DNA from: a candidate division WOR-3 bacterium | Lineage (GTDB): Bacteria; Hydrothermota; Tepidihabitantia; SM23-42 | Direction: 5' to 3' | Assembly: GCA_016936155.1 (NCBI GenBank) | Contig: JAFGPO010000081.1 | Coordinates: 5,172-69,171, forward strand | Length of the DNA: 64,000 bases | Shown: positions 1 to 64,000 of the stretch, piece by piece | Layout of the letters: each line of letters begins with the position of its first letter | How positions within the stretch are numbered: the stretch's first letter is position 1 | Notes under the pieces: generated by a model | Told to the model about the DNA's origin: nothing | What the model saw: only the letters and a program-made list of their open reading frames with translations | Databases searched by the model: none | Program-made: the position numbers and the translations under genes

Positions 1-29
1 ACTATCAAAATTTTCGCTCGATCACTCAT
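1..29 (-). CDS. response regulator, N-terminal fragment only (gene runs off the window edge)
   Basis: Reverse complement of 1-29 reads ATG AGT GAT CGA GCG AAA ATT TTG ATA GT = MSDRAKILIV, a typical receiver-domain start. AAGGAGG lies at 36-42, 6 nt upstream. The ATG overlaps the TGA of the kinase gene (ATGAGTGA). Its position mirrors the NtrC-like gene that follows the paralogous kinase at 20493..22418. Confidence 0.4.
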
Positions 30-2088
30 AATCGACCTCCTTGTTTTTTTCTTGAGGTATACCCTCAACGGGCAATGTTATCGTAAATGTAGTACCCTGT
101 TCAACAACACTGTTGACACTGATCGCTCCACCGTGCTGTTGAATGATCCCATAGGAAACAGCGAGTCCCAAACCAGTGCCACCTGTCCCTTTCGTGGTGA
201 AAAATGGATCGAATATCTTTTTAAGATGCTCCTTCTCAATACCATAACCAGTGTCTTGAAATGATAAAACAATTGCCTTGCCGGTATCATCTTTTTGAGA
301 GGCGATCGTGAGAACTCCTCCATTCGGCATTGCATCGAGAGCATTCAGCACAAAATTTGTAAATACCTGTTTCATCATATTTTCATCGGCCATGACCATC
401 GGAAGACCGGATGCAAAATTCCTCTGTATCGTGACGTTATGGAGCAACACCTGGCTTTCGAACAGTAAAAGCGTTTTTTCCATTGCCGCGCTGATATCAG
501 TCAACACCTTTTTAGGTATGTGCTGTCGCGAAAATTCAAGAAGTCCTTTGACAATACGACTGCACCGGTTGATCTCCCCGATGATAAGATCAAGGTTCTT
601 CTGCACGGATTTCTGGTCTTGTATTTTTTCTGCAACGAGATGGCTGTTGATCAATATCGAGGTCAGTGGATTATTGATCTCATGCGCGACCCCGGCGGCC
701 AGTCTGCCGAGCGATGTCAGTTTTTCGGATTGTATCAAATGGTCCCGTGTTTTCTCCAACTCTGCGGTTTTTTCCTCGACTTTTTGCTCCAGCGTATCAG
801 TCAGTTCATCATACTTCTGCTTTGTTTTCGCAAGCTCCGCAATCATGTGATTGAATGACTGGGCGAGCGTACCGACCTCATCCTGCTGGGTCACGATGAC
901 CCGCTGTGTCAAATCGCCCTTAGCAACGCTGTTGGTTGCGGCGAGCAGTTCTTTAAGCGGACGTATGATCGCAGTGGACGTAATATACGCGATCACGATT
1001 AAAAGCACAACACACAGCAGTGCGATACTTATGAATGTGTAGACAACGCGGCGCTGCATATCGACATACGGAGCCTCGAGCACACCGACATAAAGCATCC
1101 CCACGATGTCTCTATTGACCGCTTCGATCGGTTCATAGGCGGTGCGATACCATGCATTAACAACGAATGCTCTGCCTATCCACGGTTTTCCCTGGATCAT
1201 GACGCGATCATATACTTCCTGAGAAACGCGTGTACCAATAGCGCGGCTTCCATCACTGTTCGCCACGTTAGTTGATATCCGCAGGTCGTTCTGGAATATC
1301 GTCGCGGTACCGATATCCTGGCCCTTGTATTGCTCGCCGCGATACACGATATCTTTTACCCGGTCGACAATATGGTAATTACGATTCAGTAAACGCGCTC
1401 CGTACAGCACCGCGATCATATCTCCCTCATAATCATCGACTTCAGCTGCGGCCGTGATCGCCATTCCAGCGGTTTCCTCTTTCTCAACGCGCACGCGCGC
1501 TTTCTTAGTAGGGATAAACTCGATACGCGCCTGCTCAGCGAGCAGACTGTCCTCTTTGATAAGATATTCACGCGGCAGGATCTCGGTTCCAGAAACAAAG
1601 GAACCTCCTTTAATTACAGTGTGCACCATATCACTGAACGTGCTATCGCCGTACATACCTGGATTACGCACCCTAAGTATGACCCTTCCCTGCTGGTCGA
1701 ACAGAATCAGCATATCCAGATGTTCCTGCACCCGGATCCTCTCCAGCTCGTATATTAAGCGCTTACGATCGTGGTTCAACAACGCATCCTTAAGAAAAAA
1801 CCTGACTGCGGTCAGTCGTACGGTGGTTTCAATGTGTTCGATTTCCCGGGCATATACTTCATGAGCGGAATTAAGATCGAGCCGGACTTTATTCTGGGCT
1901 TCACGAATGATCGTACTGCCGATAAGCTGGATCCCGACAATAACCGATAACGCAACACCGACAATGATGATGAGGGAAAATCCTGTGATAAGTTTGGTCC
2001 GCAAGCTTACTATTTTCATACTGACACCATCAACCATGGGTACATGAGCACCATGGGATAATAATACTGAATAAAACACCTGTTTCAA
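22..2088 (-). CDS. sensor histidine kinase (TM - Cache-like extracytoplasmic domain - TM - HAMP - HisKA - HATPase)
   Basis: 688-aa ORF. Hydrophobic N-terminus (LITGFSLIIIVGVALSVIVGI) and Cache-like block (GTATIFQNDLRISTNV, RAIGTRVSQEVYDRV). H-box GVAHEINNPLT. ATPase motifs DTGYGI and GTGLGLAVSYGI. The ATG at 2019 (MKIVSLRTK) is a likely alternative start. Close paralog of 20493..22418. Confidence 0.9.
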   Translation of the reverse strand: MKQVFYSVLLSHGAHVPMVDGVSMKIVSLRTKLITGFSLIIIVGVALSVIVGIQLIGSTIIREAQNKVRLDLNSAHEVYAREIEHIETTVRLTAVRFFLKDALLNHDRKRLIYELERIRVQEHLDMLILFDQQGRVILRVRNPGMYGDSTFSDMVHTVIKGGSFVSGTEILPREYLIKEDSLLAEQARIEFIPTKKARVRVEKEETAGMAITAAAEVDDYEGDMIAVLYGARLLNRNYHIVDRVKDIVYRGEQYKGQDIGTATIFQNDLRISTNVANSDGSRAIGTRVSQEVYDRVMIQGKPWIGRAFVVNAWYRTAYEPIEAVNRDIVGMLYVGVLEAPYVDMQRRVVYTFISIALLCVVLLIVIAYITSTAIIRPLKELLAATNSVAKGDLTQRVIVTQQDEVGTLAQSFNHMIAELAKTKQKYDELTDTLEQKVEEKTAELEKTRDHLIQSEKLTSLGRLAAGVAHEINNPLTSILINSHLVAEKIQDQKSVQKNLDLIIGEINRCSRIVKGLLEFSRQHIPKKVLTDISAAMEKTLLLFESQVLLHNVTIQRNFASGLPMVMADENMMKQVFTNFVLNALDAMPNGGVLTIASQKDDTGKAIVLSFQDTGYGIEKEHLKKIFDPFFTTKGTGGTGLGLAVSYGIIQQHGGAISVNSVVEQGTTFTITLPVEGIPQEKNKEVDYE

Positions 2089-2099
2089 TAGCCAGCAGG

Positions 2100-3200
2100 C
2101 TACTTGCCGGTCTGTAAAGGCAGTGTTACCTTAAATGTTGTCCCTTTTCCCACGGCGCTCCTTACGGATATCGAACCACGGTGCCCATCGATGATTCGTT
2201 TAACAATGGATAGCCCCAACCCCGATCCCACCACGAGTTTGGTCCTGTTGCTCCGATAAAACTCCTCAAATATGAATGGCAGTGATTCCTCGTCAATGCC
2301 CACACCTGTATCCTGAACTTCAATATTAACAAATGACTGATCCTCAGTTACCACAACAGCAACCGTTCCGCCGGCGTGATTATAACTTATCCCGTTGCTA
2401 ACAAGATTGGTCAGGGCTTCGCGGAGAAAATCCCGATGCGCCATGATGACGGCTGACCGATCTGCCTGAACGGTTATCGTAACTCCCTGCGCCTTGGCAG
2501 TCGGGTCAAGAAAAGATATTATCTCATGGAGCATCGCTATGACATCCACATCCGCATACTCTTTCTGAAGTATGCTTGGGTCGATACGTGAATACGCCAG
2601 CCATGAATCGATTAAATGCAGCAGTTCATGTATACGTACTCGGCAGCGACTCAGGGTATTTTTCTGATCCTCATTCAACGTACCGATCATCTCCCCAAGC
2701 ACTACGTCAAAGTATTGCTGGACAACAGCGAGCGGCCCTTTCAACTGGTGGGAAACCATTGAAACAAACGTCTCCTTCATCCGTTCCTTTTCCAGTCGCA
2801 ACCGCATAGCTTCCTGCACTGCCCGCCGATGCTTTGTTCCCCGGGCGGCGATGATCCTTAGTTCATTCGGCGTAAACGGTTTCGGGAGAAAATCAAACGC
2901 ACCCAGTTTCATTGATGAAACCGCTGATTCTATACTGACAAATCCTGTTATCACGATCAATACCGCATTCTTGTCATGATCGCGTATACGCTCGAGCAGC
3001 TCCATGCCGCTCATCCCGGGCATTTTTATATCGATAAAAGCGATGTCCGGGATCATCTCCAAGTAGGTTTGCAAACCGGTCTCGCCGCAATTGCATACTG
3101 TCACTGCATACCCCTCCGGTTCCAACACTTCGGAACAGGACTGACAGATCGCTGTCTCATCATCGACAACGAGGATCGAAGGGGATGTGTGATGCGCCAT
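2100..3200 (-). CDS. hybrid response-regulator receiver / histidine kinase (REC-HisKA-HATPase)
   Basis: 366 aa. Receiver start ILVVDDETAI, then DIKMPGMSG and FDFLPKPF. H-box FVSMVSHQLKGPL. ATPase DTGVGI and GSGLGLSIVK. Paralog of 29526..30683. Confidence 0.9.
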   Translation of the reverse strand: MAHHTSPSILVVDDETAICQSCSEVLEPEGYAVTVCNCGETGLQTYLEMIPDIAFIDIKMPGMSGMELLERIRDHDKNAVLIVITGFVSIESAVSSMKLGAFDFLPKPFTPNELRIIAARGTKHRRAVQEAMRLRLEKERMKETFVSMVSHQLKGPLAVVQQYFDVVLGEMIGTLNEDQKNTLSRCRVRIHELLHLIDSWLAYSRIDPSILQKEYADVDVIAMLHEIISFLDPTAKAQGVTITVQADRSAVIMAHRDFLREALTNLVSNGISYNHAGGTVAVVVTEDQSFVNIEVQDTGVGIDEESLPFIFEEFYRSNRTKLVVGSGLGLSIVKRIIDGHRGSISVRSAVGKGTTFKVTLPLQTGK

Positions 3201-3202
3201 AC

Positions 3203-4042
3203 TCAGAATTCCTGCGGGAGCTTCAAAAGTTCAGCGTATGAAAATACCGGACCGTCTGTACACACATACTTGCTGCCGATGTTACAGCGCCCGCACTTTC
3301 CGATACCGCACTTCATGCGCATTTCTAGCGACAGGTAAATGGCATCTGCCTGGAAACCAAGTTCATTGAGTACCGGGATCGTGAATTTTATCATGATCGG
3401 CGGACCGCAGACCAGGGCGATCGTATCGTGCGCTTTGGGTGCGATCTCTTCAAGCACTCCGGGGACAAAACCTTCACGGCGCTTCCAGCCGTTGCTTCCC
3501 TTATCCACCGTAATGTAGAAGTTCAATCCATCATGATTTTCCCACTGCCAGAGATCGTTTTTATACAATAACTCCCCAGGATTCCGGGCGCCGTATATCA
3601 CCGTAATATCCTTGTATGCCGATCGATTTTTCTGATCAAGCAGATACTTGATGGTAGAACGCAACGTTGTAAAGGCAAATCCCCCGCTGACAATGAGTAT
3701 GTTCTGATCGCGCATCCTGCTAAAAGGATAGGTATTGCCCAGCGGCCCACGGATACCTATCTCGTCTCCTTTTTTAGCACGATGCAATATCGTTGTCACG
3801 AGGCCCACCCGCTTTACTGTGAACAGGAGGCCTCTTTGTTCTGTTGGTGAAGATGCAATGCCGATCGGGCATTCCCCTTTACCCAGCAATGAGATCTCAG
3901 CAAACTGCCCTGGCAGATAGTTGAATACCGCGGCATCGCCCTCGTGTTTGAAAGTGAGACTGAAGGTCTTGATATCGCGCGCATCGTTTTCCACGGTAAT
4001 ATCGTTGATAATGGCAGGTAACGGTTTATAAGGATTTTTCAT
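3203..4042 (-). CDS. FAD/NAD(P)-binding oxidoreductase with C-terminal [2Fe-2S] motif (FlxA / sulfhydrogenase-gamma / AsrB-like)
   Basis: 279 aa. Ferredoxin-reductase-type fold motifs (PGQFAEISL, RLFTVKRVG-like, ILIVSGGFAF). C-terminal CGIGKCGRCNIG cluster motif. ATGA overlap with the upstream gene at 4039-4042. Paralog of 45900..46715. Confidence 0.85.
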   Translation of the reverse strand: MKNPYKPLPAIINDITVENDARDIKTFSLTFKHEGDAAVFNYLPGQFAEISLLGKGECPIGIASSPTEQRGLLFTVKRVGLVTTILHRAKKGDEIGIRGPLGNTYPFSRMRDQNILIVSGGFAFTTLRSTIKYLLDQKNRSAYKDITVIYGARNPGELLYKNDLWQWENHDGLNFYITVDKGSNGWKRREGFVPGVLEEIAPKAHDTIALVCGPPIMIKFTIPVLNELGFQADAIYLSLEMRMKCGIGKCGRCNIGSKYVCTDGPVFSYAELLKLPQEF

Positions 4043-5073
4043 GAGGCCTCCACTATATCCTGTAATACATTCCGGATATCAAGGTTGACCGGACAATACT
4101 GAACACATCGACCGCACCCTACACAAAACAGGCTGTTAAAATTCTTAACACTGTAGTTGAATTTGTGCATAATTCGCTGACGCATCCGCTCTTTCTGAGT
4201 TGGTCGGGGATTGTGTCCCGATGCGTGCGCTGTAAAAAGGCTGTACTGGCAAGAGTCCCATGTTCGTATTCTCCGTCCTTGCTTTCCGATCGTTTCATCG
4301 GTGATATCAAAACAATGACAAGTCGGACATAGAAATGTACAAACACCGCATCCCAGACACTTCTGATGATAACGATCCCACCATGGTGATTGGAAATCAT
4401 CAAGCTTCGCCAACGCTGATTTGATCTCGATTTTTGCATTGATCTTTGCCTTGGCATCTTGCATGAGTGCGCTTTTTTCCGCCACATCCTTTTCTGATAC
4501 CGGATGCATCATGGACTGTACTCCATGAACCATCTCTTTTCCCCATGGCGTGATCGCTTCGATCATGAATCGCCCCTCCATCGCGGTGACGAATATGTCA
4601 ATGCCATCGCTGTAATCCGGTCCTGTGTCAACCGATGTGCAAAAACAGGATAACGCAGGATGAGTACATGCCATGCCAATTATCTTGGTCCGTTCCCGAC
4701 GCATTTTGTAATACGGATCCTGGGGGTCTTGCCCGAGAAACACCTTATCAAGAAGTACAATAGCACGAGCATCGCAAGGACAGACGCCAACTAGTACATT
4801 ATTCTTTCCACCACCGTCATTGGCATCTCTGAATTCAGCATCAGGACTGCGCTTGTCAAACGCAAAAAGACATTCGGTCTGCGGCAACAGGAATTCCTTT
4901 GGGGAAATCTTGACCCGGGGCAAGGGGAGCTGTATATCTTTCACGTCTCTCAGATGAACGAATTTCAATCCATCGGCATCAGGTGCATAAACGGTGTTTT
5001 GTTCACCCACGAATCCCACCAGAACGTTTAATCCCTCCCTCGTACATATATAATGGCCGTTTGTGGAAGTCAT
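4039..5073 (-). CDS. iron-sulfur protein (FlxB / sulfhydrogenase-beta / AsrA-like)
   Basis: 344 aa. CLGCGVCTFLCPTCHCFD and CVGCGRCVQYCP motifs. Paralog of 46703..47713. Confidence 0.8.
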   Translation of the reverse strand: MTSTNGHYICTREGLNVLVGFVGEQNTVYAPDADGLKFVHLRDVKDIQLPLPRVKISPKEFLLPQTECLFAFDKRSPDAEFRDANDGGGKNNVLVGVCPCDARAIVLLDKVFLGQDPQDPYYKMRRERTKIIGMACTHPALSCFCTSVDTGPDYSDGIDIFVTAMEGRFMIEAITPWGKEMVHGVQSMMHPVSEKDVAEKSALMQDAKAKINAKIEIKSALAKLDDFQSPWWDRYHQKCLGCGVCTFLCPTCHCFDITDETIGKQGRRIRTWDSCQYSLFTAHASGHNPRPTQKERMRQRIMHKFNYSVKNFNSLFCVGCGRCVQYCPVNLDIRNVLQDIVEAS

Positions 5074-5084
5074 ACAATCACTCC

Positions 5085-6083
5085 TTATTCAGGTTCAATC
5101 ATGAATTCCTGTTGATCATTCGCCGCGAAGACAGCCAGAGGAAATGCTTCATTAAGGGAGACACCCGCATCATAATCAAAACGCGTGTGCACTTCATTAA
5201 TAAGCATACGAGAAAAAGGTCGAAGATCGATGTCCATGGGACATGCCCGGACACATGCGCCGCAATCGACACATCGTCCGGCCTGATGAAAGATACGCAC
5301 GATATGATAAAAAAGAATTTCGGACAGTTCATTCGCAGTGCTCAGCCAGCGGGGATTCGTCTGGTCCGCGAAACATTCTTTGCAATAGCAGTTAGGACAT
5401 GCTCGACGGCAGGCGTTGCACCGGATGCACCGCGAGAGTTCTCTCTCGAACATTTGCCATCGTTCTTTACGCGACAACCGGGCGAACCGCTGTACGGATG
5501 ATTCGGTCTGATCGATGACGGGCAAACGGTGTTCCGTTTTGATTAGTATATCGTATTCGGTCGGAGTCGGATTTGTACACGTGGTACATGCATCACACAA
5601 CACCTCTGACTTATCCAGGGTATATTCTCTCTGAGCAGTTCTTATCACGATGTTACCTTCATGCTCTTCAGAGCCCACGACCTCATGTCCCGGAACCTTT
5701 TTTGCGATTTTATTCTGGTCAACAATCCCGCTGCAGGAAATCCCGATGATAAATAGACGGTCGCGCTTGATCTGCTGTTCCTTTATCAGTTCGACAATCG
5801 AGCGGCTATCACAACCCTTGCAAAGCACACCTATTTTGAATGCAGGATCATTACCGTTACTCTCGAATGACCGCTTCAGGTAAACGGTAAGATTAGCCGC
5901 GCAAAACGGATTCCACACAAGGCGTCCGGCATCACTCGGCTTCTGCACGAAACAGGGGGATGTCCGCAGGGGTAACGTACCGTTCTCGTAACCGATAAAC
6001 ATGCTTATCATTCCTTCTGCAAGAAATTTCCGGGCGTTATTTACGATCTCATGTTCGGACTGCTTCATGCTCCCTTCTTTCAT
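5085..6083 (-). CDS. 4Fe-4S dicluster protein (FlxC-like)
   Basis: 332 aa. RCIRCNACRRACPNCYCKEC and RCVDCGACVRACP motifs. Start is uncertain (ATG at 6083 or 6068); both overlap the upstream MvhD gene. Confidence 0.7.
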   Translation of the reverse strand: MKEGSMKQSEHEIVNNARKFLAEGMISMFIGYENGTLPLRTSPCFVQKPSDAGRLVWNPFCAANLTVYLKRSFESNGNDPAFKIGVLCKGCDSRSIVELIKEQQIKRDRLFIIGISCSGIVDQNKIAKKVPGHEVVGSEEHEGNIVIRTAQREYTLDKSEVLCDACTTCTNPTPTEYDILIKTEHRLPVIDQTESSVQRFARLSRKERWQMFERELSRCIRCNACRRACPNCYCKECFADQTNPRWLSTANELSEILFYHIVRIFHQAGRCVDCGACVRACPMDIDLRPFSRMLINEVHTRFDYDAGVSLNEAFPLAVFAANDQQEFMIEPE

Positions 6084-6525
6084 AAGTTAATTCTTTTTTA
6101 AAGTACGTCAGCGGTCCGATTTTTCTGATATCGTCCGTTATTTTTTTAATAATTGCAGCAAATCGCGCACCTTCAGCTGCGGATACCCATGAGAATTGTA
6201 CGCGCTCTGGCTCAATACCGATAAAATCCAAGAACCGTTTCAGGAGTGCGAATTTTCTTCGTGCGTAATAATTGCCACTGATGTAGTGGCAATCACCCGG
6301 ATGACATCCTGATACCAGTACGCCGTCAAAACCGTTGTAGAGCGCCCGCAGTATATAAAGGGGATTGATCCTTCCAGAACAGGGAACACGGATGACGCGG
6401 ATGCTCGGGGGATACTGGAAACGACTGACGCCGGCGAGATCCGCTCCTGCATATGAGCACCAATTACATAGAAAAGCGAGTATCTTGGGTTCAAATCCTG
6501 GATATACTGTACCTGTTTCACTCAT
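6049..6525 (-). CDS. mvhD: methyl-viologen-reducing hydrogenase delta subunit family protein (MvhD/FlxD)
   Basis: 158 aa. Diagnostic block LCNWCSYAGADLAGVSR...VPCSGRINP...VSGCHPGDCHY. AAGGAG lies 7 nt upstream of the ATG. Confidence 0.9.
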   Translation of the reverse strand: MSETGTVYPGFEPKILAFLCNWCSYAGADLAGVSRFQYPPSIRVIRVPCSGRINPLYILRALYNGFDGVLVSGCHPGDCHYISGNYYARRKFALLKRFLDFIGIEPERVQFSWVSAAEGARFAAIIKKITDDIRKIGPLTYFKKELTYERREHEAVRT

Positions 6526-6536
6526 TGCAATTCTCC

Positions 6537-9500
6537 TTACGATGCGACCGACAACGCGGCAAGTATCTGAGTGTCGCGAAAACCTTTAAGATCGATCGCG
6601 CCCGAGCGACATGATGCAGCGCACGTTCCGCAACCTTTGCAGAGTACTTCGTTGACCACGGCAACATTCTTTTCAGCATCAAGCTCGATCGCTCGGTAAG
6701 CACAGACGGCAACGCACAACCCACATCCACTGCACCGATCAGCACGTACCGAGGCGATCTTACCTTCGGCTTCAAGCATATCCTTGCTTAAAACCGTCAC
6801 TGCGCGAGATGCAGCGGCCTTTGCCTGGGCGATCGTTTCGCGGATGTCTTTGGGATAGTGCGCGAGCCCGCACACGAAAATCCCGTCGGTAGCGAAGTCG
6901 ACAGGGCGTAATTTCACATGCGCCTCAAAGAAGAAACCATCAATACCCAACGGCACCTTGAGTGCCTGGGAAAGTCGCTTGTTGTCACCATTGGGCACCA
7001 CGCCAGTGCTTAAAACCAGAAGGTCGGGGTTGAAATATATTGATCTATCCAGTACTTTTTCCCGACCGGTCACCAACAGACCATTTCCGTTGATCTCGAC
7101 ACGCGGTTTTTCCGCAGCATCATACTGGATGAAAACGATACCTGCTTGCCGTGCTTTTTTGTAAAACAGTTCTTTTAGACCGTATGACCGCACGTCACGG
7201 TAGAAATTGAATATAGCAACATTGGGGATCATCTTTTTAAGGAGTAAGGCGTTTTTGATCGCCATACTGCAGCAGATCCTGCTGCAATACGGATGATTAT
7301 CATCCCGGGAACCGACACAATTGATCATGACCACTTTTTTGACAGCCGGCAATGACGGATCGTTCGATGCGATCTTCTGTTCCAGCTCGCGTTGGGTAAT
7401 GATACGCGGATCCTGCCCATAGCAATATTCCTTGGGAATATGCTCATAGGCTCCCGTTGCCACGACAATGACCCCGTGCTCGATCTCTTGTATTGTTTCA
7501 TCCCCGTTTGACAGCATGGAATCCTCTGCAATATCCTTAGATATACATTGTACGGTCGTCAGGAAATTACCGATATAACCGCTCGTTTTACTTATCTTGC
7601 TTGACATGTAGACGGTAATTTGAGGATGAGTGCTGACGAGGTTTATAATATCTTGGAGTACAGGAGCAGTTTCTTTACCGTCAAGGGTATACTGGATGTA
7701 CCTCAGATTACCTCCAAGTGCTTTTTCTTTCTCAACAAGATGAACATGGTAACCATGATCAGCGATATCAAGGGCGGCGATCATTCCGGATATGCCGCCG
7801 CCAATGACCAAAGCTTGTTTGCTCACACCTAATGGGGTTTTGCTGAGCGGCTCTTGATAGACTACTTTCGCAATGGACATCCTCACGAGATCGATCGCCT
7901 TTGCAGTCGCCTGTTCCGGTTCCTGCTGGTGGACCCAGGAGCACTGGTCGCGGATATTAGCAAAATCGAATAAAAATTGATTGAGTCCGGCCTTGCGCAA
8001 TGTTTCCTGAAAAAGCGGTTCATGGGTTCTCGGTGTGCATGCGGCAACTACGATACGGTTGAGATCGTGTTCATGGATCGCATCGATAATGAGTTTCTGG
8101 GCATCCTGCGAGCACGCGAACATAAGATCCTGACAATGAACAACGTACGGTTCTTTAGCGATCTCCTCGACCACTTTCTTCACGTCCACTGTTGCCGCGA
8201 TATTAATGCCACAGTGGCACACGAAAACACCGACATTCGGCCGATCGCCCTCGTTGATATCTCGCATCGGTGGATATTCGACAACAATCTTATTGCTCTC
8301 GAAATCCTTCAACAGGGCCCCAGCTGAAGATGCGGCACCGCTAGCTTCAATAACAGATTCCGGGATATCCTTGGGCCCGGATATCGTACCGCATACGAAG
8401 ATCCCAGGTCGCGATGTACCGACAGGTTTGAAATCACTGGTAACGACAAATCCAAAATCGTTGATCGCAATGCCGAGGGTATCGCACAACCGATGCAGCA
8501 CAGGGGTAGAGACCAGACCAACGGAAAGGATCAGCAGATCGAATCTATCCTTGATTGTTCTCCCGTTGATCGCGTACTGTACGATCGGATCATCGTTCAC
8601 TGGATCTACGTCGACAGTTGATACGCGTGCACGTACAAAACGGGTATTATGTTCTTGCTCGGCCCGATCGATGAACGCGTCGAAGTTCTTACCACAAGCC
8701 CTGATATCCATGCTGAAAACAGTAATGGCAACATCAGGCATATGCTCGGTGATAATGATCGCATCCTTTGCTGCCTGCATACAACAGATCGCAGAACAAT
8801 ATTCATTACCGCTCCGTTCATCGCGTGAACCAACACACTGGATAAAAGCGACACGCCTTGGTTCTCGTCGATCGGACGGACGGAGTACATGACCCCGGGT
8901 CGGGCCAGAAGCACTTAACATGCGTTCGAATTCCATGCTGGTCACAACGTTCGGACATGTCTTGTAAGCATATTCATCCTGATGAAGTGCATTATACTCT
9001 CCTAAACCGGCTGCAACTATAATGCTGCCCACTTCGAGCATTACTGTCTCCTCTTTTTGATCGAAATCGATAGCTTTCGGTTCGCAGACGCGCTCGCAGT
9101 TACGACACTTGCCCTTATTCAGGTACAAACAGTGTTCTGCGTCAATAAGCGCTACAGCAGGAACAGCCTGCGGAAAAGGAATATGAATGCATTTGGTGTC
9201 CATAAGGCTCATATTATACTGGTCCGGGATCTTTATCGGGCATTTTGTCATACACACGCCGCACCCGGTACACCGGTCCTCATCAACATACCGGGGATAT
9301 TTGCGCACGGCTACCTTAAAATAAGGAGCCTCTCCTGAAACCTGTTCAACCTCGGCGTTGGTAATAATCGTTATATACGGATGGTTACCCGCTTCCACAA
9401 GTTTGGGAGACAGGATACACAGCGAACAGTCATTTGTCGGGAATGTCTTGTCGAGCTGGGCCATGCGCCCCCCGATGCTCGGTGATCGTTCAACCAGAAA

Positions 9501-9626
9501 TACTTCAATACCAGAATCGGCCAGGTCAAGAGCAGCCTGAACACCAGCGATACCTCCGCCTATCACCATAACTTTCTTGTGAACCTGTTTAGCGCTCATG
9601 GATGTGCTCCTATCGACCTTTGTCAT
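6537..9626 (-). CDS. hdrA: tandem HdrA-like flavo-iron-sulfur protein (two HdrA units in one chain, uninterrupted)
   Basis: 1029 aa. Unit 1: [72 protein letters not shown]. Unit 2: VFVCHCGINI N-domain, LVIGGGISGMIAALDIA, INCVGSRDDNHPYCSRICC. C-terminal CSGCGLCVAVC and CKGCGTCAASC. Confidence 0.9.
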   Translation of the reverse strand: MTKVDRSTSMSAKQVHKKVMVIGGGIAGVQAALDLADSGIEVFLVERSPSIGGRMAQLDKTFPTNDCSLCILSPKLVEAGNHPYITIITNAEVEQVSGEAPYFKVAVRKYPRYVDEDRCTGCGVCMTKCPIKIPDQYNMSLMDTKCIHIPFPQAVPAVALIDAEHCLYLNKGKCRNCERVCEPKAIDFDQKEETVMLEVGSIIVAAGLGEYNALHQDEYAYKTCPNVVTSMEFERMLSASGPTRGHVLRPSDRREPRRVAFIQCVGSRDERSGNEYCSAICCMQAAKDAIIITEHMPDVAITVFSMDIRACGKNFDAFIDRAEQEHNTRFVRARVSTVDVDPVNDDPIVQYAINGRTIKDRFDLLILSVGLVSTPVLHRLCDTLGIAINDFGFVVTSDFKPVGTSRPGIFVCGTISGPKDIPESVIEASGAASSAGALLKDFESNKIVVEYPPMRDINEGDRPNVGVFVCHCGINIAATVDVKKVVEEIAKEPYVVHCQDLMFACSQDAQKLIIDAIHEHDLNRIVVAACTPRTHEPLFQETLRKAGLNQFLFDFANIRDQCSWVHQQEPEQATAKAIDLVRMSIAKVVYQEPLSKTPLGVSKQALVIGGGISGMIAALDIADHGYHVHLVEKEKALGGNLRYIQYTLDGKETAPVLQDIINLVSTHPQITVYMSSKISKTSGYIGNFLTTVQCISKDIAEDSMLSNGDETIQEIEHGVIVVATGAYEHIPKEYCYGQDPRIITQRELEQKIASNDPSLPAVKKVVMINCVGSRDDNHPYCSRICCSMAIKNALLLKKMIPNVAIFNFYRDVRSYGLKELFYKKARQAGIVFIQYDAAEKPRVEINGNGLLVTGREKVLDRSIYFNPDLLVLSTGVVPNGDNKRLSQALKVPLGIDGFFFEAHVKLRPVDFATDGIFVCGLAHYPKDIRETIAQAKAAASRAVTVLSKDMLEAEGKIASVRADRCSGCGLCVAVCAYRAIELDAEKNVAVVNEVLCKGCGTCAASCRSGAIDLKGFRDTQILAALSVAS

Positions 9627-9642
9627 TGTTCGTACCTACCCA

Positions 9643-10110
9643 TCAACCTTTAGAAGATTGAGATTCGTGTGCTGCTGTAAGATCGTATTTGATGAGATCG
9701 TGACGCAGGATCTGAAGTCGTTTGTCGATCTCCTGAATGCGCTCGGCAATATCCGGTCGGGCGTAATTCTCCTTAATCGCCAGATATCGCAGGACGCGCA
9801 TGAGATCGGGAAAGTTTACATTCTGAGGGCAGTGCGCATAGCAGCGGTAACATACAAGGCAGTACCAGATCGCCGGTGATTGTAGCACCTCATCCCGCAA
9901 GCCGAAAAGGATCTCCCGTATGATACGACGCGGGTTGTATTCTTCGTCGATCTCACTGATCGGACAACCAGCAGTGCATGTTCCGCACGCAAAGCACTTC
10001 CGCAGGTTCTCGCCACCGGGATAGGACATGATCTCTGCGGCAAAGCCAAGATCGACATCGTCCATGTTAATTGCCGGTTTTTGCTCGGTCATAAAGATGC
10101 TCCTTTTCAT
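9643..10110 (-). CDS. hdrC: HdrC-like 4Fe-4S dicluster protein
   Basis: 155 aa. CFACGTCTAGCPI and CLVCYRCYAHCPQ. Paralog of 28263..28760. Alternative ATG starts at 10092 and 10065; the latter lies 1 nt after the MvhD stop. Confidence 0.8.
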   Translation of the reverse strand: MKRSIFMTEQKPAINMDDVDLGFAAEIMSYPGGENLRKCFACGTCTAGCPISEIDEEYNPRRIIREILFGLRDEVLQSPAIWYCLVCYRCYAHCPQNVNFPDLMRVLRYLAIKENYARPDIAERIQEIDKRLQILRHDLIKYDLTAAHESQSSKG

Positions 10111-10513
10111 GGTTATTGAACGGACCTAATTGTCTGATATGCTCAGTAAATTCATTGATAACCTGCTGGAACTTGTTGCCTTCCCCGGCAGATACCCATT
10201 CCAGTTTCAAGCGGTTTTCATTGATGCCGAATTCCCGGAGCATGATCTTGAGTAGGTGAAACCTTCTCAGGGTCTTGTAGTTCCCGGAGATATAGTGGCA
10301 ATCCCCGGGATGACAGCCAGTTATTAAAACACCATCTGCTCCCTGTGTAAATGCGGTCAGTATAAATTCTGGATCGATGCGCCCCGAGCACATGGTCCGG
10401 ATCACCCTGAAATATGGTGCCATTTGCAGCCGCGACACACCTGCCAGGTCAGCACCGGCATATGAACACCAATTACAACAGAATACGATTATGTTAGGAT
10501 CAAAAGTTTCCAC
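10067..10513 (-). CDS. mvhD: MvhD family protein
   Basis: 148 aa. FCCNWCSYAGADLAGVSR...MCSGRIDP...ITGCHPGDCHY. GTG start with GGAG 5 nt upstream. Long nucleotide runs are identical to 22488..22898. Confidence 0.9.
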   Translation of the reverse strand: METFDPNIIVFCCNWCSYAGADLAGVSRLQMAPYFRVIRTMCSGRIDPEFILTAFTQGADGVLITGCHPGDCHYISGNYKTLRRFHLLKIMLREFGINENRLKLEWVSAGEGNKFQQVINEFTEHIRQLGPFNNHEKEHLYDRAKTGN

Positions 10514-10546
10514 TACTACTCCTTGTTATCGCACCACCTGGCATGT

Positions 10547-13500
10547 TCACCACCTCACCGCGTCTACCATTGCCATGATCTGCTGTTTGGTAAATCCCCA
10601 TTGCTCAATAGCCCCGGACGGACAGGATGCAGCGCATGTTCCACAGCCTTTGCACAGAGCTTCATTAATATGGGAATGCCTCTTTCCATTGTCATCGACC
10701 TTCATCTCGATCGCTTTATACGGACATAAACTGGTGCACATGCCGCACCCAGCGCATAGTTCTTCATTGACCTCAGAAACTGTAGCCTCAGCATAGTAGG
10801 TATCCTGCGCCAGTATCGTCGATGCACGCGCAGCTGCCGCCTGCGCCTGGCAAATGGTCTCGGTAATAAGCTTCGGACTATGCGCGAGGCCAGCAACAAA
10901 AATCCCTTCGGTCGCGAAGTCCACTGGCCGCAGCTTCACATGTGCTTCGAGGAAGTAACCGTCCTTGTTCAAAGGCACCTTGAGCATCCTTGCAAGCACT
11001 TCGTTGTCCTCATTGGGAATAATGCCGGAAGAGAGCACAACAACGTCGGGGTGGACAACAACATCCTGTGCGAGCACTGGTTCGTGGAAGCGAACCTCGA
11101 GTGATGATCCGTTCGAAACAACCGCGGGTTCTTTGTCCTCGTCATAGCGAACGAACATAATACTTGCCCGACGTGCGCGTGTGTAGTAATCCTCCTTGAA
11201 ACCGTACATCCGGACATCGCGGTACAGGATGAATATTTGTACATATGGGTTTACATCGCGAAGCTTCAATGCGTTCTTTACGGCCTGGGCGCAGCACCGC
11301 CGGCTGCAGTACGGATGTACGCCATTCCGTGATCCCACGCACTGGATCATTACAACGGATTTGAGCGCATCAATACCAGGCACTGATGCACTGGAAGAAC
11401 CGTTCCCGTTGCCGTGCTGTACCAAATACTGTTCAAGCTGCTGCTGCGTCACCACCCGCGGCTCTTTACCATAACCGTACTCCTGGGGGACATACTCCGA
11501 ACCACCCGTGGCAACGATAACGACACCATGCTGGTATGTGTGCGGTACCCGGTCTGCATCCCGTATCACGGTCTCATAGTTGCCCACGAATCCGTTGATC
11601 GACTCGATCCGGGCACCGGTATACACGGTGATACGGAGATGATCATGGACCTTTTTTATCTGCTCCGCAAGGAAATCATCCATATGATCGTTCTCAAGGG
11701 TGTAGTGTATGTTGCGCAGATGACCACCCAGTTCTTGTTTTTTTTCTACAAGACATACATTATATCCCTGCTCTGCCAGGGAATACGCGGCCACCATGCC
11801 TGCAATGCCGCCCCCGATGACGAGCGCGGACTGGTTAACAGCAATGGCAACACGTTTCAGTGGACGCAGAAAACGCGCTTTTGCCGCTGCCATCGACACA
11901 AGGTCCTTGGCTTTTTCAGTGGCTGCAACGCGATCATGCATGTGGATCCAAGAGCACTGATCGCGTATGTTCGCCATCTCAAACAAGTACGGATTCAAAC
12001 CAGCCTCGCGCATAGTCTCACGGAACAATGGCTCATGGGTTCGCGGCGTGCACGATGCGACCACGATACGGTTCAACCGGTGGGTGGCGATCATGTTCGT
12101 GATCCTGTGCTGGCTGTCCTGTGAACACGTATAAAGATTGGATTCTGCATAGACAACGTCTGGTTCGTTCCTGACATGCTCGACCACTGCCGCGACATCA
12201 ACGTAGCCCCCGATATTAATACCGCAGTGGCACACAAAAACGCCGATACGCGGCATTGCATTGCGGACATTAATCTCTGGTGGATACTGCTTTACGGAAA
12301 TGAGTGCATGGCGCTCACTAGCCAGCAGCTGCATGGCCTTCGCGGCAGCAGCTGATGATTGCGTCACAGTCTCTGGTATATCCTTTGGTTCAGTACAGGG
12401 CCCGCAGACAAAAACTCCTGCCCGGGTAGATTGCACGGGATCGTTCTGGGCGGTCGTGCAGAACCCGTATTTATTCAGAGAAATACCCGCTTTTCGAGCG
12501 AAATCCGCACTGTCTCTGGATGGATGCAGGCCGCACGACAACACCACCATGTCAAAAACCTCTTGGTGCGCGCTGCCATCCGGTAAACTATACCGTATGT
12601 ATAAACTCTTGCTGGGATTGACTTCGTCGATTGATGATGGTCGGCACCGGATGTATCTGATGCCACTCTGCAGTGCCTTTTCATAGTATTCATCAAAACC
12701 TTTGCCGAACGCCCTCAGATCCATAAAGAAGATCGTGCATTGAAGATCCGGCGAATGTTCGCGGGCGATCAGCGCCTGTTTGGTAGCATGCATACAGCAT
12801 ACCGACGAACAATACGGATGGTCGTCGTCCCGTGAACCGACACACTGGATAAAGGCGATTTGGCGGGGTTCGCTCAGATCACCGGGTCGCTGTACGTGTC
12901 CCTGGTACGGACCGGAAGCGGACAGGATCCGCTCGAATTCGATAGACATGACCACGTTTTTGAATCGCCCATTCCCGAATTCCCGAAATAAGGTACCATT
13001 GCCCACCTCGAACCCGGAGGCAATGATCACGGCACCGACCTCGAGCTTCACGGTCTCGTCATGCTGGTCAAAATCGATCGCCTGTGCCTCACAAAGGTCC
13101 TGGCAGATCCTGCACTTATCGGTAATGAAGTGCATACAATGGTCCTTATCGATGATCGCGGAATTCGGCACTGCCTGGGGAAATGGGATACGAATCGCAG
13201 GACGGGTCCGTAGACGCTCATCAAACTCATCGAGCAATGGCCTGGGCTTGCGGATGCCGAGTTTTTCAAGTCGTTTTGATGAGGTCGGGCATACCTGGAA
13301 GCATGCTCCGCAAGCCATACACCGGGGCGACTCGACATCAAAGGGCGGAGCGATCAGTCGTTTATCACCGCGCGATGCAAACCCGATGACATTACGCCCC
13401 ATGCGTTCACTGCACATACGAACACAAAGGCCGCACAGGATGCAATCCTCGTTCCGACGCACATACGGCGTATCAACAACGCCCATGGTCCGCGCCATCT

Positions 13501-13918
13501 CCTGGATCACTGGTGCATCAGGGCAACGGGCAAGCAGCAGCTGCATCATAGTCTTTCGTATTGTCTGGATCTCTTCGGTATTGGTCCTTACGACCAATCC
13601 TGCCTGAGCAGGATATACACACGAACTTTGAATCTTCTTTCGGTTATCCTGGGTTATCTCGACAACGCATAAACGACATGCCCCGTATGAGCTGAGCGCC
13701 TTGTGGTAACACAATGTAGGGATTTCAATATTCAGCATCCGAGCAGCTTCAAGTACGGTAGTCCCTGTATCAACGCTTACAGTGTGATCATCGATCGTCA
13801 AGGTCACGCGATCTTCAACCTGCGGCGGTGCTTTACCGGCTGTTAACCGTTTTTTTCTCGAGACTTGTCTTTTTTTCTTCATAGTGCTCTTCTTTTTCCT
13901 CTTCTTCATTCTCTTCAT
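10547..13918 (-). CDS. NuoG-N-terminal-like [2Fe-2S]/[4Fe-4S] domain fused to a tandem HdrA whose first unit lacks its dinucleotide-binding N-fragment
   Basis: The track ORF extends to 14140. The ATG at 13918 forms an ATGA overlap with the NuoF-like stop, so it was chosen as start. NuoG/Fer2-like region: VTLTIDDHTVSV...LCYH...GACRLCVVEI, CILCGLCVRMC, CMACGACFQVCP. The chain then resumes mid-HdrA at IRIPFPQAVP, CRICQDLCEA, FIQCVGSRDDDHPYCSSVCC. A full second unit follows (VFVCHCGINI, LVIGGGIAGMVAA, IQCVGSRNGVHPYCSRRCC). C-terminal CAGCGMCTSLCP and CKGCGTCAASCP. Confidence 0.85.
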   Translation of the reverse strand: MKRMKKRKKKSTMKKKRQVSRKKRLTAGKAPPQVEDRVTLTIDDHTVSVDTGTTVLEAARMLNIEIPTLCYHKALSSYGACRLCVVEITQDNRKKIQSSCVYPAQAGLVVRTNTEEIQTIRKTMMQLLLARCPDAPVIQEMARTMGVVDTPYVRRNEDCILCGLCVRMCSERMGRNVIGFASRGDKRLIAPPFDVESPRCMACGACFQVCPTSSKRLEKLGIRKPRPLLDEFDERLRTRPAIRIPFPQAVPNSAIIDKDHCMHFITDKCRICQDLCEAQAIDFDQHDETVKLEVGAVIIASGFEVGNGTLFREFGNGRFKNVVMSIEFERILSASGPYQGHVQRPGDLSEPRQIAFIQCVGSRDDDHPYCSSVCCMHATKQALIAREHSPDLQCTIFFMDLRAFGKGFDEYYEKALQSGIRYIRCRPSSIDEVNPSKSLYIRYSLPDGSAHQEVFDMVVLSCGLHPSRDSADFARKAGISLNKYGFCTTAQNDPVQSTRAGVFVCGPCTEPKDIPETVTQSSAAAAKAMQLLASERHALISVKQYPPEINVRNAMPRIGVFVCHCGINIGGYVDVAAVVEHVRNEPDVVYAESNLYTCSQDSQHRITNMIATHRLNRIVVASCTPRTHEPLFRETMREAGLNPYLFEMANIRDQCSWIHMHDRVAATEKAKDLVSMAAAKARFLRPLKRVAIAVNQSALVIGGGIAGMVAAYSLAEQGYNVCLVEKKQELGGHLRNIHYTLENDHMDDFLAEQIKKVHDHLRITVYTGARIESINGFVGNYETVIRDADRVPHTYQHGVVIVATGGSEYVPQEYGYGKEPRVVTQQQLEQYLVQHGNGNGSSSASVPGIDALKSVVMIQCVGSRNGVHPYCSRRCCAQAVKNALKLRDVNPYVQIFILYRDVRMYGFKEDYYTRARRASIMFVRYDEDKEPAVVSNGSSLEVRFHEPVLAQDVVVHPDVVVLSSGIIPNEDNEVLARMLKVPLNKDGYFLEAHVKLRPVDFATEGIFVAGLAHSPKLITETICQAQAAAARASTILAQDTYYAEATVSEVNEELCAGCGMCTSLCPYKAIEMKVDDNGKRHSHINEALCKGCGTCAASCPSGAIEQWGFTKQQIMAMVDAVRW

Positions 13919-15771
13919 CGTATTGCTGGTGACGTCGCAGATATCGCGTTGAATTTCGGTGGACAGATTGTCATACAGATCCCACATTTGATGCACTTGG
14001 ACTGGTCGATACGATAGAATTGTTTGGGTTTCCCGATGATCGCTCCGGCCGGGCAGGCTTTTGCACAAACTGTACAACCACGGCATCGTTCCCGATCGAT
14101 AACATAGGATATCAGATGCTTGCAGCTCAATGCAGGACAACGTTTTTCCTTGATGTGAGCATCATATTCATCACGGAAGTAGCGCAACGTGGACAGGACT
14201 GGGTTTGCCGCAGTCTGGCCAAGACCACAGAGCGAGGCACGCTGCACGACACTACCGAGTTGCTCGAGCAATTCAATATCCCCCTTACGGCCATCACCTT
14301 CGGTTATCCGCTTTACAATCTCATACATCTGGATCGTCCCCTCCCTGCATGATGTACATTTGCCGCACGATTCATCCTTTAAAAAGGCGAGGAAATATTT
14401 CGCAACATCGACCATGCAGGTATCCTCGTCCATGACAACCATTCCGCCGGAACCCATCATCGAACCGGCTTCCGTAAGTTTTTCGAAATCGACATTCAGA
14501 TCGAGCAGCTCTGCAGGAATACACCCCCCTGATGGACCCCCGGTTTGCACTGCTTTGAATCTTTTATTGTCTGGAATGCCGCCGCCTATGTCGTAGATGA
14601 TCTCGCGCAACCGGATACCCATGGGTACTTCCACGAGTCCCGTATTGTTGACCTTACCGACCAGAGAAAATATCTTCGTGCCTTTGCTGTACCTGGTCCC
14701 CAGTTTTGCATACCAGGCAGCGCCCTTATTGATTATCAAGGGTACGTTCGCCCATGTTTCCACATTATTATTATTAGTTGGTCTACCCCATAGACCTTTC
14801 TCAGTTGGAAACGGGGGCCGCATACGCGGTTCAGGCGGTCGTTCCCCTTCGATCGAAGCGATAAGCGCTGTCTCTTCTCCGCACACAAAAGCACCGGCAC
14901 CCTCGCATATTTTTATAGTAAAATCGAAGCCTGATGCACAGATGTTCTTGCCTAGAATATGAGCTTGCTCAGCTTGTTCAATAGCAATCCTTAAATTTTT
15001 AATTGCAAGGGGATATTCAGTCCGTACATAAACGATCCCATAGTTCGCCCCTATTGCGTACGCGCCGATCACCATCCCCTCAAGTACGCTGTGCGGATTC
15101 CCTTCCAGCACACTCCGGTCCATGTATGCACCAGGATCCCCCTCATCCGCGTTGCACGTAACGTACTTAGGAACATCAGGAGACTGACGGCAGAGTTCCC
15201 ACTTGCGCCCAGTAGGGAAACCTGCGCCGCCCCGTCCGCGCAGCCCTGAGCGCGTTATCTCATCAATAACCTCCTGCGGAGACATCCCGGATAGTACTTT
15301 TTTTATTGCTTTGTACCCACCAAGGTCTATGTAATCAGCTATGGCAGTCGGATCGATGCGTCCATTATTCCCGAGAATAAGCCGGTGCTGTTTTTTATAG
15401 AAACAAACGTCCTCAACGTGAACGGTTTTCTCTTTAGTGGTTGGATCGCAATACAAGAGCCGGTCCACGATCCTGTCGTTCAAACAGGCATCCAGTATCT
15501 CATCCACGTCCTCAGGATTCACTCGCTGGTAGAATATCCGTTCAGGATAAATGACCACGATCGGACCACGCTCACAGAATCCGTGGCACCCGGTCACCTT
15601 GATATCAATGCTGGCCCCTATACCCCGATCTTTGACAGCATCAAAAAACGCCTGACTTACTTTTTCACAATTGTATGCGTGACATCCTGTGCCACCGCAT
15701 ACGCTAATGCAGTACTTTTTAGTCTTCTTTGAGACGGTGGTGGCTGCGCCTTCAGACTTTCCTTTTCCCAT
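13915..15771 (-). CDS. NuoF/HydB-like NADH-binding FMN iron-sulfur flavoprotein
   Basis: 618 aa. N-terminal thioredoxin-like [2Fe-2S] motifs (CGGTGCH...VTGCHGFCERGP). FMN/NADH region GRGGAGFPTGRKWE. N3-type cluster ESCGKCTSCREG. C-terminal 2x[4Fe-4S] (CRGCTVCAKACP, CIKCGICMTICP). Confidence 0.9.
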   Translation of the reverse strand: MGKGKSEGAATTVSKKTKKYCISVCGGTGCHAYNCEKVSQAFFDAVKDRGIGASIDIKVTGCHGFCERGPIVVIYPERIFYQRVNPEDVDEILDACLNDRIVDRLLYCDPTTKEKTVHVEDVCFYKKQHRLILGNNGRIDPTAIADYIDLGGYKAIKKVLSGMSPQEVIDEITRSGLRGRGGAGFPTGRKWELCRQSPDVPKYVTCNADEGDPGAYMDRSVLEGNPHSVLEGMVIGAYAIGANYGIVYVRTEYPLAIKNLRIAIEQAEQAHILGKNICASGFDFTIKICEGAGAFVCGEETALIASIEGERPPEPRMRPPFPTEKGLWGRPTNNNNVETWANVPLIINKGAAWYAKLGTRYSKGTKIFSLVGKVNNTGLVEVPMGIRLREIIYDIGGGIPDNKRFKAVQTGGPSGGCIPAELLDLNVDFEKLTEAGSMMGSGGMVVMDEDTCMVDVAKYFLAFLKDESCGKCTSCREGTIQMYEIVKRITEGDGRKGDIELLEQLGSVVQRASLCGLGQTAANPVLSTLRYFRDEYDAHIKEKRCPALSCKHLISYVIDRERCRGCTVCAKACPAGAIIGKPKQFYRIDQSKCIKCGICMTICPPKFNAISATSPAIR

Positions 15772-15773
15772 GT

Positions 15774-16670
15774 CTACTCTTTCTCTTTCTGATAATGATC
15801 GATAACACGCTGTACTTTCTTCGGCGCCATATGCCCGTAATACGTGTCATCGACAAGGACCACCGGTGCCAGCGCACATGCGCCCACACAATTCACTGTC
15901 TCCAGCGTAAACAACATATCGTTGGTATTCTGACCCGCGGGAATGCCCAGTATCCGCTCGAATTCCTCGAGTACCCTCCTTGCTCCCCGTACATGACAGG
16001 CAGTGCCCAGACAAACCCGGATCACATGCACCCCCCGCTTTTGCAGACTCAAAGCCCGGTAAAAGGTGGCGACACTGAAGATAAGATTCAACGGGATATG
16101 CAGGTGTTCTGAAACATACTTCAACAGGTCCGCGGGAAGATAGTTGTACTTACGGTTTATCGCCTGTAATACAGGCATGAGGACGCCCTGTTGTCCTTCA
16201 TACTCATTGATGATTTTTTGTATCGTTTCGCGGTCTGAGTCACTCAGCACGACTCGCTCTTGGACAGTATCTTCATAGGGGATCTGCTGCACAGGACAGT
16301 TCTGCATGCATAATCCGCACCCCGTGCACTTATCCACATCAACGTACCGGGGCTTTTTATGGATCGTTACAAGGAAATTGCCGCTTTCGCCTGCGATCTC
16401 TTCAAGGTCAGAATTGGTGATCACCTCGATATTGGGATGACGGGCAACGCTCACCAATTTCGGCGCAAGTATGCACATCGAGCAGTCATTTGTCGGAAAG
16501 GTTTTATCAAGCTGCGCCATCACACCGCCGATACTTGGTTTTTTGTCGAGAAGATACACTTTGAATCCGGACTCAGCAAGGTCCAGAGCCGCCTGGATGC
16601 CCCCAATGCCACCGCCCACCACAAGGGCGGCCCCGGTCACCTTTTGTTTCTTCATAACCGCAGTTTTCAT
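15774..16670 (-). CDS. HdrA N-terminal FAD-binding fragment fused to a NuoE-type thioredoxin-like [2Fe-2S] domain
   Basis: 298 aa. [38 protein letters not shown] and [12 protein letters not shown]. This region closely resembles the N-terminus of 22913..27367. NuoE motifs follow: [14 protein letters not shown]...[15 protein letters not shown] overlap at 16667-16670. Confidence 0.85.
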
Positions 16671-17059
16671 GCGAAATATTTGTTTACGCGCTCAAGCAAC
16701 AATCCAGCGTCGATCGGCTTGTCAATGAACTCCTCGATCGGCAACCAGGAAGCATCACCTGATGCGCCTGCAAAATTCATGGGGTATTTCTGGTCGACCG
16801 CAGTGAGCATGATAATCGGTATATCCTTGGTATCTGGTGAACGTTTTAGCTCGCGGCAGAGGTCGAAGCCGGAATGATCAGTCTCCATCATGACATCACA
16901 TATGATCAGATCCGGTTGAAATATCTTGAGTGCTGCCAGACACTCCTTCGCTGAAAGACACGTTTCCACTTTATAGCCACTCTTCTCAAGAACGATCCTG
17001 ACCGCGGCGAGAAGATCGGCATCATCATCAACAACCATGATATTTTTATGGACAGTCAT
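16667..17059 (-). CDS. single-domain response regulator (CheY-like receiver)
   Basis: [16 protein letters not shown]...[10 protein letters not shown]...[11 protein letters not shown] at 17059 with GGAG 7 nt upstream. The track ORF start at 17086 overlaps the upstream gene. Confidence 0.85.
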
Positions 17060-17075
17060 TGTACTCTCCTTATTC

Positions 17076-18836
17076 TTACGGCACACAGCGCGGCAGTTTC
17101 ATGGTAATAACAGCGAACTTCTTATATTCCTGTTTTTTGTGACTTCTGCCACCTGGGGCATCGCGGTATAACACATACTCGCCATCGATAATGTACCCGG
17201 CACCAGCCTGGACCGATCCCCCGTGCTGTTCGACAATCTTCTTTACAATATGCAAACCAAGCCCGGTGCCGCTTACCCCAACCTTATCGAACCTGATGAA
17301 TCGCTCGAATACGCTGCTCAAGGCATCCGGTTCGATACCGATCCCTTCGTTTGAAATCTGTATTTCCACACCATCGTGATTTTTCTTCACCTGACAGGTG
17401 ATCGTAGAACCTTCGGTACCATATTTGATCGCATTGTTCACTAGATTCCCGATCGCGATCTTAAGCAGATCAGGATCCCCGCATACGCGACAAGCATCAT
17501 CAATCGTGGTTGTTATACTCATTCTGCGCTTGTTCAATACTGCTTGAAATTCACTCAAACATGGTTCAATAATATCTTTTTTCAATGAAATGACCCGACG
17601 AGTGCATTTAAGATAACCGTATTCGGCATTATACGATACGATGTAATTCCTGATCATATCATGTAAAAATTTTATGCTGCACAGAGAGCTCAACAACATT
17701 GAATGACGGGTCTCTGGACCGATCTTGCTCGCTAACTGGGAATCCGCAAGCGCACTTATATTCAACATTACCGGGCCAAGCGTCCCTTTACATTCATGTA
17801 CGAAAAAATTCATTATCCAGTTCAAATGTCTTGTCGTATCATATAATGCAGTGCTATCGCGGAGCACTTCCACAACATATGCAGCCGTGCCGTTGCTCCG
17901 CTTTACCGGTAACGCGATCGCATCATAATAGCGCTTATGGCCATGTGTATCATGATCCACATAGAGAGATCTCGCTGTTTTAAGTGTATTGAATGCCTGA
18001 CGCACCGGGCAGGTTGATTCCGGACACGGGATTCGCGACTTCCGATTCACCGAATAACAGTATTGACCAGGTATGTGATCCCCCGCACATGCTGTCAGAC
18101 GTTCATAGGCATAGTTGCACGTCTGTATCCTCAGTTTCCGGTTGATCACGGCAATCCCATCGTCCAGGACGTCAAATGCGACAGCACGAAGGTTGCGCTG
18201 ATCCGCGATCGCGGTTATTCTTAACCATTGCTCGAGCTGCTTTTTCACGTAATACCACTGCCTGCTGATTTTCACGGCCGGGATCCTGCCCTGCCGCGAG
18301 AGTTGCTGCAAACGGCGAGCAGAAATCTTCAAGAATGCGCTCGCTTGTCGCGCATCAACCAGTTCTTCTGTTCCCATGGTTGTGGCTGTTGGGACCCGGG
18401 CGTGATCAAGGTTTTTCGATCCTTGTGTGTGCCGGTGTTCAAGGGCGTTCTCTATGACCAGGCGTATTTCCTCTATATCCAGTGGTTTCATCATGAAGTA
18501 AAATATACCTTGTTCCCGGACCCGGACTGCAACCTCGATCGAATCATCCCCCGAAATAATAATAATAGGAAGCAAACGATCGATATCTTTGATGGCTGGG
18601 ATCAATTCAAACCCACGGTTATGTTTATTGACATCCATGATAAGCACATCGACGCTGCCTGCCTGTATGCGCTCGAAAAGGATGTGAGAATCTTGAATGT
18701 GTTCGACCTGGTATCCTAATATGCTCAGATACTGCGATACCACCCGTGCATTGCTACGATCCTGGTCCATAATAGCAATACAGGCTTTTCCCACTGATGG
18801 ATTGTTTATGGTTCTTGATTGTGCTATCCGTGCCAT
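17076..18836 (-). CDS. multidomain sensor: receiver - excisionase/MerR-type HTH - Cys-rich PAS-like region - histidine kinase
   Basis: 586 aa. REC (CIAIMDQD...DVLIMDV...PIIIISG). HTH-like ASAFLKISARRLQQLSRQGRIPAVKISRQWYYVKKQLEQWL. Cys-rich block QTCNYAYERLTACAGDHIPGQYCYSVNRKSRIPCPESTCPV. Kinase core (FVHECKGTL, NEGIGI, GTGLGLHIVKK). Confidence 0.85.
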   Translation of the reverse strand: MARIAQSRTINNPSVGKACIAIMDQDRSNARVVSQYLSILGYQVEHIQDSHILFERIQAGSVDVLIMDVNKHNRGFELIPAIKDIDRLLPIIIISGDDSIEVAVRVREQGIFYFMMKPLDIEEIRLVIENALEHRHTQGSKNLDHARVPTATTMGTEELVDARQASAFLKISARRLQQLSRQGRIPAVKISRQWYYVKKQLEQWLRITAIADQRNLRAVAFDVLDDGIAVINRKLRIQTCNYAYERLTACAGDHIPGQYCYSVNRKSRIPCPESTCPVRQAFNTLKTARSLYVDHDTHGHKRYYDAIALPVKRSNGTAAYVVEVLRDSTALYDTTRHLNWIMNFFVHECKGTLGPVMLNISALADSQLASKIGPETRHSMLLSSLCSIKFLHDMIRNYIVSYNAEYGYLKCTRRVISLKKDIIEPCLSEFQAVLNKRRMSITTTIDDACRVCGDPDLLKIAIGNLVNNAIKYGTEGSTITCQVKKNHDGVEIQISNEGIGIEPDALSSVFERFIRFDKVGVSGTGLGLHIVKKIVEQHGGSVQAGAGYIIDGEYVLYRDAPGGRSHKKQEYKKFAVITMKLPRCVP

Positions 18837-18850
18837 ACATGTTTATGTTA

Positions 18851-18866
18851 TGCAAATACCATGCCA
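18851..18866 (-). promoter_or_regulatory. candidate sigma-54 (-24/-12) promoter
   Basis: The minus strand reads TGGCAT-GGTAT-TTGCA. That matches 10 of 11 positions of the TGGCAC-N5-TTGCA consensus, with correct GG-N10-GC spacing. It lies 14 nt upstream of the ATG at 18836 and directly downstream of a sigma-54 activator gene. Confidence 0.5.
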
Positions 18867-19093
18867 GGTATCGATCGCACAGAATATCATAAAACATCAT
18901 TAATTTCTTTCGAAATTACGGATGTTATTTTATGTTAATTCGTATAGACTGGGAGTGGTGTGTTTAACCTGAATAGTTTTTATATGCATACGAATCCCTT
19001 ATTTACCCATATTTCATGCAGCAAAGCCAGGACATTATGAATAAAAAAACTATGCATGAAGTAAAAACATATGCATATGGGTTTAGTGCATGG

Positions 19094-20482
19094 TTATGCT
19101 GGTTTGATATTGTATTTACGAACCAAGGCCTGAAGATTCTGCCTTTTCATGCCAACGTCCCGGGCCGCCTGGCTGATATTCCAATTGCTTTTTTTGAGTA
19201 CATTGATGACAAAAGCCCGTTCAATATTCTCAACCGCCGCGGTTCTCATCCTTTTTTTCATTTGTTTCAGTGCTTTGCAATTCTGGGGAACTGATATATT
19301 AAAACACACTCGCTTCCCCTGCAGATCAGCGGGGATTTGACTCTTGTCTATTATCGGACCATCACACATGATCACCATGCGCTCCACTATGTGCTCCAAT
19401 TCCCGTATGTTACCCGGCCAATCATAGTCGAATAGTGTGTTCATTGCCTCCCGTGATACTCCCTGGATCTCCTTGTTCCGTTTTGCATTGTATTTTTTAA
19501 AAAAATGTTGAACGAGCAAAGGAATGTCATCGCGCCGTTCACGGAGCGACGGCAGGCGGATGGGAACGATCTTGAGACGATAATACAAATCTTCCCGGAA
19601 TTCACCGTTCTTTATCATTCGGGCCAGATCTTTGTTCGTTGCTGCAATAAGACGTATATCGACCTTGCTGTTTTTGATACCACCGATAGGTCGGAATTCC
19701 TTTTCCTGCAGTACACGAAGCAGCTTTGCCTGGATCCCCGAACTGAGATCCCCCACCTCGTCAAGAAAGAACGTCCCGCCATCCGCGACTTCCAACAGAC
19801 CACGTTTTGTGACGATCGCACCGGTGAACGATCCTTTTACATGCCCAAACAACTCGCTTTCGAGTAATGTTTCAGGTAACGCCCCACAATCCACGGCGAT
19901 GAATTTCTTTTCCTTGCGCAGTGAATGATAATGGATCGCCTGGGCGATCAATTCCTTTCCCGTACCGCTTTCACCCTGAATTAGTATCGTGGAATCGGTC
20001 GGCGCCACCTTCTCGATAAGCGCGAACACATTCTGCATCTGCTTGCTCTCTCCGATGATGTTGTCGAACTCAATGCGCTCGGTGATCTCTCTTTTTAACC
20101 AAAGGTTTTCCTCCACAAGGCAGGCGCGTGCCAGGACATTTTCAATCCGTAATTGTATTTCATCGGGACGGAACGGTTTTACAATATAATCAGCTGCTCC
20201 TTGTTTCATTGCCTGGACAGCGTTCTCTACTGTCCCATAACCCGTCATGATGACTACGGGCAGTGATGCATTCATTTTGTGAAGGTGAGTCATGACTTCC
20301 AGACCATCCATTTCAGGCATTTTTAGGTCCACTAACGCGCAGTTATATGGTACTTCCTGAGCGCGTTCCAGGGCTGATGATCCGTCTTCAGCAGTATCTA
20401 CGCTATAACCAAGACTATTCAGTAGTTCCTGCAACGAGGTTCTCAGAGAATCATCATCATCAACGACCAGGATCGTGATCAT
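19094..20482 (-). CDS. sigma-54-dependent response regulator (NtrC family: REC - AAA+ - Fis-type HTH)
   Basis: MITILVVDDDDSL. Walker A GESGTGKELIAQAIH. GSFTGA (GAFTGA-type loop). FREDLYYRL. C-terminal HTH NISQAARDVGMKRQNLQALVRKY. The ATG at 20482 is preferred over the TTG at 20518. Confidence 0.9.
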   Translation of the reverse strand: MITILVVDDDDSLRTSLQELLNSLGYSVDTAEDGSSALERAQEVPYNCALVDLKMPEMDGLEVMTHLHKMNASLPVVIMTGYGTVENAVQAMKQGAADYIVKPFRPDEIQLRIENVLARACLVEENLWLKREITERIEFDNIIGESKQMQNVFALIEKVAPTDSTILIQGESGTGKELIAQAIHYHSLRKEKKFIAVDCGALPETLLESELFGHVKGSFTGAIVTKRGLLEVADGGTFFLDEVGDLSSGIQAKLLRVLQEKEFRPIGGIKNSKVDIRLIAATNKDLARMIKNGEFREDLYYRLKIVPIRLPSLRERRDDIPLLVQHFFKKYNAKRNKEIQGVSREAMNTLFDYDWPGNIRELEHIVERMVIMCDGPIIDKSQIPADLQGKRVCFNISVPQNCKALKQMKKRMRTAAVENIERAFVINVLKKSNWNISQAARDVGMKRQNLQALVRKYNIKPA

Positions 20483-20492
20483 AAGCGAATTG

Positions 20493-22418
20493 TCACTGCT
20501 TGTTGCCAATCGGCACAACTGGTAACCGGATGGTAAATGTCGTACCCTGATTCAGTTCGCTCGTTACTTCGATCGTCCCATCGTGATCCTTGATAATACG
20601 ATAGCTAATCGCAAGACCCAAACCCACGCCGTGCGATGTATCCTTGGTCGTAAAGAACGGCTCAAAGACCTTGGACAGGTGTTTCGGATCAATACCTGAG
20701 CCTGTATCCGTGAATTGTATTTCGATATACTTACCATCATGGCTTATGCGTGACGTGATCTGAAGCACGCCTTGCCCACCCATAGATTCGGCTGCATTGA
20801 TTATAATATTCATGAATACTTGTTGGATCTGCATCGGATCGATCTTTATCATGGGCAGATGATCATCAAAATTGCGTTCGATATCAATATTATGAAATAG
20901 CGCCTGATTCTTGACCAACGACAGTGTCGTGGAAATAATATCATTCACCAAGGAATCCTGGATCTCGGGTTTTTTCTGGCGTGAGAATTCGAGCAGACCG
21001 TGTACGATCTTCTTGCACCGCGCAGCTTCATGGCTGATCCTCTCGACGTTCTTACGTGTCTTGCCATCCCCTGGCCTGCCTTTAAGCAATAGATCGCAAT
21101 ACAGAATGATCCCAGTCAAAGGATTATTAATTTCATGCGCCACCCCGGCGGCAAGCTGTCCGATCATTGCTAGTCGTTCGGCTTCCGCGATCTTTTTCTG
21201 GGCGAATTCTTTGATCTTGGCGTCGCGCTCCTTAATCGACTGATTCATAAAATTAAACACATCCACAAGATCGCCGATCTCATCGTTAGATTCGATCTGC
21301 ACGTTGTCAGAGAATTGACCGTCGGCAATATGTTTCGCAACTTTAGCCAGTTTGCTAACCGGCTTGATGATGCTGTTCGCGAGAAAGAAGGATACGGCAA
21401 ACGCAAAGGCGATCCCGAGGATCGTGATCGCCAGAAAGGTAAATACGACATTATTCTGCAAATCAGTAAACTTCTGCTCCAGGATACCCACATACAGGAT
21501 TCCGATGATCTTGCCGTCAATGTTTTTGATCGGTTCGTATGCTGTAATATACCAGTCATTAACGACAAAAGCCCGGGCGATCCAGGGAAGGCCCTGGACA
21601 ATGACCCGGTCATAAACTTCCTGAGAAACCCGGGTACCGATAGCTCGGTTTCCATCCTTTCGATGCACATTCGTGGAGATCCTTAAGTCACCCTGAAAGA
21701 TCGTCGCCGTGCCGATATCCTTACCATGATACTGCTCTCCGTGATATACAAGATCCTTGATCCGATCAACGATCTCATTGCTCTGGTTCAGTAATCGACC
21801 ACCGTATAGAATACCCAATAGTTTCCCATTATCGCTGAAAACCGGTGCCGCTGCTATAATCACCATGCCTGAGGTTTCAACGGTCTCATCCCGGGGACGC
21901 GCTTTTGGTGTTGGAATGATCTCGATGCGCGCTTGTGCTGCCAGCTTAGGACATTCTCTGAAGAGTTTTTCTTCGGGAATGATTTGGGTGAAAACAACTG
22001 GGATTTTGTCCCTTATGGCCTGCGACACGATGTCGTCGTGGATTGTATCACCGTATACGGTTGGATTGCATGTCCGGACGAGAACGATCCCCTGTGCATC
22101 AACAAGAGTCAAGATATCCAAGCGCTCGTTTTCTTTAATCCTCTCAAGTTCCTTCTGCAACAGGACAAGATTATTATTGACCAGCGCGTTTTTCACGAAA
22201 AAACGCACAGTAGTTAATCGGACTACATCCTTGATATTAGCACTTACCTCATTGTACACCTCACGGGCCGAGTTTATGTCGAGACGTACTTTATCCTGTG
22301 CCTGTTTGATGATCCCGTCGCCGATGAGACGCACACCGATGATCATACTGACCACACCACTGATCAGAACGACCAATACCAGGCTTACGATGAACTTTGT
22401 TCGCAACCGGACTTTCAT
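20493..22418 (-). CDS. sensor histidine kinase (TM - Cache-like - TM - HAMP - HisKA - HATPase)
   Basis: 641 aa. GTATIFQGDLRISTNV, RAIGTRVSQEVYDRV, GVAHEINNPLT, DTGSGI, GVGLGLAISYRI. Paralog of 22..2088. Confidence 0.9.
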   Translation of the reverse strand: MKVRLRTKFIVSLVLVVLISGVVSMIIGVRLIGDGIIKQAQDKVRLDINSAREVYNEVSANIKDVVRLTTVRFFVKNALVNNNLVLLQKELERIKENERLDILTLVDAQGIVLVRTCNPTVYGDTIHDDIVSQAIRDKIPVVFTQIIPEEKLFRECPKLAAQARIEIIPTPKARPRDETVETSGMVIIAAAPVFSDNGKLLGILYGGRLLNQSNEIVDRIKDLVYHGEQYHGKDIGTATIFQGDLRISTNVHRKDGNRAIGTRVSQEVYDRVIVQGLPWIARAFVVNDWYITAYEPIKNIDGKIIGILYVGILEQKFTDLQNNVVFTFLAITILGIAFAFAVSFFLANSIIKPVSKLAKVAKHIADGQFSDNVQIESNDEIGDLVDVFNFMNQSIKERDAKIKEFAQKKIAEAERLAMIGQLAAGVAHEINNPLTGIILYCDLLLKGRPGDGKTRKNVERISHEAARCKKIVHGLLEFSRQKKPEIQDSLVNDIISTTLSLVKNQALFHNIDIERNFDDHLPMIKIDPMQIQQVFMNIIINAAESMGGQGVLQITSRISHDGKYIEIQFTDTGSGIDPKHLSKVFEPFFTTKDTSHGVGLGLAISYRIIKDHDGTIEVTSELNQGTTFTIRLPVVPIGNKQ

Positions 22419-22428
22419 TTCCTATACT

Positions 22429-22456
22429 ATGATATCCAGATCACGTGTCGCGTCAA
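22429..22456 (-). promoter_or_regulatory. candidate sigma-70 promoter (TTGACG-N16-TATCAT)
   Basis: The minus strand reads TTGACG (22456-22451), a 16-nt spacer, then TATCAT (22434-22429). It ends 10 nt upstream of the kinase ATG at 22418. Confidence 0.35.
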
Positions 22457-22487
22457 TCATCATAGAAATAACGCACTACGTTTTGTG

Positions 22488-22898
22488 TTAACCGCTACCA
22501 TTCAACGGGCCGATTTTTTTTACCTGCTCAGTAAATTCATTGATAACCTGCTGGAACTTATTGCCCTCCCCGGCAGATACCCATTCTAATTTCAGCCGGT
22601 TCTCATGTATACCGAATTCCCGGAGCATGACTTTTAGTATATGATACCTTCTCAAGGTCTTGTAATTTCCGGATAGGTAGTGGCAATCTCCTGGATGACA
22701 TCCAGTTATTAAAACACCATCCACTCCCTGCTTGAAAGCAGTTAGAACGAACTCGGGATCGATGCGCCCCGAGCACATGGTCCGGATCACCCTGAAATGA
22801 GGAGCCATTTGCAGCCGCGACACACCTGCCAGGTCAGCACCGGCATACGAACACCAGTTACAGCAGAAAACCACGATCGTAGGTTTGTAATCATCCAT
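22488..22898 (-). CDS. mvhD: MvhD family protein
   Basis: FCCNWCSYAGADLAGVSR...MCSGRIDP...ITGCHPGDCHY. ATG at 22898 preceded by AAGGAG with a 5-nt spacer. Confidence 0.9.
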   Translation of the reverse strand: MDDYKPTIVVFCCNWCSYAGADLAGVSRLQMAPHFRVIRTMCSGRIDPEFVLTAFKQGVDGVLITGCHPGDCHYLSGNYKTLRRYHILKVMLREFGIHENRLKLEWVSAGEGNKFQQVINEFTEQVKKIGPLNGSG

Positions 22899-22912
22899 AA
22901 ACACTCCTTACC

Positions 22913-25900
22913 TCACCGTAATGTCTCAATCATTTTCATGATCTGATCCTTGGTAAAACCATACTGTTCCATTGCACCCGACGGACACGCGGCCACGCAT
23001 GTACCGCAGCCTTTACACAGGGCTTCGTTGACATACGAACGACGATGGCCATTTTCCTCAAGGAGCGTGATCGCTTCGTACGGACACAGTGTTTTGCAGA
23101 TCCCGCATCCAGCGCACATATCTTCGTTAACATGTGATATTGCGGCTTCGGCGCGGTATTTCTTATAACTGAGGATCGTCGCGGCACGGGACGCAGCTGC
23201 CTGAGCCTGAGCGATCGTTTCATCGATCGACTTGGGGCTGTGCGCGAGTCCCGCGACGAAAATGCCTTCAGTGGCGAAGTCTACCGGGCGGAGCTTTGCA
23301 TGCGCTTCGAGGAAGAACCGATCGTTGTTCAATGGTATTTTGAGCATCTGAGCCAGACGGTTATTGTCAGACTGAGCCTCGATACCGGTTGACAACACGA
23401 CCAGATCAGCCGGGATCTCAATCTGTTGCTTGAGTATGGGTTCGAAAATCTCAACACTTAGGGTATTGTTATCCTGAATCAGCCGCGGCATGTTCGATCG
23501 ATCATAGCGAATAAAAATAACACCACCCGCCCGCGCCTGACTGTAGAAATCTTCTTTGAATCCATACGTACGCACGTCCCGATACAATACATATATATTA
23601 CAGTCGGGATTGCTTCCCAGAAGTCTAAGCGCGTTTTTAACCGCCTGTGTACAGCACATGCGACTGCAATACGGATGGTCATCATCACGCGACCCAATGC
23701 ATTGAACCATCACCATGGACCTACAGTTCATTGGATTAACTGATGCAGGGCTTTCCGGTGCTGCCAGCGCCTGTTCTAATTCTCGCTGGGTAACAACACG
23801 CTTGTCAACACCGTAGTGGTATTCTTTCGGCTGATATTCTTGGGCGCCGGTCGCAACGATCACCACCCCGTGTCTTAAATCCCTTTCAACATTACCGTGC
23901 ATCTTAATCCGTGTCGTGTAGTTCCCGATAAAGCCGGTTATATCCTTGATCATAACATCAGTAAACACCCTGATTCGCTCTTGCTTTCGGACCCGCGCTA
24001 TCGTTTCCAACAGAAATTGCTGAACGTTCCGTCCTTCAGGCGTATAGAATATATGTTTGAGATGTCCCCCCAGATCCTTATCCTTTTCAATCAGGAACAC
24101 CTCAAAACCCTGTTCTGCGAGGGAAAGACTTGTCGTCATACCAGCGATCCCGCCTCCGATAACCAGGGCGCGCTGGGCTATGTCCACTTCAACGCGCCGT
24201 AATGGCACGAGAAGCCGGGCTTTGGCCACTGCCATACGGACCAAGTCCTTCGCCTTTGCTGTTGCTGCGTCTGGCTGTTCCATATGTATCCAGGAACACT
24301 GATCACGGATATTCGCCATCTCGAATAAGTACGGATTAAGTCCAGCCTCCTGTACTGTTTCACGGAAAAGCGGTTCGTGGGTTCGGGGTGTACATGACGC
24401 AACAACGACGCGATTAAGATCATGTTCCCGGATCATCTGAGTAATACGTTTTTGGGTATCCTGGGAACACGTATAGAGATTACTCTCTACATGGGCAACG
24501 TTCGGGAGTGTCCTGATATACTCGGCTACTTCATCCACTTTAACATAACCACCAATATTAATGCCGCAATGGCATACAAACACGCCGATCCGTGGTTCTT
24601 TCCCGGCAACGTCGATCTCCGGGGGATATTCCCTCGAAGTCATGAGTGTGTGCCGGGCCGGCGCCAACAACTCCATTGCCCGAGCTGCAGCTGCAGAAGC
24701 CTGGGTTACGGTTTCCGGGATATCCTTGGGGCCGGAAAATACGCCACACACAAAAACACCGTCGCGCATTGTATCGACCGGATAAAATTCTGAGGTCCGG
24801 CAAAAACCGTGTTCATTGAGGTTTACGCGCAAACGTTTAGCCAGCTGCCGGGTATTTTGCTTTGGGAACAGCCCGACCGAAAGCACGACCATATCAAATG
24901 TTTCGCGCTGGATCGTGCCGTCTTCGCTTTCATAGATAACAGTAAGATCCTTTGTCTGGGAATCTTCCACGATCTTTGACACACCTGCTCGGACAAAACG
25001 CACCTTATATTCCTGCTGAGCGCGTTCGTAGTAAGCTTCAAATCCTTTACCAAAGGTCCGCATATCCATGAAGAAGATGCTCGCTTCCAGGCTCCCGCGC
25101 GCGTGCTCTTTCGCAATGATCGCTTCTTTGATCGCATATGTGCAGCATACTGATGAACAATAAGAAGCGCCTGACTGTGGATCCCGCGACCCGACACACT
25201 GTATGAACGCGATACGCTGCGGTGCCTTTTTGTCACCGGGTCGAATAACATGTCCTTCAAACGGTCCGGATGCGGATAGGATCCGCTCGAATTCGATCGA
25301 CGTAACGACATTGGCATACCGCCCATAACCGTATTCCTGTTTCCGGCGCGCATCATATTCATCGAATCCGGACGCGAGAATGATGGCGCCGACATTCAGA
25401 TCACGTATTTCACTGGTCATCCAATGATCGATCGCATTGGCCTTGCATGCTGAAGCACAGAGATAGCATGAAGCGCATACACCGCACTCCATACACCGCC
25501 TGGCTTCGCGGATCGCCTCTTCTTCCGAATAATTTATCTCAACTTCATCCCATGACCGTACCCGCGCGATCGGATCGAAAGCACGGATCGGCGTACGCGG
25601 CTGGACCGGGTGTTCACCTTCCGGAGTCATGGCGAGCTCAGGCTTGATCTTCTCACGATTATGCCGTATATCCTCGTTTCGCAAAAAGCGGTTGATCGAT
25701 ATGGCAGCTTCATTGCCATCCGCGATCGCTTCAATGATCGACGCCGGTCCGCGCACGATGTCTCCCCCGGCAAAAATACCGGTGCGACTCGTTTGCAGGG
25801 TAATGGGATCCACATTTAGAGTTTTCCATGCAGTCCATTCCAACTCCTCGAATCCCTGCGTTTTTGATTCCTGACCAACCGCAAGTATCACGGTATCGCC

Positions 25901-27367
25901 GGCGATCGTGCTCACGTCACACTCTTCTTTGAATTGCGGGTTGAACCGGCCTCCCTCATCATAGACCCTCATGCATTCGATGGTTTCCAATCCGCCAATT
26001 TGATCGTCTTTGATCACGATACGGCCCGGACCGAGTAAGCTATGTATATGTATGCCCTCCTGTTCAGCGGCCTGTATTTCCCATTCGTGAGCCGGCATCC
26101 TGTCCTTTGATGTAAGATCCCTGGTTTCAAGACACACGAGGTCAACAGATTCAGCGCCGAGTCTGCGTGCAGTGCGCGCGCAGTCGATCGCTACATTCCC
26201 GCCCCCGATAACAATGACCCTGGTGCCAAAATTCTTCACCTCCACCCCGGCTTTGACCTCCTGTAAGAATGGAATGCCCAGGTGGACACCCGGGTGATCA
26301 ACACCCGCAATCTGCAGGCGCTTTGCACCCTGTACTCCGATCGCAATGAATATCGCTTTGTACCCCTCTTTCTTCAGGCGTTCAAGGGTCGTATCCTTAC
26401 CCACTGAAACATTGCCGCGGAATTCAACCCCAAGATCGATGATACGCTGGGCATCATAAAGAGCAATGTCTTTTGGTAACCGGTATTCCGGGATACACGA
26501 TGTCATCATGCCGCCCGGGATCATGGAACTGTCAAAAACCGTTACAGGATACCCCTGGCACCGGAGTTTCTCAGCGCATGTCAAACCTGCTGGACCGCCG
26601 CCGATTATCGCAATCCGGTCTTCCCGCGTTTCTTCTATCTCAGGCAGAGGGCGGTCACCATGTGCACGTGCCCGATCAGCAACAAACCGCTTGAGGTGCA
26701 TGATCGCCACGGGTTCGTCAACATCACCGCGATTGCATGCTTGCTCGCAGGCATGGTGGCAGACCCGGCCGCAAATAGATGGAAACGGAATAACGCTTCG
26801 GATATAATCGAGCGCTCCGTCGAACTGTCCCTTGGCAATGAACGCTGCATACGCCTGGCCGGACAACCCAGCCGGGCATGCATCCTTGCACGGTGGCATG
26901 CCGCTCTTGTTAATCTTAAATGCATTAGGTACTGCCTGAGGGTAGAGCCGGAAAATCGCCTTGCGCTCGGCAAGACGTTCATCGAATTCATTGGGGATGG
27001 TGATCGGGCATACGCTGACGCAATCCCCGCAACCCGTGCACTTATCCTCGATCACGTAGCGAGCGTCTTTTTTGATGTGGACCGTGAAGTCGCCCGCATC
27101 TCCAGTGACCTGGTCGATCTGCGCATTCGTTATGATCTCGATGTTCGGATGACGGCCGACACTAACAAGCTTGGGAGCAAGAATACACATTGAGCAGTCG
27201 TTCGTTGGGAATGTCTTGTCGAGCTGGGGCATCACGCCACCGATGCTCGGCTCCTTTTCCAGCAGGTATACCTTGAAGCCGGCGTTTGCCAGGTCAAGAG
27301 CGGCCTGAATGCCACCGATTCCTCCCCCGACAACCAATACAGCGCCTACTCTCTTGTTGTTATCCAC
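22913..27367 (-). CDS. giant tandem HdrA with an inserted GltD/NfnB-like NAD(P)H-FAD module (HdrL-like)
   Basis: 1484 aa. GTG start with GAGGAG 5 nt upstream. HdrA N-fragment ([50 protein letters not shown]). GltD-like insert (CKDACPAG, ICGRVCHHACEQAC, IAIIGGGPAGL, VIVIGGGNVAIDCA, IFAGGDIV). The HdrA scaffold then resumes (CMECGVCASC, FIQCVGSRD). A second unit follows (VFVCHCGINI, LVIGGGIAGMTTS, VQCIGSRDDDHPYCSRMCC, CAGCGICKTLCP, CKGCGTCVAACP). Confidence 0.9.
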   Translation of the reverse strand: MDNNKRVGAVLVVGGGIGGIQAALDLANAGFKVYLLEKEPSIGGVMPQLDKTFPTNDCSMCILAPKLVSVGRHPNIEIITNAQIDQVTGDAGDFTVHIKKDARYVIEDKCTGCGDCVSVCPITIPNEFDERLAERKAIFRLYPQAVPNAFKINKSGMPPCKDACPAGLSGQAYAAFIAKGQFDGALDYIRSVIPFPSICGRVCHHACEQACNRGDVDEPVAIMHLKRFVADRARAHGDRPLPEIEETREDRIAIIGGGPAGLTCAEKLRCQGYPVTVFDSSMIPGGMMTSCIPEYRLPKDIALYDAQRIIDLGVEFRGNVSVGKDTTLERLKKEGYKAIFIAIGVQGAKRLQIAGVDHPGVHLGIPFLQEVKAGVEVKNFGTRVIVIGGGNVAIDCARTARRLGAESVDLVCLETRDLTSKDRMPAHEWEIQAAEQEGIHIHSLLGPGRIVIKDDQIGGLETIECMRVYDEGGRFNPQFKEECDVSTIAGDTVILAVGQESKTQGFEELEWTAWKTLNVDPITLQTSRTGIFAGGDIVRGPASIIEAIADGNEAAISINRFLRNEDIRHNREKIKPELAMTPEGEHPVQPRTPIRAFDPIARVRSWDEVEINYSEEEAIREARRCMECGVCASCYLCASACKANAIDHWMTSEIRDLNVGAIILASGFDEYDARRKQEYGYGRYANVVTSIEFERILSASGPFEGHVIRPGDKKAPQRIAFIQCVGSRDPQSGASYCSSVCCTYAIKEAIIAKEHARGSLEASIFFMDMRTFGKGFEAYYERAQQEYKVRFVRAGVSKIVEDSQTKDLTVIYESEDGTIQRETFDMVVLSVGLFPKQNTRQLAKRLRVNLNEHGFCRTSEFYPVDTMRDGVFVCGVFSGPKDIPETVTQASAAAARAMELLAPARHTLMTSREYPPEIDVAGKEPRIGVFVCHCGINIGGYVKVDEVAEYIRTLPNVAHVESNLYTCSQDTQKRITQMIREHDLNRVVVASCTPRTHEPLFRETVQEAGLNPYLFEMANIRDQCSWIHMEQPDAATAKAKDLVRMAVAKARLLVPLRRVEVDIAQRALVIGGGIAGMTTSLSLAEQGFEVFLIEKDKDLGGHLKHIFYTPEGRNVQQFLLETIARVRKQERIRVFTDVMIKDITGFIGNYTTRIKMHGNVERDLRHGVVIVATGAQEYQPKEYHYGVDKRVVTQRELEQALAAPESPASVNPMNCRSMVMVQCIGSRDDDHPYCSRMCCTQAVKNALRLLGSNPDCNIYVLYRDVRTYGFKEDFYSQARAGGVIFIRYDRSNMPRLIQDNNTLSVEIFEPILKQQIEIPADLVVLSTGIEAQSDNNRLAQMLKIPLNNDRFFLEAHAKLRPVDFATEGIFVAGLAHSPKSIDETIAQAQAAASRAATILSYKKYRAEAAISHVNEDMCAGCGICKTLCPYEAITLLEENGHRRSYVNEALCKGCGTCVAACPSGAMEQYGFTKDQIMKMIETLR

Positions 27368-27369
27368 GA

Positions 27370-28266
27370 TTACTCCTCGTTGCGCAAGCCGGCTATTTTC
27401 TCAAGCAAGTTCTTTGTTGACACGCGATTCATGCGCAGACCGAGTTTCTTGGTGTCGAGGGAAAGCGCCAGCCCGAGCAGTTGCGGGTAATACAGTACCG
27501 GGATCGAGTATTGCTCTTCGAACCGCTGTTCAATCTTTTTCTGATTATCGTCGTACATCACGCTGCAGAACGGACACATTAAAACCATGGCATCAACAGC
27601 AAGCTGCTTCAGTTCCTGCAGCTTTGGACGCGCCATGGAATACGCAACATCCTGGCTCACTGCGAGCACTCCGGCTCCGCAGCATTTTAATTTCTCCTGG
27701 TAATCGATCGATCGTGCGCCGGTTACCGCGATCAATTCATCGAGCGAATGAGGATTCTCAGGATCCTCGATCCCGCCGTAAATCTCGGATGGTTTGAGAT
27801 AATGGCAACCGTAATGCGGGGCGAATATCAATCCATTGAGCGGCTTAGTCACAAGACGCCGAATCTCATCAACACCGACATCCTCGTAAAGGATCCGTGT
27901 GAAATGTTTGACTCTGATCGGCCTACCCATGCGTGCGGGTATATTCTGTTTACGGAATTGCGCGACGATACGGGCTTTGTCTTCAAAGTTCGTTGCGAGA
28001 TCCCGATTAACCTCGGTCAGTGAGCTTGTACACGCACTGCATAATGTGCATATATTCATTCCCTGTGATTCGGCAAGCAGGATATTACGTGCCGCCATCT
28101 GTACATAGGTATCCCGATGCAGAGATTTCAGTGGATAACCACAGCACTCGAATCCCTCGAGATCGACTAATTCGATTCCGCAGATCGCGGCGATCTCCCG
28201 CGCTGCAAGTTCGTAGTTGCGCCCCCGTCCTAATACCGTACATCCTGGATACAGAGCATATCTCAT
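27370..28266 (-). CDS. hdrB: HdrB-like protein (two CCG domains)
   Basis: 298 aa. FECCGYP...CTLCSAC and HYGCH...LKCCGAG...CPFC. ATGA overlap with hdrC at 28263-28266. Confidence 0.85.
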   Translation of the reverse strand: MRYALYPGCTVLGRGRNYELAAREIAAICGIELVDLEGFECCGYPLKSLHRDTYVQMAARNILLAESQGMNICTLCSACTSSLTEVNRDLATNFEDKARIVAQFRKQNIPARMGRPIRVKHFTRILYEDVGVDEIRRLVTKPLNGLIFAPHYGCHYLKPSEIYGGIEDPENPHSLDELIAVTGARSIDYQEKLKCCGAGVLAVSQDVAYSMARPKLQELKQLAVDAMVLMCPFCSVMYDDNQKKIEQRFEEQYSIPVLYYPQLLGLALSLDTKKLGLRMNRVSTKNLLEKIAGLRNEE

Positions 28267-28760
28267 TCCTTACCACCCTTTATGATATCCCCAAGACCTG
28301 TGAATGCTATGATACACCTGGTATATTTTTCCGTTGGCTTGATCACGGGCAATCCCATACCCTGGCGTTTTCTGTTGTCGAATTCGTCGATCTCGTACAA
28401 CCGGCCAAACTGCTCAAGGATCTTGACCTGCTGCTTCAAACCATCGGGGATATACCCTTCTTTGATCGCCAAGTTTTTGATCGCGTTCATCACTTCGGTA
28501 AAGCAGACTCCCTGCGGGCAACGCTCAGTGCATGCGTAACACCCTGAGCAGTACCAGATGAATTCATTGCTCAATACTTCATCTTTCATGCCGAGCAGAA
28601 CCATACGGATGATTTTGCGCGGATTGTATGTATCATCGATCTCTCGGATCGGACAACTCGCCGTACATATGCCGCAGGCGAAGCATTTTTTGATATTCTC
28701 ACCACCTGGTTCCCGAACAACCTCATATTTGAACCGGGGTGACAATTTTCGCGCGCTCAT
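28263..28760 (-). CDS. hdrC: HdrC-like 4Fe-4S dicluster protein
   Basis: 165 aa. CFACGICTASCPI and CSGCYACTERCPQ. ATGA overlap at 28757-28760. Confidence 0.85.
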   Translation of the reverse strand: MSARKLSPRFKYEVVREPGGENIKKCFACGICTASCPIREIDDTYNPRKIIRMVLLGMKDEVLSNEFIWYCSGCYACTERCPQGVCFTEVMNAIKNLAIKEGYIPDGLKQQVKILEQFGRLYEIDEFDNRKRQGMGLPVIKPTEKYTRCIIAFTGLGDIIKGGKE

Positions 28761-29554
28761 CGATTCATGAAAGTTATATGCTTCTCGATCTTCTTCAGCA
28801 GCGTCTGTGTATCGACAGGTTTATCGATGAAGTCGTCGGCCAGGTGATCGATCGCAATATCTACCCCGTAATCAGGCTTCGAAAACTGTTGACCGACCGC
28901 GGTGAGCATTATAATGGGAATTGGCCTTGTCTTGTCGATCTTTCTGAGATCGTAGCACACGGTGAATCCATCCTTACCCGGCATAACAACGTCGAGGATG
29001 ATCAGATCAGGACGTTCATGGAGTGCCTTTGCGATTCCCTCTTCGCCATCCCGCGCCACGACAACATCGTACCTGTTCGCTACCAATATCTGCTTTGTCG
29101 CCTCAGCAAAGTCATAATCATCATCCACGAGAAGGATCTTCGCCTTTGTGCCCTCTTTTTTCGGGCTCGGTTTACTAGTAGAAAGGAAATTATTGATCGT
29201 CGCGACCAACTGTGCTGTTTCAACTGGTTTGTTCAGATAATGATCAGCTCTATGGCCTTTGGCGATCTGTTCGGCATAACTGTCCTCGGAGCTGCCGATC
29301 GCTGTCATCATGATGACCGGCACTGTCGAAAGGTTGGGATCGTCTTTCAATTCGCGGCATACTGAAAACCCGTTGATATCTGGCAACATGACGTCGCACA
29401 ACACGATATCAGGTCTGTCCTGATGCGCTCTTTCAAGCCCTTTTTTGCCGGAATCGGCAGTAATTACATCGAACCCCGCTTTTTCCAGGATCTGTTGATT
29501 CGCGCTCCTGAAATCCTGATCATCATCAATGATCAGTATTCTCGTTTTTTTCAT
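28757..29554 (-). CDS. tandem-receiver response regulator (REC-REC, no output domain)
   Basis: Two receiver repeats: RILIIDDDQDF...DIVLCDVMLPDINGF...PVIMMTAIG, and KILLVDDDYDF...DLIILDVVMPGKDGF...[12 protein letters not shown] at 29554 preceded by GGAG. Confidence 0.85.
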   Translation of the reverse strand: MKKTRILIIDDDQDFRSANQQILEKAGFDVITADSGKKGLERAHQDRPDIVLCDVMLPDINGFSVCRELKDDPNLSTVPVIMMTAIGSSEDSYAEQIAKGHRADHYLNKPVETAQLVATINNFLSTSKPSPKKEGTKAKILLVDDDYDFAEATKQILVANRYDVVVARDGEEGIAKALHERPDLIILDVVMPGKDGFTVCYDLRKIDKTRPIPIIMLTAVGQQFSKPDYGVDIAIDHLADDFIDKPVDTQTLLKKIEKHITFMNR

Positions 29555-30683
29555 CTTTTTCTCCTTGATCTTGAACTTCTTTATCATACTCCGGCAACAC
29601 GACACTGAAGGTACTGCCTTTCTGTTTCTGGCTCTGTATCTCGAGTCGTCCACCGTGGATATCTAAAATTTTCTTAACGATCGCCAAACCCAGGCCAGAT
29701 CCGGCGGCTGCGCCCTCAGTATGGATGCGGTAGAATTCTTTACCCAACTTCTCGATCTCAGAACGGGGTATCCCGATACCGCTGTCCGAAAAATCGAATA
29801 TGTAATATCCATCCTGTTCACGCTCGCGGATCTTCACGGTGCCGCCTGTCCGGTTATATTTGATACCATTAGTAAGCAAATTCATAAAAACCTCTTTTAT
29901 CATATCTCGATCTCCTGTGACCACACAGTCATCGGCGATATGCTCTACAGCGATCGTAATATCTTTGTCTCTTGCTTGGGATTTGATCATATCAATCGCT
30001 TCGTCAACTAAAGGCCTCAACGATACTTTAGAAAATCCTTCTTTTATTTTCAATTCCTCTATCCGTGACAGCCGCAACCAGCGGTCGATGAGCTTCAGCA
30101 GTTCATTGAGTCTTATCTTCATGCGCCCGTAGATCTCGGATTGGCGTTCCGTCACTTCTCCGGGAACACCGCTCAACAGCAATTCGACATACTGCATGAC
30201 CGCCACCATCGGAGTGCGCAGCTCGTGGGACACCAGAGAAATGAAATTCTGGCGCATGTGTTCTTTTTCCTGAATCAGGCGCTGGCACTCGAGATTCTCT
30301 CTTTTTCTCTGCAAAGCCCGACGCGTCAAAATGATCAATTCTTCCTGGCTGAATGGTTTTGGCAGAAAATCAAACGCGCCTTTTTGCATGGACTCGACCG
30401 CGGAATCGATAGTGGCATAACCGGTAATAATAACGACGACCACGTTTTTATCCTGGGCACGTATTTTTTCGAGAACTTCAAGGCCGCTGATACCGGGCAT
30501 TTTAAGATCTACAAAAATAACATCCGGATGGAATGTGGAATAACATTCAAGACCGGCATCACCATCCTGAGCGATCTGTACGTTATGCCCTTCCTGCTTC
30601 AATATCTGTGAACACGCGTCACAGATCACCTCTTCATCGTCGATCACGAGTATTTTTTGTTTTTCCTTTTCCATAAATATCAT
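29526..30683 (-). CDS. hybrid receiver / histidine kinase (REC-HisKA-HATPase)
   Basis: KILVIDDEEV, DLKMPGISG, FDFLPKPF, H-box FISLVSHELRTPM, DSGIGI, GSGLGLAIVKK. The ATG at 30683 forms an ATGA overlap with the small upstream ORF. An ATG at 30674 is also possible. The track start at 30866 looks like an over-extension. Confidence 0.85.
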   Translation of the reverse strand: MIFMEKEKQKILVIDDEEVICDACSQILKQEGHNVQIAQDGDAGLECYSTFHPDVIFVDLKMPGISGLEVLEKIRAQDKNVVVVIITGYATIDSAVESMQKGAFDFLPKPFSQEELIILTRRALQRKRENLECQRLIQEKEHMRQNFISLVSHELRTPMVAVMQYVELLLSGVPGEVTERQSEIYGRMKIRLNELLKLIDRWLRLSRIEELKIKEGFSKVSLRPLVDEAIDMIKSQARDKDITIAVEHIADDCVVTGDRDMIKEVFMNLLTNGIKYNRTGGTVKIREREQDGYYIFDFSDSGIGIPRSEIEKLGKEFYRIHTEGAAAGSGLGLAIVKKILDIHGGRLEIQSQKQKGSTFSVVLPEYDKEVQDQGEKDEKNENTDH

Positions 30684-30895
30684 TCCCGCCTTTTCTTTTC
30701 CGACTTCGTTTTTTCTTTGCTTTGTTTTATGAATTCCAGGTACACGGGGCATTGATGATAATCCATGCTGCAGGGATTGTTTGTGGACGAACCATTGATT
30801 GCGACCATCTTTTTGGTCGGATATACTGAACAGTAGTAGAGCAATACCTGTTTGAGAAAAGGACAAGTTCCAGACATCATGCTAATACTATGCAT
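30680..30895 (-). CDS. small 4-Cys hypothetical protein
   Basis: About 66-71 aa depending on start (ATG at 30895, 30880 or 30877). Sequence: ...MMSGTCPFLKQVLLYYCSVYPTKKMVAINGSSTNNPCSMDYHQCPVYLEF, followed by a Lys/Glu-rich tail. Cys spacing is C-x10-C-x19-C-x6-C. Its stop is coupled (ATGA) to the downstream REC-kinase gene. Confidence 0.5.
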   Translation of the reverse strand: MHSISMMSGTCPFLKQVLLYYCSVYPTKKMVAINGSSTNNPCSMDYHQCPVYLEFIKQSKEKTKSEKKRRE

Positions 30896-31104
30896 AATCT
30901 GTTCCCGGTATAGGGGAAAATAATCATCGATTTTTCGTATGTTTATTATTATAGCTGACGAATCACACACCCATGTGTTCTATTACTAAACACTAATTAT
31001 AATACATCTAAAATATTGGGAACATTATGTATAAATAATAAACAGTCCACAGTATCACCCTCAATGCAGACTAGTATATGTTGTAACCGTTTATGAATAG
31101 TGTG

Positions 31105-32457
31105 TTATGGACGAATGATGCTGTAAAGTTTCATTTTATTATACAGAGTAACTCGGTTAATACCAAGTATCTTGGCTGATCGTTTAATATTGTATTTTGT
31201 GAAACGCAACACTTGCTCAATATGCTGCTTTTCCACGTCTGATAAAGGTAATTGTCCATACTCGACGTTTTTTACCTGAGATTGCGGTCGCAAATATTCA
31301 GGCAGATCACCAATGGCAATTTCTGGTGATTTTGCGATGATCACGGCATGTTCCAATGCATTTTCAAGTTGACGGACATTCCCTGGCCAGGGAAAGTCAA
31401 TAAAAGCTTTCATCGCATCCTCTGATAAACCGCTGATCTGCTTGCCCGTATCAAGCAATACCTGTTCCAGGAGATGAGCCACAAGAAGACGTACATCCCC
31501 TTTGCGCTCGCGTAGCGGTGGTACGTTAATGGTTATTACGTTGAGCCGGTAGTATAGGTCCTCCCGGAAATCGCCTTTCTTTACAAGTAATTCAATATCC
31601 TGGTTCGTGGCGGCAATTATCCGGATATCGACCTGGATCAATGTTTTTCCCCCGATCACACGGAACTCCCTTTCTTGAAGAAACCGCAGTAAATCAATCT
31701 GTGTTTTCGCGCTGATATCACCGATTTCATCAAGAAACAGGGTCCCAGTATCCGCCATCTGGATTCTTCCGACCCTGCTTGTAGTAGCGCCGGTAAAGGC
31801 ACCCTTTTCATACCCGAACAGCTCAGCTTCAAGCAGAGTTTCCGGCATTGCACCGCACGCTGCCGCAATAAAAGGTTTCTCCGCACGCGGACTCAGCGCG
31901 TGGATTGCACGCGCAACGAGCTCTTTACCCGTGCCGCTTTCGCCCGTAATCAGAACCGTCGAACGGGTAGGCGCGACCATCCGGATCATTTCAAAGACCT
32001 TGGCCATTGCTGGACTCTTACCGATGATGTCTTGGAATTGAAATCGTTTTGCCAGGGCTTTTCTCAGACGTACATTTTCCTTGATAAGACGCTGGCGTTC
32101 AAGTATTTTTTCAATGATCATACTGATTTCCACACAATTAAATGGCTTCATCACATAATCCACTGCGCCATGTTTCATCGCCAGCACCGCACTGTCAACT
32201 GTTGCATATGCAGTGATAATCACGATCGGCAACTGAGGTCGCACTTTACAGCTCTTTTTTAGTAATTCCATTCCATCAATACCTGGCATTTTCAGATCAA
32301 CAAGGGCGAGATCGAACTCTTTGTTCTTAATCATCTGGAATCCTTTGTACCCGTCCTCAGCAGTTTCCACGTAATAACCACTTTCCCGAAGCCAATCACC
32401 CAGGGAATGGCGTATCACCTCTTCGTCGTCAACAATCAATATGCGCTCTTTTTCCAT
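31105..32457 (-). CDS. sigma-54-dependent response regulator (NtrC family)
   Basis: MEKERILIVDDEEV, GESGTGKELVARAIH, GAFTGA, FREDLYYRL. HTH NIKRSAKILGINRVTLYNKMK. The ATG at 32457 is preferred over 32493. Confidence 0.9.
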   Translation of the reverse strand: MEKERILIVDDEEVIRHSLGDWLRESGYYVETAEDGYKGFQMIKNKEFDLALVDLKMPGIDGMELLKKSCKVRPQLPIVIITAYATVDSAVLAMKHGAVDYVMKPFNCVEISMIIEKILERQRLIKENVRLRKALAKRFQFQDIIGKSPAMAKVFEMIRMVAPTRSTVLITGESGTGKELVARAIHALSPRAEKPFIAAACGAMPETLLEAELFGYEKGAFTGATTSRVGRIQMADTGTLFLDEIGDISAKTQIDLLRFLQEREFRVIGGKTLIQVDIRIIAATNQDIELLVKKGDFREDLYYRLNVITINVPPLRERKGDVRLLVAHLLEQVLLDTGKQISGLSEDAMKAFIDFPWPGNVRQLENALEHAVIIAKSPEIAIGDLPEYLRPQSQVKNVEYGQLPLSDVEKQHIEQVLRFTKYNIKRSAKILGINRVTLYNKMKLYSIIRP

Positions 32458-32475
32458 GATAGAATTATCCTGTAT

Positions 32476-32503
32476 AGTATATATACATTTCATCCTATGT
32501 CAA
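32476..32503 (-). promoter_or_regulatory. candidate sigma-70 promoter (TTGACA-N16-TATACT)
   Basis: The minus strand reads TTGACA (32503-32498), a 16-nt spacer, then TATACT (32481-32476). It lies about 18 nt upstream of the ATG at 32457. The hexamers are the same as in the promoter at 48163-48190. Confidence 0.4.
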
Positions 32504-32564
32504 TTATTTAAACACTATTTGAGCATATCATGCTATTGTCGTTTGTATTGTTGTTAAGCGTGTT

Positions 32565-33035
32565 TCAGTATTTGATAAAAACCACAGTTCCCGTACAAAC
32601 ACGGTCAAAAAGGTCCACAATATCGTGCCTTCTCATCCGAATACACCCATGAGATGCAGGTTTGCCAATGAGATGTTCCTGTGGAGTTCCATGAATATAA
32701 ATAGCGCGCTTGTATGAATCAATATGTTCACCCTTGTTTATCCCGGTTTCTAAACCTGCAAGACGCAGTATTCGGGTGGTGATAACATCCGATCCATATA
32801 ATGATCCTGACACCGCGATCTTCCCTGTTCTCCTGCATGATCGTAAAATTTCCCCTTTGCGGGCAAATTTACCGATTTTATTTTTGATCACATGCTTACC
32901 AAGCGGTGTCATGTTACTTCCCTGCTTATTCCCCACCCCATACTTAGATGTTGAAACGGGATATTCCTTTACTAATGTATTATTCTCATAAAGGTATAAT
33001 TTCTGTTGAGATATTTTAATAATAATGCGAAACAT
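32565..33035 (-). CDS. L,D-transpeptidase catalytic-domain protein (YkuD family)
   Basis: 156 aa. Active-site block IHGTPQEHLIGKPASHGCIRM. No obvious signal peptide. Confidence 0.8.
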   Translation of the reverse strand: MFRIIIKISQQKLYLYENNTLVKEYPVSTSKYGVGNKQGSNMTPLGKHVIKNKIGKFARKGEILRSCRRTGKIAVSGSLYGSDVITTRILRLAGLETGINKGEHIDSYKRAIYIHGTPQEHLIGKPASHGCIRMRRHDIVDLFDRVCTGTVVFIKY

Positions 33036-33108
33036 GTCTGGATGGATAAAGCAAATAAAAGGCAGCTTGTATAGTTAGTCTTACTGCTTACTGCCTGCGG
33101 CTAAGGGT

Positions 33109-33714
33109 TTAATAACCCCATACCTCGTTCAAATAAACACTTCGGCGGCAGGATGAACACAAGAAGCGCAGATGTTCGCTACGGTAGGGCGGCCTGTCAA
33201 CGCTCTTAGGAATCGCTTCCTCGCCGTATTCCTGGGAAAGCACCAGGAACAAATTCGGATTTGAATAGGCAAGTTCGCCAACCCGTTTTGCGATCCACAG
33301 AAGATGCGCACGAGTCGTAATGACTTCACCGCACCGCTCACAGAGAATCAATTCTTTTTCGATCGCGTTATCATATCCCTCATTTTTGATCTGCGCAAGA
33401 TCGTACTCCTGTGTATGAGCAATCCCCTGTTTCGTAGTGCAGTATGCGACACATTGACCGCAGTAAATACATCGCTCCTGAAAGTGGATCTCACGGCGTA
33501 TCCGTTTTACCTTATCATCAACCTGTGCACGTGCTTTTGCAGGACACACCTCGACACATGCGCCACAGAGAACGCACTTGTCAACGTTGAATTCAATCTT
33601 TCCTCTGAAGGTCGGGGCTGCAGGCGATGGTTTGAACGGGAATTTTGACGTGTAGGGCCCGAGAAATATTGCCTTGATCGCTTCGCCGAGCTCTCTTAAT
33701 TTAGGTTTTCGCAT
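33109..33714 (-). CDS. NuoI/MbhN-like 2x[4Fe-4S] hydrogenase subunit with an extra C-terminal Cys pair region
   Basis: CVLCGACVEVCP and CIYCGQCVAYC, plus C-terminal CERCGEV...CSSCRR. ATG at 33714 preceded by GAGGAG with a 5-nt spacer. Confidence 0.8.
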   Translation of the reverse strand: MRKPKLRELGEAIKAIFLGPYTSKFPFKPSPAAPTFRGKIEFNVDKCVLCGACVEVCPAKARAQVDDKVKRIRREIHFQERCIYCGQCVAYCTTKQGIAHTQEYDLAQIKNEGYDNAIEKELILCERCGEVITTRAHLLWIAKRVGELAYSNPNLFLVLSQEYGEEAIPKSVDRPPYRSEHLRFLCSSCRRSVYLNEVWGY

Positions 33715-33792
33715 GTAGTCTCCTCGTTGATTTGTCCGTGTGTTTTTCACATAGAACGACCTTGCCTGCGCCGCAATTCCGTGTTTCCTGCG

Positions 33793-34152
33793 TCATTTCG
33801 CTTCCTCCTTCTCGATCTGTTCTCCGCCCAGCTTATCTTCGCCGTACTTATCAATGACCGTGCCTTTCCACATCTTCCGTCCGAAATGCAGAGAACCTCT
33901 CATAAGAGCATGGGCAGCAACGGGACTCGTGAAAAGGAGAAACACGCCACAGATCAATGCCTTAATGCCCATTGGAGTGAATCCTTTGAGCAGAAAGATA
34001 CCGACCATGATACCGAAGGTACCCAATGTCACGCACTTCGTCGATGCCTGTAACCGGTTATAGACATCCGGGAAACGGACCAATCCTATCGCCCCCAGTA
34101 TATCGAATGCAATTCCGATCCAGATAATGATCCAACCAATCGGGCTAATCAT
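33793..34152 (-). CDS. Mrp/Mnh antiporter subunit G-like (MbhC-like)
   Basis: MISPIGWIIIWIGIAFDILGAIGLVRFPDVYNRLQASTK is typical of MnhG. ATG at 34152 preceded by AAGGAG with a 5-nt spacer. Confidence 0.85.
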   Translation of the reverse strand: MISPIGWIIIWIGIAFDILGAIGLVRFPDVYNRLQASTKCVTLGTFGIMVGIFLLKGFTPMGIKALICGVFLLFTSPVAAHALMRGSLHFGRKMWKGTVIDKYGEDKLGGEQIEKEEAK

Positions 34153-34402
34153 CGAGGCTCCTTTTTTCAAGGTACTTTGCTAAAGCGAGCGATCCGATGA
34201 AACTGAACAAGGTGAGTGTAATCGAGAGATCCATTAAAAATGCCTGCTCATAGAACAATGCCGTCAGTGCGGTGATCCCGACGAATAAGATACCCATAAT
34301 ATCTACGCCAACAGCACGATCGGCGATCGAAGGCCCCTGATAGATACGGTAAAGACACAAGAACCCGCCAATGGCCAGAATACTAAAGATTACACTACTC
34401 AT
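34145..34402 (-). CDS. Mrp/Mnh antiporter subunit F-like (MbhB-like)
   Basis: 85-aa three-helix hydrophobic protein in the MnhE-F-G order. ATGA overlap at 34399-34402. Confidence 0.75.
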   Translation of the reverse strand: MSSVIFSILAIGGFLCLYRIYQGPSIADRAVGVDIMGILFVGITALTALFYEQAFLMDLSITLTLFSFIGSLALAKYLEKRSLDD

Positions 34403-34884
34403 TCGAAGATCCTCCTTAGGTATTTTTCAAATGGCTGGGCTATAAGCTTGGACGCTTCATCGATATGCGCACTCTGTACCCAGATCCAGTGAATGTAGAG
34501 GTACTCGCCATCGATCTCACAGGTCATGGTTCCCGGCGTAAGGGTGATGGAATTCGCTAAAAAGATCTTCGCAATGTTCGACTTTAAGGTCGTTCTTATC
34601 CTCACAATCCCAGGCTTGATCGGTCTTTGAGGATGGAGGACCCGGTACGCAACATCGACATTCGCCCGGACCATATACCAGATGAATACCGGCACATAGA
34701 TGATAACCCATATGAGCCGATGGATCTGCAGAAAACGTGCGGGTTTATCCGTGAAATACCCGCCAAAGAGGATCGCGCTGATAGCGACGATGATAACACC
34801 GGCGATCAAGTGGTCGAGATGAACGCTCAATGTCAGGAGGATCCAGAAGGCAAATCCAACAATGAAGTAGATGATATATCGCAT
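34399..34884 (-). CDS. Mrp/Mnh antiporter subunit E-like (MbhA-like)
   Basis: 161 aa. Two N-terminal TM helices, then a soluble domain (RPIKPGIVRIRT...ITLTPGT), as in MnhE. GGAGG-type RBS. Confidence 0.75.
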   Translation of the reverse strand: MRYIIYFIVGFAFWILLTLSVHLDHLIAGVIIVAISAILFGGYFTDKPARFLQIHRLIWVIIYVPVFIWYMVRANVDVAYRVLHPQRPIKPGIVRIRTTLKSNIAKIFLANSITLTPGTMTCEIDGEYLYIHWIWVQSAHIDEASKLIAQPFEKYLRRIFE

Positions 34885-34893
34885 CGTTACCTC

Positions 34894-36396
34894 CTAAAAA
34901 GTCAACGGGATCGATCCGAATACCATGCTCGAGTATTCCAATCCCCGGAGAAGTGCTTGTGCTGCTGGTTCAATCAGGTAGGTCTCTATCTGCTGGAAGA
35001 ACAAGCCGACAATTACGAGCAATACAACGAGAAAGACCATCGCGATCCTCATGGTGAATGGTGCAGGTTTCGCTTCTATCTTCCCTTGTTTCATGTATAC
35101 CTTGGTCTCTATTTTGAGTAAATACCCCAGGGTAAGCGCGCTTAAAAGTATCGCAACGATCGCGATCCACAAAAATCCTGCCTGGATCGCCCCGATAATA
35201 ATGAAGAGTTTCGCAAAAAACCCGGCAAGCGGCGGTATACCGGCAAGTGATGAGAACCCGAATCGCCAGCTCCACGCTGTCGTTTGCATACGTTCACCAA
35301 GACCAGCAAGTTTATCCAGATCCCGCGTACCGGTGACATGGACGACCGATCCTGAGGTCAAAAAGAGCAATCCCTTTGCCAGAGCATGGGCAAGAATGAA
35401 AAAAAGTGCACCGGCAATGCCGTAGTAATTACCAACACCGAATCCAAGCATGATATACCCGATCTGCGAAACGCTTGAGAATCCAAGTAACCGCTTGTAG
35501 TCCTTCTGCCGAAGGGCGGTAAGCCCGGCGAACGTTATCGATAATAAACCCAGACCAAGGAGGATATCGAAAAACAACGGATCAGTAGTACGGGTCAATC
35601 CGAACACGTTGAAGACAAGCCGGGCAGTCGTGTAAATACCAAGGACTTTGATAAATGCACTGGAGAGCAAACTGGAGATCGGCGCCGGAGCCGATGGATG
35701 GGCATCCGGCAACCAGGAGTGAAATGGAACAAGCGCTGCCTTGATCGAAAATGCCAGGAGCAACATGCCCAGAATCATCCAGAAAAAAGTAGTTCCACGG
35801 ACCGCTTGAAGCGCCATAGAAATATCCGCAAGATTCAGTGTGCTCGTCTTTGCATAGATCAGGGCGATCGCAAGGAGAAAGGTCAATCCACCGATCTCGC
35901 CCATGACCATATATTTTATACTTGCCTCCAACTCGTCAGGACCGACACCGAAAGCCACAAGGGCATAGGAACTGATCGCTGCGATCTCAAGAAATACGAA
36001 CATGTTAAACAGATCGCCGGTGATGCTGATGCCCATCATACCCGCGGTCATGAGCATGAGCAGCGTGTAGAATTTCCATTCCCCGGTGTAACGCGCAATA
36101 TAGCGCAACGAAAAGAGACTGACCGCGAACATAATAATAGAAATGGTCAGCACCATGAGTGCGGAGAGGCTGTCAAATGCCATCACGATACCAAGGGGTG
36201 GCGCCCAGTTCCCCATTGCATAAACAGCAATCGGAACGCGCTGTGTGAATGCTACGCCATAGAGACCGAGCAAGAAGAGCAGGAACGACACTACCAGGGT
36301 CCATATCCATACGAGTGGTTTGTACAATTTCCCGATTATCGGGATCAGAAAAGCACTGACCAGCGGTATCACAAAATACAGCGGGATGAATGACAT
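34894..36396 (-). CDS. NuoM/MrpD-like proton-translocating antiporter subunit
   Basis: 500-aa polytopic protein. Motifs FHSWLPDAHPSAPAPISSLLS and SSVSQIGYIMLG are typical of the NuoL/M/N-MrpA/D family. Confidence 0.9.
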   Translation of the reverse strand: MSFIPLYFVIPLVSAFLIPIIGKLYKPLVWIWTLVVSFLLFLLGLYGVAFTQRVPIAVYAMGNWAPPLGIVMAFDSLSALMVLTISIIMFAVSLFSLRYIARYTGEWKFYTLLMLMTAGMMGISITGDLFNMFVFLEIAAISSYALVAFGVGPDELEASIKYMVMGEIGGLTFLLAIALIYAKTSTLNLADISMALQAVRGTTFFWMILGMLLLAFSIKAALVPFHSWLPDAHPSAPAPISSLLSSAFIKVLGIYTTARLVFNVFGLTRTTDPLFFDILLGLGLLSITFAGLTALRQKDYKRLLGFSSVSQIGYIMLGFGVGNYYGIAGALFFILAHALAKGLLFLTSGSVVHVTGTRDLDKLAGLGERMQTTAWSWRFGFSSLAGIPPLAGFFAKLFIIIGAIQAGFLWIAIVAILLSALTLGYLLKIETKVYMKQGKIEAKPAPFTMRIAMVFLVVLLVIVGLFFQQIETYLIEPAAQALLRGLEYSSMVFGSIPLTF

Positions 36397-36406
36397 TGCT
36401 GCCTCC

Positions 36407-36745
36407 TTACCCTTTCAATTTCCTTATTTCAGCGATATCGAACGTCTTATAGTGATTGTATATCCTGAGGATCACGGTCAACATGAGAGCGGTCGTACCC
36501 AGAGCAATGACGATAGCGGTCAGAACAAGCGCCTGCGGAATGGGATCGACGAAGTTGTGCACGGTATCGATCCGGGTAATGATCGGAGCAAGAGCACCTT
36601 TTTTAAATCCGATGAGCGCGAAAAAGAGGTTTACCGCGTATTCAATGAGTGCGAACCCGATCGCTATCTTGATAAGATTACGTTTGGTAATGATCGCGTA
36701 TAAACCGATCAGGAATAAAATGATACAGCTCAAGAATATGATCAT
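36407..36745 (-). CDS. NuoK/MnhC-like subunit
   Basis: 112 aa, three TM helices, position after MnhB. GAGGAG-type RBS. Confidence 0.8.
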   Translation of the reverse strand: MIIFLSCIILFLIGLYAIITKRNLIKIAIGFALIEYAVNLFFALIGFKKGALAPIITRIDTVHNFVDPIPQALVLTAIVIALGTTALMLTVILRIYNHYKTFDIAEIRKLKG

Positions 36746-36755
36746 AGCACTCTCC

Positions 36756-37190
36756 TCAATCCTCCGTCACATACTTCATAGCACCCAGCGCCAGGAAAAT
36801 GGAGAATAGCCCCGCTCCTACTTTTATACCGATCGCAATATTGCACAATGGAATGATCCCTGCACTGGCCAGATAGAGAGGAGTTCCTTTAGGCAGAAAA
36901 TTGACAAAGAACGTACCCGCAAGTACCAGCCCGAGCAGTGCGATACCGATAAAAAGCAATCCTCCGAGACTCTCGAATATCGACGCGCTGACCGTGGCTT
37001 TTTTCTCTTGTTTTGGCTTACTGCCGAATGCGAGATAGCGAAGGATAAGCGCACCAGCGATGATAACACCTCCGGCAAAACCGCCGCCTGGTGTCAGATG
37101 ACCGTGAACGATGATGTAAAGACCGTAGATGAAAATAAATCCGATAACGATATTCGTAATACCCTTAACGATTTCGCTCATTCCTTTCAC
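36756..37190 (-). CDS. MnhB-domain subunit (MbhF-like)
   Basis: The GHLTPGGGFAGGVIIAGALIL motif is characteristic of MnhB. GTG start with GGAGG 5 nt upstream and a GTGA overlap. Confidence 0.8.
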   Translation of the reverse strand: MKGMSEIVKGITNIVIGFIFIYGLYIIVHGHLTPGGGFAGGVIIAGALILRYLAFGSKPKQEKKATVSASIFESLGGLLFIGIALLGLVLAGTFFVNFLPKGTPLYLASAGIIPLCNIAIGIKVGAGLFSIFLALGAMKYVTED

Positions 37191-37720
37191 TTTTTCCTCC
37201 CTGTTGCACGCATCAGAGCAACAACACCGATGACCGAAGTAAAGAGAACGGTTGCTTCCCCCAGGGTATCCAGTGCCCGGAAATCGAGAATAACATCAGC
37301 AACAAGATTAGCACCGCCGGTTTGTGAAAGTCCCAGCCGTATATACTCGGATGCCACCTTCATGAGCGGTGCCCCGAACATCGGGATTTGACCCAACGTT
37401 CGGATCATTGCGATGAGAAAGAGCAGGGCGAACACCGAGAACGTGACAATGGCGAAAACTTGAGTACCTGCGAGTTTCTTTCCGATCGTATCATCAACAT
37501 GGGTCGTTCGTAGAATGACCGCGACGAATATCACGACAGTAAGAATCTCGACCACGATCTGCACGATCGCAAGATCAGGGGCTTGAAGGAAAATAAACAT
37601 TATCGCCACTGAAAATCCGACCGCACCGAGGGAAATAACCGCAGCAAGAAGATCCTTGATCTCGGTCGCGATGATCGCAGCTACGATCATGAACCCAAGG
37701 AACAGATAAAGTTCTATCAT
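37187..37720 (-). CDS. MbhD/MbhE-like fused membrane subunit (MrpA C-terminal / MnhB N-terminal type)
   Basis: 177-aa hydrophobic protein. The C-terminal block GGANLVADVILDFRALDTLGE is typical of this Mrp/Mbh segment. Confidence 0.7.
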   Translation of the reverse strand: MIELYLFLGFMIVAAIIATEIKDLLAAVISLGAVGFSVAIMFIFLQAPDLAIVQIVVEILTVVIFVAVILRTTHVDDTIGKKLAGTQVFAIVTFSVFALLFLIAMIRTLGQIPMFGAPLMKVASEYIRLGLSQTGGANLVADVILDFRALDTLGEATVLFTSVIGVVALMRATGRKK

Positions 37721-37732
37721 ATACTCCTCTCC

Positions 37733-39649
37733 TTAAAATACCAATATGATGATCAAGATGATACCGCCGACAAAGATCCACCCTACATAGTTATAGAGTT
37801 CACCCGTGTGGAGAGCGGACATGATCCCGCCTAGTGATTGTACCAGTTTCCCGATATACCGATAGAGGGCGACAATAATCTGATTGATCACATCCTTGAA
37901 TACTGACGCAATACCCTGGGCAGTCGCGCGAATATAATTATAAATATCAAAAGCACCACCTTCGCCGAACGCAACTGTTTTTTCAATAAGATCCAGAGAG
38001 CGCACTGAGGAATAGAAATCAGATCCGGTAATGCGTGCTGCTTCCTCATCCAGAATCTCCCCGCCTATGAAGATCGTGCCTTTTTTGGGCTTGAACGCTG
38101 TCCCCAACAAGAAAAGCAGGAGGCCGACCAAAAGACCTACGATAATAAGCAACGTGGCAAGACCTGGTGACCAAAAACCAATCTCCTGGATAGAAAATGG
38201 TAACGCAGGAAGCACCAGATGTTTAAGAGGAACTCCCATTGCGAATATCCCGAATACGATACACGCAACGGCAAGCACGAACGGTGGTGCGACCAACTCA
38301 AAACGGGCTTCACGGACTTTATTAAAGGTTTTTGGTCGCTCGCCAAGGAACATGGAATGCACCAATTTCAGATTGTACGCAAGTGTCAGAATACTGCCAA
38401 ACATCGCACAGATGAGGAAAATGAACCATAACGGCAGCTCGGACTGGAGATTAATGATTCCCTGGTATATCATCCACTTGGAATAAAATCCATTGAGTGG
38501 TGGTACACCTGAGATCGCGAGCGCGGCGATCGCGAATGCGAAAAAAGTAACCGGCATTTTCACGGCAAGCCCGCCCATATCATCAAGATTCGTTGTTTTG
38601 ATCCGGTTCTCAACTGCGCCGGTACCGAGGAAGAGTGTACTCTTATAGAGAACATTGTTAAGCATATGGAAAAAAGCTCCGGCAATCGCAACCGGCACCC
38701 CGGTCCCAAGACCGAGAATCATATATCCTGCTTGCGATACGGTCGAAAAAGCAAGAAGCCGTTGTGCATCTTTTTGCATGAGGGCCGCGAATGCCATGAC
38801 CACAATGGTAATAACGCCCACGATCATAAACAATAGTCGCAAGGACATGGATTGTGTGATATCAAAAATATAGAGCGCTACGCGTAGCAGCAGGTAAAAT
38901 CCGAGCAGTTTATCAAGACTCCCCGGGATAAAGGCAAGCGTGGAAGCCGGGACGGTCTTAGCGCTCTCCGGGATCCACGTGTGGAGGGGCATTGTTCCTA
39001 GTTTCGCTAATGCCCCGATCACGATCAGGACAAAAGAGGTGATAAGCCATGGATTATTCAGAGCAATACGGGGCTGTATGGGAAAATTGGCATTCCCCAT
39101 ATTTATCAGGAGTATCACGATACCCAACATGAGTACGTAATCCGCAATACCGATGATCGTGATCGCTTTCCGTGCCGCAAGAGAACTATCAGTCTTACCT
39201 ACGAGGAGCAATCCGTAAAGGGAAAAGACGAGCACGTTCCAGAAAATGAGCATGAACACAAGATTACCAGCCAGCACAGTGCCGTTCGCTGCGGACAGTG
39301 ATAGAGCGAGATATAGATAGTAAACCCGCTCGCGGGGCACCGTGGTCATCGCGCGCAGGGAGTAAAACCAGATCAGCAACGCGAGTACCGCATTAAAGAG
39401 CAATATCACGCCTGTCAGATTATCCAGGTAGAAACGGAATTCAATCCCGGAAATCGTCGCGAAGCTATGGATATCGGTCCCGGTCCGTGTAAAAATGAAG
39501 ATCTGGATCGCAAAGTAGAGAGAGGCGATGAAACCGACAAAATTCAGGAGTGTGCGCATCCGGTTGATAAGAAATCCAAGGAATCCCGCCGCGACTGGAA
39601 CGAATATGATCCAATAGTACAGTGAAATATCAAACAGTTTCATGATCAA
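37733..39649 (-). CDS. NuoL/MrpA-like antiporter subunit (MbhH-like)
   Basis: 638-aa polytopic protein. PLHTWIPESAKTVPASTLAF and FSTVSQAGYMILGLG motifs. ATGA overlap at 39646-39649. Confidence 0.9.
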   Translation of the reverse strand: MIMKLFDISLYYWIIFVPVAAGFLGFLINRMRTLLNFVGFIASLYFAIQIFIFTRTGTDIHSFATISGIEFRFYLDNLTGVILLFNAVLALLIWFYSLRAMTTVPRERVYYLYLALSLSAANGTVLAGNLVFMLIFWNVLVFSLYGLLLVGKTDSSLAARKAITIIGIADYVLMLGIVILLINMGNANFPIQPRIALNNPWLITSFVLIVIGALAKLGTMPLHTWIPESAKTVPASTLAFIPGSLDKLLGFYLLLRVALYIFDITQSMSLRLLFMIVGVITIVVMAFAALMQKDAQRLLAFSTVSQAGYMILGLGTGVPVAIAGAFFHMLNNVLYKSTLFLGTGAVENRIKTTNLDDMGGLAVKMPVTFFAFAIAALAISGVPPLNGFYSKWMIYQGIINLQSELPLWFIFLICAMFGSILTLAYNLKLVHSMFLGERPKTFNKVREARFELVAPPFVLAVACIVFGIFAMGVPLKHLVLPALPFSIQEIGFWSPGLATLLIIVGLLVGLLLFLLGTAFKPKKGTIFIGGEILDEEAARITGSDFYSSVRSLDLIEKTVAFGEGGAFDIYNYIRATAQGIASVFKDVINQIIVALYRYIGKLVQSLGGIMSALHTGELYNYVGWIFVGGIILIIILVF

Positions 39650-40860
39650 TACCCTCCATTACCCGTGAGATATGTGACCGGCTGATAGAAGAAAATACCG
39701 AGAAGCAATGAAGCAACAGCGAGAATGAAGACCACTGCCATACTCACATAGGATGGTTTCTGGGTTTTGGGCAATTTGGCCTGCGGTTTTGCAAAGAACA
39801 ACTCATGATAGAACCGGGCATTGTACAACAGCGTAAAAATAGCGGCAACAATAGCACCAACACCAAGGTACCCGTTTCTATTCACGGCTCCCAGGATCAC
39901 CCACAATTTGGAAAAGAATCCGATCATCGGGAAAAAACCAACGATCGAGCCAAAAAGTAATGCCATCATTACACCAAGTACAGGTGATGCTCTTTGCATA
40001 CAACACAAGGAACTCAGGTCGTCCTTCCCGGTCATATCCTCGACAATACCAACGCCGTAGAATAATCCTGCTTTAGCGAGTGCGTGAGCCATAATGTAGA
40101 GCATTCCTCCCACAATACCGTATGTCCCCCCGACTGCAAATCCTAAAAGAATGAATCCGACCTGACTGATAGTTGAGTATGCAAGGAGACTTCGCAGATT
40201 ATTGGAGAGAAGCGCGGCACCCCCGAGCAGAATACTCGATGCGATTGCGATCCACGCCACCGTAGTGAACACATATGGAGCGACGAAACTCCCGGTCGCG
40301 AACAAACGCAGAAAGAGTATTACACCCAGATTCTCTGCGATCCCGGCAAGACACCCTCCGATCGCCGATGGGATTGCGTTGTAGGCTGGAACGAGCCACA
40401 CGTGCAGAGGCAAGGTCACGCTCTTTGCAAGTATACCGACCATAATGAAAACTACCGCAAGATCGTTATAGACCGTAATCTCGAACATATTGAACGTGCC
40501 ATTATCGAGGAACAGGATAACGATCCCGACCAACATGATCGCCGCAGCCACGAAATTAAGGATCAGCGTAAAATTCGCCGCATTGAGGTGTTGCTCTTCC
40601 CGATAGTATGCGACCGCTCGCCAGATCGCGAAGGTTGATATCTCCCAGAGAATGAATATCATGAGCAGATTGTATGAAAGGGCGACGCCTATGCCGGAAC
40701 CAACGATTAACAATAACATCAGGTAGTACTCAAGTCGATGTCCTTTCTTGCGGATCGTCGCCAGCGCATAGATGAAGGACATGAGACCGATAAAGAGGAA
40801 AAGAACCGTCAGGAAGATGCCGAAACGATCGAAGTAAAAGTCGAATCCCAGGTAGTTCAT
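39646..40860 (-). CDS. NuoN/MrpD-like antiporter subunit (short form)
   Basis: About 404-aa polytopic protein. PLHVWLVPAYNAIPSAIG and YSTISQVGFILLG motifs. The ATG at 40860 forms an ATGA overlap with the large-subunit stop. Confidence 0.85.
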   Translation of the reverse strand: MNYLGFDFYFDRFGIFLTVLFLFIGLMSFIYALATIRKKGHRLEYYLMLLLIVGSGIGVALSYNLLMIFILWEISTFAIWRAVAYYREEQHLNAANFTLILNFVAAAIMLVGIVILFLDNGTFNMFEITVYNDLAVVFIMVGILAKSVTLPLHVWLVPAYNAIPSAIGGCLAGIAENLGVILFLRLFATGSFVAPYVFTTVAWIAIASSILLGGAALLSNNLRSLLAYSTISQVGFILLGFAVGGTYGIVGGMLYIMAHALAKAGLFYGVGIVEDMTGKDDLSSLCCMQRASPVLGVMMALLFGSIVGFFPMIGFFSKLWVILGAVNRNGYLGVGAIVAAIFTLLYNARFYHELFFAKPQAKLPKTQKPSYVSMAVVFILAVASLLLGIFFYQPVTYLTGNGGY

Positions 40861-42032
40861 TTTCCATACCTCCTCTTGATCATCTCTGTCTTTTCCCAAG
40901 AGAGCCGTAATAACTCCTCGCCTGAATATTTCTGTTTATCCTTTTCGAACACCATGGTCCGTTCCGTACAGCAATAGCAGGGGTCGACCGCAGCAAGCAC
41001 CAGCGCGGCATCCGCGATCGAATATCCTTTGACCGCGACCACGTTGGAAGCGATATTCATGAAACTTGGTGCCCGTACTTTATGCCGGACCGGCATATTG
41101 GAACCATCCGATCTAACGTAGTGGAATACTTCACCGCGTGGGGCTTCATGCCTTCCGATCCCTTCACCAGGAGGTATGTCATCCACGCGCGTTTCAATAG
41201 GGCCATCCGGCATGTCTTTGAGGCACTGGCGCACGATCTTGACCGATTCAAAACACTCAAGCAACCTCACTTTCGCCTTAGCCAGGACATCGCCCTCAGG
41301 AAAGACTATTTCATCCCAATCGACTTTGTCGTACGCATCATAAGGATCGTCCTTCCGGACATCGATCGCGAATCCGGAGCCACGTGCGGTTGGACCGGTA
41401 ACCGCATAGTCGATCGCATCCTGTAAGGGGAGAATTCCAACGCCCTCAAGGCGGGCCCGGATCACAGGATCATCGAGCACGGCATTGGTGAACATCGCAT
41501 TCTTTTCTTCGAGTAGATCAAGGTACTTCTCGATCTTTGGAAAATCTTCCGGTTTGATATCACGGCGTGCACCACCTACTTTATTGATCGCATAGTGGTT
41601 CCGGTTCCCCATGATCAGTTCAAAAAGATCAAGGAGTGGTTCGCGGTACCGCCATACCCACATCCAGACCGTATTATACCCGATGAAATGACCGGCAAGA
41701 CCTACCCACAGGTAGTGGGAGTGAATACGCTCTAATTCACCGATGATCGTTCTGATGTACTGAGCGCGTGGCGGTACCTCGATATGTGCGCAGTCCTCTA
41801 CTGCCAGAACATACGCATACGGGTGAGAATCCGAACAGATCCCGCAGATCCGCTCAACAAGGAAAGGTACCTGATCCCATGTAAGGGTGGGTGAAATAAA
41901 TTCATGCCCCCGGTGGTTGTATCCAATGTTGATCTCCAGGTCAACTACCTTCTCCCCCTCAACAATGAGTTTGAAGAATTCGGGTTCTTCCTGTAAAGGA
42001 TGGTAAGGACCGATTGGTACGATTCTTCTCAA
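40857..42032 (-). CDS. Group-4 [NiFe] hydrogenase large subunit (NuoD/MbhL/HycE-like)
   Basis: 391 aa. N-terminal Ni-Fe ligand motif RICGICSDSH. C-terminal DPCYCCTER followed by a 33-residue tail. TTG start with GGAGG 4-5 nt upstream. Confidence 0.9.
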   Translation of the reverse strand: MRRIVPIGPYHPLQEEPEFFKLIVEGEKVVDLEINIGYNHRGHEFISPTLTWDQVPFLVERICGICSDSHPYAYVLAVEDCAHIEVPPRAQYIRTIIGELERIHSHYLWVGLAGHFIGYNTVWMWVWRYREPLLDLFELIMGNRNHYAINKVGGARRDIKPEDFPKIEKYLDLLEEKNAMFTNAVLDDPVIRARLEGVGILPLQDAIDYAVTGPTARGSGFAIDVRKDDPYDAYDKVDWDEIVFPEGDVLAKAKVRLLECFESVKIVRQCLKDMPDGPIETRVDDIPPGEGIGRHEAPRGEVFHYVRSDGSNMPVRHKVRAPSFMNIASNVVAVKGYSIADAALVLAAVDPCYCCTERTMVFEKDKQKYSGEELLRLSWEKTEMIKRRYGK

Positions 42033-42040
42033 GGTTCCTC

Positions 42041-42517
42041 CTACGCTTTCTTCTTGGTCTTCAGTTTTTTATGCTCATCCGCATAATCGCGACACAGTGG
42101 GTGAAGATCTGATGGCCAGGATTCCGCGGTCAACAGTGGTTTGAGGTTTGGATGCCCGCTGAAATCCACCCCGAGCAGCTCATGCATCTCGCGCTCTATC
42201 CAGTTGGCAGCGGGCAGGAACGAGGTCAAGCTTTTTATCGTGAGATCGTCCTTGGGCACGACGGTCTTTATGTTATAGTACGTACCTGCTTCATCGAGCG
42301 TAAAATGATAAATGATCTCGATACCCTCGCGTGTATCGATGCCGGTTGCAATCGACAACCGACACCCTTTTCCCTTGAACAGGAATTTTGCGAGACTATG
42401 TACCTGATCTCGCGGCACTTTGATGTAGGTCCGGCGCGGAGCATGGATCTTTACGATCGCATCCGGGAATTTCTTCCCGACTTCCTCTAAAATAGCTTTG
42501 GAATACTCTTTCTTCAT
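42041..42517 (-). CDS. NuoC/MbhK-like subunit
   Basis: 158 aa. Motifs ANWIEREMHELLGVDFSGHP are typical of the 30-kDa subunit family. Confidence 0.85.
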   Translation of the reverse strand: MKKEYSKAILEEVGKKFPDAIVKIHAPRRTYIKVPRDQVHSLAKFLFKGKGCRLSIATGIDTREGIEIIYHFTLDEAGTYYNIKTVVPKDDLTIKSLTSFLPAANWIEREMHELLGVDFSGHPNLKPLLTAESWPSDLHPLCRDYADEHKKLKTKKKA

Positions 42518-42530
42518 TATTATAACCTCT

Positions 42531-42947
42531 TTATAACCTCTGTAGAGCCTTTACTACCCCCATGATGATCGCTTCGGGTTTTGGAGGGCATCCAGGGATG
42601 TAAACGTCAACCGGGATATACTTATCGTACGGACCGACAACATTGTAAGAAGATTCGAATATATGCGAGTGACATGTACAGGAGCCGACCCCGATCACAA
42701 GACACGGTTTTGGTGTTTGTTCATAAACCTCAAGAACCCGGGGCAGGCTTTTTCTGTTCAAAACGCCAGTGACAAGCAAAGCATCGGCATGCCGGGGTGA
42801 ACCGACGAGGACGATCCCGAAACGTTCAACATCCCAGCGCGGTGTTATTATATCGAGGATTTCAATATCACAGTTATTGCAGGAGGCAGCCGCTACATGG
42901 AACACCCACGGTGATTTCTTCAAACCCCATAGTTTCGCATTTGCCAT
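42531..42947 (-). CDS. NuoB/MbhJ-like hydrogenase small subunit
   Basis: 138 aa. Cluster ligands CNNCDIE, GVGSCTC and PGCPPKPE. Confidence 0.9.
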   Translation of the reverse strand: MANAKLWGLKKSPWVFHVAAASCNNCDIEILDIITPRWDVERFGIVLVGSPRHADALLVTGVLNRKSLPRVLEVYEQTPKPCLVIGVGSCTCHSHIFESSYNVVGPYDKYIPVDVYIPGCPPKPEAIIMGVVKALQRL

Positions 42948-42959
42948 CGGTTCTCTCCT

Positions 42960-43880
42960 TTACTTGCCGTAAAAGGCAAAGACCAGTCCAACGATCGATA
43001 TAAACCCTATGCCTAACCAGAAAAACTTCAATGCCTGGTCAATGCGCAAACGCGGATTCGTATTCTTTATGAGAACGATAAGTACGATGATCAACAGAAC
43101 TTTAAGTATCGCCCACCAATCTGCGATACCTCCCCATAGCAAAGAAACCAGGAACAGGGGCATTAAAAAAAACATCATTGCCCGTGTGACCTTATACAGC
43201 GCTAACGCAACACCTGAATATTCGATATATGGTCCGGACATTATTTCCTGTTCAGCTTCAGGGATATCGAAGGGTACGAAACTGAGTTTCGCCTGGGTCG
43301 CGAGGAGAACAACGACTGCGGCGATGACCCCGGATACCGAATACAGAAACGGTCCCTGCGTCTGCTGGATCAAAATAATCTCACCGAGCTTTATGCTTCC
43401 GCCACTCTTGATGATGACAATCGCTACTGCGATCAGAAAGGGCAATTCATAGGCGAAATACTGGGTCATTTCTCTGGATATCCCGACGCTGGCCAGAGGA
43501 TTCTTTGATGACGATCCCCCGAGGATAATACCCAGCGGCGGCAGGGCGAGCAAATAGACGACTACGATCAGATCACCAACGAACGTGGTGTGCGGTGCGA
43601 AATTCATCTTAAAGATCATCACCGCGAGAATGGTCATGGATATGACTCCCAGCAGGGGGCCAAATAAGAACAACAATTTTGAGCTACCTTCTGGTATTAT
43701 CGTCTCTTTGATGAGCAGTTTGAGAAAATCCGCATAGGGTTGAAACCATGGTGGACCGACACGCCAGTGTATACGTGCGGTGACCTTCCTGTCGACCCAG
43801 GTAATGAACATACCAATGACCGCGGTAAATAGAAAACCGGGGAATATGATGAAATTGAACAGCAGCTTTACGATGTTCAT
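42960..43880 (-). CDS. NuoH/MbhM/HycD-like membrane subunit
   Basis: 306-aa polytopic protein. DRKVTARIHWRVGP, REMTQYFAYELP and FDIPEAEQEI motifs of the NuoH family. ATGA overlap at 43877-43880. Confidence 0.9.
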   Translation of the reverse strand: MNIVKLLFNFIIFPGFLFTAVIGMFITWVDRKVTARIHWRVGPPWFQPYADFLKLLIKETIIPEGSSKLLFLFGPLLGVISMTILAVMIFKMNFAPHTTFVGDLIVVVYLLALPPLGIILGGSSSKNPLASVGISREMTQYFAYELPFLIAVAIVIIKSGGSIKLGEIILIQQTQGPFLYSVSGVIAAVVVLLATQAKLSFVPFDIPEAEQEIMSGPYIEYSGVALALYKVTRAMMFFLMPLFLVSLLWGGIADWWAILKVLLIIVLIVLIKNTNPRLRIDQALKFFWLGIGFISIVGLVFAFYGK

Positions 43881-44347
43881 GATGATCTCCTGTAGAATGA
43901 ATGCTTTGAAACGAAGCGCATACTGATCTCACGCTGTTTTATCTCATCTTCACCAAGGAACTGTAGGGCACCCGATGAACACGCGGCAACGCACCTTGGA
44001 CCTTCATCACGATCCTTGCACAAATTGCATTTTTGGGAAATGTGCCGGACCAGCGGTGCATCGATGACGCCAAATGGACAGGCGAATGCACAGCTCTGGC
44101 AACCGATACATATATATGCAGACCGTGTGACCAAACCCGTTTCTTCATCCCTTGTTATTGCGTCAACCGGGCATGCCGCTGCACACAGAGGATCCTTACA
44201 GTGCCGGCACGCAAGGGGTAAATAAGCGGTCTGTGCGATATTACCGTGCCGGATACGCGATTCTCCCTTGAATGCGGCTTTACACGCAGCCTCACACGAC
44301 CGACACCCACAACATAGATCAAGATCCAATACTATCCTTTTTGGCAT
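43877..44347 (-). CDS. HycB/HydN-like 4x[4Fe-4S] ferredoxin
   Basis: 156 aa. CCGCRSCEAAC, CRHCKDPLCAAACP, CIGCQSCAFACP, CNLCKDRDEGPRCVAAC. Confidence 0.85.
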   Translation of the reverse strand: MPKRIVLDLDLCCGCRSCEAACKAAFKGESRIRHGNIAQTAYLPLACRHCKDPLCAAACPVDAITRDEETGLVTRSAYICIGCQSCAFACPFGVIDAPLVRHISQKCNLCKDRDEGPRCVAACSSGALQFLGEDEIKQREISMRFVSKHSFYRRSS

Positions 44348-45903
44348 ATCTCCACCTCGGTCGGTACTAAACTGACGTAATGATCCACGATATCATAGTT
44401 GAAAAGTGCTCGCACATGAGGCTCTTCGACCGGTATCGCAACGATCCCTGGATCAACATCAGCAGTAACCGCCGCGTCTATATCGATCGCGCCCTGTTTC
44501 GATTTCACGGTTATGATATCATGTGCTTTGATCCCTAATTCCTGCGCATCATGAGGATTGATCTTAAGCGATCCATGATCAAACAGCCCGAGAAAATGAT
44601 ACGCGGTCTTTTCCCCGAACAGTGTAAGAGCTTTCTTCTTTTTAGTGGTTTTCTGATCGATCAGCCGTTGCGCTTGTGCAACGATATCGATCGCGGGATC
44701 AGGTTCCGCGAGCGCGGTCTGGGATGGATCGCTTTTTTTGATGCCTGCGAGGAATGAAACCACATCCTGCGAACCACTGGGTGGCGCAATGACGCCGGAA
44801 AGATCCCGGGGACCGAACAATGTATTGATCGTACCCTTTTTCTCCAGATTGAGTGCTCCTGGGATCATCGTATAACCATTCCACTTCAGGGGAGAAGTCG
44901 CAAAAATGGGTACTTTTTTCATATCGCGGACGATCTGAGGGTAATAAAAGGGAAACAGTTCTCCAAAATTTATGATCTGTTTAACCGTGCCTTTCTTCAC
45001 GTCTTCCATGATAGCCCCGAAACATCGATTACCCTCGAATCCTTGGAATTCCACAAAAGGAGCGACCTTCGCGCTATAAAAGGAGCTGAAACGTTTTAAT
45101 CCTTCAACAAATAGCAGCGGGTCGTAGGTCCGTGCCGAAGGTAAACATACCGCGATCAACCCCTGCTTCGCGTTCTTCATGAGACCGCTGATCTCTGCGA
45201 TACGATCCCGGGATATACCGGTATGTTCTGATACATCAATGCCCTTGATATCTTCATGTGCGAGGGCGAAGAACAAAAGGGATTCGGTTCCGGGCATAAC
45301 TTTTATAAAATCACTTGCAAAACTGCTTGTATGGGTATGTATTGAATCGATCACGATCAAACGGTGCTTTCTATGAGCGCGTTTCCACTCTATGAACGCT
45401 TTGCTGCACATCGGGGTGTGGCTGAAAATATCGCCGATAATGCAGACCGTATCAGCGCTGTTCACGTCACTGATCTGGAATGTCCCGGAAGCGCATCTCT
45501 TCAGAAGCGATTCGGATTCCAGGTACGCGGATGCAACACGATCGATCCCAACCGCGCGGCAGAATCCAATGATCGCTTGATATTCCTCGATCGTGATGTT
45601 GCGGTCGAACGTAATCGCCATCTGCTCTGGTTTTTCGATGATTCGCTTTAGATCTTTGAGCATCTTATTTGCATCATACGGAGCATTCTGCTTAAAAGGT
45701 ACTGATAAACGCTGCTTATGGTTCAAGTACATAGCCGCGGCACTACCCCTGGGGCAAAGCCGACCCCCACTGCTCCCTTCCTTCATATACTCGATACCAG
45801 CGATGCCAAAATCGTTGAACACAATGCCGAATTCGCACCCGTAGTTGCAGAATGGACACACCGTCCTTGTGACGGTCGTAAAAGTGTGGTCAATGGTCTT
45901 CAT
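44332..45903 (-). CDS. short molybdopterin-oxidoreductase (MopB)-family protein, formate-dehydrogenase-H-like but apparently without the Sec/Cys-His active site
   Basis: 523 aa. N-terminal FS0 motif CPFCNYGC...LCPRG. Rossmann-like IIGDIFSHTP...LIVIDSI...MPGTESL. C-terminal beta-barrel-like INPHDAQELGIKAHDIITVKSKQG. By-eye alignment to E. coli FdhH puts AYLESE where CARVUHGPS lies. Confidence 0.75.
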   Translation of the reverse strand: MKTIDHTFTTVTRTVCPFCNYGCEFGIVFNDFGIAGIEYMKEGSSGGRLCPRGSAAAMYLNHKQRLSVPFKQNAPYDANKMLKDLKRIIEKPEQMAITFDRNITIEEYQAIIGFCRAVGIDRVASAYLESESLLKRCASGTFQISDVNSADTVCIIGDIFSHTPMCSKAFIEWKRAHRKHRLIVIDSIHTHTSSFASDFIKVMPGTESLLFFALAHEDIKGIDVSEHTGISRDRIAEISGLMKNAKQGLIAVCLPSARTYDPLLFVEGLKRFSSFYSAKVAPFVEFQGFEGNRCFGAIMEDVKKGTVKQIINFGELFPFYYPQIVRDMKKVPIFATSPLKWNGYTMIPGALNLEKKGTINTLFGPRDLSGVIAPPSGSQDVVSFLAGIKKSDPSQTALAEPDPAIDIVAQAQRLIDQKTTKKKKALTLFGEKTAYHFLGLFDHGSLKINPHDAQELGIKAHDIITVKSKQGAIDIDAAVTADVDPGIVAIPVEEPHVRALFNYDIVDHYVSLVPTEVEICQKG

Positions 45904-46715
45904 ACGAAGGGCTCCTCGATATGCTTAACATCATCCCATGTGAGTACCGGTCCATCTTTACACACATAGAACTTCCCGACACGACAGTGATTGCACTTGC
46001 CAATACCGCAGGACATGTTGCTTTCCATGGACAAATAGATGTTTTTGTGCGTGAAACCAGCTTCCACAAGCCGTTGTGTTACGAATTTCATCATGATCGG
46101 AGGACCACAGACAACTGTTGGAGCATCTGCCACATCAACCGGGATCTCGTCGAGAATCACCGTAACAACACCGACGCGACCTTTCCATGTATCATCGCCA
46201 ACATCGACAGTGAAGAGCATATCCACGCCGTTGACCTTTTGCCATTCTGGAATCTGATATTTATACGCAATATCCTGTGGGGTCCGGGCTCCATAACGGA
46301 TGTATATTTTTTTATAATCCTTGATATCATGCAATAAGGCAAGAAAAAGTGAACGTAAGGGAGCAAACCCAACGCCGCCACCGACAATGAACACCTCTTT
46401 GCCCTTGAATTCCTTTAAAGGATATGGTTTACCGAACGGTCCCCGGACCCCGATCGTGTCGCCCTCTTTCAGTCGAAAGAGCTCGCTTGTTACACGACCT
46501 ACTTTCATGATCGTGAACTCAAGGATATCTGCATACGGGGAAGAGGAGGGCGTAAACGGCGCTTCACCAACACCGGGAACAGTTACTTCAGCGAATTGAC
46601 CGGCCAGGAAATCAAAGGGCTTGCCATCAAGGACGAATGTCGTGATCGTCGGTGTCTCCGGTATTATTTTTTTAATCTTTATGGGTATCGCATAGTAAGG
46701 ATTTACAGCTTCCAT
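45900..46715 (-). CDS. FAD/NAD(P)-binding oxidoreductase with C-terminal [2Fe-2S] motif (sulfhydrogenase-gamma/FlxA-like)
   Basis: AGQFAEVTV and FIVGGGVGFAP. C-terminal CGIGKCNHCRVG. ATG at 46715 preceded by GGGAG. ATGA overlap with the downstream gene at 45900-45903. Paralog of 3203..4042. Confidence 0.85.
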   Translation of the reverse strand: MEAVNPYYAIPIKIKKIIPETPTITTFVLDGKPFDFLAGQFAEVTVPGVGEAPFTPSSSPYADILEFTIMKVGRVTSELFRLKEGDTIGVRGPFGKPYPLKEFKGKEVFIVGGGVGFAPLRSLFLALLHDIKDYKKIYIRYGARTPQDIAYKYQIPEWQKVNGVDMLFTVDVGDDTWKGRVGVVTVILDEIPVDVADAPTVVCGPPIMMKFVTQRLVEAGFTHKNIYLSMESNMSCGIGKCNHCRVGKFYVCKDGPVLTWDDVKHIEEPFV

Positions 46716-47713
46716 AATATCTCCCTGATATCGATCTTTCCTGAACAACCACGGAAACAACGTCCGCATCCGGAACACGAGAAAAAACCCTCATTTTCTT
46801 TGAAATAGTTGAATTTGCACTGAAATCGGTTCCAAAACCGCTGATCGAGTTCACTGCGTGGATTGGCGCCGCCGCCGACCCGGGCATAGGCAGCATAGTA
46901 GCACGCATCCCACGTTCGCACACGCTCGTACTCTTTCCCCTTTGGGTAGTCGCTGAGCAAGAAACAGTAACAGGTAGGGCATGCATGCAAACATGCATGG
47001 CACTCAACACAGTCTTTGCGAGCCTCATGCTGCAGGTCTGGATCGGCATTCGCAACACGCGTTGCAAGATCCTCGTGGAATGGCTTCTTATTGATCGACG
47101 CAAGTCTCTTTTCCGCAGCAGCGCGTGCCTGATCGCGCTCTTTTTGATCTTCTCTCGTACACTCGATCAAAAACCTGCTGTGTTCATTGATGAGTTGCTC
47201 GCCTGCCTTTGTAAAGGCTTCAAACACATACCCCCGGTCAACGGGTGTCATGTTGATATCACAGATCGTCTCACCATAGGGACGCAATCCAACAAGATTA
47301 CAAAAACAACAGTCTTCCGGCTCTGGGCAGTCTGCTGACAGCAGTACTATACTCTCCCTTCTCTGTTTGTATCCAGGGTCAACGGGATCGCTCTTCAAGA
47401 AAACCCGATCATACACATCTATACCCCGGAGATCACAGTTTTTGACACCAATGATGATTTGCTTCTCCACGTTCAAATGTAAATCCTTTGGAAATTTGGC
47501 GACAACATCCCGGCTCGGGAACAGAAAGTGTTTCATGTTCTCTGCGGTCCGTATTGAAGAAAACACTGGTTCAAATGGCTTTCCCGGTTCGAATCTGACA
47601 AAATGAGCCTTTGATCCTTCTTTCTCAGGATAGAACACTGAACCAGTCTTGGATAATTGTGTTACAAAGGATAGTAGATTATCTGAGGGTAGAAGATAGA
47701 GTTTCATAGACAT
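46703..47713 (-). CDS. iron-sulfur protein (sulfhydrogenase-beta/FlxB/AsrA-like)
   Basis: 336 aa. CVECHACLHACPTCYCF and CSGCGRCFRGC. Paralog of 4039..5073. Confidence 0.8.
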   Translation of the reverse strand: MSMKLYLLPSDNLLSFVTQLSKTGSVFYPEKEGSKAHFVRFEPGKPFEPVFSSIRTAENMKHFLFPSRDVVAKFPKDLHLNVEKQIIIGVKNCDLRGIDVYDRVFLKSDPVDPGYKQRRESIVLLSADCPEPEDCCFCNLVGLRPYGETICDINMTPVDRGYVFEAFTKAGEQLINEHSRFLIECTREDQKERDQARAAAEKRLASINKKPFHEDLATRVANADPDLQHEARKDCVECHACLHACPTCYCFLLSDYPKGKEYERVRTWDACYYAAYARVGGGANPRSELDQRFWNRFQCKFNYFKENEGFFSCSGCGRCFRGCSGKIDIREILWKL

Positions 47714-48155
47714 TTATTATATCGATTTCTTTCTCACTGTCAAGAAATTCTGACCACCGGATCACTTTCTGCGCTAACAATCGCACCGGATCGCTGAAAT
47801 GCTCATAGGATTGCGGCGCAGCGCCCAGGAGCCATACCTCCGCGCCACACTGATCCTTGATGTACTCGTACATGGAACTGAAGGGAAGAACGTGAGTGGT
47901 CAGGGACAAGGGCTGACTTTTGAGTATTTCCTCATTCCTCAACAATACTGTTTGAGTAGGGATGTTTTCTACAGTATCAAGGAGGAGAACCAGGTCCGGT
48001 GCCATCCTGATGATCGTGTTAAGGTAGTTTTCGATATGCATTCCGCAATCGAGAGTCTTCATTTTCTTGAGAGTCCCTAGATGCTGGACGACATACGGAC
48101 CAAATCCGTCATCTCCACGTTCGATATTACCCATACCGCAGAGAAGTACTGTCAT
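47679..48155 (-). CDS. [NiFe] hydrogenase maturation endopeptidase (HycI/HyaD family)
   Basis: 158 aa. The N-terminal LLCGMGNIERGDDGFGPYV motif is typical of this family. Confidence 0.85.
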   Translation of the reverse strand: MTVLLCGMGNIERGDDGFGPYVVQHLGTLKKMKTLDCGMHIENYLNTIIRMAPDLVLLLDTVENIPTQTVLLRNEEILKSQPLSLTTHVLPFSSMYEYIKDQCGAEVWLLGAAPQSYEHFSDPVRLLAQKVIRWSEFLDSEKEIDIINVYETLSSTLR

Positions 48156-48162
48156 GTTTCGT

Positions 48163-48190
48163 AGTATATTGTTCCCTGTCCGATTGTCAA
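48163..48190 (-). promoter_or_regulatory. candidate sigma-70 promoter (TTGACA-N16-TATACT) for the hydrogenase operon
   Basis: The minus strand reads TTGACA (48190-48185), a 16-nt spacer, then TATACT (48168-48163). Only 7 nt (acgaaac) separate the -10 from the ATG at 48155, and no SD is present. Confidence 0.45.
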
Positions 48191-48210
48191 CCCAGACATG
48201 AACGATGAGG

Positions 48211-48238
48211 TTGATTTTTCGCGATATTTCCTTACAAT
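48211..48238 (+). promoter_or_regulatory. candidate sigma-70 promoter (TTGATT-N16-TACAAT) for the cupin gene
   Basis: TTGATT at 48211-48216 and TACAAT at 48233-48238. Only 6 nt separate the -10 from the ATG at 48245, and no SD is present. Confidence 0.4.
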
Positions 48239-48244
48239 ACTACC

Positions 48245-48613
48245 ATGATCATAAAACATCTCGCGGATATGTCGGAGATCGTGTCCGGGGACCGTGCACG
48301 GTTGCGCGAAGTGTTCAATCCACGTAAAGATCCGCTACAGCTCGGCTACAGCCTCGCCTGGGCGCTCGTTGAACCGGATAAAAAAACCACTCCCCACACA
48401 CTCACGTACTCGGAAGTGTACTATATTCTTCAAGGTTCTGGCATTATGCACGTAGGAGAGCACCATGCTGATGTTCGCGCTCATGATGCTATCTACATCC
48501 CTCCGCACGAGGTCCAGTGGATCGAAAATACCAACCCCCAACCCCTGATATTTCTGTGCATCGTTGATCCGGCATGGCACCCGGAGGCTGAACAGGTCCT
48601 TGAGGAAACATAA
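48245..48613 (+). CDS. cupin-domain protein
   Basis: 122 aa. The pattern PHTLTYSEVYYILQGSG...GEHHADVRAHDAIYIPP is a two-motif cupin signature. Confidence 0.8.
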   Translation: MIIKHLADMSEIVSGDRARLREVFNPRKDPLQLGYSLAWALVEPDKKTTPHTLTYSEVYYILQGSGIMHVGEHHADVRAHDAIYIPPHEVQWIENTNPQPLIFLCIVDPAWHPEAEQVLEET

Positions 48614-48629
48614 TATTACTAAAAAAACT

Positions 48630-49517
48630 ATGGATACCATGCACGTCGAACTGAATTTCATCGGGACGATCCACTCGCCCTTTACAACCAAGGAACAAGC
48701 ACCCCCCCAGGGTAAGGACACTATCGGAACGATCGAACTATTCAAGAAATTCCAAGATGGATTGAAGGACATCGAGGGGTTTTCTCACCTTCACCTTTTC
48801 TACTGGCTCCACCAGACGCACGAACCAGCCATGATCGTGCAAACGCCATGGGATGACACACCGCATGGGCTGTTCGCTGTCCGCTCCCCGCACCGCGTCA
48901 ATCCGATCGGATATGCGGTCGTTGAACTGCTTAAGATCGAACAGAACATACTGACAGTCAAAGGTATTGACGCCCTTGACGGCACGCCGGTCACTGACAT
49001 CAAACCATATATCAGCGATATCGATGCCCGACGCGGGACACGATCCGGGTGGCTCGGATCAGCACGCAGGCTCGAACCAAAAGCCTATTCGTTCAGCGTT
49101 ACATCACAGTGGCATCTCACTCAGCCCAGCCTGCTTAAAGGTGAAAACAAGGAACCGATTATTGTCGGTTGCCCGATCGAATTTGGCGGGACGACATCGA
49201 ACTGGAGCCCGGAACACCTCTTTGTCGGATCGATAAACGTCTGTATCATGACGACTTTTTTCTGGTTGCTCAGTCGAACCGATGTGCAGATCGAAGCGTA
49301 CGAAAGCACTTCTGTTGGCCGCGCATCACTCACACGGACCGGCTTCCGGTTCACCCACGTAACCGTAGAACCGCGCATCCAGATCAATGATGAAACACAG
49401 CGAGCATCCGTCTTAACGTTGCTCCATGACGCTGCAAAGCAATGCATGGTTACAAACTCACTGATCTGTCAGGTGTCGGTTCACCCGGTGATCGTGCTGC
49501 CCGCGTCAGGCACATGA
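48630..49517 (+). CDS. TrmO/TsaA-like (YaeB) domain fused to an OsmC/Ohr-family domain
   Basis: N-half: FIGTIHSPF...PPQG...GFSHLHLFYWLH...RSPHRVNPIG...LDGTPVTDIKPY. C-half: GGTTSNWSPEHLFVGSINVCIMTTF...AKQCMVTNSL. ATG at 48630. Confidence 0.8.
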   Translation: MDTMHVELNFIGTIHSPFTTKEQAPPQGKDTIGTIELFKKFQDGLKDIEGFSHLHLFYWLHQTHEPAMIVQTPWDDTPHGLFAVRSPHRVNPIGYAVVELLKIEQNILTVKGIDALDGTPVTDIKPYISDIDARRGTRSGWLGSARRLEPKAYSFSVTSQWHLTQPSLLKGENKEPIIVGCPIEFGGTTSNWSPEHLFVGSINVCIMTTFFWLLSRTDVQIEAYESTSVGRASLTRTGFRFTHVTVEPRIQINDETQRASVLTLLHDAAKQCMVTNSLICQVSVHPVIVLPASGT

Positions 49518-49569
49518 TCCGCATATTAGACTTGTTCCCTGTTTTTCGTACACCATTCTGGTTAGGGTG

Positions 49570-50307
49570 ATGACCGTTCCCCTTATTTTTCTGCTGTACG
49601 CCGTGTCCATTTCTCCCCAAGACTCGTTGCTTTTACCACGGGCTTGTGCAACAGCCAAGGTATACGGCAACGAGATCTTCTGTGCGCCGTTCACCGGAGC
49701 CACGGTATACCGTATCAGCAGTAACGGGACATTAAATGCGATCACGTTTGCCGACGTGCCAATCCGCATCGTTGATTTCAGCGTAACGCCGTTTGCGCTC
49801 TTCATAAACGATGGGATGCAAATCACGCGGTACTTCCTCAGCACGATGGATCGCGCGGTCGTCACCCGGGCGAATGATATCTCCGCGTTCGCGATCACCC
49901 GGTCCGAGGAAATTGTATACTCAAACCAGCGAACAAGAACGATCCATTTCCTTGACTACACCGGGCAGGAGAAGAACCGGTTCGAAGACCTCTTTGTCCG
50001 TGACCTGGCGATCGTTGATTCGCTCATCTACATCCTCACCAATACGGGCGTTACACTATACAACGAATTCGGTACTATCCGCGCGAAATACCCTCATAAA
50101 GGATCGTTAAACGGCATGCATGTGCAGGGTGGACGCATCTACTTATTCACACGGGGCAGACAACAACTGTTCACGCACACGGATGGACAGATCGCATCGT
50201 ACGATCTTCCTTATATATTGCAGGATATCTCCGGGAGTGATTCACTGATCTATGTTCTCGATGAGCGGGGTACTGTTCTCTATCGTTATCATAGTACAGA
50301 CTTCTGA
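49570..50307 (+). CDS. hypothetical secreted repeat protein (beta-propeller-like)
   Basis: Signal-like N-terminus MTVPLIFLLYAVSISP. Recurring blade-like motif approximately every 40 aa (DSLIYILTNTGVTLYNEFG, GGRIYLFTRGRQQLFTH, DSLIYVLDERGTVLYRY). Confidence 0.55.
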   Translation: MTVPLIFLLYAVSISPQDSLLLPRACATAKVYGNEIFCAPFTGATVYRISSNGTLNAITFADVPIRIVDFSVTPFALFINDGMQITRYFLSTMDRAVVTRANDISAFAITRSEEIVYSNQRTRTIHFLDYTGQEKNRFEDLFVRDLAIVDSLIYILTNTGVTLYNEFGTIRAKYPHKGSLNGMHVQGGRIYLFTRGRQQLFTHTDGQIASYDLPYILQDISGSDSLIYVLDERGTVLYRYHSTDF

Positions 50308-52987
50308 TCCGGATACAGCGTTTGCCGGATTGGACAGCTTGTACCAACGTTACAGCAGCGTCTGCCCGGATACGGGCCAGTATGATGTGTTGTTCGTACG
50401 GTCAACAGTCGATACGTTCGAACCGGGAATCGACCAACTGCGTATCAGCGGATCCAAGGATTTTCTGTTCGATATTGACGAGGGTTTCAACCAGGGTCTC
50501 AATGTGAATATCTCTGGTGATGTTGAAGGCGCCCAGATCGAAGGGAGCTTGAGTGACAAGAATGCACCATCATCGAGCGTGCGCCTTTCCGAGGTTGAAA
50601 AAGTACGGCTGCTCGCAGCGACCCGCAACTTCTCAGGAGGGATCGGGAACCTGGAACTCATCCTTCCTTTTGATGTGCAGGACGACATACAGGGAGTCCA
50701 GGCGGCCATTCACAGCGATAATCAGGAATACCGGCTTGGCGGTGCGTACGCGATCGACCGGGGAACCACCGAGCATGCGCGGTTCCAGGGTGAAGAAGGC
50801 AAACAGAGCCCCTACATGCTGGGCGGCGCGATCATCCCGGGGAGCGAGCGCATATATGTGGCACGCGGTATGAACATGCCGGTTCTAATGGCATGCGGGC
50901 AGGACTACACCATCGACTATGAACAAGGCATCCTCTCCTTCACGAACGAACAACTCATCACGAACCGCACGCGTATCGAAGTCGAGTATAAACGCGCTGT
51001 GCAGGACTACCCGGTTATCTACGCGGTCAGTGAAGGAACCGCAGCCTTTGAACATGCAGCGTTCTCAGGTATGGCGCGACGCCGCTGCCACGACAAAGAT
51101 GATCCCTTCTCGTTCACCCTGAGCCCGGCTGAGATCGACAGTCTCTATGCAGCCGGCGATACGGCACGGGTCGCTCATACCTATGCTGACACCTCATCCG
51201 CGGGTGATTATATCATCTCTGGCGACCACTTTGAATATGTCGGTCCGGAGAACGGCACCCATCTCGTAACCTATTTCTATGTCGGCGAGGGTAACGGGGA
51301 GTACGTATACGATCCCTTGATCAAGGCGTTCTCGTTCCAAGGACCGGGCAATGGGAATTACACGCCGACCAAATATGTCCCATTGCCGGAGCAGGAAGTA
51401 TTTTACGGATTCGGCAGTTCATTCTACGAAGCGCTCTGGCTCGATGTCTTTGCTTCCCGGCGCGATAAAAACCTCTACTCACCGTTTAATGACGACGACA
51501 ATACCGGCTATGGACTGCACAGCCGGATCGAGCGTACATTCGGCATGTTCTCAATCGATGGTGCCTATATCACGTATGATGAACGATTCCACGCCCCCTT
51601 TTACCGGAACGAAATAGATCTTCCCTTTCAATGGAATACCGGTGACTCGCTGAGCGAACTGGCGCAGGGAAGCCTTGCCATTACACCATGGTCCTTTCTC
51701 ATTGTACGTACTTCATGTGGAATGCTCAACCGCGAGCATTATCGCAAGACAATCAGCGTCCATCCATGGAGTATTTTTATCGGGTATGAAGGGATTGATT
51801 CGCTCGATACATACTACGCGGGTCTTAACCACCAATTCGGTCCCATTGCTGTACTCTCACGGTATGAACGCCGGGATTCAAGCCATTTGTTCGATTACGG
51901 ATTGTCATATTTTTTTCCAGGACAAACGCAGGTCGGTGTGCGCGGTTCGTATGACCGGGATACGCTCGGCACCGGGATCACGACCATTGCGGATCTGATC
52001 ACCCTGCCAATCACGGTCTCAATCGGCCATCGGCAATTTAACGATACAACATTTATATTCGGGGACACACGGTTTACCCTTGTCTATAAAAATCTCTCGA
52101 TTCAGGGCACGGCCGAACAGAGCCAGCGGTATCTTCAAAAAAGGGACGAAACATACGTACGGGTGGAACCGGGTACGGGTGATTATGTGTATGATCCCAT
52201 CACCAACACATATCTGGAACGGGAGAACGGCGACTATATACGCAAGGTATTTCTTCTCGATGAATTCGAACGGATCACGAGCCAGCGATATGACATCGAA
52301 ACGCGTCTTGTCGTATCGATCGCCGAGATCAACGGTCGAATCGGGTATACAGATGAAGAAGAATACCTGCGTATTGATAGCAACGCGTCGGTCCTGCTCG
52401 GCCAGGGGACGACCACCCTTGAGATCAGCGGACGACAGGATCTGTCCGAGGATAGCCGCTACAGCCTCTATTCAGTGTATGACCGCACGCGTCAGATCAC
52501 GCTTGTCCCGGTTATTGCCCGGTTATCAGGAAAAATCAGCATCCAGCAGCAGCTTGACCGGCTCGACACCCGGGTCCAAGAACAGCGGCAGGATTACAGC
52601 GGGGAGATCGCCTGTCGCATTGTCGAAAATCCCCTGTTCAAACCGCTTTTGGGGTATATGTACAGCGAGCTCTTTTCAGACTTTTTCAGCGATCTTGCGA
52701 TCCGCTTGAACACCTTGAAAGCCCGCCTGCTCGTGGGTATCATGGCAGGCAAGAAAGGACGGATCGAATTGACTGGTGAAGTGATCGACCGTATATATAA
52801 TAATATAGAAGGAATCCCATATTTCTTTACTGTCCGCGAACCGGCTGGATTTACGGAACGCATACAGCTCACTTCGAACCTGGGTGTCGGCACGAACACG
52901 GTGTTCGCGCTCAATTACTCGATCGAGTTTCCGCCGGATGGCGAACTCCGCCACAATCTCCGGCTCCAGACTACGATCCGGTTCTAA
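50252..52987 (+). CDS. large hypothetical protein, probable outer-membrane beta-barrel
   Basis: 911-aa uninterrupted ORF. Alternating-polarity strands in the C-terminal two thirds. The terminal ...LRLQTTIRF has a C-terminal aromatic residue as in OMP sorting signals. The only ATG starts (50252, 50261) overlap the upstream ORF by about 50 nt. Confidence 0.6.
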   Translation: MFSMSGVLFSIVIIVQTSDPDTAFAGLDSLYQRYSSVCPDTGQYDVLFVRSTVDTFEPGIDQLRISGSKDFLFDIDEGFNQGLNVNISGDVEGAQIEGSLSDKNAPSSSVRLSEVEKVRLLAATRNFSGGIGNLELILPFDVQDDIQGVQAAIHSDNQEYRLGGAYAIDRGTTEHARFQGEEGKQSPYMLGGAIIPGSERIYVARGMNMPVLMACGQDYTIDYEQGILSFTNEQLITNRTRIEVEYKRAVQDYPVIYAVSEGTAAFEHAAFSGMARRRCHDKDDPFSFTLSPAEIDSLYAAGDTARVAHTYADTSSAGDYIISGDHFEYVGPENGTHLVTYFYVGEGNGEYVYDPLIKAFSFQGPGNGNYTPTKYVPLPEQEVFYGFGSSFYEALWLDVFASRRDKNLYSPFNDDDNTGYGLHSRIERTFGMFSIDGAYITYDERFHAPFYRNEIDLPFQWNTGDSLSELAQGSLAITPWSFLIVRTSCGMLNREHYRKTISVHPWSIFIGYEGIDSLDTYYAGLNHQFGPIAVLSRYERRDSSHLFDYGLSYFFPGQTQVGVRGSYDRDTLGTGITTIADLITLPITVSIGHRQFNDTTFIFGDTRFTLVYKNLSIQGTAEQSQRYLQKRDETYVRVEPGTGDYVYDPITNTYLERENGDYIRKVFLLDEFERITSQRYDIETRLVVSIAEINGRIGYTDEEEYLRIDSNASVLLGQGTTTLEISGRQDLSEDSRYSLYSVYDRTRQITLVPVIARLSGKISIQQQLDRLDTRVQEQRQDYSGEIACRIVENPLFKPLLGYMYSELFSDFFSDLAIRLNTLKARLLVGIMAGKKGRIELTGEVIDRIYNNIEGIPYFFTVREPAGFTERIQLTSNLGVGTNTVFALNYSIEFPPDGELRHNLRLQTTIRF

Positions 52988-53806
52988 ATGAACGATATTT
53001 ACCGCACTTTTTACGAAACTGTCGGTCAACGGTATCCAGAAGATGATATCACCTATGCAACGATCAGCGGTATCATACGAAAAAAGTGGATCCAGCACAA
53101 AATGCAGGAGTTGGGAACAGGCAATCTGCTCGACTGCGGTTGCAATGTCGGACGAATATCCGCATGTTGGCGCCGTGGCGCTGTGTTCGGGATCGATATC
53201 TCGTATGCCGTGCTGACGCGGGGCAGGAACCTTTTCCCGAACACCCATTTCATGCACGGCGACCTGCGTAACCTGGCATTCATCCGCGATCGCTCGATCG
53301 ACAATGCGATCGCCTGTGAAGTGGTCGAGCATCTCGACACGCCCCATTTGTTTCTCGAACACCTGCACCGCGTTTTAAAAACAGGGGCCCGGGCATTGAT
53401 CACCGTGCCCGGGTATACACGGGAACATGTGACGTATATCCCGGTTGGCATCATGAGGAGCTATGGGGTGACTGCAGGCACTGACGGCGATTGCTATCTC
53501 CACCGCGCATACACGCCAGCCGAACTGACCGATCTTGCCCGGCGCGCGCACTTCACGGTCCTCGACTCAGGCGGCTTTGAGACCGAACTGCGCCTCTGGC
53601 AAAAACCATTGACCATGATCGAGCATCTCTTCTTTACCTTGAGCGCGCATCTCTGCCCCGCATCACGCTTCAACGTGCTGTTCCAGCGGACTATGGACCG
53701 GATAAAGATCAATGCCTTCATGATCCTCGATACGTTCGGTCTATCATTCCTGCTGAAGGCAGTGATCAAGCAAGGACGCCGCTCATACGTGGTACTGACA
53801 AAATGA
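52988..53806 (+). CDS. class I SAM-dependent methyltransferase
   Basis: 272 aa. Motif I LLDCGCNVGR, then FGIDIS and IDNAIACEVVEHL. Confidence 0.85.
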   Translation: MNDIYRTFYETVGQRYPEDDITYATISGIIRKKWIQHKMQELGTGNLLDCGCNVGRISACWRRGAVFGIDISYAVLTRGRNLFPNTHFMHGDLRNLAFIRDRSIDNAIACEVVEHLDTPHLFLEHLHRVLKTGARALITVPGYTREHVTYIPVGIMRSYGVTAGTDGDCYLHRAYTPAELTDLARRAHFTVLDSGGFETELRLWQKPLTMIEHLFFTLSAHLCPASRFNVLFQRTMDRIKINAFMILDTFGLSFLLKAVIKQGRRSYVVLTK

Positions 53807-54795
53807 AACTCCAGGAGTTCAATTACACGCTGCCCAAGGAGTTGATCGCGCAGCACGCGCTTGAAGATCGGGCGCAGGCGCGCCTTTTGATCCTCGACCG
53901 ATCATCTGACGCGATCATTCATACAACATTCGAACGCATCATCGACCATCTGTGCCCGGAAGATGTGATGATAATCAATAATACGAAAGTTTTCAAAGCA
54001 CGCCTTATTGCCCATAAAAAAACCGGCGGAAGGGTCGATATCCTGCTCACCGCGATCAAGAAACCTGATCAAGCGACCGCGATGATCTCCCATGCAAAAC
54101 GCACGATGATCGATACCGTACTTCAAATTTCAGATACGCACAACGCGCTTATAGCTGAAAAACATGGTTCGCTGTGCACCCTCACGTTCAACAAACCAGT
54201 GGAGGAGATCATTGAAATCCATGGTATCGTACCTCTTCCCCACTATATCAGACGTCCAGCAATACCAGAGGACGAACATGACTACCAGACGGTCTTTGCT
54301 CAAAAAACAGGTTCGATCGCGGCGCCGACTGCTGGACTTCATTTCACGGATGATATAATGCGCAAGTTGCGCCAAAAAGGGATCCTGATCCGCAAGATCA
54401 CATTGCATATCGGACCTGGAACATTCAAACCGATACGCGCGGAGCATGTTGAAGACCACATGATGGATGCTGAATACTACGAAATACCGGAATCGACCAT
54501 GCAGACGATCAAAAACGCCAAACGGATCATCGGGGTCGGAACCTCAGTATGCCGCGCCCTGGAAACCTATGCCCTCACCAATGAATGCAATGGCATGGCG
54601 GATCTCTTCATCCGCCCCGGTCATGAATTCAAAACTATCGATGCACTCATCACGAACTTCCACATGCCTTGTTCAACGCCGCTCGTTTTGGTCTCAGCGC
54701 TTGCGGGAAAGGATCGCATACTTAATGCGTACGAAGAAGCAAAAAAAGAAAAATATTGTTTCCTGTCGTATGGAGATGCCATGTTCATTACATAA
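53803..54795 (+). CDS. queA: S-adenosylmethionine:tRNA ribosyltransferase-isomerase
   Basis: 330 aa. MKLQEFNYTLPKELIAQHALEDRAQARLLIL, GSIAAPTAGLHFT, VGTSVCRALE, HMPCSTPLVLVSAL. Confidence 0.92.
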   Translation: MKLQEFNYTLPKELIAQHALEDRAQARLLILDRSSDAIIHTTFERIIDHLCPEDVMIINNTKVFKARLIAHKKTGGRVDILLTAIKKPDQATAMISHAKRTMIDTVLQISDTHNALIAEKHGSLCTLTFNKPVEEIIEIHGIVPLPHYIRRPAIPEDEHDYQTVFAQKTGSIAAPTAGLHFTDDIMRKLRQKGILIRKITLHIGPGTFKPIRAEHVEDHMMDAEYYEIPESTMQTIKNAKRIIGVGTSVCRALETYALTNECNGMADLFIRPGHEFKTIDALITNFHMPCSTPLVLVSALAGKDRILNAYEEAKKEKYCFLSYGDAMFIT

Positions 54796-54820
54796 AATCC
54801 CAAATACTGATTTCTAAATT

Positions 54821-55291
54821 TCAAATACTAAGTAGAAACATGACGGCACGACACCACGCAAGATAATCCCCAACGTAGGTGCCGACAGAGTCGCGCACCT
54901 CGACCGTCCCAAGACTGAGAAAGGTCGCATCAAATCCCCAGACGTTTTTTCCTGCAGGGAATGATTCGTCAGCATACCCGGTATGCATATCATAGTAAAA
55001 TTCCGGAATGTATCGAAGGTATTCAGCCGTGATTCCCGAGGTTTCGATGAATGCCAGACCAGCACCATTGTAGTAATTGCTCAAACACGGATCAATGCGT
55101 CCGGTGTACGCATACCCGCAACCAGCGGCGCGCGTCTGCGGGAATCAATAGAAACGTCGCACCCAGGTGAACATTTTCGCGAGGCCATGCATATACTGCC
55201 AGAGGCAGAAACTGACAGGCCGTAAGCAGAAAAAAAATACAGGACAAAACAGGTTTCTGTCCCTTATATAATATACAGTGTTGATGTTCAT
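54821..55291 (-). pseudogene. possible disrupted or recoded small ORF (in-frame TGA at 55145-55147)
   Basis: ATG at 55291 with GGAGG 7 nt upstream opens a frame that hits TGA at 55147-55145. The same frame then continues open to 54821 (track ORFs 55145..55342 and 54821..55084 are in one frame). An A8/T8 homopolymer lies at 55230-55237. A lipoprotein-like signal (FFLLTAC) sits in a second frame. Confidence 0.25.
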
Positions 55292-55373
55292 CACACAACC
55301 TCCATTTATTATAATAATATCATGGAGTGCAGGCTCAATCACACTCAGCAGCCTGCCATCTCAAGAAATCCGC

Positions 55374-55401
55374 TTGACAGATACACGATATTGCATATAA
55401 T
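55374..55401 (+). promoter_or_regulatory. near-consensus sigma-70 promoter of rpsL-rpsG
   Basis: TTGACA at 55374-55379, a 16-nt spacer, then TATAAT at 55396-55401. AAGGAGG at 55431-55437 precedes the ATG at 55441. Confidence 0.6.
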
Positions 55402-55440
55402 TAGAGGTTATGGAAAATTTTTTACGAAAAAAGGAGGACA

Positions 55441-55827
55441 ATGCCAACGATCAATCAATTGATACGTAAAGGCAGAAAAAGGGTGACTTCGGCGAGCAAG
55501 GCGCCGGCACTGCAGAGAAACCCGCAGCGCCGCGGCGTGTGTACGAGAGTCTACACGACCACACCGAAAAAACCGAATTCTGCCTTACGTAAGGTCTGTA
55601 AGGTCCGGCTTACGAACGGGTTCGAAGTAACCGCATACATCCCTGGTGAAGGGCATAATCTTCAGGAACACTCGATCGTGCTCGTGCGCGGCGGCAGGGT
55701 AAAAGACCTCCCTGGAGTACGGTATCACATCGTTCGAGGGAAATACGACACCGCGGGCGTGGAAGGACGGAAAAAGAGCCGCTCTCTGTATGGCGTGAAG
55801 CGCCCCAAGGAAACACCAGCGACCTAA
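55441..55827 (+). CDS. rpsL: 30S ribosomal protein S12
   Basis: [13 protein letters not shown]...[11 protein letters not shown]...[19 protein letters not shown]. Confidence 0.97.
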
Positions 55828-55838
55828 AGGAGCGATGA

Positions 55839-56309
55839 ATGGGAAGAAGACGTCGAGCACAGATTCGCAGGATCCAACCGGATCCGCGGTTCAACAGCAT
55901 TACGATAAGTAAATTCATAAACTATCTTATGTGGGACGGCAAGCGGATGATCGCACAGAAACTATTGTATGGTGCGATCGATATGGCCGAGAAGATCACA
56001 AAGGAAAATGGATTGGCCGTATTGGAGCGCGCCCTTAATAACGCCAAACCGGTTCTGGAAGTACGCCCACGCCGGGTCGGCGGTGCCACCTACCAGATAC
56101 CCATGGAAGTACGTCCCGCGCGCAAGGAATCACTTGCGATACGGTGGCTCATCAAAGCCGCGCGCGCGCGATCAGAGCATCGGATGGAAGAACGGCTCGC
56201 TCAGGAGATCGTTGCCGCGAGCAAAAATGAAGGCGCAGCGATCAAAAAACGCGAAGAAGTCCATAAGATGGCAGAAGCAAACCGGGCCTTCGCGCACTTC
56301 CGCTGGTAG
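55839..56309 (+). CDS. rpsG: 30S ribosomal protein S7
   Basis: MGRRRRAQIRRIQPDPRFNS...VEVRPRRVGGATYQIPMEV...KKREEVHKMAEANRAFAHFRW. Confidence 0.97.
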   Translation: MGRRRRAQIRRIQPDPRFNSITISKFINYLMWDGKRMIAQKLLYGAIDMAEKITKENGLAVLERALNNAKPVLEVRPRRVGGATYQIPMEVRPARKESLAIRWLIKAARARSEHRMEERLAQEIVAASKNEGAAIKKREEVHKMAEANRAFAHFRW

Positions 56310-56315
56310 ACCACA

Positions 56316-57260
56316 TTGAACCAACAACTCGTCAAAGCCGCACGTATCGTCACTGACGATTGCCTTGGCATACGCCAGCGCGAACAGGTCATTATCGTGA
56401 TCGATGAAACCTGCCGCGAGATCGGCTATGCACTCATGCATACAGCACAAGAACGCACGGATCCGGTGATCGTAGAAATCGTCCCCCGGGATATCCACGG
56501 ACAGGAACCACCATCTATGGTGGCTGAATTACTGAAAAAATGCGATGTTTTTATCATGCCGACGAGCAAATCGCTTTCGCACACGCAAGCCCGCATCCGT
56601 GCGAACCGAAACGGCGCGCGCGGCGTCACCATGCCTGGAATTACCACCGAGATCATGACACGCACGCTGAACGCCGACTATCGCGGGATCGCCCGTCTCA
56701 CTCGCACGGTTGCAGACCTCCTCACCCAGGCCCGTAGCGCACATATAGAAACACACACCGGAACATCGCTCGACCTCGATCTTACACGACGCCCGGGGCA
56801 CACTGACACCGGCATCGTGAAGAAAAAGGGGGATTTCTCGAACCTTCCTGCTGGTGAGGCATATATCGCTCCGATTGAGAACAAAAGCGTGGGAAAGGTC
56901 GTGGTCGATGGGTCTTTTGCCCCGATCGGCGCTCTCCAACAAAACGTCATTGTGGAGGTTGCGAACGGACGAATCACGAGGATCACCGGGAACAAAAAAT
57001 TAAACGCAGTCTTTCACACATATGGGAGCAAAGAACGCACGCTCTGCGAATTCGGAATCGGCACGAATCCGAAAGCCAGGATCTCTGGCAATGTTCTCGA
57101 GGACGAAAAAGTACGTGGCAGCATTCACGTCGCATTCGGAAATAACCTTGCCTTTGGCGGCATCAATGACGCAAAGATACACCTTGATGGCGTTGTCAGC
57201 AAACCCACCGTATGGCTCGACAAAACGCTTATCATAAAAAATGGCACTTTTGTACTGTAA
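56316..57260 (+). CDS. M29-family (aminopeptidase T/S-like) aminopeptidase
   Basis: 314 aa, TTG start. LPAGEAYIAPIE, EFGIGTNPKA, LEDEKVRGSIHVAFGNN. Confidence 0.75.
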   Translation: MNQQLVKAARIVTDDCLGIRQREQVIIVIDETCREIGYALMHTAQERTDPVIVEIVPRDIHGQEPPSMVAELLKKCDVFIMPTSKSLSHTQARIRANRNGARGVTMPGITTEIMTRTLNADYRGIARLTRTVADLLTQARSAHIETHTGTSLDLDLTRRPGHTDTGIVKKKGDFSNLPAGEAYIAPIENKSVGKVVVDGSFAPIGALQQNVIVEVANGRITRITGNKKLNAVFHTYGSKERTLCEFGIGTNPKARISGNVLEDEKVRGSIHVAFGNNLAFGGINDAKIHLDGVVSKPTVWLDKTLIIKNGTFVL

Positions 57261-57270
57261 TCCCTAACTT

Positions 57271-58947
57271 TTGATCGTCTTACTTATCCCCATTCTCATT
57301 TTCAACACCCCCGTAAAAAAGGTGGGGTTTACAGGGAACAAAACGGTATCGAGCAGAACGCTCCGGCACCATATCTTCACGCAAAAAGGATCCGAATATA
57401 ATGAACTGAACATTACGTATGATTGTAATGAAATCACCACGTACTATGAAACACAGGGGTTCTTTTATACTGAGATTTCTCCAAGCGTCATCGCGGAGGA
57501 AAAAGGTATTAAGGTCACGTACGCCATAACTGAAGGTTTACGTAAAGAGATTGAGATCCTGGTCATCAACGGGACCACGCGCGATTCGATCGGTCACCTG
57601 CTTCGTATCAAGGAAGGCGATTTCTTTATACAATCGTTGATACGAAGCATTGAGGACAGCATAGAGACATTCTTCCAAAACCGGGGTTTTCCGTTCGCAA
57701 GTGTAAAATCGTTCGTCCTGCCGGATTCAGCGATTCTCATGATCAACGTCGATAAAGGAACTTCCTATTACATAAGGGATATCACGATCCAGGGGCTTAC
57801 GATCTGTAATCCGCGCGTGATCCATCGTGAGATCGAGATCAAAAAGGGAGCACTGTTCGTAAAAAGGGATCTGATAAAGAGCCAACAGAATATTTACAGC
57901 CTCGGTTTCATCAGCACGGTCGATGTTGAATTGAACAAACACAGTGATGACACCCTCGACATCGTATTCAATGTCCGGGAATTGAAATCGCGCATTCTCA
58001 ATTTCGGGATCGGTTTATCAACACCGCTGGATTTTTTGTTCTCGTTCGGCATCGAAGAATTGAACCTCTTCAACATCGGCCATCGCTTCCAGATACGGCC
58101 GTCGTTCCAGATCAACATCGATCAGGAATGGACCGCGAAATTTGAAAGTCGCTACGCGATCCCCCACATCACGGATCTCCGCCTGACCATCAGCATCCTC
58201 CCGTTCATCTGGTATGAGCATCTTACCGACTACAACTTACAGACCAGGGGCAACGAACTGCGCGTGTCAAAACTGCTGACCAACAATATCCTCATGAATA
58301 TAGCTAACCGGTACAAGCATGTTGAACTCGACCAGAAAACAGGTAATTTGGTTGATGATTCAGTGACCGGCATCACGAACAGTCTTACCGGCCAACTCGT
58401 GATCGACAGCCGCGATGACTTTTTCAATCCCTACAAGGGGATGTATATCGTACCCGCGATCGAATTCGCGGGCGGACCTTTTGGCGGCAAGAATGATTTT
58501 ATTCGCGGTGAGATCGAGACCCGATTGTTCCTGTTCATCTTGGGGAATACGATCGCGCAGCGGGTGCGGGTCGGTTACATCCATCCGCTCAATGGTGTGG
58601 CGTTCTACGAACTCTATTTCCTGGGCGGTCAATATTCCATTCGGGGATACCCGGAACGATCACTCGGCCCTCAGGTATATAGCGAAGACCACTATGGCAG
58701 AGCCCTGGCGAACTACAATATCGAGTGCCGTTTTCACCTGCCGCTGAATTTTGGCCTGGTGGGATTTTTTGACTGCGGTTATATTAATAATGAATTCAAT
58801 CTCGACGAAAGCGAATTTTTAAAGGCTGGTGCGGGTGCTGGACTGCGCTACTATACGCCGATCGGACCAGCGCGTTTGGACATTGGCTTTCCGCTCGACG
58901 GCGAGTACGACCCGGCACTTTATTTCGGTATCTACCATATATTCTGA
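57271..58947 (+). CDS. Omp85-family outer-membrane protein, TamA-like (POTRA repeats + surface-antigen barrel)
   Basis: 558 aa, TTG start. POTRA-like repeats (VKKVGFTGNKTVSSRTL..., YYIRDITIQGLTI...). The barrel ends ...YFGIYHIF. It is followed directly by a TamB-like gene (TGATG overlap). Confidence 0.8.
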   Translation: MIVLLIPILIFNTPVKKVGFTGNKTVSSRTLRHHIFTQKGSEYNELNITYDCNEITTYYETQGFFYTEISPSVIAEEKGIKVTYAITEGLRKEIEILVINGTTRDSIGHLLRIKEGDFFIQSLIRSIEDSIETFFQNRGFPFASVKSFVLPDSAILMINVDKGTSYYIRDITIQGLTICNPRVIHREIEIKKGALFVKRDLIKSQQNIYSLGFISTVDVELNKHSDDTLDIVFNVRELKSRILNFGIGLSTPLDFLFSFGIEELNLFNIGHRFQIRPSFQINIDQEWTAKFESRYAIPHITDLRLTISILPFIWYEHLTDYNLQTRGNELRVSKLLTNNILMNIANRYKHVELDQKTGNLVDDSVTGITNSLTGQLVIDSRDDFFNPYKGMYIVPAIEFAGGPFGGKNDFIRGEIETRLFLFILGNTIAQRVRVGYIHPLNGVAFYELYFLGGQYSIRGYPERSLGPQVYSEDHYGRALANYNIECRFHLPLNFGLVGFFDCGYINNEFNLDESEFLKAGAGAGLRYYTPIGPARLDIGFPLDGEYDPALYFGIYHIF

Positions 58948-61900
58948 TGAAAAAGATCAAGAACATCATCCTTGTCGTATCTATCCTTGCATGCGTCGTG
59001 GTGGCGACGATCGTTCTTTTACGGGTGGATTATGGCGCCCTGGCGATAAGGATCATTGAACACATAGCACACGCGGAGATCACCTACGGAACAATGAATG
59101 GCAGCATCTTCCGCGGGTACCAGATCGAGGACTACTGCATCCGGATGTCGGATACTGACAGCATCTACGGTACAAAGGCAGAAATATTCTACCGTTTTAT
59201 ACCCTCGCTGCTCCGTTTACCCAATCTCTTCGAAGTCACGCTCATCGAACCGAACGTGCATTTCACCCGCAAGCGATCCGAGACACCAAAAAAAGGTGGT
59301 GGTTTCTCGATCCCATCATTCAGTGCTGGTCTGCGTCTCAATATAAAAAATGGAACCGTGATTTACCAGGACGAGAAATACTACACCTTTGACGCAATAT
59401 CAGGTCTCGTTTTCATCGACCTCGTCGGTTCTGCCGTCTACATGAATACAATGAATCTTTCGGTCCGAAGTACCAGCCTCCCGGTCACCATCACCAGCAT
59501 GAACATCGACATGAAACTCACGGGGAAAGAGGTCAATATCAAATCGCTGCGCGTAAAAGGTGCCGGCTTCACTGCCCGGGGCGAGGGCATCTATTCATTC
59601 GAAAACAGGAACGGCGAATTCACGGTCGAAAAAGCACACCTCGACCTCGGGGTACTTGCCATCCATAAAGGATCAATCGATCTCTCCGGCCAGATTAGGA
59701 TTGCACAAGGAATGATTCAGCCCTTTCTCCATGGCAGCGCGCACGGCGTTGATCCGCTCGAGCAGTGCGATTTTGAAACGAACCTATTCGGGGATACGAT
59801 CTTTGTGAACATCGTAGAGGGAAACCTCTATGGCGGCAAAGTGTTCGCCCAGGTCAAGATCCACGAAAACGCGCTCTATGAGATCGACGCCAATTTCCGG
59901 GAACTGGATCTCGCGCCAATCATCGATATCGACCACCCTCTTCTTCTCAGTGGATATATGGCGTATCGTGACCACGGATTCCAGGGATTCGTATCCTCGC
60001 CCCGCGACAGCGGCGTCGCGGTTGAATCGCTCTATGTATGCGGGCATCTGCGCGGCGACTCCATTTACATCGACTCATTGATCCTTCAAGAAACTGAGCG
60101 TCTGCTCTTTGCATCCGGTCGTTTAGCCCCGGCATGTGATATCGTCCTTGAACTGAACGAACTCGCGATCGATCGTTTCGCCCAATTCACATCTCTCCCG
60201 GATACGCTGTTTCAGGGCATTGTGTCAGGCACGTGCCACCTTCTATGCTCGTCGCGACGGATCGAGGATCTTACCATCTCCGCAGCGCTGTCCGGTCGCG
60301 CGCTACGCTTTGATCAGGTTTCGATCAAAGAGGCCCGGGTAACGAGCGACGAATTCCGTATCCGGGACCAATCGAACACGATCGAATGCCACCTTCTTAT
60401 GCCTGCGTACGGATCGACAATGGTTGACAGCCTCTACGTCACAGTTACTGACCACGCCTATTTCGTCAATGCGAAAAAAGGAACCGATTTTATCAAAGCT
60501 CAAGGCGAGCTGCGGGAGAATCTGACAGGGACCATTGCCTCGCTCTCAATAAGATACCATGGAATCGAGACACATAACAACGCACCGACAGACTTCGACA
60601 TCCCGGGCCGGTCGATAAGTGATTTTGATTTCAGCTTTGCCGGAGGGACCTTGCGCGGTTCGCTCGTACCGCTCGCACTCGAACTCAATGACGCTGATCT
60701 TGACAAGATCAGCACACTGCTCAACCTGCCGGATCCGATACATGGTTCCCTGGAATGCCGTATTCGTCGCAATCGTATCTTTGTCACCGCACGGAACGTC
60801 CAGTTCCTGGGGCTTGACAGTGGTGAAGTCCACATCAAAGGTGAGATCGATGACAATACGGTTTTGATCGAAGAGCTGGCGATCTTTGATAGCCTGCAAC
60901 ACCTGAACGGGTACGCGACACTCGCTCCAGAGTCTTCGGATATCCATACATCATTCACGAACGTCGGGATCTGGGTCTTGCCATTCCTCGAAGAAATCAT
61001 GATCGATCCTCAAGGTAGAATCAGCGGTGAGCTCGGCCTTTCAGGGACAGCCGAGGATTTTTCCTTCCGCGGTACCGTTATGATCGAGAATGGCTCCTTC
61101 GACATCGAGCCGATCGCTGCATCCTTTGATTCAGTCCAGGCGGAAGTCCAGTTCGATGGCAAACGGATCCTCTTCAAGAACGGTGGGGGCACGATGAGCC
61201 GGATGGGTCGATTCGCGCCATCCAGCGAACAACGATCGATCGTCCATACCGGCGGATTGATCATCCTCGGTCCGCGTTTTAAATTCAAGAGCATGCATTT
61301 TGACTACAGTTTTCAAGATGCTCCTTTGCAGTTAATGCCGTTCGCGTATGGCGTCGGAAGCGGGAATATCTCCATGGGTGTAAGGAATGACACGACCTAC
61401 TACAACGGTGCGATCACACTGAAGCAGGCGATCGTGCCATTGGAATTCGGGCAACAATTCGAGGAGGATACAACGAGTGAGGATGAAGAATGGACCATGA
61501 ACATCAAAATAAAGGGCGAGCGTAACATATGGCTCAGAAATCGTGACGCGGATATCGAGCTTGGTGGTGAACTCTTCCTTATAAAGGAACGGGGCCCTCT
61601 GTACCTGACCGGCGTGCTCACTACACACCGGGGAAATTACTACTGGCTCAATCACACGCTATCGATCAGCGAGGGCAAGCTCACATTTCTCCCGCAGGAA
61701 CCAGTCCAAGCCGAACTTGATATCTGGGCGGAAATGAACACGCGCGATCGCGACCCGACAACCGGCACGCCGATCATCATAAGATTGCACATGTTCGGAA
61801 CGATCACTGAACCGATATTCGAGTTCTTCTCCGACCCGCCATACTACACGGAGCAGGACATCGTTACCTACTTGAATCTTAATATCACCTGGAGTGAACT

Positions 61901-62234
61901 CGAGTCCATGAAACGAGGAGAGTTCGTCCGTACGGTCCTCCCCCGCAGCATCGTATCCTGGCTCGAGAGCGATGTGTCGCGCCGCATCCGCCAGTACACC
62001 GGGCTTGATTACTTCCGGATCGAAACGCCGTTCTTTGAGGAAGAGAGCAGTACTCGCCTCACGGTCGGCAAATACATTTCCCGCAAACTCTTTATATCAT
62101 ATACCTATGATATCACTTCCTTTGAAAATGAGTTCAATGTGGAATATTTCATCGATGATAAAAACGAAATACTCGTTCGTCGTGATGAAGAGGGCGAGTA
62201 CAGCGTTCAATATCAATACCGGATTAGATTTTAG
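58947..62234 (+). CDS. tamB: translocation and assembly module protein TamB-like (AsmA-family, C-terminal DUF490-like region)
   Basis: 1095 aa. N-terminal membrane anchor IILVVSILACVVVATIVLL. Long beta-rich body. C-terminal block ...TRLTVGKYISRKLFISYTYD...FNVEYFI. Synteny with the TamA-like gene. Confidence 0.75.
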   Translation: MKKIKNIILVVSILACVVVATIVLLRVDYGALAIRIIEHIAHAEITYGTMNGSIFRGYQIEDYCIRMSDTDSIYGTKAEIFYRFIPSLLRLPNLFEVTLIEPNVHFTRKRSETPKKGGGFSIPSFSAGLRLNIKNGTVIYQDEKYYTFDAISGLVFIDLVGSAVYMNTMNLSVRSTSLPVTITSMNIDMKLTGKEVNIKSLRVKGAGFTARGEGIYSFENRNGEFTVEKAHLDLGVLAIHKGSIDLSGQIRIAQGMIQPFLHGSAHGVDPLEQCDFETNLFGDTIFVNIVEGNLYGGKVFAQVKIHENALYEIDANFRELDLAPIIDIDHPLLLSGYMAYRDHGFQGFVSSPRDSGVAVESLYVCGHLRGDSIYIDSLILQETERLLFASGRLAPACDIVLELNELAIDRFAQFTSLPDTLFQGIVSGTCHLLCSSRRIEDLTISAALSGRALRFDQVSIKEARVTSDEFRIRDQSNTIECHLLMPAYGSTMVDSLYVTVTDHAYFVNAKKGTDFIKAQGELRENLTGTIASLSIRYHGIETHNNAPTDFDIPGRSISDFDFSFAGGTLRGSLVPLALELNDADLDKISTLLNLPDPIHGSLECRIRRNRIFVTARNVQFLGLDSGEVHIKGEIDDNTVLIEELAIFDSLQHLNGYATLAPESSDIHTSFTNVGIWVLPFLEEIMIDPQGRISGELGLSGTAEDFSFRGTVMIENGSFDIEPIAASFDSVQAEVQFDGKRILFKNGGGTMSRMGRFAPSSEQRSIVHTGGLIILGPRFKFKSMHFDYSFQDAPLQLMPFAYGVGSGNISMGVRNDTTYYNGAITLKQAIVPLEFGQQFEEDTTSEDEEWTMNIKIKGERNIWLRNRDADIELGGELFLIKERGPLYLTGVLTTHRGNYYWLNHTLSISEGKLTFLPQEPVQAELDIWAEMNTRDRDPTTGTPIIIRLHMFGTITEPIFEFFSDPPYYTEQDIVTYLNLNITWSELESMKRGEFVRTVLPRSIVSWLESDVSRRIRQYTGLDYFRIETPFFEEESSTRLTVGKYISRKLFISYTYDITSFENEFNVEYFIDDKNEILVRRDEEGEYSVQYQYRIRF

Positions 62235-62282
62235 TACGTTGACTTACCTTAAACATTCGTTATACTTAGCTGTCCTAATTAT

Positions 62283-64000
62283 ATGGAGGTTACTTTGAAA
62301 AAACTATCACTACTCTTGGCAGTTGTGGCGTTCCTGTTCGCAGAACGCATTATGATCGTGCGGGACCAGATGCAGCATATACCGCCTTCCCCACCTAATA
62401 ATGACCTGACGCTCATTATGACCGCGGACGACTCATCCCGAACCATGCCGGTGCATCGGTGGCAGCCGATCGAGATCTTCCGGCAATTTCCTATGCGTCC
62501 TCTTGCTTGTGATCAAAGTCCTGAAACACTGAATGTACTTGTGCTGCGGGTCGAATTTATGGAAGATGATGATCCGTCAACGACCGGTAACGGGAAAATG
62601 GATTATATCGGATACGGTTCACCTGGAGACGGTCTCTTCTATGATCCCCCGCATAGCAAAGTATATTTTGAACACCAGATGCAATTTTTAAGTAATTTTT
62701 ACCGGTCTAATTCTTTTGGCAATCTGGTGGTGACCTACACTGTGAAACCGGATCAACCGAACCAATGCTACCAGCTTCCCCACCAGATGAGATATTATAG
62801 TGGATTCGATCGGTACGAGGAGAACACCGGCTATGTCTACTACAATACCTATGCCATGGACATGGGTCTTGTCAGGATCCTGCTCGATGGCGTCGCGGCA
62901 GCGGATGAGGATCCATCCGTGGATTTCTCTGATTACGATGAATTCGTCGTCTTTCACGCGGGAACGATGCTGCAGACAGGTTTGAATTTCTATCGCTTCC
63001 TTGATATCCCCTCCGCGACTATCCCGCCCGGCGCGTTGGAATACTACCTCGGGATCGACTATATCCTCGCGAACGCCGGAACCGATACGATCTACGGTGC
63101 CGGCATCAACTCGGAAATGGCGCGCGTTGACGAGTATATGGTCGGTAGTCTTGGTACTGTGTGCCACGAATTCGGCCATACGCTCGGACTCCCGGATCTC
63201 TACGATATCACGGGCTGGAGCAACGGGGTGGGGGCCTGGGACATCATGTGCACTGGCGGCTGGGTAGGTAATCCACGGGCCGGAGCGCCTGAAGGATCGA
63301 TCCCGGCCTGCCTTGGCGCATGGACACGGTATGCCCTGGGCTGGGTTACGCCGCGGACCATTACTGATCCGGAATCGCTCATATCGATCCGGGCATCAGA
63401 GATCGACACATCACAGTACGGGGTCATGGATCAGACCATGATCAAAATACCGATCTCAACAAAAGAATTCTTCCTGATCGAGAACCGACAGCAGGATATC
63501 CGGCAAAAAGATACGATCGTCATCGATGCTGAAGACGGCGTGCCGATCTATGTTGACTATGGCGAGTATGATTTCTTCCTCCCGGGAAGTGGCGTTCTGG
63601 TCTGGCACGTCGATGATCGCGTGATCGACAGCACGCTCGCGTGGAACACCATGCAGATCTATCCCGAACATAAAGGTGTCGATCTTGAGGAAGCGGATGG
63701 TATCCAGCACTTTGACGCGTGGTGGTATGGCGATTCGATCGAATACTACGGATCGATCTTCGATCCGTTCTACGTCGATGATACACTACACGCAAACCAC
63801 CAATTCGGTCCATTCACGAATCCAAATTCGGATGCTTACTTTGGAAAATCCATGATCGATATCAATGTACGCTCAGCCCTGGACACGGTAATGGACCTCT
63901 CATTTGACATCGGCTTTAACCAGGATGGATTCCCGATCCTCATTCAAGCGAACAATCGTATCCACGCGGTGAGCTACGGTGATCTCGATGGTAACGGTGA
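62283..64000 (+). CDS. M6-family (immune inhibitor A-like) secreted metalloprotease, 3'-truncated by the window edge
   Basis: This ORF is not in the track because it has no stop in the window; I translated it by hand. Sequence: M(EVTL)KKLSLLLAVVAFLFA signal, ...VLRVEFMEDDD..., zinc motif GTVCHEFGHTLGLPDLYD. ATG at 62283, or TTG at 62295 with GGAGG 5 nt upstream. Confidence 0.85.
   Translation, partial: MEVTLKKLSLLLAVVAFLFAERIMIVRDQMQHIPPSPPNNDLTLIMTADDSSRTMPVHRWQPIEIFRQFPMRPLACDQSPETLNVLVLRVEFMEDDDPSTTGNGKMDYIGYGSPGDGLFYDPPHSKVYFEHQMQFLSNFYRSNSFGNLVVTYTVKPDQPNQCYQLPHQMRYYSGFDRYEENTGYVYYNTYAMDMGLVRILLDGVAAADEDPSVDFSDYDEFVVFHAGTMLQTGLNFYRFLDIPSATIPPGALEYYLGIDYILANAGTDTIYGAGINSEMARVDEYMVGSLGTVCHEFGHTLGLPDLYDITGWSNGVGAWDIMCTGGWVGNPRAGAPEGSIPACLGAWTRYALGWVTPRTITDPESLISIRASEIDTSQYGVMDQTMIKIPISTKEFFLIENRQQDIRQKDTIVIDAEDGVPIYVDYGEYDFFLPGSGVLVWHVDDRVIDSTLAWNTMQIYPEHKGVDLEEADGIQHFDAWWYGDSIEYYGSIFDPFYVDDTLHANHQFGPFTNPNSDAYFGKSMIDINVRSALDTVMDLSFDIGFNQDGFPILIQANNRIHAVSYGDLDGNG

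Follow-up and report, generated by a model that had tools for sequence, protein, structure and literature searches.

The presence of three tandem HdrA proteins within one 64,000-nucleotide stretch (the window) of the metagenome-assembled genome of an uncultured WOR-3 bacterium raises the question whether one of them is distributed over two polypeptides bracketing an NADH module and, if so, where in HdrA this module is attached. That one tandem-HdrA scaffold occurs here in three versions (A, B and C) was claimed in a preliminary description and is confirmed by Pfam and PDB mapping; the motif strings quoted there were all recovered on the minus strand, in the open reading frames and at the coordinates named. 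Versions A and B, with the neighbors of B, are encoded as follows.

6537..9626, minus strand: A, intact tandem HdrA (NCBI MBN2620422.1; Pfam)
22913..27367, minus strand: B, tandem HdrA with a GltD/NfnB-like insert, HdrL type (Pfam, alignment)
25508..26905, minus strand: GltD/NfnB-like insert of B, residues ~155-620 (Fer4_20 with 2x[4Fe-4S]; FAD and NAD(P)H Rossmann domains)
22488..22904, minus strand: MvhD of the B operon (Pfam FlpD)
27370..28266, minus strand: HdrB-like protein with CCG domains, upstream of B (Pfam)
28263..28760, minus strand: HdrC-like protein, upstream of B (Pfam)

Version A carries GGGIAGVQAALDLADSG at residues 23-39, a 12-residue string at 59-70, CTGCGVCMTKCP at 119-130, IPFPQAVP at 149-156, CRNCERVCEP at 174-183 and FIQCVGSRD at 261-269. 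It is located in an Flx-type operon, was modelled by AF2 with a pTM of 0.84 and matches solved HdrA with Foldseek TM scores of 0.77-0.92. In B, CTGCGDCVSVCP (110-121) and YPQAVPNAFKI (142-152) are followed by ICGRVCHHACEQAC (198-211), IAIIGGGPAGL (252-262) and VIVIGGGNVAIDCA (384-397), and then by CMECGVCASC (625-634) and FIQCVGSRD (721-729). The insert, bounded by YPQAVPNAFKINK and Cys motif 2, amounts to ~455 residues, and the GltD/NfnB likeness ascribed to it is borne out by Pfam matches to Fer4_20 (147-236) and Pyr_redox_2 (251-551). Both proteins are of already known kinds, B being of the HdrL or 'type III' kind. In version C, the scaffold is found in the outer two of three genes.

15774..16670, minus strand: C1, HdrA N-fragment (residues 1 to ~132) and NuoE/HydC/BfuC-type [2Fe-2S] subunit (residues 150-294) (Pfam, PDB matches)
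16275..16670, minus strand: HdrA N-fragment inside C1 (PDB matches, alignment)
13915..15771, minus strand: C2, NuoF/HydB/BfuB-type FMN/NADH subunit (Pfam; 7T2R_B match)
10547..13918, minus strand: C3, BfuA-type N-terminal module and rest of tandem HdrA, 1123 residues (NCBI MBN2620425.1)
13280..13813, minus strand: BfuA/HydA-N-type module of C3, residues 36-213 (best PDB match 9MQX_A)
12269..13243, minus strand: rest of HdrA unit 1 in C3, residues ~226-550, without GxGxxG (alignment)
10550..12253, minus strand: HdrA N-terminal-type cluster domain (residues 556-690), complete TrxR unit 2 and C-terminal 2x[4Fe-4S] ferredoxin domain of C3 (5ODC match, Pfam)

The N-fragment of C1 features the FAD-binding beta-alpha-beta (GGGIGG), the loop DKTFPTNDC63SMC66 with the equivalents of Cys194 and Cys197 of 5ODC, and Cys motif 1 of the inserted ferredoxin domain (C115/118/121/125-P); the strings quoted for it lie at residues 19-35 (17 residues), 55-66 and 115-126 (12 residues each). 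Pfam assigned an FAD/NAD Rossmann domain and one Fer4 to residues 16-128 and 2Fe-2S_thioredx (NuoE) to 150-294 (E = 7e-47), and a PDB search aligned residues 8-134 with HdrA 136-262 (~140-262 of 5ODC) at E = 1e-44 to 1e-47 against solved chains. C3, matching 5ODC_A with E = 2e-163, picks up HdrA at 5ODC ~257-263 and then runs through the whole protein. Its unit 1 comprises LLDEFDERL..IRIPFPQAVP, Cys motif 2 (C-x8-CRICQDLC), the cluster ligands QCVGSRD..YCSSVCC and the FAD motif GVFVCGP..PKDIPE (IRIPFPQAVP at 242-251, CRICQDLCEA at 269-278, FIQCVGSRD at 356-364); both the second FAD motif and the cluster ligands, which do not vary among intact HdrAs, are thereby retained. Residues 556-786 and 939-1119 correspond to 5ODC 4-235 and 468-647, with the GGGIAG of unit 2 at 702.

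A search of C3 for G.G..G returned just residue 702 (unit 2) and residue 1091 (within a Fer4 motif) and none in unit 1, in agreement with the absence of GxGxxG reported before; in Pfam, Fer2_4 was matched at 36-114 and the only Rossmann domain from 698 on. According to the PDB matches and the alignment, the HdrA part missing from C3 is precisely the one to which the N-fragment is homologous, and this fragment is not an unrelated autonomous fold. The FAD/TrxR and inserted ferredoxin domains of unit 1 are, as had been proposed, encoded in two complementary pieces bracketing the NADH module, separated by ~3.0 kb (about 16275 to about 13243) in place of the 2.7 kb first given. Judged by the E-values of the N-fragment and of C3, chance resemblance can be regarded as excluded for both. 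In an AF2 model of C1 alone, the NuoE domain reached a pLDDT of 80-96, with values below 50 in the CxxC loop (residues 45-67) and at Cys motif 1 (residues 107-137), as would be expected if a partner were needed but also compatible with a poor model.

The bracketed genes had been described as a NuoE-NuoF-NuoG(N) module, which holds with respect to NADH but not to a complex-I type. The match of C2 to solved HydB/BfuB extends from end to end (650-800 bits; residues 22-607 with NiFe-HydB 7T2R_B at 803 bits), whereas complex-I Nqo1 yields 376 bits in the core only. Besides Complex1_51K, SLBB and NADH_4Fe-4S, C2 has a thioredoxin-like [2Fe-2S] domain at its N-terminus and two Fer4 (2x[4Fe-4S]) at its C-terminus. 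The C-terminal part of C1 matches HydC/BfuC (residues 147-294 with HydC of 8A6T), and residues 36-213 of C3, a [2Fe-2S] Fer2_4 domain with CxxCxxCxxxC motifs at 159-169 and 200-211 and without a His-ligated cluster motif, have the 247-residue BfuA-like chain 9MQX_A as top PDB match (E = 2e-39). By sequence comparison, the module is assigned to the HydCBA/Bfu type, i.e., an NADH and ferredoxin module with its own predicted bifurcation site, and not a simple NADH dehydrogenase. Downstream of C3, the following genes were found.

10067..10513, minus strand: MvhD/FlpD-type [2Fe-2S] adaptor, next after C3 (Pfam FlpD, E = 1e-55)
9643..10110, minus strand: HdrC-like 2x[4Fe-4S] protein (Pfam Fer4_8/17)
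6049..6525, minus strand: FlxD, MvhD-like (Pfam)
5085..6083, minus strand: FlxC-like (Pfam)
4039..5073, minus strand: FlxB-like (Pfam)
3203..4042, minus strand: FlxA-like NAD(P)H/FAD/[2Fe-2S] protein (Pfam)

From 17086 down to 3203, gaps range from -44 to +33 nt, and the FlxDCBA genes (3203..6525) share the operon with C and A; within the window, this operon carries no HdrB, a point against the enzyme proposed below. At RR/C1 (-4 nt), C1/C2 (+2 nt) and C2/C3 (-4 nt), start codons overlap the preceding stop codon or come close to it, and the ATG of C3 at 13918 overlaps the C2 stop.

The same split architecture was sought in other genomes and recurs across many bacterial phyla. C1-like proteins of 285-307 residues and C3-like proteins each form more than 120 homologous clusters (90% identity for the former), and the order C1-C2-(optional genes)-C3 with intact reading frames is kept at all 23 loci long enough to be informative, an MvhD homologue following C3 in 18 of them and HdrC-like homologues adjoining the cluster at several loci. 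The record titles refer to Eubacteriales, Fibrobacterota, Latescibacterota, Spirochaetota, Melioribacter, Cloacimonadota, Acidobacteriota, Desulfobacterota and Planctomycetota; both families also seem to be present on at least 20 further contigs, as suggested by identical 'longest contig' lengths in their two match lists. Across 34 diverse C1 homologues, GxGxxG, the CxxC loop and all four cysteines of motif 1 are invariant, and mean pairwise identity is 75% in the N-fragment versus 54% in the NuoE part, with a variable linker. At four loci from Desulfobacterota, a reading frame of ~130 residues consists of the N-fragment alone, with TGA (selenocysteine) at the position of Cys197, and NuoE follows in a frame of its own. 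No description of version C, the split HdrA around a Bfu module, was found in the searched literature.

With regard to the attachment point, B and C had been claimed to be modified at the same site. They do share the linker between the two Cys motifs, and hence no different structural elements are concerned, but the split in C directly follows Cys motif 1 (5ODC ~259-263) and the insert in B is placed shortly ahead of Cys motif 2 (5ODC ~290-292), ~28 residues downstream at the opposite end of the linker; in either family, the respective position is conserved. The site is also not next to the bifurcating flavin, as had been suggested, but in the inserted ferredoxin domain, which solved Hdr and BCRII complexes use as their distal port for low-potential output.

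Most likely, 16670..10067 (C1-C2-C3-MvhD) encodes one multi-subunit flavo-iron-sulfur enzyme, here termed 'Hdr-Bfu', with unit 1 rebuilt from two polypeptides. The basis for this is homology, complementarity of the pieces, conservation and synteny; we infer physical reassembly, cluster-ligand pairing, direction of electron flow, substrates and function, and likewise nucleotide specificity and a single supercomplex of C with A-Flx. The first TrxR/FAD unit would be reconstituted from C1, supplying the FAD-binding beta-alpha-beta, the CxxC pair (its second cysteine equivalent to Cys197) and the first four cysteines of the inserted ferredoxin domain, and C3, supplying all remaining parts. Across the interface of the two would then lie a single FAD site and, probably, three [4Fe-4S] clusters, i.e., two of the inserted ferredoxin domain and that of the N-domain. 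The break points are proposed to be fused to the outer HydCBA/Bfu subunits, C1 bearing BfuC and C3 opening with the BfuA cluster module, and C2 as BfuB would hold FMN, the NADH site and the ferredoxin-side clusters, so that the low-potential exit port of HdrA would be hard-wired to a second NADH and ferredoxin bifurcating/confurcating site replacing free ferredoxin. The other two branches would be served by MvhD together with HdrC, A and FlxDCBA further downstream. In B, the same domain would bear a GltD/NfnB-type NAD(P)H flavoprotein, with A as the unmodified scaffold. Nevertheless, in BCRII, the one solved complex with modules of both types, that of the Bfu type feeds the input side of HdrA (C-terminal ferredoxin domain and MvhD) and not the inserted ferredoxin domain; by this comparison, the proposed wiring would be without structural precedent, which counts against the scheme.

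The modular port itself might be one historical accident, B and C descending from an ancestor already modified in this domain and later rearranged, which is possible though the less probable reading. Consistent with it, in neighbor-joining trees of the unit-1 cores (without support values), B-like and C3-like proteins fall together and apart from A-like ones, with B-like sequences as a grade around the C3 clade; C1 and C3 share 68% and 56.5% identity with B compared to 62% and 47.5% with A, and some C-type operons contain a GltD domain, fused to NuoF. Nevertheless, EFDERL..PQAVP precedes the insert in B and follows the Bfu module in C, and thus neither arrangement is derivable from the other by simple deletion. 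Moreover, two separate GltD insertions are reported in the literature for archaeal HdrA, and BCRII docks BamBC via the same domain.

It is improbable that the inserted ferredoxin domain of C3 is self-sufficient, using 200-211 with motif 2 while C1 motif 1 pairs with 159-169; the N-fragment would still provide the FAD-binding fold, and the Bfu-HdrA Fe-S wiring would be domain-swapped. BLASTP and HMMER do place motif 1 of A and 5ODC on C3 200-211, with a 14-residue gap, which counts against the pairing in Hdr-Bfu, and the placement was the same in a MAFFT alignment of intact HdrAs with a chimera. However, 159-169 and 200-211 are both conserved and collinear in 9MQX_A and HydA1 of 8A6T, neither of which has an HdrA part. 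Their occurrence in the stand-alone BfuA 9MQX_A therefore argues that they pair together, which would leave Cys motif 2 of C3 for motif 1 of C1. In HydA/NuoG-type proteins, the two Cys motifs make up one 2x[4Fe-4S] domain. The segment following motif 1 that is shared with B (EFDERL...PQAVP) also starts just 16 residues past CP211 of C3.

Even less probable than such swapping is that the N-fragment of C1 is a functionless relic and unit 1 of C3 flavin-free or structural, like the non-bifurcating TrxR2 of BamE, C then amounting to just a Bfu enzyme on a scaffold derived from HdrA. One of two TrxR units in the fused HdrA dimer of BCRII was indeed judged structural and not catalytic, and the isolated N-fragment is partly poorly modelled, but this fragment is the best-conserved part of C1 with all cofactor residues invariant, persists as its own selenocysteine-containing frame at four loci, and is matched by the FAD and cluster motifs of intact HdrA still present in unit 1 of C3. 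Finally, an artefact (mis-assembly, frameshift or pseudogene), for which nothing was found beyond the origin of the window from a metagenome-assembled genome, is refuted by the conservation data, i.e., the >120 clusters of either family and the 23 independent genome loci.

NCBI gene calls omit part of the split arrangement, the call for C1 beginning at Met122.

All genes considered here lie on the minus strand in the ORF map of the window and belong to two operons, whose composition was read from Pfam and, for the second operon, from gene spacing as well:

17086 to 3203, minus strand: first operon, with gaps between genes of -44 to +33 nt, in the order response regulator, C1, C2, C3, MvhD ([2Fe-2S] adaptor protein), HdrC-like, A, FlxD-, FlxC-, FlxB- and FlxA-like
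15774..16670, minus strand: C1, HdrA N-fragment fused to a NuoE/HydC/BfuC domain
13915..15771, minus strand: C2, NuoF/HydB/BfuB
10547..13918, minus strand: C3, BfuA module followed by the remaining tandem HdrA
6537..9626, minus strand: A, intact tandem HdrA
Second operon, minus strand: HdrC, HdrB, B, MvhD
22913..27367, minus strand: B, tandem HdrA with a GltD/NfnB-like insert
22488..22904, minus strand: MvhD of the second operon

The real start of C3 is the ATG overlapping the stop of C2. Database entries of 100% identity exist for C3 (P0121) and A (P0241). A CCG-domain (HdrB) gene was not found by Pfam between 3203 and 17086; the sole one, 27370..28266, is part of the B operon.

The three versions of HdrA, i.e., A, B and the split C, have one scaffold in common. 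It opens with unit 1, which is composed of a TrxR/FAD domain, a CxxC pair (equivalents of Cys194/Cys197) and an inserted ferredoxin domain, and continues with the HdrA 'N-terminal' cluster domain, a second TrxR unit without inserted ferredoxin domain (unit 2) and a C-terminal 2x[4Fe-4S] domain. Such a complementary layout of fused HdrAs is already found in the literature: tandem 'type II' HdrAs (Methanosarcina HdrA2, fused HdrAs of ANME) likewise comprise two TrxR units per chain with the N-terminal cluster domain and Cys197 being complementary. Nevertheless, the ANME fusions start with the unit bearing the N-terminal domain, unlike A, B and C, and a split version has not been described for them. 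HdrA residue numbers refer to the solved protein of Methanothermococcus thermolithotrophicus (5ODC_A) and were rebuilt from a HMMER alignment, with invariant columns being taken from correctly aligned MAFFT regions only. A matched this protein in three collinear pieces (E = 1e-196), and its AF2 model (pTM 0.84) fitted solved HdrA chains with TM 0.77-0.92 (Foldseek). Every motif string quoted in the preliminary description was located at its position in the ORFs of the window, and Pfam bore out the domain maps proposed there.

Two of the three versions are of known kinds. A belongs to the ordinary tandem ('type II') HdrAs and is located in a Flx-type cluster, with FlxA (NAD(P)H/FAD/[2Fe-2S]), FlxB/C (Fe-S) and FlxD (MvhD-like) adjoining hdrA. 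The FlxABCD-HdrABC gene set reportedly defines Flx-Hdr, and FlxD/C/B/A-like and HdrC-like genes stand alongside A according to Pfam as in Desulfovibrio; however, the operon of A and C lacks HdrB and its HdrA is a tandem protein. B belongs to the HdrL or 'type III' HdrAs and represents a known kind rather than a novelty. In HdrL of Desulfobacterium autotrophicum and Syntrophobacter fumaroxidans as well as in ANME-1 'type III' HdrA/HdrA-NfnB, a GltD/NfnB-like NAD(P)H flavoprotein of ~450-500 residues interrupts the inserted ferredoxin domain, MvhD follows and HdrBC are often nearby. Correspondingly, the inserted ferredoxin domain of B is interrupted by Fer4_20 and two Rossmann domains, MvhD adjoins at 22488..22904, and dozens of 50%-identity representatives match residues 5-700 of B collinearly in one stretch.

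The third version, C, distributes unit 1 over two proteins. Residues 8-134 of C1 match HdrA residues 136-262 (E about 1e-47), and HydC/NuoE chains are matched by its residues 147-294. C3 aligns with 5ODC_A (E = 2e-163), and its residues 36-213 match N-terminal modules of BfuA/HydA/NuoG. What is missing from unit 1 of C3 is exactly the cargo of C1, as had been proposed: the FAD beta-alpha-beta element, the DKTFPTNDC63SMC66 loop and Cys motif 1, the first of the two four-Cys motifs of the inserted ferredoxin domain. A hidden Rossmann motif in C3, which would have spoken against this, did not emerge, the pattern G.G..G occurring only at residue 702 (unit 2) and as a chance match within a Fer4 motif. 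Taken together, C1 and C3 hold the complete set of FAD motifs, with GGGIGG at residues 19-24 of C1 and GVFVCGP..PKDIPE in unit 1 of C3, where this second motif falls in columns invariant across the intact and split families. The CxxC pair with the Cys197 equivalent lies in C1 (NDC63SMC66, invariant in 34 homologues). The ligands of the TrxR-domain [4Fe-4S] cluster reside in C3 (QCVGSRDDDHPYCSSVCC; HdrA pattern QC..GSRD...YC...CC) and are, together with the second FAD motif, invariant in intact HdrAs. The inserted ferredoxin domain would be assembled from motif 1 of C1 (C115/118/121/125) and motif 2 of C3 (C-x8-C269-x2-C272-x3-C276). The FAD domain of C is therefore not contained in one polypeptide but spread over 15774..16670 and 10547..13918, with C2 between them. 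In the AF2 model of C1, the NuoE domain (pLDDT 80-96) and the beta-alpha-beta element (77-86) are well defined, in contrast to two stretches with values below 50, namely residues 45-67 (CxxC loop) and residues 107-137 (Cys motif 1); this may hint weakly at a region that needs FAD, clusters and a partner, where low values would be expected. Foldseek returned only NuoE-type matches for this model. C1 and C3 most likely form one HdrA unit jointly, and we infer that they reassemble physically. Besides, residues 1-30 of C3 (13829..13918) form a strongly basic, Lys/Arg-rich tail preceding Fer2_4 (MKRMKKRKKKSTMKKKRQVSRKKR...), and many homologues carry such a tail of 25-35 residues.

The split is conserved and widespread. 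The best 120 C1 homologues listed (90%-identity clusters) have 285-307 aa and are 53-73% identical to C1, except for P0001 with 100%, and nearly all of them are annotated with FAD/Fer4 as well as PF01257. Likewise, nearly all of the best 120 C3 homologues listed are about 1075-1127 aa long and combine PF13510 with HdrA domains; three shorter ones (P0181, P0201, P0213), which at first resembled intact close relatives of C3, are C3-type proteins whose gene calls are truncated. Over 34 diverse C1 homologues, G19, G21, G24, D55-C63, C66 and C115/118/121/125 are invariant, and the mean pairwise identity amounts to 75% in the N-fragment versus 54% in the NuoE part, with a variable linker between the two. 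Judged by these comparisons, the N-fragment is under purifying selection. A scan with one genome per species revealed full-length C1 matches in at least 27 loci. In all 23 loci extending far enough, C1 is followed by a C2 and then a C3 homologue, and MvhD comes after C3 in 18 of these 23. By their record titles, the loci come from Eubacteriales, Fibrobacterota, Latescibacterota, Spirochaetia, Melioribacter, Cloacimonadota, Sedimentisphaerales, Acidobacteriota, several Desulfobacterota and two 'archaeal' bins, and protein names extend this range to WOR-3, Aminicenantes and Planctomycetes. Four Desulfobacterota loci encode the N-fragment as an ORF of its own, about 130 aa long and followed by a separate NuoE ORF (L016 and L072, both 9998..10393; L023, 9694..10083; L064, 5739..6143), which shows the N-fragment to be a subunit in its own right. 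These ORFs have an in-frame TGA at the Cys197 position and their genuine stop 8-16 residues past motif 1. Since TGA recurs at this position in about 16 other HdrA genes among the compared loci, these being ordinary HdrA genes, it probably encodes selenocysteine. Intact tandem HdrAs follow the split cluster in L003 and L016 as in the window, and C3-type and A-type genes are apparently found repeatedly on shared contigs, judging by equal 'longest contig' lengths (P0130/P0244, P0135/P0246, P0140/P0245, P0124/P0252, P0162/P0259). The pairing of split and intact versions may itself be conserved.

Gene calling can hide the N-fragment. The deposited C1 of the window is a 177-aa 'NAD(P)H-dependent oxidoreductase subunit E' (MBN2620427.1) starting at Met122 within Cys motif 1. 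In an Aminicenantes genome (CP070757.1; L080, 4560..5460), a 145-aa NuoE alone was called within a continuous ORF of about 295 aa, which contains the N-fragment motifs including CTGCGLCVSNCP. Thus, as the NCBI calls of both genomes checked leave out the N-fragment, the split architecture can be invisible in annotation, and domain-based surveys of HdrA and NuoE/HydC may miscount.

With regard to the exact position of the break, the Cys motifs of the inserted ferredoxin domain of 5ODC comprise C246/249/252/256-P257 (motif 1) and C293/296/299/303 (motif 2). In the MAFFT alignment, HdrA homology of C1 stops at CPVQQIPYE (about residue 262) and that of C3 restarts at PRPLLDEFDERLRTRPAIRIPFPQAVP (about residues 257-283). 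B is unbroken through YPQAVPNAFKINK (about 278-290), followed by about 455 GltD/NfnB-like residues, and restarts at motif 2. The two interruptions had been assigned to the same site; both indeed fall within the linker between the Cys motifs, but they are about 28 residues apart, at opposite linker ends. Each position is kept in its family: 34 C1 homologues have CPV and then a linker that varies, and in 12 B-like representatives PQAxPxxxxIxK precedes ..PC...CPAG. For the intact A, AF2 puts both points into coil at the linker edges, and nowhere in unit 1 is the model less confident than in this linker (residues 133-154; pLDDT below 50, mostly coil). In clostridial-type 2x[4Fe-4S] ferredoxins, one cluster takes its ligands from both motifs, namely the final Cys of motif 1 and the initial three of motif 2, and by this analogy the insertion points of B and C are probably close in space, near this cluster. 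For C, pairing of C3 motif 2 with C1 motif 1 would be the most economical assignment, because the Cys motifs of BfuA pair mutually in stand-alone homologues; an alternative pairing is a less economical rival to it. A junction duplication, suggested by a short C1 segment resembling IPNEFDERLAERKAI of B, was dropped as this segment is not conserved across the C1 family.

The module between the two HdrA pieces is related to bifurcating enzymes. C2 aligns end to end with their NADH/FMN subunits, namely NiFe-HydB of Acetomicrobium mobile (7T2R_B, 803 bits), HydB of Acetobacterium woodii and Thermoanaerobacter kivui, WOR-Bfu (9MQX_B) and NfnB of Nfn-Bfu. These full-length alignments (735-803 bits for 7T2R_B, 7Q4V_B, 8A6T_B and 9MQX_B) extend over the [2Fe-2S] domain at the N-terminus and the 2x[4Fe-4S] domain at the C-terminus, in contrast to complex-I Nqo1/NuoF, which covers the core only (376 bits). 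Pfam domains and full-length alignment agree in giving C2 the composition of BfuB, namely an FMN/NADH core, an N-terminal [2Fe-2S] thioredoxin-like domain and a C-terminal 2x[4Fe-4S] domain. Residues 150-294 of C1 match PF01257 (E = 7e-47) with C220, C225, C261 and C265 being invariant, and this NuoE part is closest to HydC/BfuC, with TM 0.81-0.83 to such chains (Foldseek). Residues 36-213 of C3 carry the features of BfuA (A1 [2Fe-2S], A2/A4 [4Fe-4S]) and have their closest match in 9MQX_A, the short WOR-Bfu BfuA (E = 2e-39), to which the two CxxCxxCxxxC motifs align. A motif for a His-type A3 cluster was not seen in the C3 sequence, and enzymes of BfuB clade 45 are likewise reported without a His-ligated A3 cluster. 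As all three parts are nearest to Bfu/Hyd chains, the intervening module is, on sequence grounds, a BfuCBA (HydCBA-like) unit. Units of this kind are described in the literature as binding NAD(H) and ferredoxin and as possessing a bifurcation site of their own.

The gene content of related operons suggests the same Bfu/HydABC-type identity. Between the NuoF and C3 homologues of L007, DRTGG, CBS-HATPase, DRTGG, PHP and HATPase genes were found (13113..15862), and L008, L015, L017 and L024 have similar gaps at this place. We take this DRTGG/CBS-HATPase/PHP set to be a companion of HydABC hydrogenase operons. In addition, NuoF/BfuB is fused to a C-terminal GltD/NfnB-like module (Fer4_20 and Pyr_redox_2; 1029-1288 aa in total) in some split-type operons (L001, 11319..14408; L080, 6006..9872; also L004, L012 and L014), in which Bfu, GltD and HdrA flavin modules occur within one operon.

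Among known systems, Bam-Bfu, the class II benzoyl-CoA reductase of Geobacter metallireducens (BamBCDEFGHI), resembles C in its components. BamGHI is a HydCBA/Bfu-type module for NADH and ferredoxin, BamE a tandem HdrA in fused form and BamF the MvhD adaptor, and the inserted ferredoxin domain acts there as low-potential output port. The presence of BamGHI and BamE in one complex means that Bam-Bfu holds two distinct bifurcation modules, which was previously unreported according to a 2026 BCRII preprint on class II benzoyl-CoA reductase. However, the modules of Bam-Bfu are separate, complete polypeptides, whereas in C the HdrA is split and the Bfu module lies within the inserted ferredoxin domain at the gene level. 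Moreover, BamI feeds the C-terminal ferredoxin domain and MvhD, i.e., the input side of the unsplit BamE (2026 BCRII preprint), and the inserted ferredoxin domain docks BamBC; tungsten or BamD subunits are absent from C in the window. Compared to HdrL, C has a three-subunit Bfu module instead of GltD, a break ~28 residues upstream and a broken polypeptide. Type 1 BfuABC/HydABC enzymes (FeFe-HydABC, Nfn-Bfu/StnABC) share with C the BfuBC core and a BfuA N-terminal cluster module fused to a third-substrate catalytic domain. In C, by contrast, this 'catalytic domain' of BfuA consists of ~900 residues of tandem HdrA, itself a bifurcating flavoprotein, and BfuC bears the missing HdrA piece. A type like C is absent from the Bfu classification paper and its supplementary file (Schut et al., 2022), according to which HdrA occurs in no type but Bam-Bfu and 18 of 57 clades have yet to be characterised. 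For Desulfotignum phosphitoxidans, nuoEFG-like genes were noted with mvhD and hdrA, and the split was not recognised. No description of a split HdrA was found in the full-text literature searched, and an earlier one may exist elsewhere. C is conserved and widespread and represents an apparently undescribed variant, uniting two known enzyme families in a split form that is unusual.

In solved HdrA complexes, the high-potential electron leaves via the TrxR-domain cluster to HdrC/B or BamD, and the low-potential electron reaches the inserted ferredoxin domain via the N-domain cluster, which lies next to the CxxC pair; at the inserted domain, free ferredoxin is reduced or BamBC docked. In C, this exit port would be covalently continuous with the BfuA clusters, resulting in a two-stage device in which HdrA-FAD and Bfu-FMN would be coupled via the low-potential branch. 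The Bfu end would face the NADH and ferredoxin pools, and the other two branches would lead to MvhD, with A-FlxDCBA and its NAD(P)H site beyond it, and to HdrC. B would do likewise with an NfnB/GltD-type NAD(P)H flavoprotein, a role proposed earlier for ANME-1 and HdrL. The preliminary description, which had seen a modular plug-in site for NAD(P)H-oxidising modules next to the bifurcating flavin, was largely right, but the sites of B and C are not identical, the location is the low-potential port rather than the vicinity of the flavin, and the module of C is Bfu-type. In other loci, HdrC/HdrB precede C1 (L012-L014, L023) or FlxCBA directly follow the MvhD of the split cluster (L005, L072), which suggests a Flx-Hdr-like enzyme whose ferredoxin port is replaced by Bfu. 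Any particular physiological reaction for C is proposed with low confidence. The widest reading, which we regard as evenly balanced, is that of a bfuCBA operon inside the coding region of a tandem hdrA, representing a widespread, hitherto undescribed 'Hdr-Bfu' class of at least ten phyla; assembly of its bifurcating FAD domain would obligately require two polypeptides, or three in some Desulfobacterota, whose interface would supply Fe-S cluster ligands from both sides, and the mechanistically different HdrA-FAD and Bfu-FMN sites would stand in series via the low-potential branch.

Neighbor-joining trees of a 285-residue unit-1 core, which are without support values and served solely for grouping B-like and C3-like cores apart from A-like ones, placed the A-like sequences in one clade and the C3-like and B-like sequences in another, with the latter forming a grade around the C3 clade. 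Pairwise identity likewise puts C nearer to B than to A. Since the junctions of B and C differ, neither architecture can be derived from the other by simple deletion. The port may have been used several times, or altered a single time with later rearrangement. For archaeal HdrA, two independent GltD insertions were reported. Four families of flavin-based electron-bifurcating enzymes are known, HdrA and Bfu among them, and the combination of modules decides which redox couples anaerobes can link. After Bam-Bfu, the split family would be the second and far more widespread case of two bifurcation modules in one complex, with another wiring, in which Bfu would occupy the low-potential port and be interleaved covalently with HdrA. 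It further offers an unusually clean natural case of a cofactor-binding domain divided by operon insertion, with C1, C2, C3 and MvhD as a concrete set for further study of the split enzyme.

Some observations concern the remaining window. Three ORFs at 55.8-62.2 kb (314, 558 and 1095 aa), at first suspected of forming another split cluster, proved to encode an M29 peptidase, an Omp85/BamA-like protein and TamB. The ORFs 50252..52987 (plus strand, 911 aa) and 49567..50307 (plus strand, 246 aa) are without Pfam match at E <= 1e-5. The Hdr operons are set among unusually dense two-component and sigma-54-type regulators (16667..22418 and 28757..32493), including response regulators, PAS/HAMP histidine kinases and two NtrC-like activators, and one response-regulator gene overlaps the start of C1 by 4 nt. 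Finally, 34399..48155 (minus strand) resembles a membrane-bound complex-I/group-4-hydrogenase cluster with three Mrp/NuoLMN-type antiporter subunits, a NuoD/NiFe-large-subunit-like protein, NuoC, NuoH and Fer4_11 proteins, and additionally features another FlxA/FlxB-like pair as well as a molybdopterin-oxidoreductase-like protein that is short (523 aa).

Follow-up and report, generated by a model that had tools for sequence, protein, structure and literature searches.

A spliced gene set joining HydBC-type and HdrA-type modules, related to the bifurcating core of class II benzoyl-CoA reductase

Class II benzoyl-CoA reductase (BCRII; BamDEFGHI) holds both bifurcation modules as separate subunits, BamGHI and BamE/BamF. 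The sections of Schut et al. 2022 (PMC9304861) drawn on here define the Bfu family, propose that the two modules work in series and give an HdrA partner for Bam-Bfu only; a 2026 preprint (10.64898/2026.04.10.717634) shows the serial arrangement of BCRII by cryo-EM and assays. A 2013 paper (PMC4046663) pointed out gene units of the type nuoEFG-mvhD-hdrA in Desulfotignum phosphitoxidans. Here we analyse three genes, A, B and C, within a 64,000-nucleotide stretch (the window) from a candidate division WOR-3 bacterium. A-B-C is related to the two-stage bifurcating core solved in BCRII but is spliced, and this spliced form is widespread and uncharacterised. A preliminary description had taken the covalent HydBC-HdrA combination to be undescribed; the combination of modules is known from Bam, whereas we found no description in the literature of the covalent splice or of its wide occurrence without BamBC, and NCBIfam has no model reaching its cut-off for the spliced unit. 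Three features look undescribed: the splice, the lack of a module for tungsten output, and how widely the family ranges.

By ORF calling, all three genes are on the minus strand: A at 15774-16670 (298 aa), B at 13915-15771 (618 aa) and C at 10547-13918 (1123 aa counted from the ATG). Direct reading of the sequence gives an ATGA overlap between B and C (13915-13918) and a two-nucleotide gap between A and B (AC, 15772-15773), in agreement with the three coupled genes first reported. The ATG of A overlaps the stop codon of an upstream response-regulator gene (ATGA, 16667-16670), and A is thereby translationally coupled to two regulator genes (16667-18836, minus strand) which by Pfam encode a response regulator (139 aa) and an RR-HTH-PAS-HATPase protein (586 aa). 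The related locus L004 has the same regulator arrangement beside its A gene. A −24/−12 match of the sigma-54 type, TGGCATGGTATTTGCA (18851-18866, minus strand), is intergenic and lies downstream of a sigma-54 activator gene; five such matches occur in the window against 1.85 expected, a count reached in 2 of 100 shuffles, and the match is weakly suggestive of a sigma-54-type promoter. On sequence scores, the domain matches of A, B and C are judged to be far beyond chance.

Protein A joins an HdrA fragment to a NuoE domain, as originally proposed and as Pfam and PDB matches bear out. Its residues 1-134 (16269-16670) form the N-terminal part of a first HdrA unit: they match HdrA 8rvv_A (residues 8-134, E = 1.2e-47), map onto residues 140-262 of M. 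thermolithotrophicus HdrA and contain a FAD-type Rossmann motif (16-53) within a FAD-binding beta-alpha-beta fold (GGGIGG at 19-24). A 12-residue stretch follows with Cys63/Cys66, the apparent counterpart of BamE Cys59-Cys62, and then a Fer4 motif (109-128) whose CxxCxxCxxxCP (115-126) is the first such motif of the inserted ferredoxin domain. Residues 147-298 (15777-16232) are a thioredoxin-like [2Fe-2S] domain of the NuoE/HydC/BamG type (PF01257 at 150-294, E = 7e-47; HydC 8a6t_C over 147-294, E = 8.6e-45). Both halves are conserved, and the motifs of A, including the cluster cysteines Cys220, 225, 261 and 265, are invariant in 13 homologs.

Protein C carries Fer2_4 at 36-114 and 2x[4Fe-4S] at 157-212 (Pfam) and is HdrA-like from there through to its C-terminus (5odc_A, E = 1.9e-163), a domain order in which the NuoG-like domain does lead into HdrA, as the preliminary description stated. 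Residues 36-214 (13277-13813) align end to end with 9mqx_A (E = 2.3e-39), a structure cited in the Wor-Bfu paper (PMC12318220). They provide ligands for one [2Fe-2S] (C70, 81, 84, 100) and two [4Fe-4S] clusters (159-169, 200-210), their cysteines are invariant in 24 sequences, and motif inspection found no His-ligated cluster in this region. Judging by alignment and motifs, this is a type-2 BfuA domain like BamI or the BfuA of Wor-Bfu; its identity to the BamI-like ORFs of true bam clusters is 40-43%. Residues 224-545 (12284-13249), aligned to HdrA, supply the rest of HdrA unit 1: they complete the inserted ferredoxin domain with its second half (C261, 269, 272, 276) and TrxR1 with its C-terminal part, which carries the [4Fe-4S] ligands C359, 370, 374 and 375 and Lys380. 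They align to M. thermolithotrophicus HdrA 261-510, whose C386, C399, C403, C404 and K409 match, and their ligands are invariant in 24 split-type sequences. A second unit (556-1123; 10550-12253), delimited by alignment, motifs and conservation, aligns to M. thermolithotrophicus HdrA 4-235 and 468-647. It comprises an N-terminal [4Fe-4S] domain (C563, 565, 598, 623), TrxR2 (GGGIAG at 702-707; C860, 871, 875, 876; K881) and a C-terminal 2x[4Fe-4S] ferredoxin domain (1055-1099); by alignment and motifs, TrxR2 lacks both the Cys pair and the inserted ferredoxin domain. All predicted ligands of C that were checked are invariant in the 24 split-type homologs except Cys655 and Lys881. The formula NuoG(N)-HdrA-HdrA first given for C therefore holds for the order of domains but not for two complete HdrA units, since unit 1 lacks the FAD-binding N-terminal part found on A.

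Mapped onto solved HdrA (5odc_A), A and C together contain exactly one N-terminal, one inserted-ferredoxin, one C-terminal-ferredoxin and two TrxR domains. An uninterrupted paralog in the same window (1029 aa, 6537-9626, minus strand; Pfam double HdrA) is collinear with A 2-128 (57% identity, paralog residues 6-132) followed by C 192-1116 (47%). On these alignments the HdrA fragment of A and the first HdrA of C are two halves of one HdrA unit, and the collinearity indicates a fused HdrA dimer of the BamE kind, into whose inserted ferredoxin domain a HydC/HydB/short-HydA cassette has been spliced. Such a gene order would arise if a bamE-like gene had received a hydC-hydB-short-hydA cassette at a point separating the two cysteine motifs that encode this domain's clusters. 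The splitting of a single HdrA domain by an inserted cassette is a point that had previously been missed. The HdrA tree is poorly resolved, and the split forms show no clear monophyly.

A split flavin-binding domain is unusual and might be ascribed to misassembly, or to a disrupted HdrA pseudogene with its remnant on A. Conservation refutes such an artefact or decaying gene: about 28 independent assemblies share the position of the split, full-length A-type proteins form more than 120 clusters at 90% identity, at least 17 representatives at the 50% identity level span the junction, and the functional motifs are invariant. The A-B-C order is repeated in about 28 loci, which span more than 10 phyla, bacterial as well as archaeal. 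In most of them an MvhD-like gene was detected next to C, on its downstream side, and the partner modules vary (HdrBC, HdrD-like, QmoC-like, Flx-like).

Protein B is a NuoF homolog with the extra N-terminal [2Fe-2S] and C-terminal 2x[4Fe-4S] domains ascribed to it at the outset. Pfam finds 2Fe-2S_thioredx (15-96), Complex1_51K (E = 4e-44), SLBB, NADH_4Fe-4S (E = 7e-34) and two C-terminal Fer4 motifs (556-610). Residue-level alignment to 7t2r_B, 7q4v_B and 8a6t_B places the FMN/NADH site at GRGGAGFPTG (179-188) and NADEGDPG (207-214), the [4Fe-4S] ligands at C469, 472, 475 and 515, a conserved Cys-containing linker at KRCPALSC (Cys545/Cys550) and the C-terminal 2x[4Fe-4S] at 563-574 and 593-604. 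Among solved structures B comes closest to bifurcating HydB subunits (E = 2.7e-240 for 7t2r_B; Nqo1 gives 2.9e-111). By these comparisons B is a HydB/BfuB/BamH-type subunit, of the bifurcating HydB/Bfu type, whose FMN/NADH site is intact. In the NuoF phylogeny BamH-like sequences nest inside the ABC-type radiation. Every cofactor ligand checked is in place, from the FMN loop and the Fe-S cysteines to the HdrA Cys pair and the Lys beside FAD, and the two candidate bifurcating flavin sites put forward earlier are retained as the FMN in B and the FAD in the split TrxR1 of A and C.

We propose, with a probability of roughly 0.6, that A, B, C and MvhD form a soluble iron-sulfur flavoenzyme core in which a HydBC/Bfu module and a BamE-like dimer are joined in series, the most likely function by analogy being confurcation of NADH and ferredoxin feeding an HdrA-type bifurcation. 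With the benzoyl-CoA reductase structure as template, we infer as follows how electrons travel, in which direction and to which physiological acceptors. The first module would bring together B (the BamH counterpart), the NuoE domain of A (BamG) and the N-terminal domain of C (BamI); NADH would be oxidised at the FMN and reduced ferredoxin at the C-terminal clusters of B, or the reverse. In the second, TrxR1, the candidate bifurcating site, would be built from two polypeptides, with the FAD-binding fold and Cys63/Cys66 coming from A, Lys380 and the neighbouring [4Fe-4S] cluster from C, and one half of the inserted ferredoxin domain from each. Electrons would travel through the BfuA-like clusters of C, then from its C-terminal ferredoxin domain via the MvhD [2Fe-2S] to the FAD of TrxR1 and bifurcate there. 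One would enter a high-potential branch via an HdrC-like protein, and the other would pass by way of the split inserted ferredoxin domain into a low-potential branch ending at ferredoxin or another acceptor. As HdrBC, an HdrD-like protein or a membrane protein like QmoC forms the high-potential branch in relatives, in which such genes sit upstream of A-B-C, a disulfide or quinone acceptor is implied. A scheme in which ferredoxin served as co-donor and again as the low-potential acceptor would have a pointless net reaction, and would call for an acceptor below ferredoxin or another stoichiometry. Against the serial path, the cassette sits inside the low-potential output domain of BamE/HdrA, and the Bfu clusters could be wired to that branch instead.

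Alternatively, the NuoEF-like module may serve as NADH input only, as FlxABCD does in Flx-Hdr, with the HdrA FAD as sole bifurcating site and a net reaction from NADH to ferredoxin plus disulfide or quinone, or the confurcating reverse in syntrophic or sulfate-reducing metabolism. This is thermodynamically sensible, agrees with the roles proposed for Flx-Hdr and HdrL and suits the HdrBC or QmoC-like partners of relatives; moreover, NADH by itself reduced 68% of BamGHI in the BCRII preprint. In certain relatives a GltD-like NADPH domain replaces the ferredoxin-type C-terminus of B, and ferredoxin confurcation is thus not family-wide. We nevertheless regard a single bifurcation as rather unlikely, because B has every feature that separates HydB from NuoF (N-terminal [2Fe-2S], Cys-containing linker, C-terminal 2x[4Fe-4S]), keeps them across phyla and scores far better to HydB than to Nqo1.

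Downstream of C lie a gene for an MvhD/BamF-type [2Fe-2S] adaptor (10067-10513, minus strand; 148 aa; PF02662, E = 1.2e-55), preceded by a Shine-Dalgarno-like AAGGAG, and one for an HdrC-like 2x[4Fe-4S] protein (9643-10110, minus strand; 155 aa; Pfam Fer4_8/Fer4_17), which also comes after MvhD in L004, L026 and L027. The latter matches HdrC (E = 3.9e-25) and the N-terminal part of QmoC (E = 9.9e-22) in NCBIfam, has no detected transmembrane segment and is taken as soluble; it is a candidate start of the high-potential branch. No HdrB/CCG protein was found in the A-B-C operon, the nearest being at 27370-28266 in another cluster. Directly downstream, a tightly packed set on the same strand (3203-9626) comprises by Pfam the double HdrA, a second MvhD (6049-6525), two Flx-like Fe-S proteins (5085-6083, 4039-5073) and a FlxA-like NAD(P)H/FAD protein (3203-4042), and is a possible partner module. 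These genes and ABC-MvhD-HdrC′ might together form an NAD(P)H/ferredoxin redox-balancing supercomplex, whose function, with neither thiol nor quinone substrate, would be transhydrogenase-like. All genes from 18836 to 3203 share one strand, with no gap or overlap above 44 nt, the same array occurs in L004, Flx-like genes directly follow ABC-MvhD in L009, L019 and L066 (and are adjacent in L004, L008 and L014), and the NuoF-GltD fusions of other relatives offer a second pyridine-nucleotide site. We consider the supercomplex improbable, as ABC-MvhD stands without Flx genes or a second HdrA in L001, L010, L011, L015-L018, L021 and L022, and HdrBC or QmoC-like partners are commoner neighbours.

Compared with Bam[(BC)2DEFGHI]2 of Geobacter metallireducens, our preferred two-module core shares the HydBC-type NADH/ferredoxin module (BamG/H plus short BamI, with one [2Fe-2S] and two [4Fe-4S] clusters as in C), the fused HdrA dimer (BamE) with its Cys pair in the first TrxR domain only, and the MvhD-type adaptor (BamF); BamH-like proteins share a NuoF clade with B. 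This module content, equal to BamE+F+G+H+I, and the closeness of BamH-like sequences to B could suggest the electron-input core of a variant bam cluster. That is highly improbable: no AOR-family BamB, BamC or CCG-type BamD turned up among those ORFs of the window that were scanned, BamE-like proteins group in a separate clade and have Asp at the position of C Cys1092, the 148-aa MvhD has no Pfam helix-turn-helix whereas the BamF-like protein of L037 (236 aa) has HTH_5/HTH_IclR, and the family occurs in phyla without known anaerobic aromatic degradation. True bamBCDEFGHI clusters (L037, L073) hold unspliced equivalents (BamG-A 41-45%, BamH-B 53-68%, BamI-C 39-43% identity). Here, by contrast, the E gene encloses the G-H-I genes, with the BamG counterpart fused behind the first ~134 HdrA-unit residues and the BamI counterpart before the rest; both the BamB/BamC tungsten output and a CCG-type BamD are absent, with only a 155-aa HdrC-like protein present, MvhD is short, and this copy has no selenocysteine. 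Confurcation followed by bifurcation is demonstrated for Bam.

Type-2 Bfu enzymes (Wor-Bfu of Acetomicrobium mobile, 9MQX; NiFe-HydABCSL, 7T2R) share the conserved BfuBC cofactor set of B and the A NuoE domain, and C 36-213 aligns to their BfuA that lacks the His-ligated cluster. Their third-substrate module is a hydrogenase, formate dehydrogenase, WOR or GltD domain, whereas here it is an HdrA unit covalently joined to BfuC and BfuA. HdrL, the HdrA-glutamate-synthase fusion of Desulfobacterium autotrophicum and Syntrophobacter fumaroxidans, likewise combines a fused HdrA dimer, a pyridine-nucleotide module inside the inserted ferredoxin domain and a following MvhD, and of the paralogs of C the closest is a true HdrL in the window (22913-27367), 57% identical over 906 residues. 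HdrL differs in its single GltD-like domain, inserted ~30 residues further downstream in one polypeptide, where A-B-C has a three-part HydCBA-type cassette and a protein divided over separate genes. Finally, FlxABCD-HdrABC (Desulfovibrio) and MvhAGD-HdrABC (methanogens) share the HdrA-type FAD, the MvhD adaptor, the HdrC-type Fe-S exit and an NADH- or H2-linked input module; the input here is HydBC/NuoEF-type rather than FlxA/PyrK-type or [NiFe] hydrogenase, the A-B-C operon is without HdrB, and HdrA is a differentiated fused dimer.

Three coupled minus-strand genes make up the unit: A (15774-16670, 298 aa), B (13915-15771, 618 aa) and C (10547-13918, 1123 aa from its ATG). Reading the sequence directly, we find that the TAG stop of A is followed by AC and then by the ATG of B, and that the TGA of B overlaps the ATG of C as ATGA (13915-13918), just as the preliminary description had it. 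The ATG of A likewise overlaps the stop codon of a response-regulator gene lying upstream (ATGA, 16667-16670). A longer open reading frame call for C (10547-14140) takes as its first codon a TTG located further upstream, within B, which is not likely to be the start. Since three in-frame ATGs occur within 13 codons, the start position of C is ambiguous; its residues 1-35 (13814-13918, minus strand), which precede the [2Fe-2S] domain, are strongly basic and of low complexity (MKRMKKRKKKSTMKKKRQVSRKKRLTAGK...).

Pfam searches return the domain content reported for the three proteins in the preliminary description. A has a FAD-type Rossmann start with one Fer4 motif (residues 16-128) followed by a NuoE-type 2Fe-2S_thioredx domain (150-294; PF01257, E = 7e-47). 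B has an N-terminal 2Fe-2S_thioredx domain (15-96), Complex1_51K (E = 4e-44), SLBB, NADH_4Fe-4S (E = 7e-34) and two C-terminal Fer4 motifs, and C has Fer2_4 (36-114), a 2x[4Fe-4S] domain (157-212), Pyr_redox_2/FAD motifs from residue 699 and a C-terminal Fer4 pair. No NCBIfam model reaches its cut-off on the A-B-C unit.

Among solved structures B is closest to the HydB subunits of NiFe-HydABCSL (7t2r_B, E = 2.7e-240), of two FeFe-HydABC enzymes and of Wor-Bfu (9mqx_B), Bfu being the HydABC-type bifurcating family; the match to Thermus Nqo1 has E = 2.9e-111. Aligned residue by residue with 7t2r_B, 7q4v_B and 8a6t_B, B has every feature of a BfuB subunit: the N-terminal [2Fe-2S] cysteines, the FMN loop GRGGAGFPTG (179-188) and NADEGDPG (207-214), the N3-type [4Fe-4S] ligands (C469, C472, C475 and C515) and two CxxCxxCxxxCP motifs of a C-terminal 2x[4Fe-4S] domain (563-574 and 593-604). 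The FMN/NADH-binding residues, whose absence would have undone the preliminary description, are therefore present, and on its sequence B is classed as a bifurcating-type HydB and not a plain NuoF. A plain complex-I N-module was rejected on the HydB-specific domains, and no NuoF-linked membrane arm is encoded. The linker before the C-terminal domain of B carries a conserved KRCPAxxC segment (Cys545/Cys550), which may bind zinc by analogy with the Zn-stabilised linker of BamH. Residues 147-294 of A match HydC (8a6t_C, E = 8.6e-45), as expected of the NuoE-like [2Fe-2S] subunit BfuC. Residues 36-213 of C give an end-to-end alignment with the BfuA (247 aa) of PDB 9MQX (9mqx_A, E = 2.3e-39), an entry cited in the tungsten-aldehyde-oxidoreductase Bfu paper (PMC12318220); with one [2Fe-2S] and two [4Fe-4S] sites and without the His-ligated cluster, this is a type-2 BfuA, having the clusters that link to a third-substrate module.

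These three parts, the NuoE domain, B and the BfuA-like domain, form a cassette inside an HdrA. The window also encodes an uninterrupted 1029-aa double HdrA (6537-9626), to which A (residues 2-128 against 6-132, 57% identity) and C (residues 192-1116 against 111-1023, 47% identity) align collinearly by BLASTP. Mapped on the solved HdrA of M. thermolithotrophicus (5odc_A), A 9-132 corresponds to HdrA 140-262, the start of the thioredoxin-reductase-like (TrxR) domain and the first motif of the inserted ferredoxin domain, and C 229-479 to HdrA 261-510, the remainder of both. Further along C, residues 556-786 correspond to HdrA 4-235 (the N-terminal cluster domain, then the beginning of another TrxR) and residues 939-1119 to HdrA 468-647 (the last part of TrxR, then the C-terminal ferredoxin domain). 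A and C together therefore hold two TrxR domains, yet one N-terminal, one inserted ferredoxin and one C-terminal ferredoxin domain, and are predicted to be a differentiated fused HdrA dimer, as BamE is described in the 2026 preprint on class II benzoyl-CoA reductase. The first TrxR domain (TrxR1) is cut directly after its first CxxCxxCxxxCP motif (A 115-126), the cassette is encoded between its two halves, and the inserted ferredoxin domain is split accordingly (A 115-126 and C 261-276). Thus, the fusions listed in the preliminary description stand, and its treatment of the A fragment and the first unit of C as separate HdrA pieces gives way to a single TrxR1 interrupted by the cassette.

The residues expected of an HdrA FAD site are all found, spread over two proteins. 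A supplies GGGIGG (19-24), which is the GxGxxG motif, and the Cys63/Cys66 pair, and C supplies C359, C370, C374, C375 and K380, the counterparts of C386, C399, C403, C404 and K409 in M. thermolithotrophicus HdrA; the predicted TrxR1 FAD pocket is thus common to both. The second unit of C keeps GGGIAG and the cluster cysteines, has lost the Cys pair and is without an inserted ferredoxin domain. The Lys adjoining the CC motif did not separate bifurcating from non-bifurcating FAD sites, because unit 2 and the BamE-like proteins keep it as well.

The arrangement is widely conserved. The best 120 clusters of A-type fusions at 90% identity all measure 285-307 aa and carry both domain sets, and a query spanning the junction recovered no fewer than 17 representatives clustered at 50% identity. 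The NuoE-HdrA fusions are abundant, and the order A-B-C, mostly followed by MvhD, is seen in about 28 loci among the matches listed (contigs and genome loci); in the genome scan the best match listed is 56% identical, the closest relatives not being among the matches listed. Bacterial carriers are Aminicenantes, Eubacteriales, Latescibacterota, Spirochaetia, Desulfobacteraceae, Desulfatiglandales, Acidobacteriota, Cloacimonadota, Myxococcales, Chitinispirillaceae and Planctomycetota; archaeal carriers are Altiarchaeales, Thermoplasmata and one unclassified archaeon. Thirteen diverse A-type homologs show no variation in the GxGxxG, the Cys63/Cys66 motif, the ferredoxin motif or the four NuoE cysteines, and in 24 split-type C proteins all checked predicted cluster ligands and Lys380 are invariant, except Cys655 and Lys881. 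Given such conservation across relatives we reject an artefact, whether pseudogene or misassembly, as having a negligible probability. In the A-type genes of three related loci (L017, L025 and L066) an in-frame stop exactly at the Cys63/Cys66 position splits the open reading frame, and a stop at the same Cys-pair position is seen in the BamE-like genes of four others (L037, L049, L064 and L080). Such stops are consistent with some lineages having selenocysteine instead of one Cys in the redox-active pair, a position at which A of the window has Cys.

From 18836 down to 22 every gene is on the minus strand, and no gap or overlap between neighbours exceeds 44 nt. Downstream of C are a MvhD-type adaptor (10067-10513, minus strand; PF02662, E = 1.2e-55), conserved in relatives, and a soluble 155-aa HdrC-like protein (9643-10110, minus strand), the A-B-C operon having this HdrC-like gene only and no CCG (HdrB) protein. 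After the HdrC-like gene come genes for the uninterrupted double HdrA, another MvhD, a pair of Flx-like Fe-S proteins and a FlxA-like NAD(P)H/FAD protein. A larger NAD(P)H/ferredoxin balancing complex formed together with these adjacent HdrA-Flx genes is an alternative that we regard as quite unlikely. An HdrC-HdrB-HdrL-MvhD cluster (22488-28760, minus strand), which includes the HdrB at 27370-28266, lies upstream of A-B-C beyond the regulator genes. The window contains three paralogous fused-HdrA-dimer systems within 26 kb (3203-28760, minus strand), each with a different pyridine-nucleotide module: the GltD-inserted HdrL with HdrBC and MvhD (22488-28760), the NuoEF-spliced unit (9643-16670) and the double HdrA with MvhD and FlxA/B/C-like proteins (3203-9626).

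Interspersed among the three systems are regulator genes of the two-component and sigma-54 kinds, those next to A spanning 16667-22418. A sigma-54-type -24/-12 match (TGGCATGGTATTTGCA, 18851-18866, minus strand) is located directly downstream of a sigma-54 activator gene and just upstream of an RR-HTH-PAS-HATPase gene that is translationally chained to A; such matches number 5 in the window against 1.85 expected, marginally above chance. Scans for sigma-70 promoters and terminators gave counts no higher than in shuffles. Further along, a Mrp/Mbh-like membrane complex (34399-48155, minus strand) has three Proton_antipo_M subunits and NuoH-, NuoD/NiFe-large- and NuoC-like subunits, adjoined by a 523-aa molybdopterin-binding protein and by Fer4_11, FlxA-like and Fer4_22 proteins. 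In the related locus L004 a portion of this antiporter cluster is found just upstream of the A-B-C unit. A 911-aa open reading frame (50252-52987, plus strand) has no Pfam match at E <= 1e-8.

In the related loci the partner genes of the unit vary with the lineage. Directly upstream of A, HdrC and HdrB are encoded in eight loci and a QmoC-like protein in six (L001, L006, L016, L018, L021 and L022); L023 has a HdrD-like fusion upstream, and several loci have Flx-like genes downstream. The QmoC-like proteins are 390-420 aa long with a HdrC-like 2x[4Fe-4S] N-terminus and 4-6 predicted transmembrane helices, those of L018 and L022 giving a weak NarI-type match. These partners suggest that in Aminicenantes, Eubacteriales and Acidobacteriota the complex has versions anchored in the membrane and linked to quinones. 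In B-type genes of six loci (L001, L002, L006, L008, L014 and L015) a GltD/NfnB-like NADPH-FAD domain replaces the C-terminal ferredoxin domain; these proteins are about 1020-1065 aa long, and their GltD-like part is about 40% identical to the insert of the window HdrL. In L002 accessory genes (DRTGG, CBS, PHP and HATPase) stand between B and C.

By analogy with class II benzoyl-CoA reductase (BCRII; BamBCDEFGHI), we propose, with a probability of roughly 60%, that A-B-C-MvhD is a soluble core coupling two bifurcation modules in series. What the sequences show directly is the composition, the split, the conserved ligands and the synteny; the path, direction and acceptors of the electrons are inferred by homology to BCRII. 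NADH at the FMN of B and reduced ferredoxin at its C-terminal clusters would supply electrons that pass through the BfuA-like clusters of C, the C-terminal ferredoxin domain and the MvhD [2Fe-2S] cluster to the TrxR1 FAD, where they would be bifurcated. One electron would leave on the high-potential side to the HdrC-like protein in the window, or to HdrBC, HdrD-like or QmoC-like proteins in relatives, and the other on the low-potential side through the split inserted ferredoxin domain. The cassette sits in the domain equivalent to the low-potential output of BamE, and the Bfu clusters might instead be wired to that split domain. A scheme in which NADH is the only input and a single bifurcation takes place, as in Flx-Hdr-like systems, we consider unlikely. 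We raise as a tentative possibility that A-B-C-MvhD represents a large, phylum-spanning family of stand-alone confurcation-then-bifurcation enzymes, in which HydBC- and HdrA-type modules are covalently interlocked and two polypeptides together make up the bifurcating FAD pocket. Such enzymes would either produce electrons of a potential lower than that of ferredoxin or raise quinol or thiol electrons to NADH and ferredoxin. The BCRII input core would then be an un-spliced, specialised offshoot.

To our knowledge, no enzyme chaining two different bifurcation modules was known before the 2026 structure of BCRII. Judging from this locus and its relatives, the pairing of these two modules appears to extend much further, to carriers including sulfate reducers, Acidobacteriota, Spirochaetes, Aminicenantes, Altiarchaeales and Thermoplasmata, where the modules are hard-wired by gene fusion and their disulfide-, quinone- or NAD(P)H-linked partner modules are interchangeable. 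The unit is a compact target for studying the coupling of HydBC-type with HdrA-type bifurcation. It also has a bearing on the balance of NADH, ferredoxin and quinone/thiol pools in anaerobes, and helps to annotate genes now labelled only "NADH:ubiquinone oxidoreductase subunit E/F/G" or "HdrA".

Of the systems described previously, HdrL (D. autotrophicum and S. fumaroxidans) is an HdrA with an inserted GltD/NfnB-like NAD(P)H-FAD domain. Pfam gives no Fer4_20 or GltD match in A, B or C, and the neighbouring 1484-aa product of 22913-27367 is such an HdrL; its GltD-like domain is inserted about 30 residues downstream of the A/C split site, in the same inserted ferredoxin domain, and C is nearer to it (57% identity) than to the uninterrupted paralog. 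Transcription units nuoEFG-mvhD(-hdrA) were noted in D. phosphitoxidans (PMC4046663), and a survey of archaeal fusions lists HdrA-HdrA(-MvhD) only. In the literature searched, outside of which lie Appel et al. 2021 (BBA 1862:148379) and Pereira et al. 2011, no description of an HdrA-NuoE/NuoG splice was found. The preliminary description did not recognise the covalent combination of the two flavin sites as a described enzyme; within that literature this holds for the covalent splice, and the pairing of the modules is known from Bam-Bfu and BCRII.

Schut et al. 2022 (PMC9304861) defined the Bfu family with Bam-Bfu as a type-2 member, and proposed that BamGHI confurcates NADH and ferredoxin, feeding a second bifurcating module, the HdrA-like BamE. 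A 2026 preprint (Appel, Kumar et al., 10.64898/2026.04.10.717634) solves the BCRII complex and states that a pair of bifurcation modules had not been reported together in one complex before. There BamGH is a HydBC-type module, BamI leads to the C-terminal ferredoxin clusters of BamE, and MvhD-like BamF relays to the TrxR1 FAD with its Lys280 and Cys59-Cys62 pair; ETF receives the high-potential branch through BamD, BamBC receives the low-potential branch through the inserted ferredoxin domain, and the second FAD is non-bifurcating. Complete bamBCDEFGHI clusters were recovered by chance in our genome scan (L037 and L073; also L049, L051, L064 and L080). L037 and L073 encode AOR and BamC, a BamD that contains CCG, a double HdrA interrupted by Sec, a 236-aa MvhD-like protein with Pfam helix-turn-helix matches and, as separate genes, NuoE-, NuoF- and short NuoG-like proteins. 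The unspliced bam counterparts are 41-45% identical to the NuoE part of A, 53-68% to B and 39-43% to C residues 38-214. That the window holds a bam variant is very improbable, and we reject it for lack of BamBC and BamD: for BamB (the AOR-family tungsten enzyme) and BamC, no AFOR_N or AFOR_C match occurs among the window ORFs scanned, whereas the same scan finds such matches in L037 and L073, and in place of a HdrD-like BamD of about 383 aa with CCG domains the operon has the 155-aa HdrC-like protein. Unlike BCRII, the unit has no contiguous BamE and no separate BamG or BamI, its HdrA unit being divided, with the G and I counterparts fused to the parts, and the window MvhD is 148 aa without a helix-turn-helix match, whereas BamF is long with a winged helix-turn-helix.

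In a NuoF-core neighbour-joining tree with only two HydB outgroups, the Bam sequences form a single clade (91/100) that falls within the ABC-type sequences (100/100), which hints at a recent common origin of the BCRII input module and the spliced family; window plus L004 as the sister group of BamH has 11/100 bootstrap support, too low to identify a sister. The neighbour-joining tree of the HdrA parts is star-like, with deep nodes too poorly resolved to settle a single origin of the split. The BamE-like proteins form their own clade in it, with C outside, and have Asp at the position of Cys1092 of C. Taken together, the comparisons with bam make the A-B-C unit related to the BCRII core and not a member of BCRII. 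To the specialist the split FAD site is noteworthy, as is the wide spread of the family, the pairing of the modules as such being already known; what appears new is the gene-level splice of the two BCRII bifurcation modules, without the tungsten module, with interchangeable partners and a very wide distribution.

Follow-up and report, generated by a model that had tools for sequence, protein, structure and literature searches.

A Mrp-rich group 4 [NiFe] hydrogenase operon with a sulfhydrogenase-type beta/gamma pair and a short MopB-like protein in candidate division WOR-3

A 2019 in silico report described the module set of this operon in Saganbacteria and called it "enigmatic" (PMC6349859). 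Group 4b clusters with an equal module set were described in silico in 2026 by Takano et al., who noted that formate dehydrogenase (Fdh)-like proteins without Cys/Sec co-occur with sulfhydrogenase I (SHI) beta/gamma genes (PMC13582414). Their AlphaFold models of related clusters have a cluster network with three branches, one ending in the large subunit, one in SHI-gamma and one in the Fdh-like protein, and they favour bifurcation or confurcation (PMC13582414). In Pyrococcus furiosus SHI, NADPH oxidation is the job of the beta/gamma part (as cited in PMC13582414).

The WOR-3 operon is a Mrp-rich variant of this recognised class, which is so far biochemically uncharacterised in the literature. 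The original prediction knew of no characterised example. This holds at the biochemical level, where no enzyme has been purified or assayed, but not in silico, where the architecture was described in 2019 and 2026.

Operon layout and conservation

The window, a 64,000-nucleotide stretch of DNA from a candidate division WOR-3 bacterium, has 19 co-directional minus-strand genes running 48155→33109. An ORF check found each predicted ORF in place, and the predicted family names agree with the Pfam and NCBIfam matches for 19/19. The E-values are well past chance level, and on these matches the subunit identities are well supported. In order of transcription, with the flanking features, the locus contains:

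48245..48613, plus strand: small cupin, 122 aa, divergent from the operon (Cupin_2 5.8e-11)
48163..48190, minus strand: promoter-like site TTGACA-16-TATACT, ending 7 nt before the protease ATG (consensus match only)
47679..48155, minus strand: HycI-type [NiFe] hydrogenase maturation endopeptidase, 158 aa (TIGR00072 4.4e-17; TIGR00142 hycI 5e-14)
47716..47743, minus strand: perfect sigma-70 consensus TTGACA-16-TATAAT within the 3' end of the protease gene (consensus match only)
46703..47713, minus strand: beta subunit, SHI-beta/ShyB/AsrA-like iron-sulfur protein, 334-336 aa (Fer4_22 4.7e-24)
45900..46778, minus strand: gamma subunit, SHI-gamma/AsrB/PyrK-like flavoprotein (NAD_binding_1 1.3e-16, DHODB_Fe-S_bind 6e-9)
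44332..45903, minus strand: short MopB-like protein, 523 aa (Molybdop_Fe4S4 and Molydop_binding, no other Pfam domains)
43877..44347, minus strand: HycB/CooF-like ferredoxin (Fer4_11 2e-19)
42960..43880, minus strand: NuoH/HycD/MbhM-like membrane subunit (PF00146 7e-66)
42531..42947, minus strand: hydrogenase small subunit, NuoB/HycG/MbhJ-like (PF01058 2e-27)
42041..42517, minus strand: NuoC/MbhK-like subunit (PF00329 4.7e-26)
40857..42032, minus strand: [NiFe] hydrogenase large subunit (NuoD-like), group 4, 391 aa (PF00346 1.5e-67, PF00374 2.4e-14)
39646..40899, minus strand: antiporter-like subunit 1, short N-terminus (PF00361 1.6e-45; MbhH 6cfw_H 116 bits)
37733..39649, minus strand: antiporter-like subunit 2, NuoL/MbsH'-like, 638 aa (PF00361 7.7e-50)
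37187..37720, minus strand: MbhD+MbhE fusion, equal to the C-terminal part of MrpA (NuoJ-like) (PF13244 5e-18, PF20501 1.5e-9)
36756..37190, minus strand: MnhB/MrpB-like (PF04039 1.8e-26)
36407..36745, minus strand: MnhC/MrpC/NuoK-like (PF00420 8e-26)
34894..36396, minus strand: antiporter-like subunit 3, MrpD/MbhH-like, 500 aa (PF00361 8.9e-65; MbhH 6cfw_H 272 bits, full length)
34399..34884, minus strand: MnhE/MrpE-like (PF01899 1.2e-40)
34145..34402, minus strand: MnhF/MrpF-like (PF04066 3.7e-14)
33793..34170, minus strand: MnhG/MrpG-like (PF03334 2.4e-23)
33109..33750, minus strand: HycF/NuoI/MbhN-like 2x[4Fe-4S] ferredoxin (NCBIfam FHL iron-sulfur subunit 3e-22, HyfH 5e-21)

Homologous gene calls suggest revised starts for beta (47707), gamma (46715, 271 aa), the first antiporter-like subunit (40860, 404 aa) and the NuoI-like subunit (33714, 201 aa). 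The genes were predicted to be mostly overlapping; with the revised starts this is the case for about 10 of the 18 junctions (4-29 nt), and the others have gaps of at most 13 nt, except for about 78 nt before the NuoI-like gene. Overlaps of 4-16 nt run through beta, gamma, MopB, HycB and NuoH, which are syntenic in about 45 loci. The input genes are translationally coupled, and separate transcription of beta and gamma, which would have counted against the prediction, is not borne out. The perfect sigma-70 consensus ends 3-8 nt ahead of the two candidate ATGs of beta. The protease gene start has no Shine-Dalgarno spacing after the upstream promoter-like site, and its transcript looks leaderless from the sequence.

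About 40 species genomes of WOR-3, Stahlbacteria and TA06 share this gene order. The order beta-gamma-MopB-HycB-NuoH-B-C-D holds across 41 species genomes, and also for distant relatives whose membrane arms differ. The input module (SHI-type beta/gamma, short MopB and HycB) is also found in Latescibacteria and unassigned metagenome contigs, where the adjoining membrane arm has one, two or three antiporter-like subunits. The four input genes were never apart from the hydrogenase core in about 50 loci examined, and the HycF/NuoI-like gene is the final operon gene in every variant examined. The operon is confirmed as real and widely conserved. The protease gene is present in most WOR-3 loci, is absent from L003 and L004, and is missing or detached in some relatives. 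A cupin occupies the equivalent position in most related loci, minimal variants included; its product may have an accessory or regulatory part, and its membership is uncertain.

Hydrogenase core and membrane arm

The large subunit has both Ni-Fe motifs, RICGICS and DPCYCC, aligned with those of MbhL (6cfw_L, 285 bits) and HycE (7z0s_E, 247 bits), which agrees with the prediction of intact Ni-Fe ligands. It carries a HycE-like C-terminal extension of 33 residues past DPCYCCTER and is 76-97% identical across relatives. The hydrogenase is of HydDB group 4, most probably 4b. In the small subunit, the pattern CxxC...C...CPP would provide the Cys ligands for one proximal [4Fe-4S] cluster. The maturation protease had no Pfam match at E<=1e-3.

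Both ferredoxin-like subunits are nearest to their FHL/HDCR counterparts, which connect FdhF with the hydrogenase. The HycB-like protein has four Cys motifs (16 Cys), which predict four [4Fe-4S] clusters; among solved structures it is closest to HDCR HycB3 (7qv7_A, 2.8e-22) and to HycB of E. coli (7z0s_B, 1.1e-20). The HycF/NuoI-like protein matches HycF (7z0s_F, 1.3e-14) and MbhN (5.5e-14) and has an additional C-terminal CxxC...CxxC.

The membrane arm has the full Mrp set and three Proton_antipo_M proteins, as predicted. Antiporter-like subunit 1 has the TM5 Glu and the TM7, TM8 and TM12 Lys residues. Subunit 2 has Asn in place of the TM5 Glu and a long C-terminal extension; it covers NuoL models end to end, and its best solved relative is in MBS (6u8y_X, 2.4e-45).

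The input module

The predicted sulfhydrogenase-type pair is homologous over its full length to the SHI beta and gamma subunits of P. furiosus. The beta subunit aligns with SHI beta (PDB 9nez_B, 2.4e-32) at every Cys motif and has NCBIfam matches to ShyB (8.5e-42), HydB (1.2e-35) and AsrA (1.6e-26). The gamma subunit has FAD and NAD(P)H domains with a [2Fe-2S] motif at the C-terminus. It matches AsrB (NCBIfam, 1.5e-62) and aligns with SHI gamma (9nez_C, 3.3e-49) end to end, keeping the nucleotide motif GxGxxP and CGIGKC..C...C. A second beta/gamma pair is found elsewhere in the window within a Hdr/Mvh-like cluster, so the pair serves as a portable NAD(P)H module.

The MopB-like protein is 100% identical to NCBI JXB22_05125. 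Its invariant residues include R52 and C16, C19, C23 and C50 of a [4Fe-4S] cluster (FS0). Y127-L128 occupy the Sec-His position of formate dehydrogenase. The Sec/Cys-His dyad is replaced by Tyr-Leu/Phe in 30/30 WOR-3 family members, and the Tyr is retained in Latescibacteria homologues at identities as low as 32%. Of 128 representatives of the wider family, 71 have Tyr, Phe or Trp in this column and just 5 have Cys-His. The protein has lost the Fdh catalytic dyad, which agrees with the prediction of a non-catalytic-looking MopB protein. Since Phe is unable to ligate metal, the substitution argues for a filled-in former active site. MopB is also the least conserved subunit (31-53% identity vs 76-91% for the large subunit), so a role as scaffold or wire fits.

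Proposed function and alternatives

The operon products, apart from the maturation protease, would form one 18-subunit membrane complex. Its core would be a formate-hydrogenlyase/Mbh-type energy-converting [NiFe] hydrogenase, in which MopB, formerly the formate dehydrogenase partner, now serves as a non-catalytic adaptor and retains its [4Fe-4S] cluster. The sulfhydrogenase-type beta/gamma pair would be a gain, with FAD, [2Fe-2S] and several [4Fe-4S] clusters exchanging electrons with NAD(P)H. Electrons would pass from NAD(P)H to the FAD and [2Fe-2S] of gamma, the [4Fe-4S] clusters of beta, possibly the MopB cluster, the four HycB clusters, the two HycF-like clusters, the proximal cluster of the small subunit and finally [NiFe], where H+ and H2 are interconverted. 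This may be coupled to H+/Na+ movement through NuoH, the three antiporter-like subunits and the MrpB/C/E/F/G set. At high H2, NAD(P)+ would be reduced by H2 and ions exported; in a fermenting cell, NAD(P)H may be disposed of as H2 with the help of the ion gradient or when the H2 pressure is very low.

We give about an even chance to this energy-converting hydrogenase, which would link NAD(P)H/NAD(P)+ to H+/H2 and ion translocation with MopB as an iron-sulfur adaptor. The compositional part of the original prediction stands; its ion-translocating NAD(P)H:H+ oxidoreductase is what we infer as the plausible and preferred function. The proposed likeness to complex I is functional only: NuoE/F are absent from the operon, the MopB-like protein does not have the NuoG N-terminal domains, and the NuoD homologue has remained a hydrogenase. 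Under standard conditions, NAD(P)+ reduction by H2 comes to about -18 kJ/mol, and the direction from NAD(P)H to H2 is endergonic. An arm with three antiporter-like subunits seems too large for so small a span.

The main rival is a three-terminal enzyme, proposed by Takano et al. 2026 (PMC13582414), in which a MopB active site serves a third substrate and H+/H2, NAD(P)+/NAD(P)H and a third couple meet, possibly by bifurcation or confurcation. The segment around the former active site shows no decay: between WOR-3 and Latescibacteria (32% identity), Y127, E131, R52, D186 and the LEKxGT motif do not vary, so the segment is under selection, and MopB may hold a cofactor or third-substrate site. The AF2 model (pLDDT 92) keeps a compact, complete MopB fold, with Foldseek TMq of 0.75-0.79 to catalytic FdhF, Nap and FDHs (0.79 for FdhF in FHL, 7z0t_A) and 0.65-0.70 to NuoG/Nqo3. 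The branched network in the published models also fits. However, the residue at the ligand position is not one of those known to bind the metal in MopB proteins (Sec, Cys, Ser, Asp), and in the wider family it is often Phe or Trp, which do not bind metal. Compared with F420-FDH FdhA, the protein lacks about 140 residues of the canonical fold (between profile positions 283-335 and 401-445), the PF00384 molybdopterin domain was not detected by a Pfam search, and MopB evolves fastest of all subunits. The window has no Moco riboswitch, biosynthesis gene or transporter gene, and to our knowledge the SHI-gamma flavin is not among known bifurcation sites. On balance, the three-terminal enzyme is rather unlikely.

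Ferredoxin could also be the main donor, by analogy with Mbh, where the span from ferredoxin to H2 is well matched to ion pumping. The complex would then produce H2 in an Mbh/MBS-like manner, with beta/gamma-MopB-HycB as a side branch that brings the chain of clusters into equilibrium with NAD(P)H, making it a combined hydrogenase and ferredoxin:NAD(P)+ oxidoreductase. The nearest matches of the large and MrpD-like subunits are P. furiosus MbhL and MbhH, and that of the second antiporter-like subunit is MBS subunit H'. WOR-3 genomes are reported as fermentative, with Rnf and ferredoxin-linked enzymes (PMC12542636). We consider ferredoxin-driven H2 production rather improbable, since the four additional peripheral subunits are strictly kept with the core in every variant, the operon has no ferredoxin gene, and HycB in FHL caps the HycF-type subunit at the docking place of the Mbh ferredoxin (PMC9474812).

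An ordinary formate hydrogenlyase, with MopB as an unusual yet active formate dehydrogenase and beta/gamma as an extra NAD(P)+ outlet, is very unlikely. Formate dehydrogenases, including FdhF in FHL, are the best sequence and fold matches of MopB, HycB-, HycF- and HycI-type partners are in the operon, and in automated annotation MopB relatives are called formate dehydrogenase or formylmethanofuran dehydrogenase B. However, the catalytic dyad is replaced throughout the family, and MopB reaches just 97 bits on the NCBIfam Fdh-alpha model (cutoff 666) and is about 190 residues shorter than FdhH. There is no formate channel gene within the window, and such proteins could not be placed among formate dehydrogenases in two independent papers (one being PMC6349859).

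Two merely co-transcribed enzymes, a soluble beta/gamma/MopB/HycB oxidoreductase and an independent Mbh-like hydrogenase, would suit the portable beta/gamma pair and the loose attachment of E. coli FdhF to FHL, from which it is lost on anaerobic purification (PMC9474812), but are very unlikely given the 4-nt overlap of HycB and NuoH, the linkage of the input genes to the core throughout the roughly 50 loci, and the last place always held by the HycF-type gene, the would-be HycB docking partner, whatever the membrane arm.

Operon content and hydrogenase core

The operon has 19 genes on the minus strand, running from 48155 to 33109. The ORF listing contained all of the co-directional genes named in the original prediction, and each product matched the family assigned to it there when scanned against Pfam and NCBIfam.

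Genes of the operon, all on the minus strand
Gene 1: HycI-type maturation protease (TIGR00072, 4e-17)
Gene 2, 46703-47713: beta, a ShyB/HydB/AsrA-like iron-sulfur protein
Gene 3, 45900-46778: gamma, an AsrB/HydG/PyrK-like flavoprotein
Gene 4, 44332-45903: MopB, a 523-aa MopB-like protein whose only detected domains are Fe4S4 and Molydop_binding
Gene 5: HycB-like ferredoxin with four motifs
Genes 6, 7 and 8: NuoH, NuoB and NuoC
Gene 9: NuoD-type [NiFe] large subunit
Gene 10, 39646-40899: short antiporter-like protein (404 aa from its likely start at 40860)
Gene 11, 37733-39649: NuoL-like antiporter-like protein (638 aa)
Genes 12, 13 and 14: MbhD+MbhE fusion, MnhB and MnhC
Gene 15, 34894-36396: MrpD/MbhH-like protein (500 aa)
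Genes 16, 17 and 18: MnhE, MnhF and MnhG
Gene 19, 33109-33750: HycF/NuoI-like ferredoxin

With starts taken as in homologous gene calls, about 10 of the 18 gene junctions overlap; the others have gaps of at most 13 nt, except for about 78 nt before gene 19. MopB is identical in sequence to NCBI JXB22_05125 (candidate division WOR-3 bacterium). An exact-sequence look-up of the large subunit gave a single match, on a 9-kb contig that did not extend the context.

The large subunit contains both Ni-Fe motifs (ERICGICSDSH and DPCYCCTER), which align with MbhL, and keeps all four Ni-Fe cysteines; the CGIC motif is of the Cys type. A 33-residue tail follows DPCYCCTER, and in HycE a C-terminal tail of this arrangement is the substrate of HycI-type protease cleavage. 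The Pfam and NCBIfam scans found the rest of the group 4 set co-encoded: a NuoB-like subunit with one proximal cluster, NuoC/H/I-like subunits and antiporter-like subunits. Both the motifs and the subunit set are thus those of a group 4 (energy-converting) [NiFe] hydrogenase. The subgroup is less clear-cut. The nearest solved large subunits are MbhL of group 4d (285 bits) and HycE of group 4a (247 bits), and similar clusters were assigned by Takano et al. 2026 to group 4b, which they find paraphyletic (PMC13582414). A catalytic formate dehydrogenase (FDH) or CODH serving as a 4b-type electron input was not found in the operon by Pfam or NCBIfam, MopB having no Sec/Cys-His.

The operon encodes a full MrpA-G set. 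MnhB, MnhC, MrpD, MnhE, MnhF and MnhG match above the Pfam cutoffs, and the counterpart of MrpA is the NuoL-like protein together with the MbhD/E fusion. The 500-aa antiporter-like protein is homologous to MbhH over its full length (272 bits). The 638-aa protein aligns with the whole of the NuoL models, its closest relative being the second antiporter-like subunit in MBS (6u8y_X). The 404-aa protein is a relative that is short at the N-terminus. Lysines assigned to TM7, TM8 and TM12 are kept in all three, and the TM5 glutamate is present in two of them and is Asn in the NuoL-like one; the helix positions are those that we take from known family motifs. At about residue 145, the NuoL/MbsH'-like subunit (37733-39649, minus strand) has FWN where MbsH' has SWE.

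The input module and its MopB-like protein

The beta and gamma proteins align end to end with those of Pyrococcus furiosus sulfhydrogenase I (SHI; 9nez_B, 2e-32 and 9nez_C, 3e-49, respectively) and keep all Cys motifs, the GxGxxP nucleotide motif and the C-terminal [2Fe-2S] motif. In gamma, the residues that follow strand two of the nucleotide domain are GART; the NADPH-using SHI gamma has TAR there, a hint that gamma may also use NADPH. The usual partners of these proteins, the group 3b alpha/delta hydrogenase and the AsrC sirohaem reductase, were not found in the operon by Pfam or NCBIfam.

The HycB-like protein has 16 Cys in four classical motifs and is closest to HDCR HycB3 and E. coli HycB (7z0s_B, 1.1e-20). 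The best NCBIfam match of the gene 19 product is the formate hydrogenlyase (FHL) iron-sulfur subunit (3e-22). The operon therefore encodes both members of the FHL-type linking pair, the HycB-type four-cluster ferredoxin and the HycF-type ferredoxin. In the FHL structure the chain runs from the FdhF cluster through four HycB, two HycF and the HycG clusters to the [NiFe] site (PMC9474812), and all of these subunit types are represented in the operon. The HycF/NuoI-like protein (33109-33750, minus strand) also has an extra CxxC...CxxC at residues ~147-200, after its two ferredoxin motifs. E. coli HycF has a Cys-quartet metal site at the FdhF interface (PMC9474812), and by analogy the extra motif may be its counterpart.

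MopB had been predicted to be non-catalytic, and the alignments agree with this. Across 30 aligned family members, which share 36-78% identity with the window protein, the [4Fe-4S] ligands C16, C19, C23 and C50 are kept, as is R52. In the PDB profile search, which aligned F420-dependent and Hdr-linked formate dehydrogenases, the catalytic Sec/Cys-His dyad of FDH is replaced in MopB by an invariant Y127-L/F128, and the GPS following the dyad by EPE. Relative to FdhA, the canonical fold lacks about 140 residues, which fall between profile positions 283-335 and 401-445. MopB scores 97 bits on TIGR01591, against a cutoff of 666. Y127, E131, R52, D186 and LEKxGT are still invariant when Latescibacteria and other distant sequences (32% identity) are included. 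We read these substitutions as indicating that MopB is probably not a formate dehydrogenase.

An exhaustive profile search of 1.84 billion representatives placed 89 clusters in the MopB family at E<=1e-30 and 512 at E<=1e-10. The Sec/Cys column was readable in 128 of the best 150 representatives: 46 have Tyr there, 21 Phe, 4 Trp and only 5 Cys-His, and these five are longer, canonical enzymes. Two distant members, P0281 (with a YLPPE motif) and P0244, occur in the same operon type. The AlphaFold2 model of MopB (pLDDT 92) is similar to FdhF as it sits in E. coli FHL (TMq 0.79) and to Nap and further FDHs, and also to the cofactor-less NuoG/Nqo3 (TMq 0.65-0.70). Since FdhF, Nap and NuoG all match well, fold comparison was rejected as a test of whether MopB is catalytic.

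Among the scanned ORFs of the window there was no FocA-type formate channel or other formate-linked gene and no Moco or hyp gene, and no Rfam family, the Moco riboswitch included, reached its gathering threshold across the whole window. The supplementary tables of the 2025 WOR-3 pangenome have no entry for moaA, K03639, molybdopterin, K22516 or mbhL. In the Latescibacteria locus L047, a gene for a 199-aa Oxidored_molyb protein (sulfite-oxidase-type Moco domain; 15835-16434) directly follows the operon; none was seen at this place in the WOR-3 loci.

Conservation and relation to known systems

The operon type is conserved in related genomes. A synteny search, as the original prediction had proposed, gave 41 loci with one genome per species, all from WOR-3, "Stahlbacteria" or TA06. 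When the 19 window proteins were compared with every fetched locus by tblastn, the gene order was the same wherever the contig was long enough. The apparent truncation of L016, L018, L034 and L043 is due to runs of 100 N in the scaffolds and was rejected as gene loss.

Identity of proteins in related loci to the window protein
Small subunit (NuoB-like): 78-93%
Large subunit: 76-91%
Gamma: 67-80%
HycB: 62-83%
Beta: 40-67%
Protease: 36-49%
MopB: 31-53%

The constant part of these loci is beta-gamma-MopB-HycB-NuoH-B-C-D, and the membrane arm varies around it, so the Mrp content is an exchangeable module. The window operon is the largest Mrp version among the loci seen.

Membrane arms found with the constant part
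One antiporter-like protein, then the NuoI-like gene: L003, L004 and L048
Mbh-like, one antiporter-like protein with MbhDE, MnhB, C, E, F and G: L046 (WOR-3), L047 (Latescibacteria) and L050
Two antiporter-like proteins: L049
Three antiporter-like proteins: the window type, the commonest in WOR-3

The original prediction knew of no characterised example, but the architecture itself has appeared in print, and two in-silico reports weaken the case for its complete novelty. In Saganbacteria RX5A, Matheus Carnevali et al. 2019 found a group 4 hydrogenase region that they called "enigmatic"; its closest relatives were in Zixibacteria and Omnitrophica, and it contained Mrp-like subunits, cooF, asrA, asrB and a molybdopterin oxidoreductase not identifiable as FDH (PMC6349859). 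The likeness is to the region as described; that report concerns other phyla, has no residue-level analysis and proposes only an Mbh-like function. Takano et al. 2026 found that about half of the Fdh subunits in the group 4b clusters analysed have no Cys/Sec ligand and that such Fdh-like proteins co-occur with SHI-beta/gamma homologues (PMC13582414). Their clusters share with the operon the group 4 hydrogenase, the Fdh-like protein without a Mo-ligating Cys/Sec, SHI-beta/gamma and the ferredoxin subunits. However, the typical ones have HyfE/HyfC-like and antiporter subunits instead of the full MrpB/C/E/F/G set, and the focus is on Sec-containing large subunits, whereas that of the operon is Cys-type (CGIC). 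A Lost City study reported an unplaceable FDH-like sequence in a WOR-3 MAG. Apart from this sequence, WOR-3 lies outside the coverage of these studies and is not mentioned by Takano et al.; none of the three contains biochemistry or covers the variation of the membrane arm. A literature search on WOR-3 hydrogenases with Mrp found nothing, and the 2025 WOR-3 pangenome paper does not discuss the complex.

All markers of the class described in 2019 and 2026 are present and syntenic in the operon, which therefore belongs to a class recognised in silico, as an Mrp-rich variant with three antiporter-like subunits. The class is known in WOR-3, TA06 and Latescibacteria and, from the literature, in Saganbacteria, Zixibacteria and Omnitrophica; there are related group 4b clusters in several other phyla. 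It takes in at least 89 sequence clusters of MopB. Automated annotation names the subunits formate dehydrogenase, formylmethanofuran dehydrogenase B, NADH-quinone oxidoreductase subunit D and anaerobic sulfite reductase, and such names can distort metabolic reconstructions of sediment and subsurface communities.

Several characterised systems share parts of this architecture. The group 4b Fdh2-Mfh2-Mnh2 complex of T. onnurineus has the same three modules, an input, a membrane [NiFe] hydrogenase and an Mrp Na+/H+ module (PMC8965080), but it is archaeal, has no beta/gamma, and takes its input from a catalytic FDH whose active site is Cys-His-Arg. E. coli FHL (FdhF-HycBCDEFG; 7Z0S/7Z0T) has the same peripheral-arm logic (MopB-HycB-HycF-HycG-HycE), and both systems have a HycI-type protease and a cleavable C-terminal extension. 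FHL differs in having a Sec/Mo enzyme, FdhF, a membrane arm of just HycC and HycD, and no NAD(P)H module. P. furiosus MBH and MBS (6CFW, 6U8Y) are the best solved relatives of the large, MrpD-like and NuoL-like subunits and have the same Mrp-derived small subunits, but in these complexes ferredoxin donates directly at the NuoI-like subunit, and MopB, HycB, beta and gamma are absent. MBH has one antiporter-like subunit and MBS two, compared with three in the operon. SHI (group 3b; 9NEZ) and AsrAB contain full-length beta/gamma homologues with conserved cofactor motifs, but there the pair works with a soluble group 3b hydrogenase or with a sirohaem sulfite reductase, and not with a membrane-bound group 4 enzyme. 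Two other leads were rejected. The NAD(P) subunit of the NADP-dependent FDH of T. onnurineus (Fdh3) is NfnB/GltD-like and not HydG-like, so Fdh3 is no precedent for MopB with beta/gamma, and the enzymes reported in an Antarctic-lake "dark matter" paper are all ordinary ones of groups 4g/4e and 3b.

The proposed mimicry of complex I stands for the overall logic. Both combine a nucleotide-oxidising flavoprotein and an iron-sulfur wire with a MopB relic, presumably cofactor-less like the C-terminal part of NuoG, and both have the NuoB/C/D/H/I core along with three antiporter-like subunits and the NuoL-type extension. It does not extend to the components. The NuoE/NuoF FMN module is absent from the operon (the window has NuoE/F-like genes elsewhere, in a different cluster), MopB has no NuoG N-terminal cluster domains, and the operon has MrpE/F/G subunits, unlike complex I. 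The NuoD homologue keeps its Ni-Fe ligands and therefore makes or uses H2 and does not reduce quinone. The likeness is one of converging function and does not make the operon a complex I.

Proposed function and neighbouring genes

The best-supported model is a single complex linking NAD(P)H/NAD(P)+ to H+/H2 and to ion movement, and the most economical reading is the function first proposed for the operon. Electrons would pass between gamma, beta, possibly the MopB cluster, HycB, the HycF-like protein and the small subunit; we infer the substrates, the direction and the coupling. With standard potentials of -320 and -414 mV, transfer from H2 to NAD(P)+ yields about 18 kJ/mol, and at about 10 Pa H2 the couple is estimated to be near equilibrium. 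The complex could therefore pump ions in H2-rich settings or, in a fermenter, use the gradient to drive H2 formation from NAD(P)H. In full, the reading is of a working ion-motive-force-coupled NAD(P)H:H+ (H2:NAD(P)+) oxidoreductase that acquired its flavoprotein and cofactor-less MopB independently, like NuoEFG, and we hold it tentatively, as a possible account. The formation of H2 from NAD(P)H in anaerobes is otherwise accounted for by confurcating [FeFe] hydrogenases, or by Rnf together with a ferredoxin hydrogenase. If the function holds, the complex would be the first group 4 hydrogenase in which the NAD(P)H/H2 pair is directly coupled to an ion gradient. Fermenters could dump NAD(P)H as H2 at an ion cost, and hydrogenotrophs could gain NAD(P)H from H2 while pumping ions. 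It would also be a living, independent parallel to the step in complex I evolution at which a nucleotide-oxidising module joined a hydrogenase/Mrp core and a dead molybdoenzyme was retained as a scaffold. The swappable arms, whose antiporter-like subunits number one, two or three, would then be traces of how a complex-I-like pump was built up step by step.

The first alternative is that a third substrate reacts at the MopB site. Bifurcation or confurcation with NADPH and a third substrate has been proposed by Takano et al. (PMC13582414), and the conserved neighbouring residues make a residual binding site in MopB possible. That Phe or Trp so often occupies the ligand position, and that the protein evolves fast, points to a former active site that has been filled in; we consider a third substrate unlikely. 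An Mbh driven by ferredoxin, with NAD(P)H on a side branch, seems more doubtful still. Homologues of MbhA-H and MbhJ-N are all present and MbhI was not identified among the operon genes, but four additional peripheral subunits (beta, gamma, MopB and HycB) are conserved upstream, and an input by ferredoxin alone, as in the Mbh type (group 4d), would not account for them. A true FHL, for which the linking pair would be suited, is very improbable given Y127-L/F128 at the dyad position of MopB and no formate channel among the scanned window ORFs. It is equally improbable that the operon encodes two separate enzymes: beta, gamma, MopB, HycB and NuoH overlap by 4-16 nt, so the input genes are not a separate unit, and the separate transcription of beta and gamma that had been considered finds no support here.

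Two putative promoters are strong sigma-70-like matches to the consensus only. One (48163-48190, minus strand) lies 7 nt upstream of the protease ATG. The other, a perfect consensus (47716-47743, minus strand), lies inside the protease gene, 3-8 nt upstream of two candidate beta ATGs. These matches leave no room for a ribosome-binding site, which suggests that the protease and beta may be translated from leaderless mRNAs, and they also suggest that the protease may be expressed separately. No convincing terminator was found after gene 19.

A small Cupin_2 protein (48245-48613, plus strand) is encoded divergently from the operon. Its position is kept in most related loci, including those with a minimal membrane arm. 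Further along the plus strand (49567-52987) are ORFs of 246 and 911 aa with no Pfam match, and ORFs of 178 and 905 aa, also with no Pfam match, occupy the same place beside the cupin in the WOR-3 chromosome CP070686.1 (L002).

The window also has a second, paralogous beta/gamma pair (3203-5073, minus strand). Its beta (4039-5073) shares 29% identity with the beta of the operon, and its gamma (3203-4042) shares 42% with the operon gamma. The pair is part of a redox cluster (3203-16670, minus strand) that also contains two MvhD/FlpD genes, genes for two HdrA-like proteins (1029 and 1197 aa), a NuoF-like gene and a NuoE-like fusion. This cluster looks like a flavin-based bifurcating Hdr/Mvh-type complex using the same NAD(P)H module. 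Another region (22913-28760, minus strand) encodes a 1484-aa fusion of HdrA-like, GltD-like (Fer4_20 and Pyr_redox_2) and ferredoxin domains, followed by CCG-domain (HdrB-like) and Fer4_8 (HdrC-like) proteins.

Several sigma-54 activators and sensor kinases are encoded downstream of the operon (17076-22418 and 28757-32493, minus strand). In L049, the distantly related locus with two antiporter-like proteins, a kinase, a sigma-54 activator and a response regulator (679-4028) lie directly upstream of the same operon type, a hint that the operon type may be under sigma-54-dependent control in some lineages.
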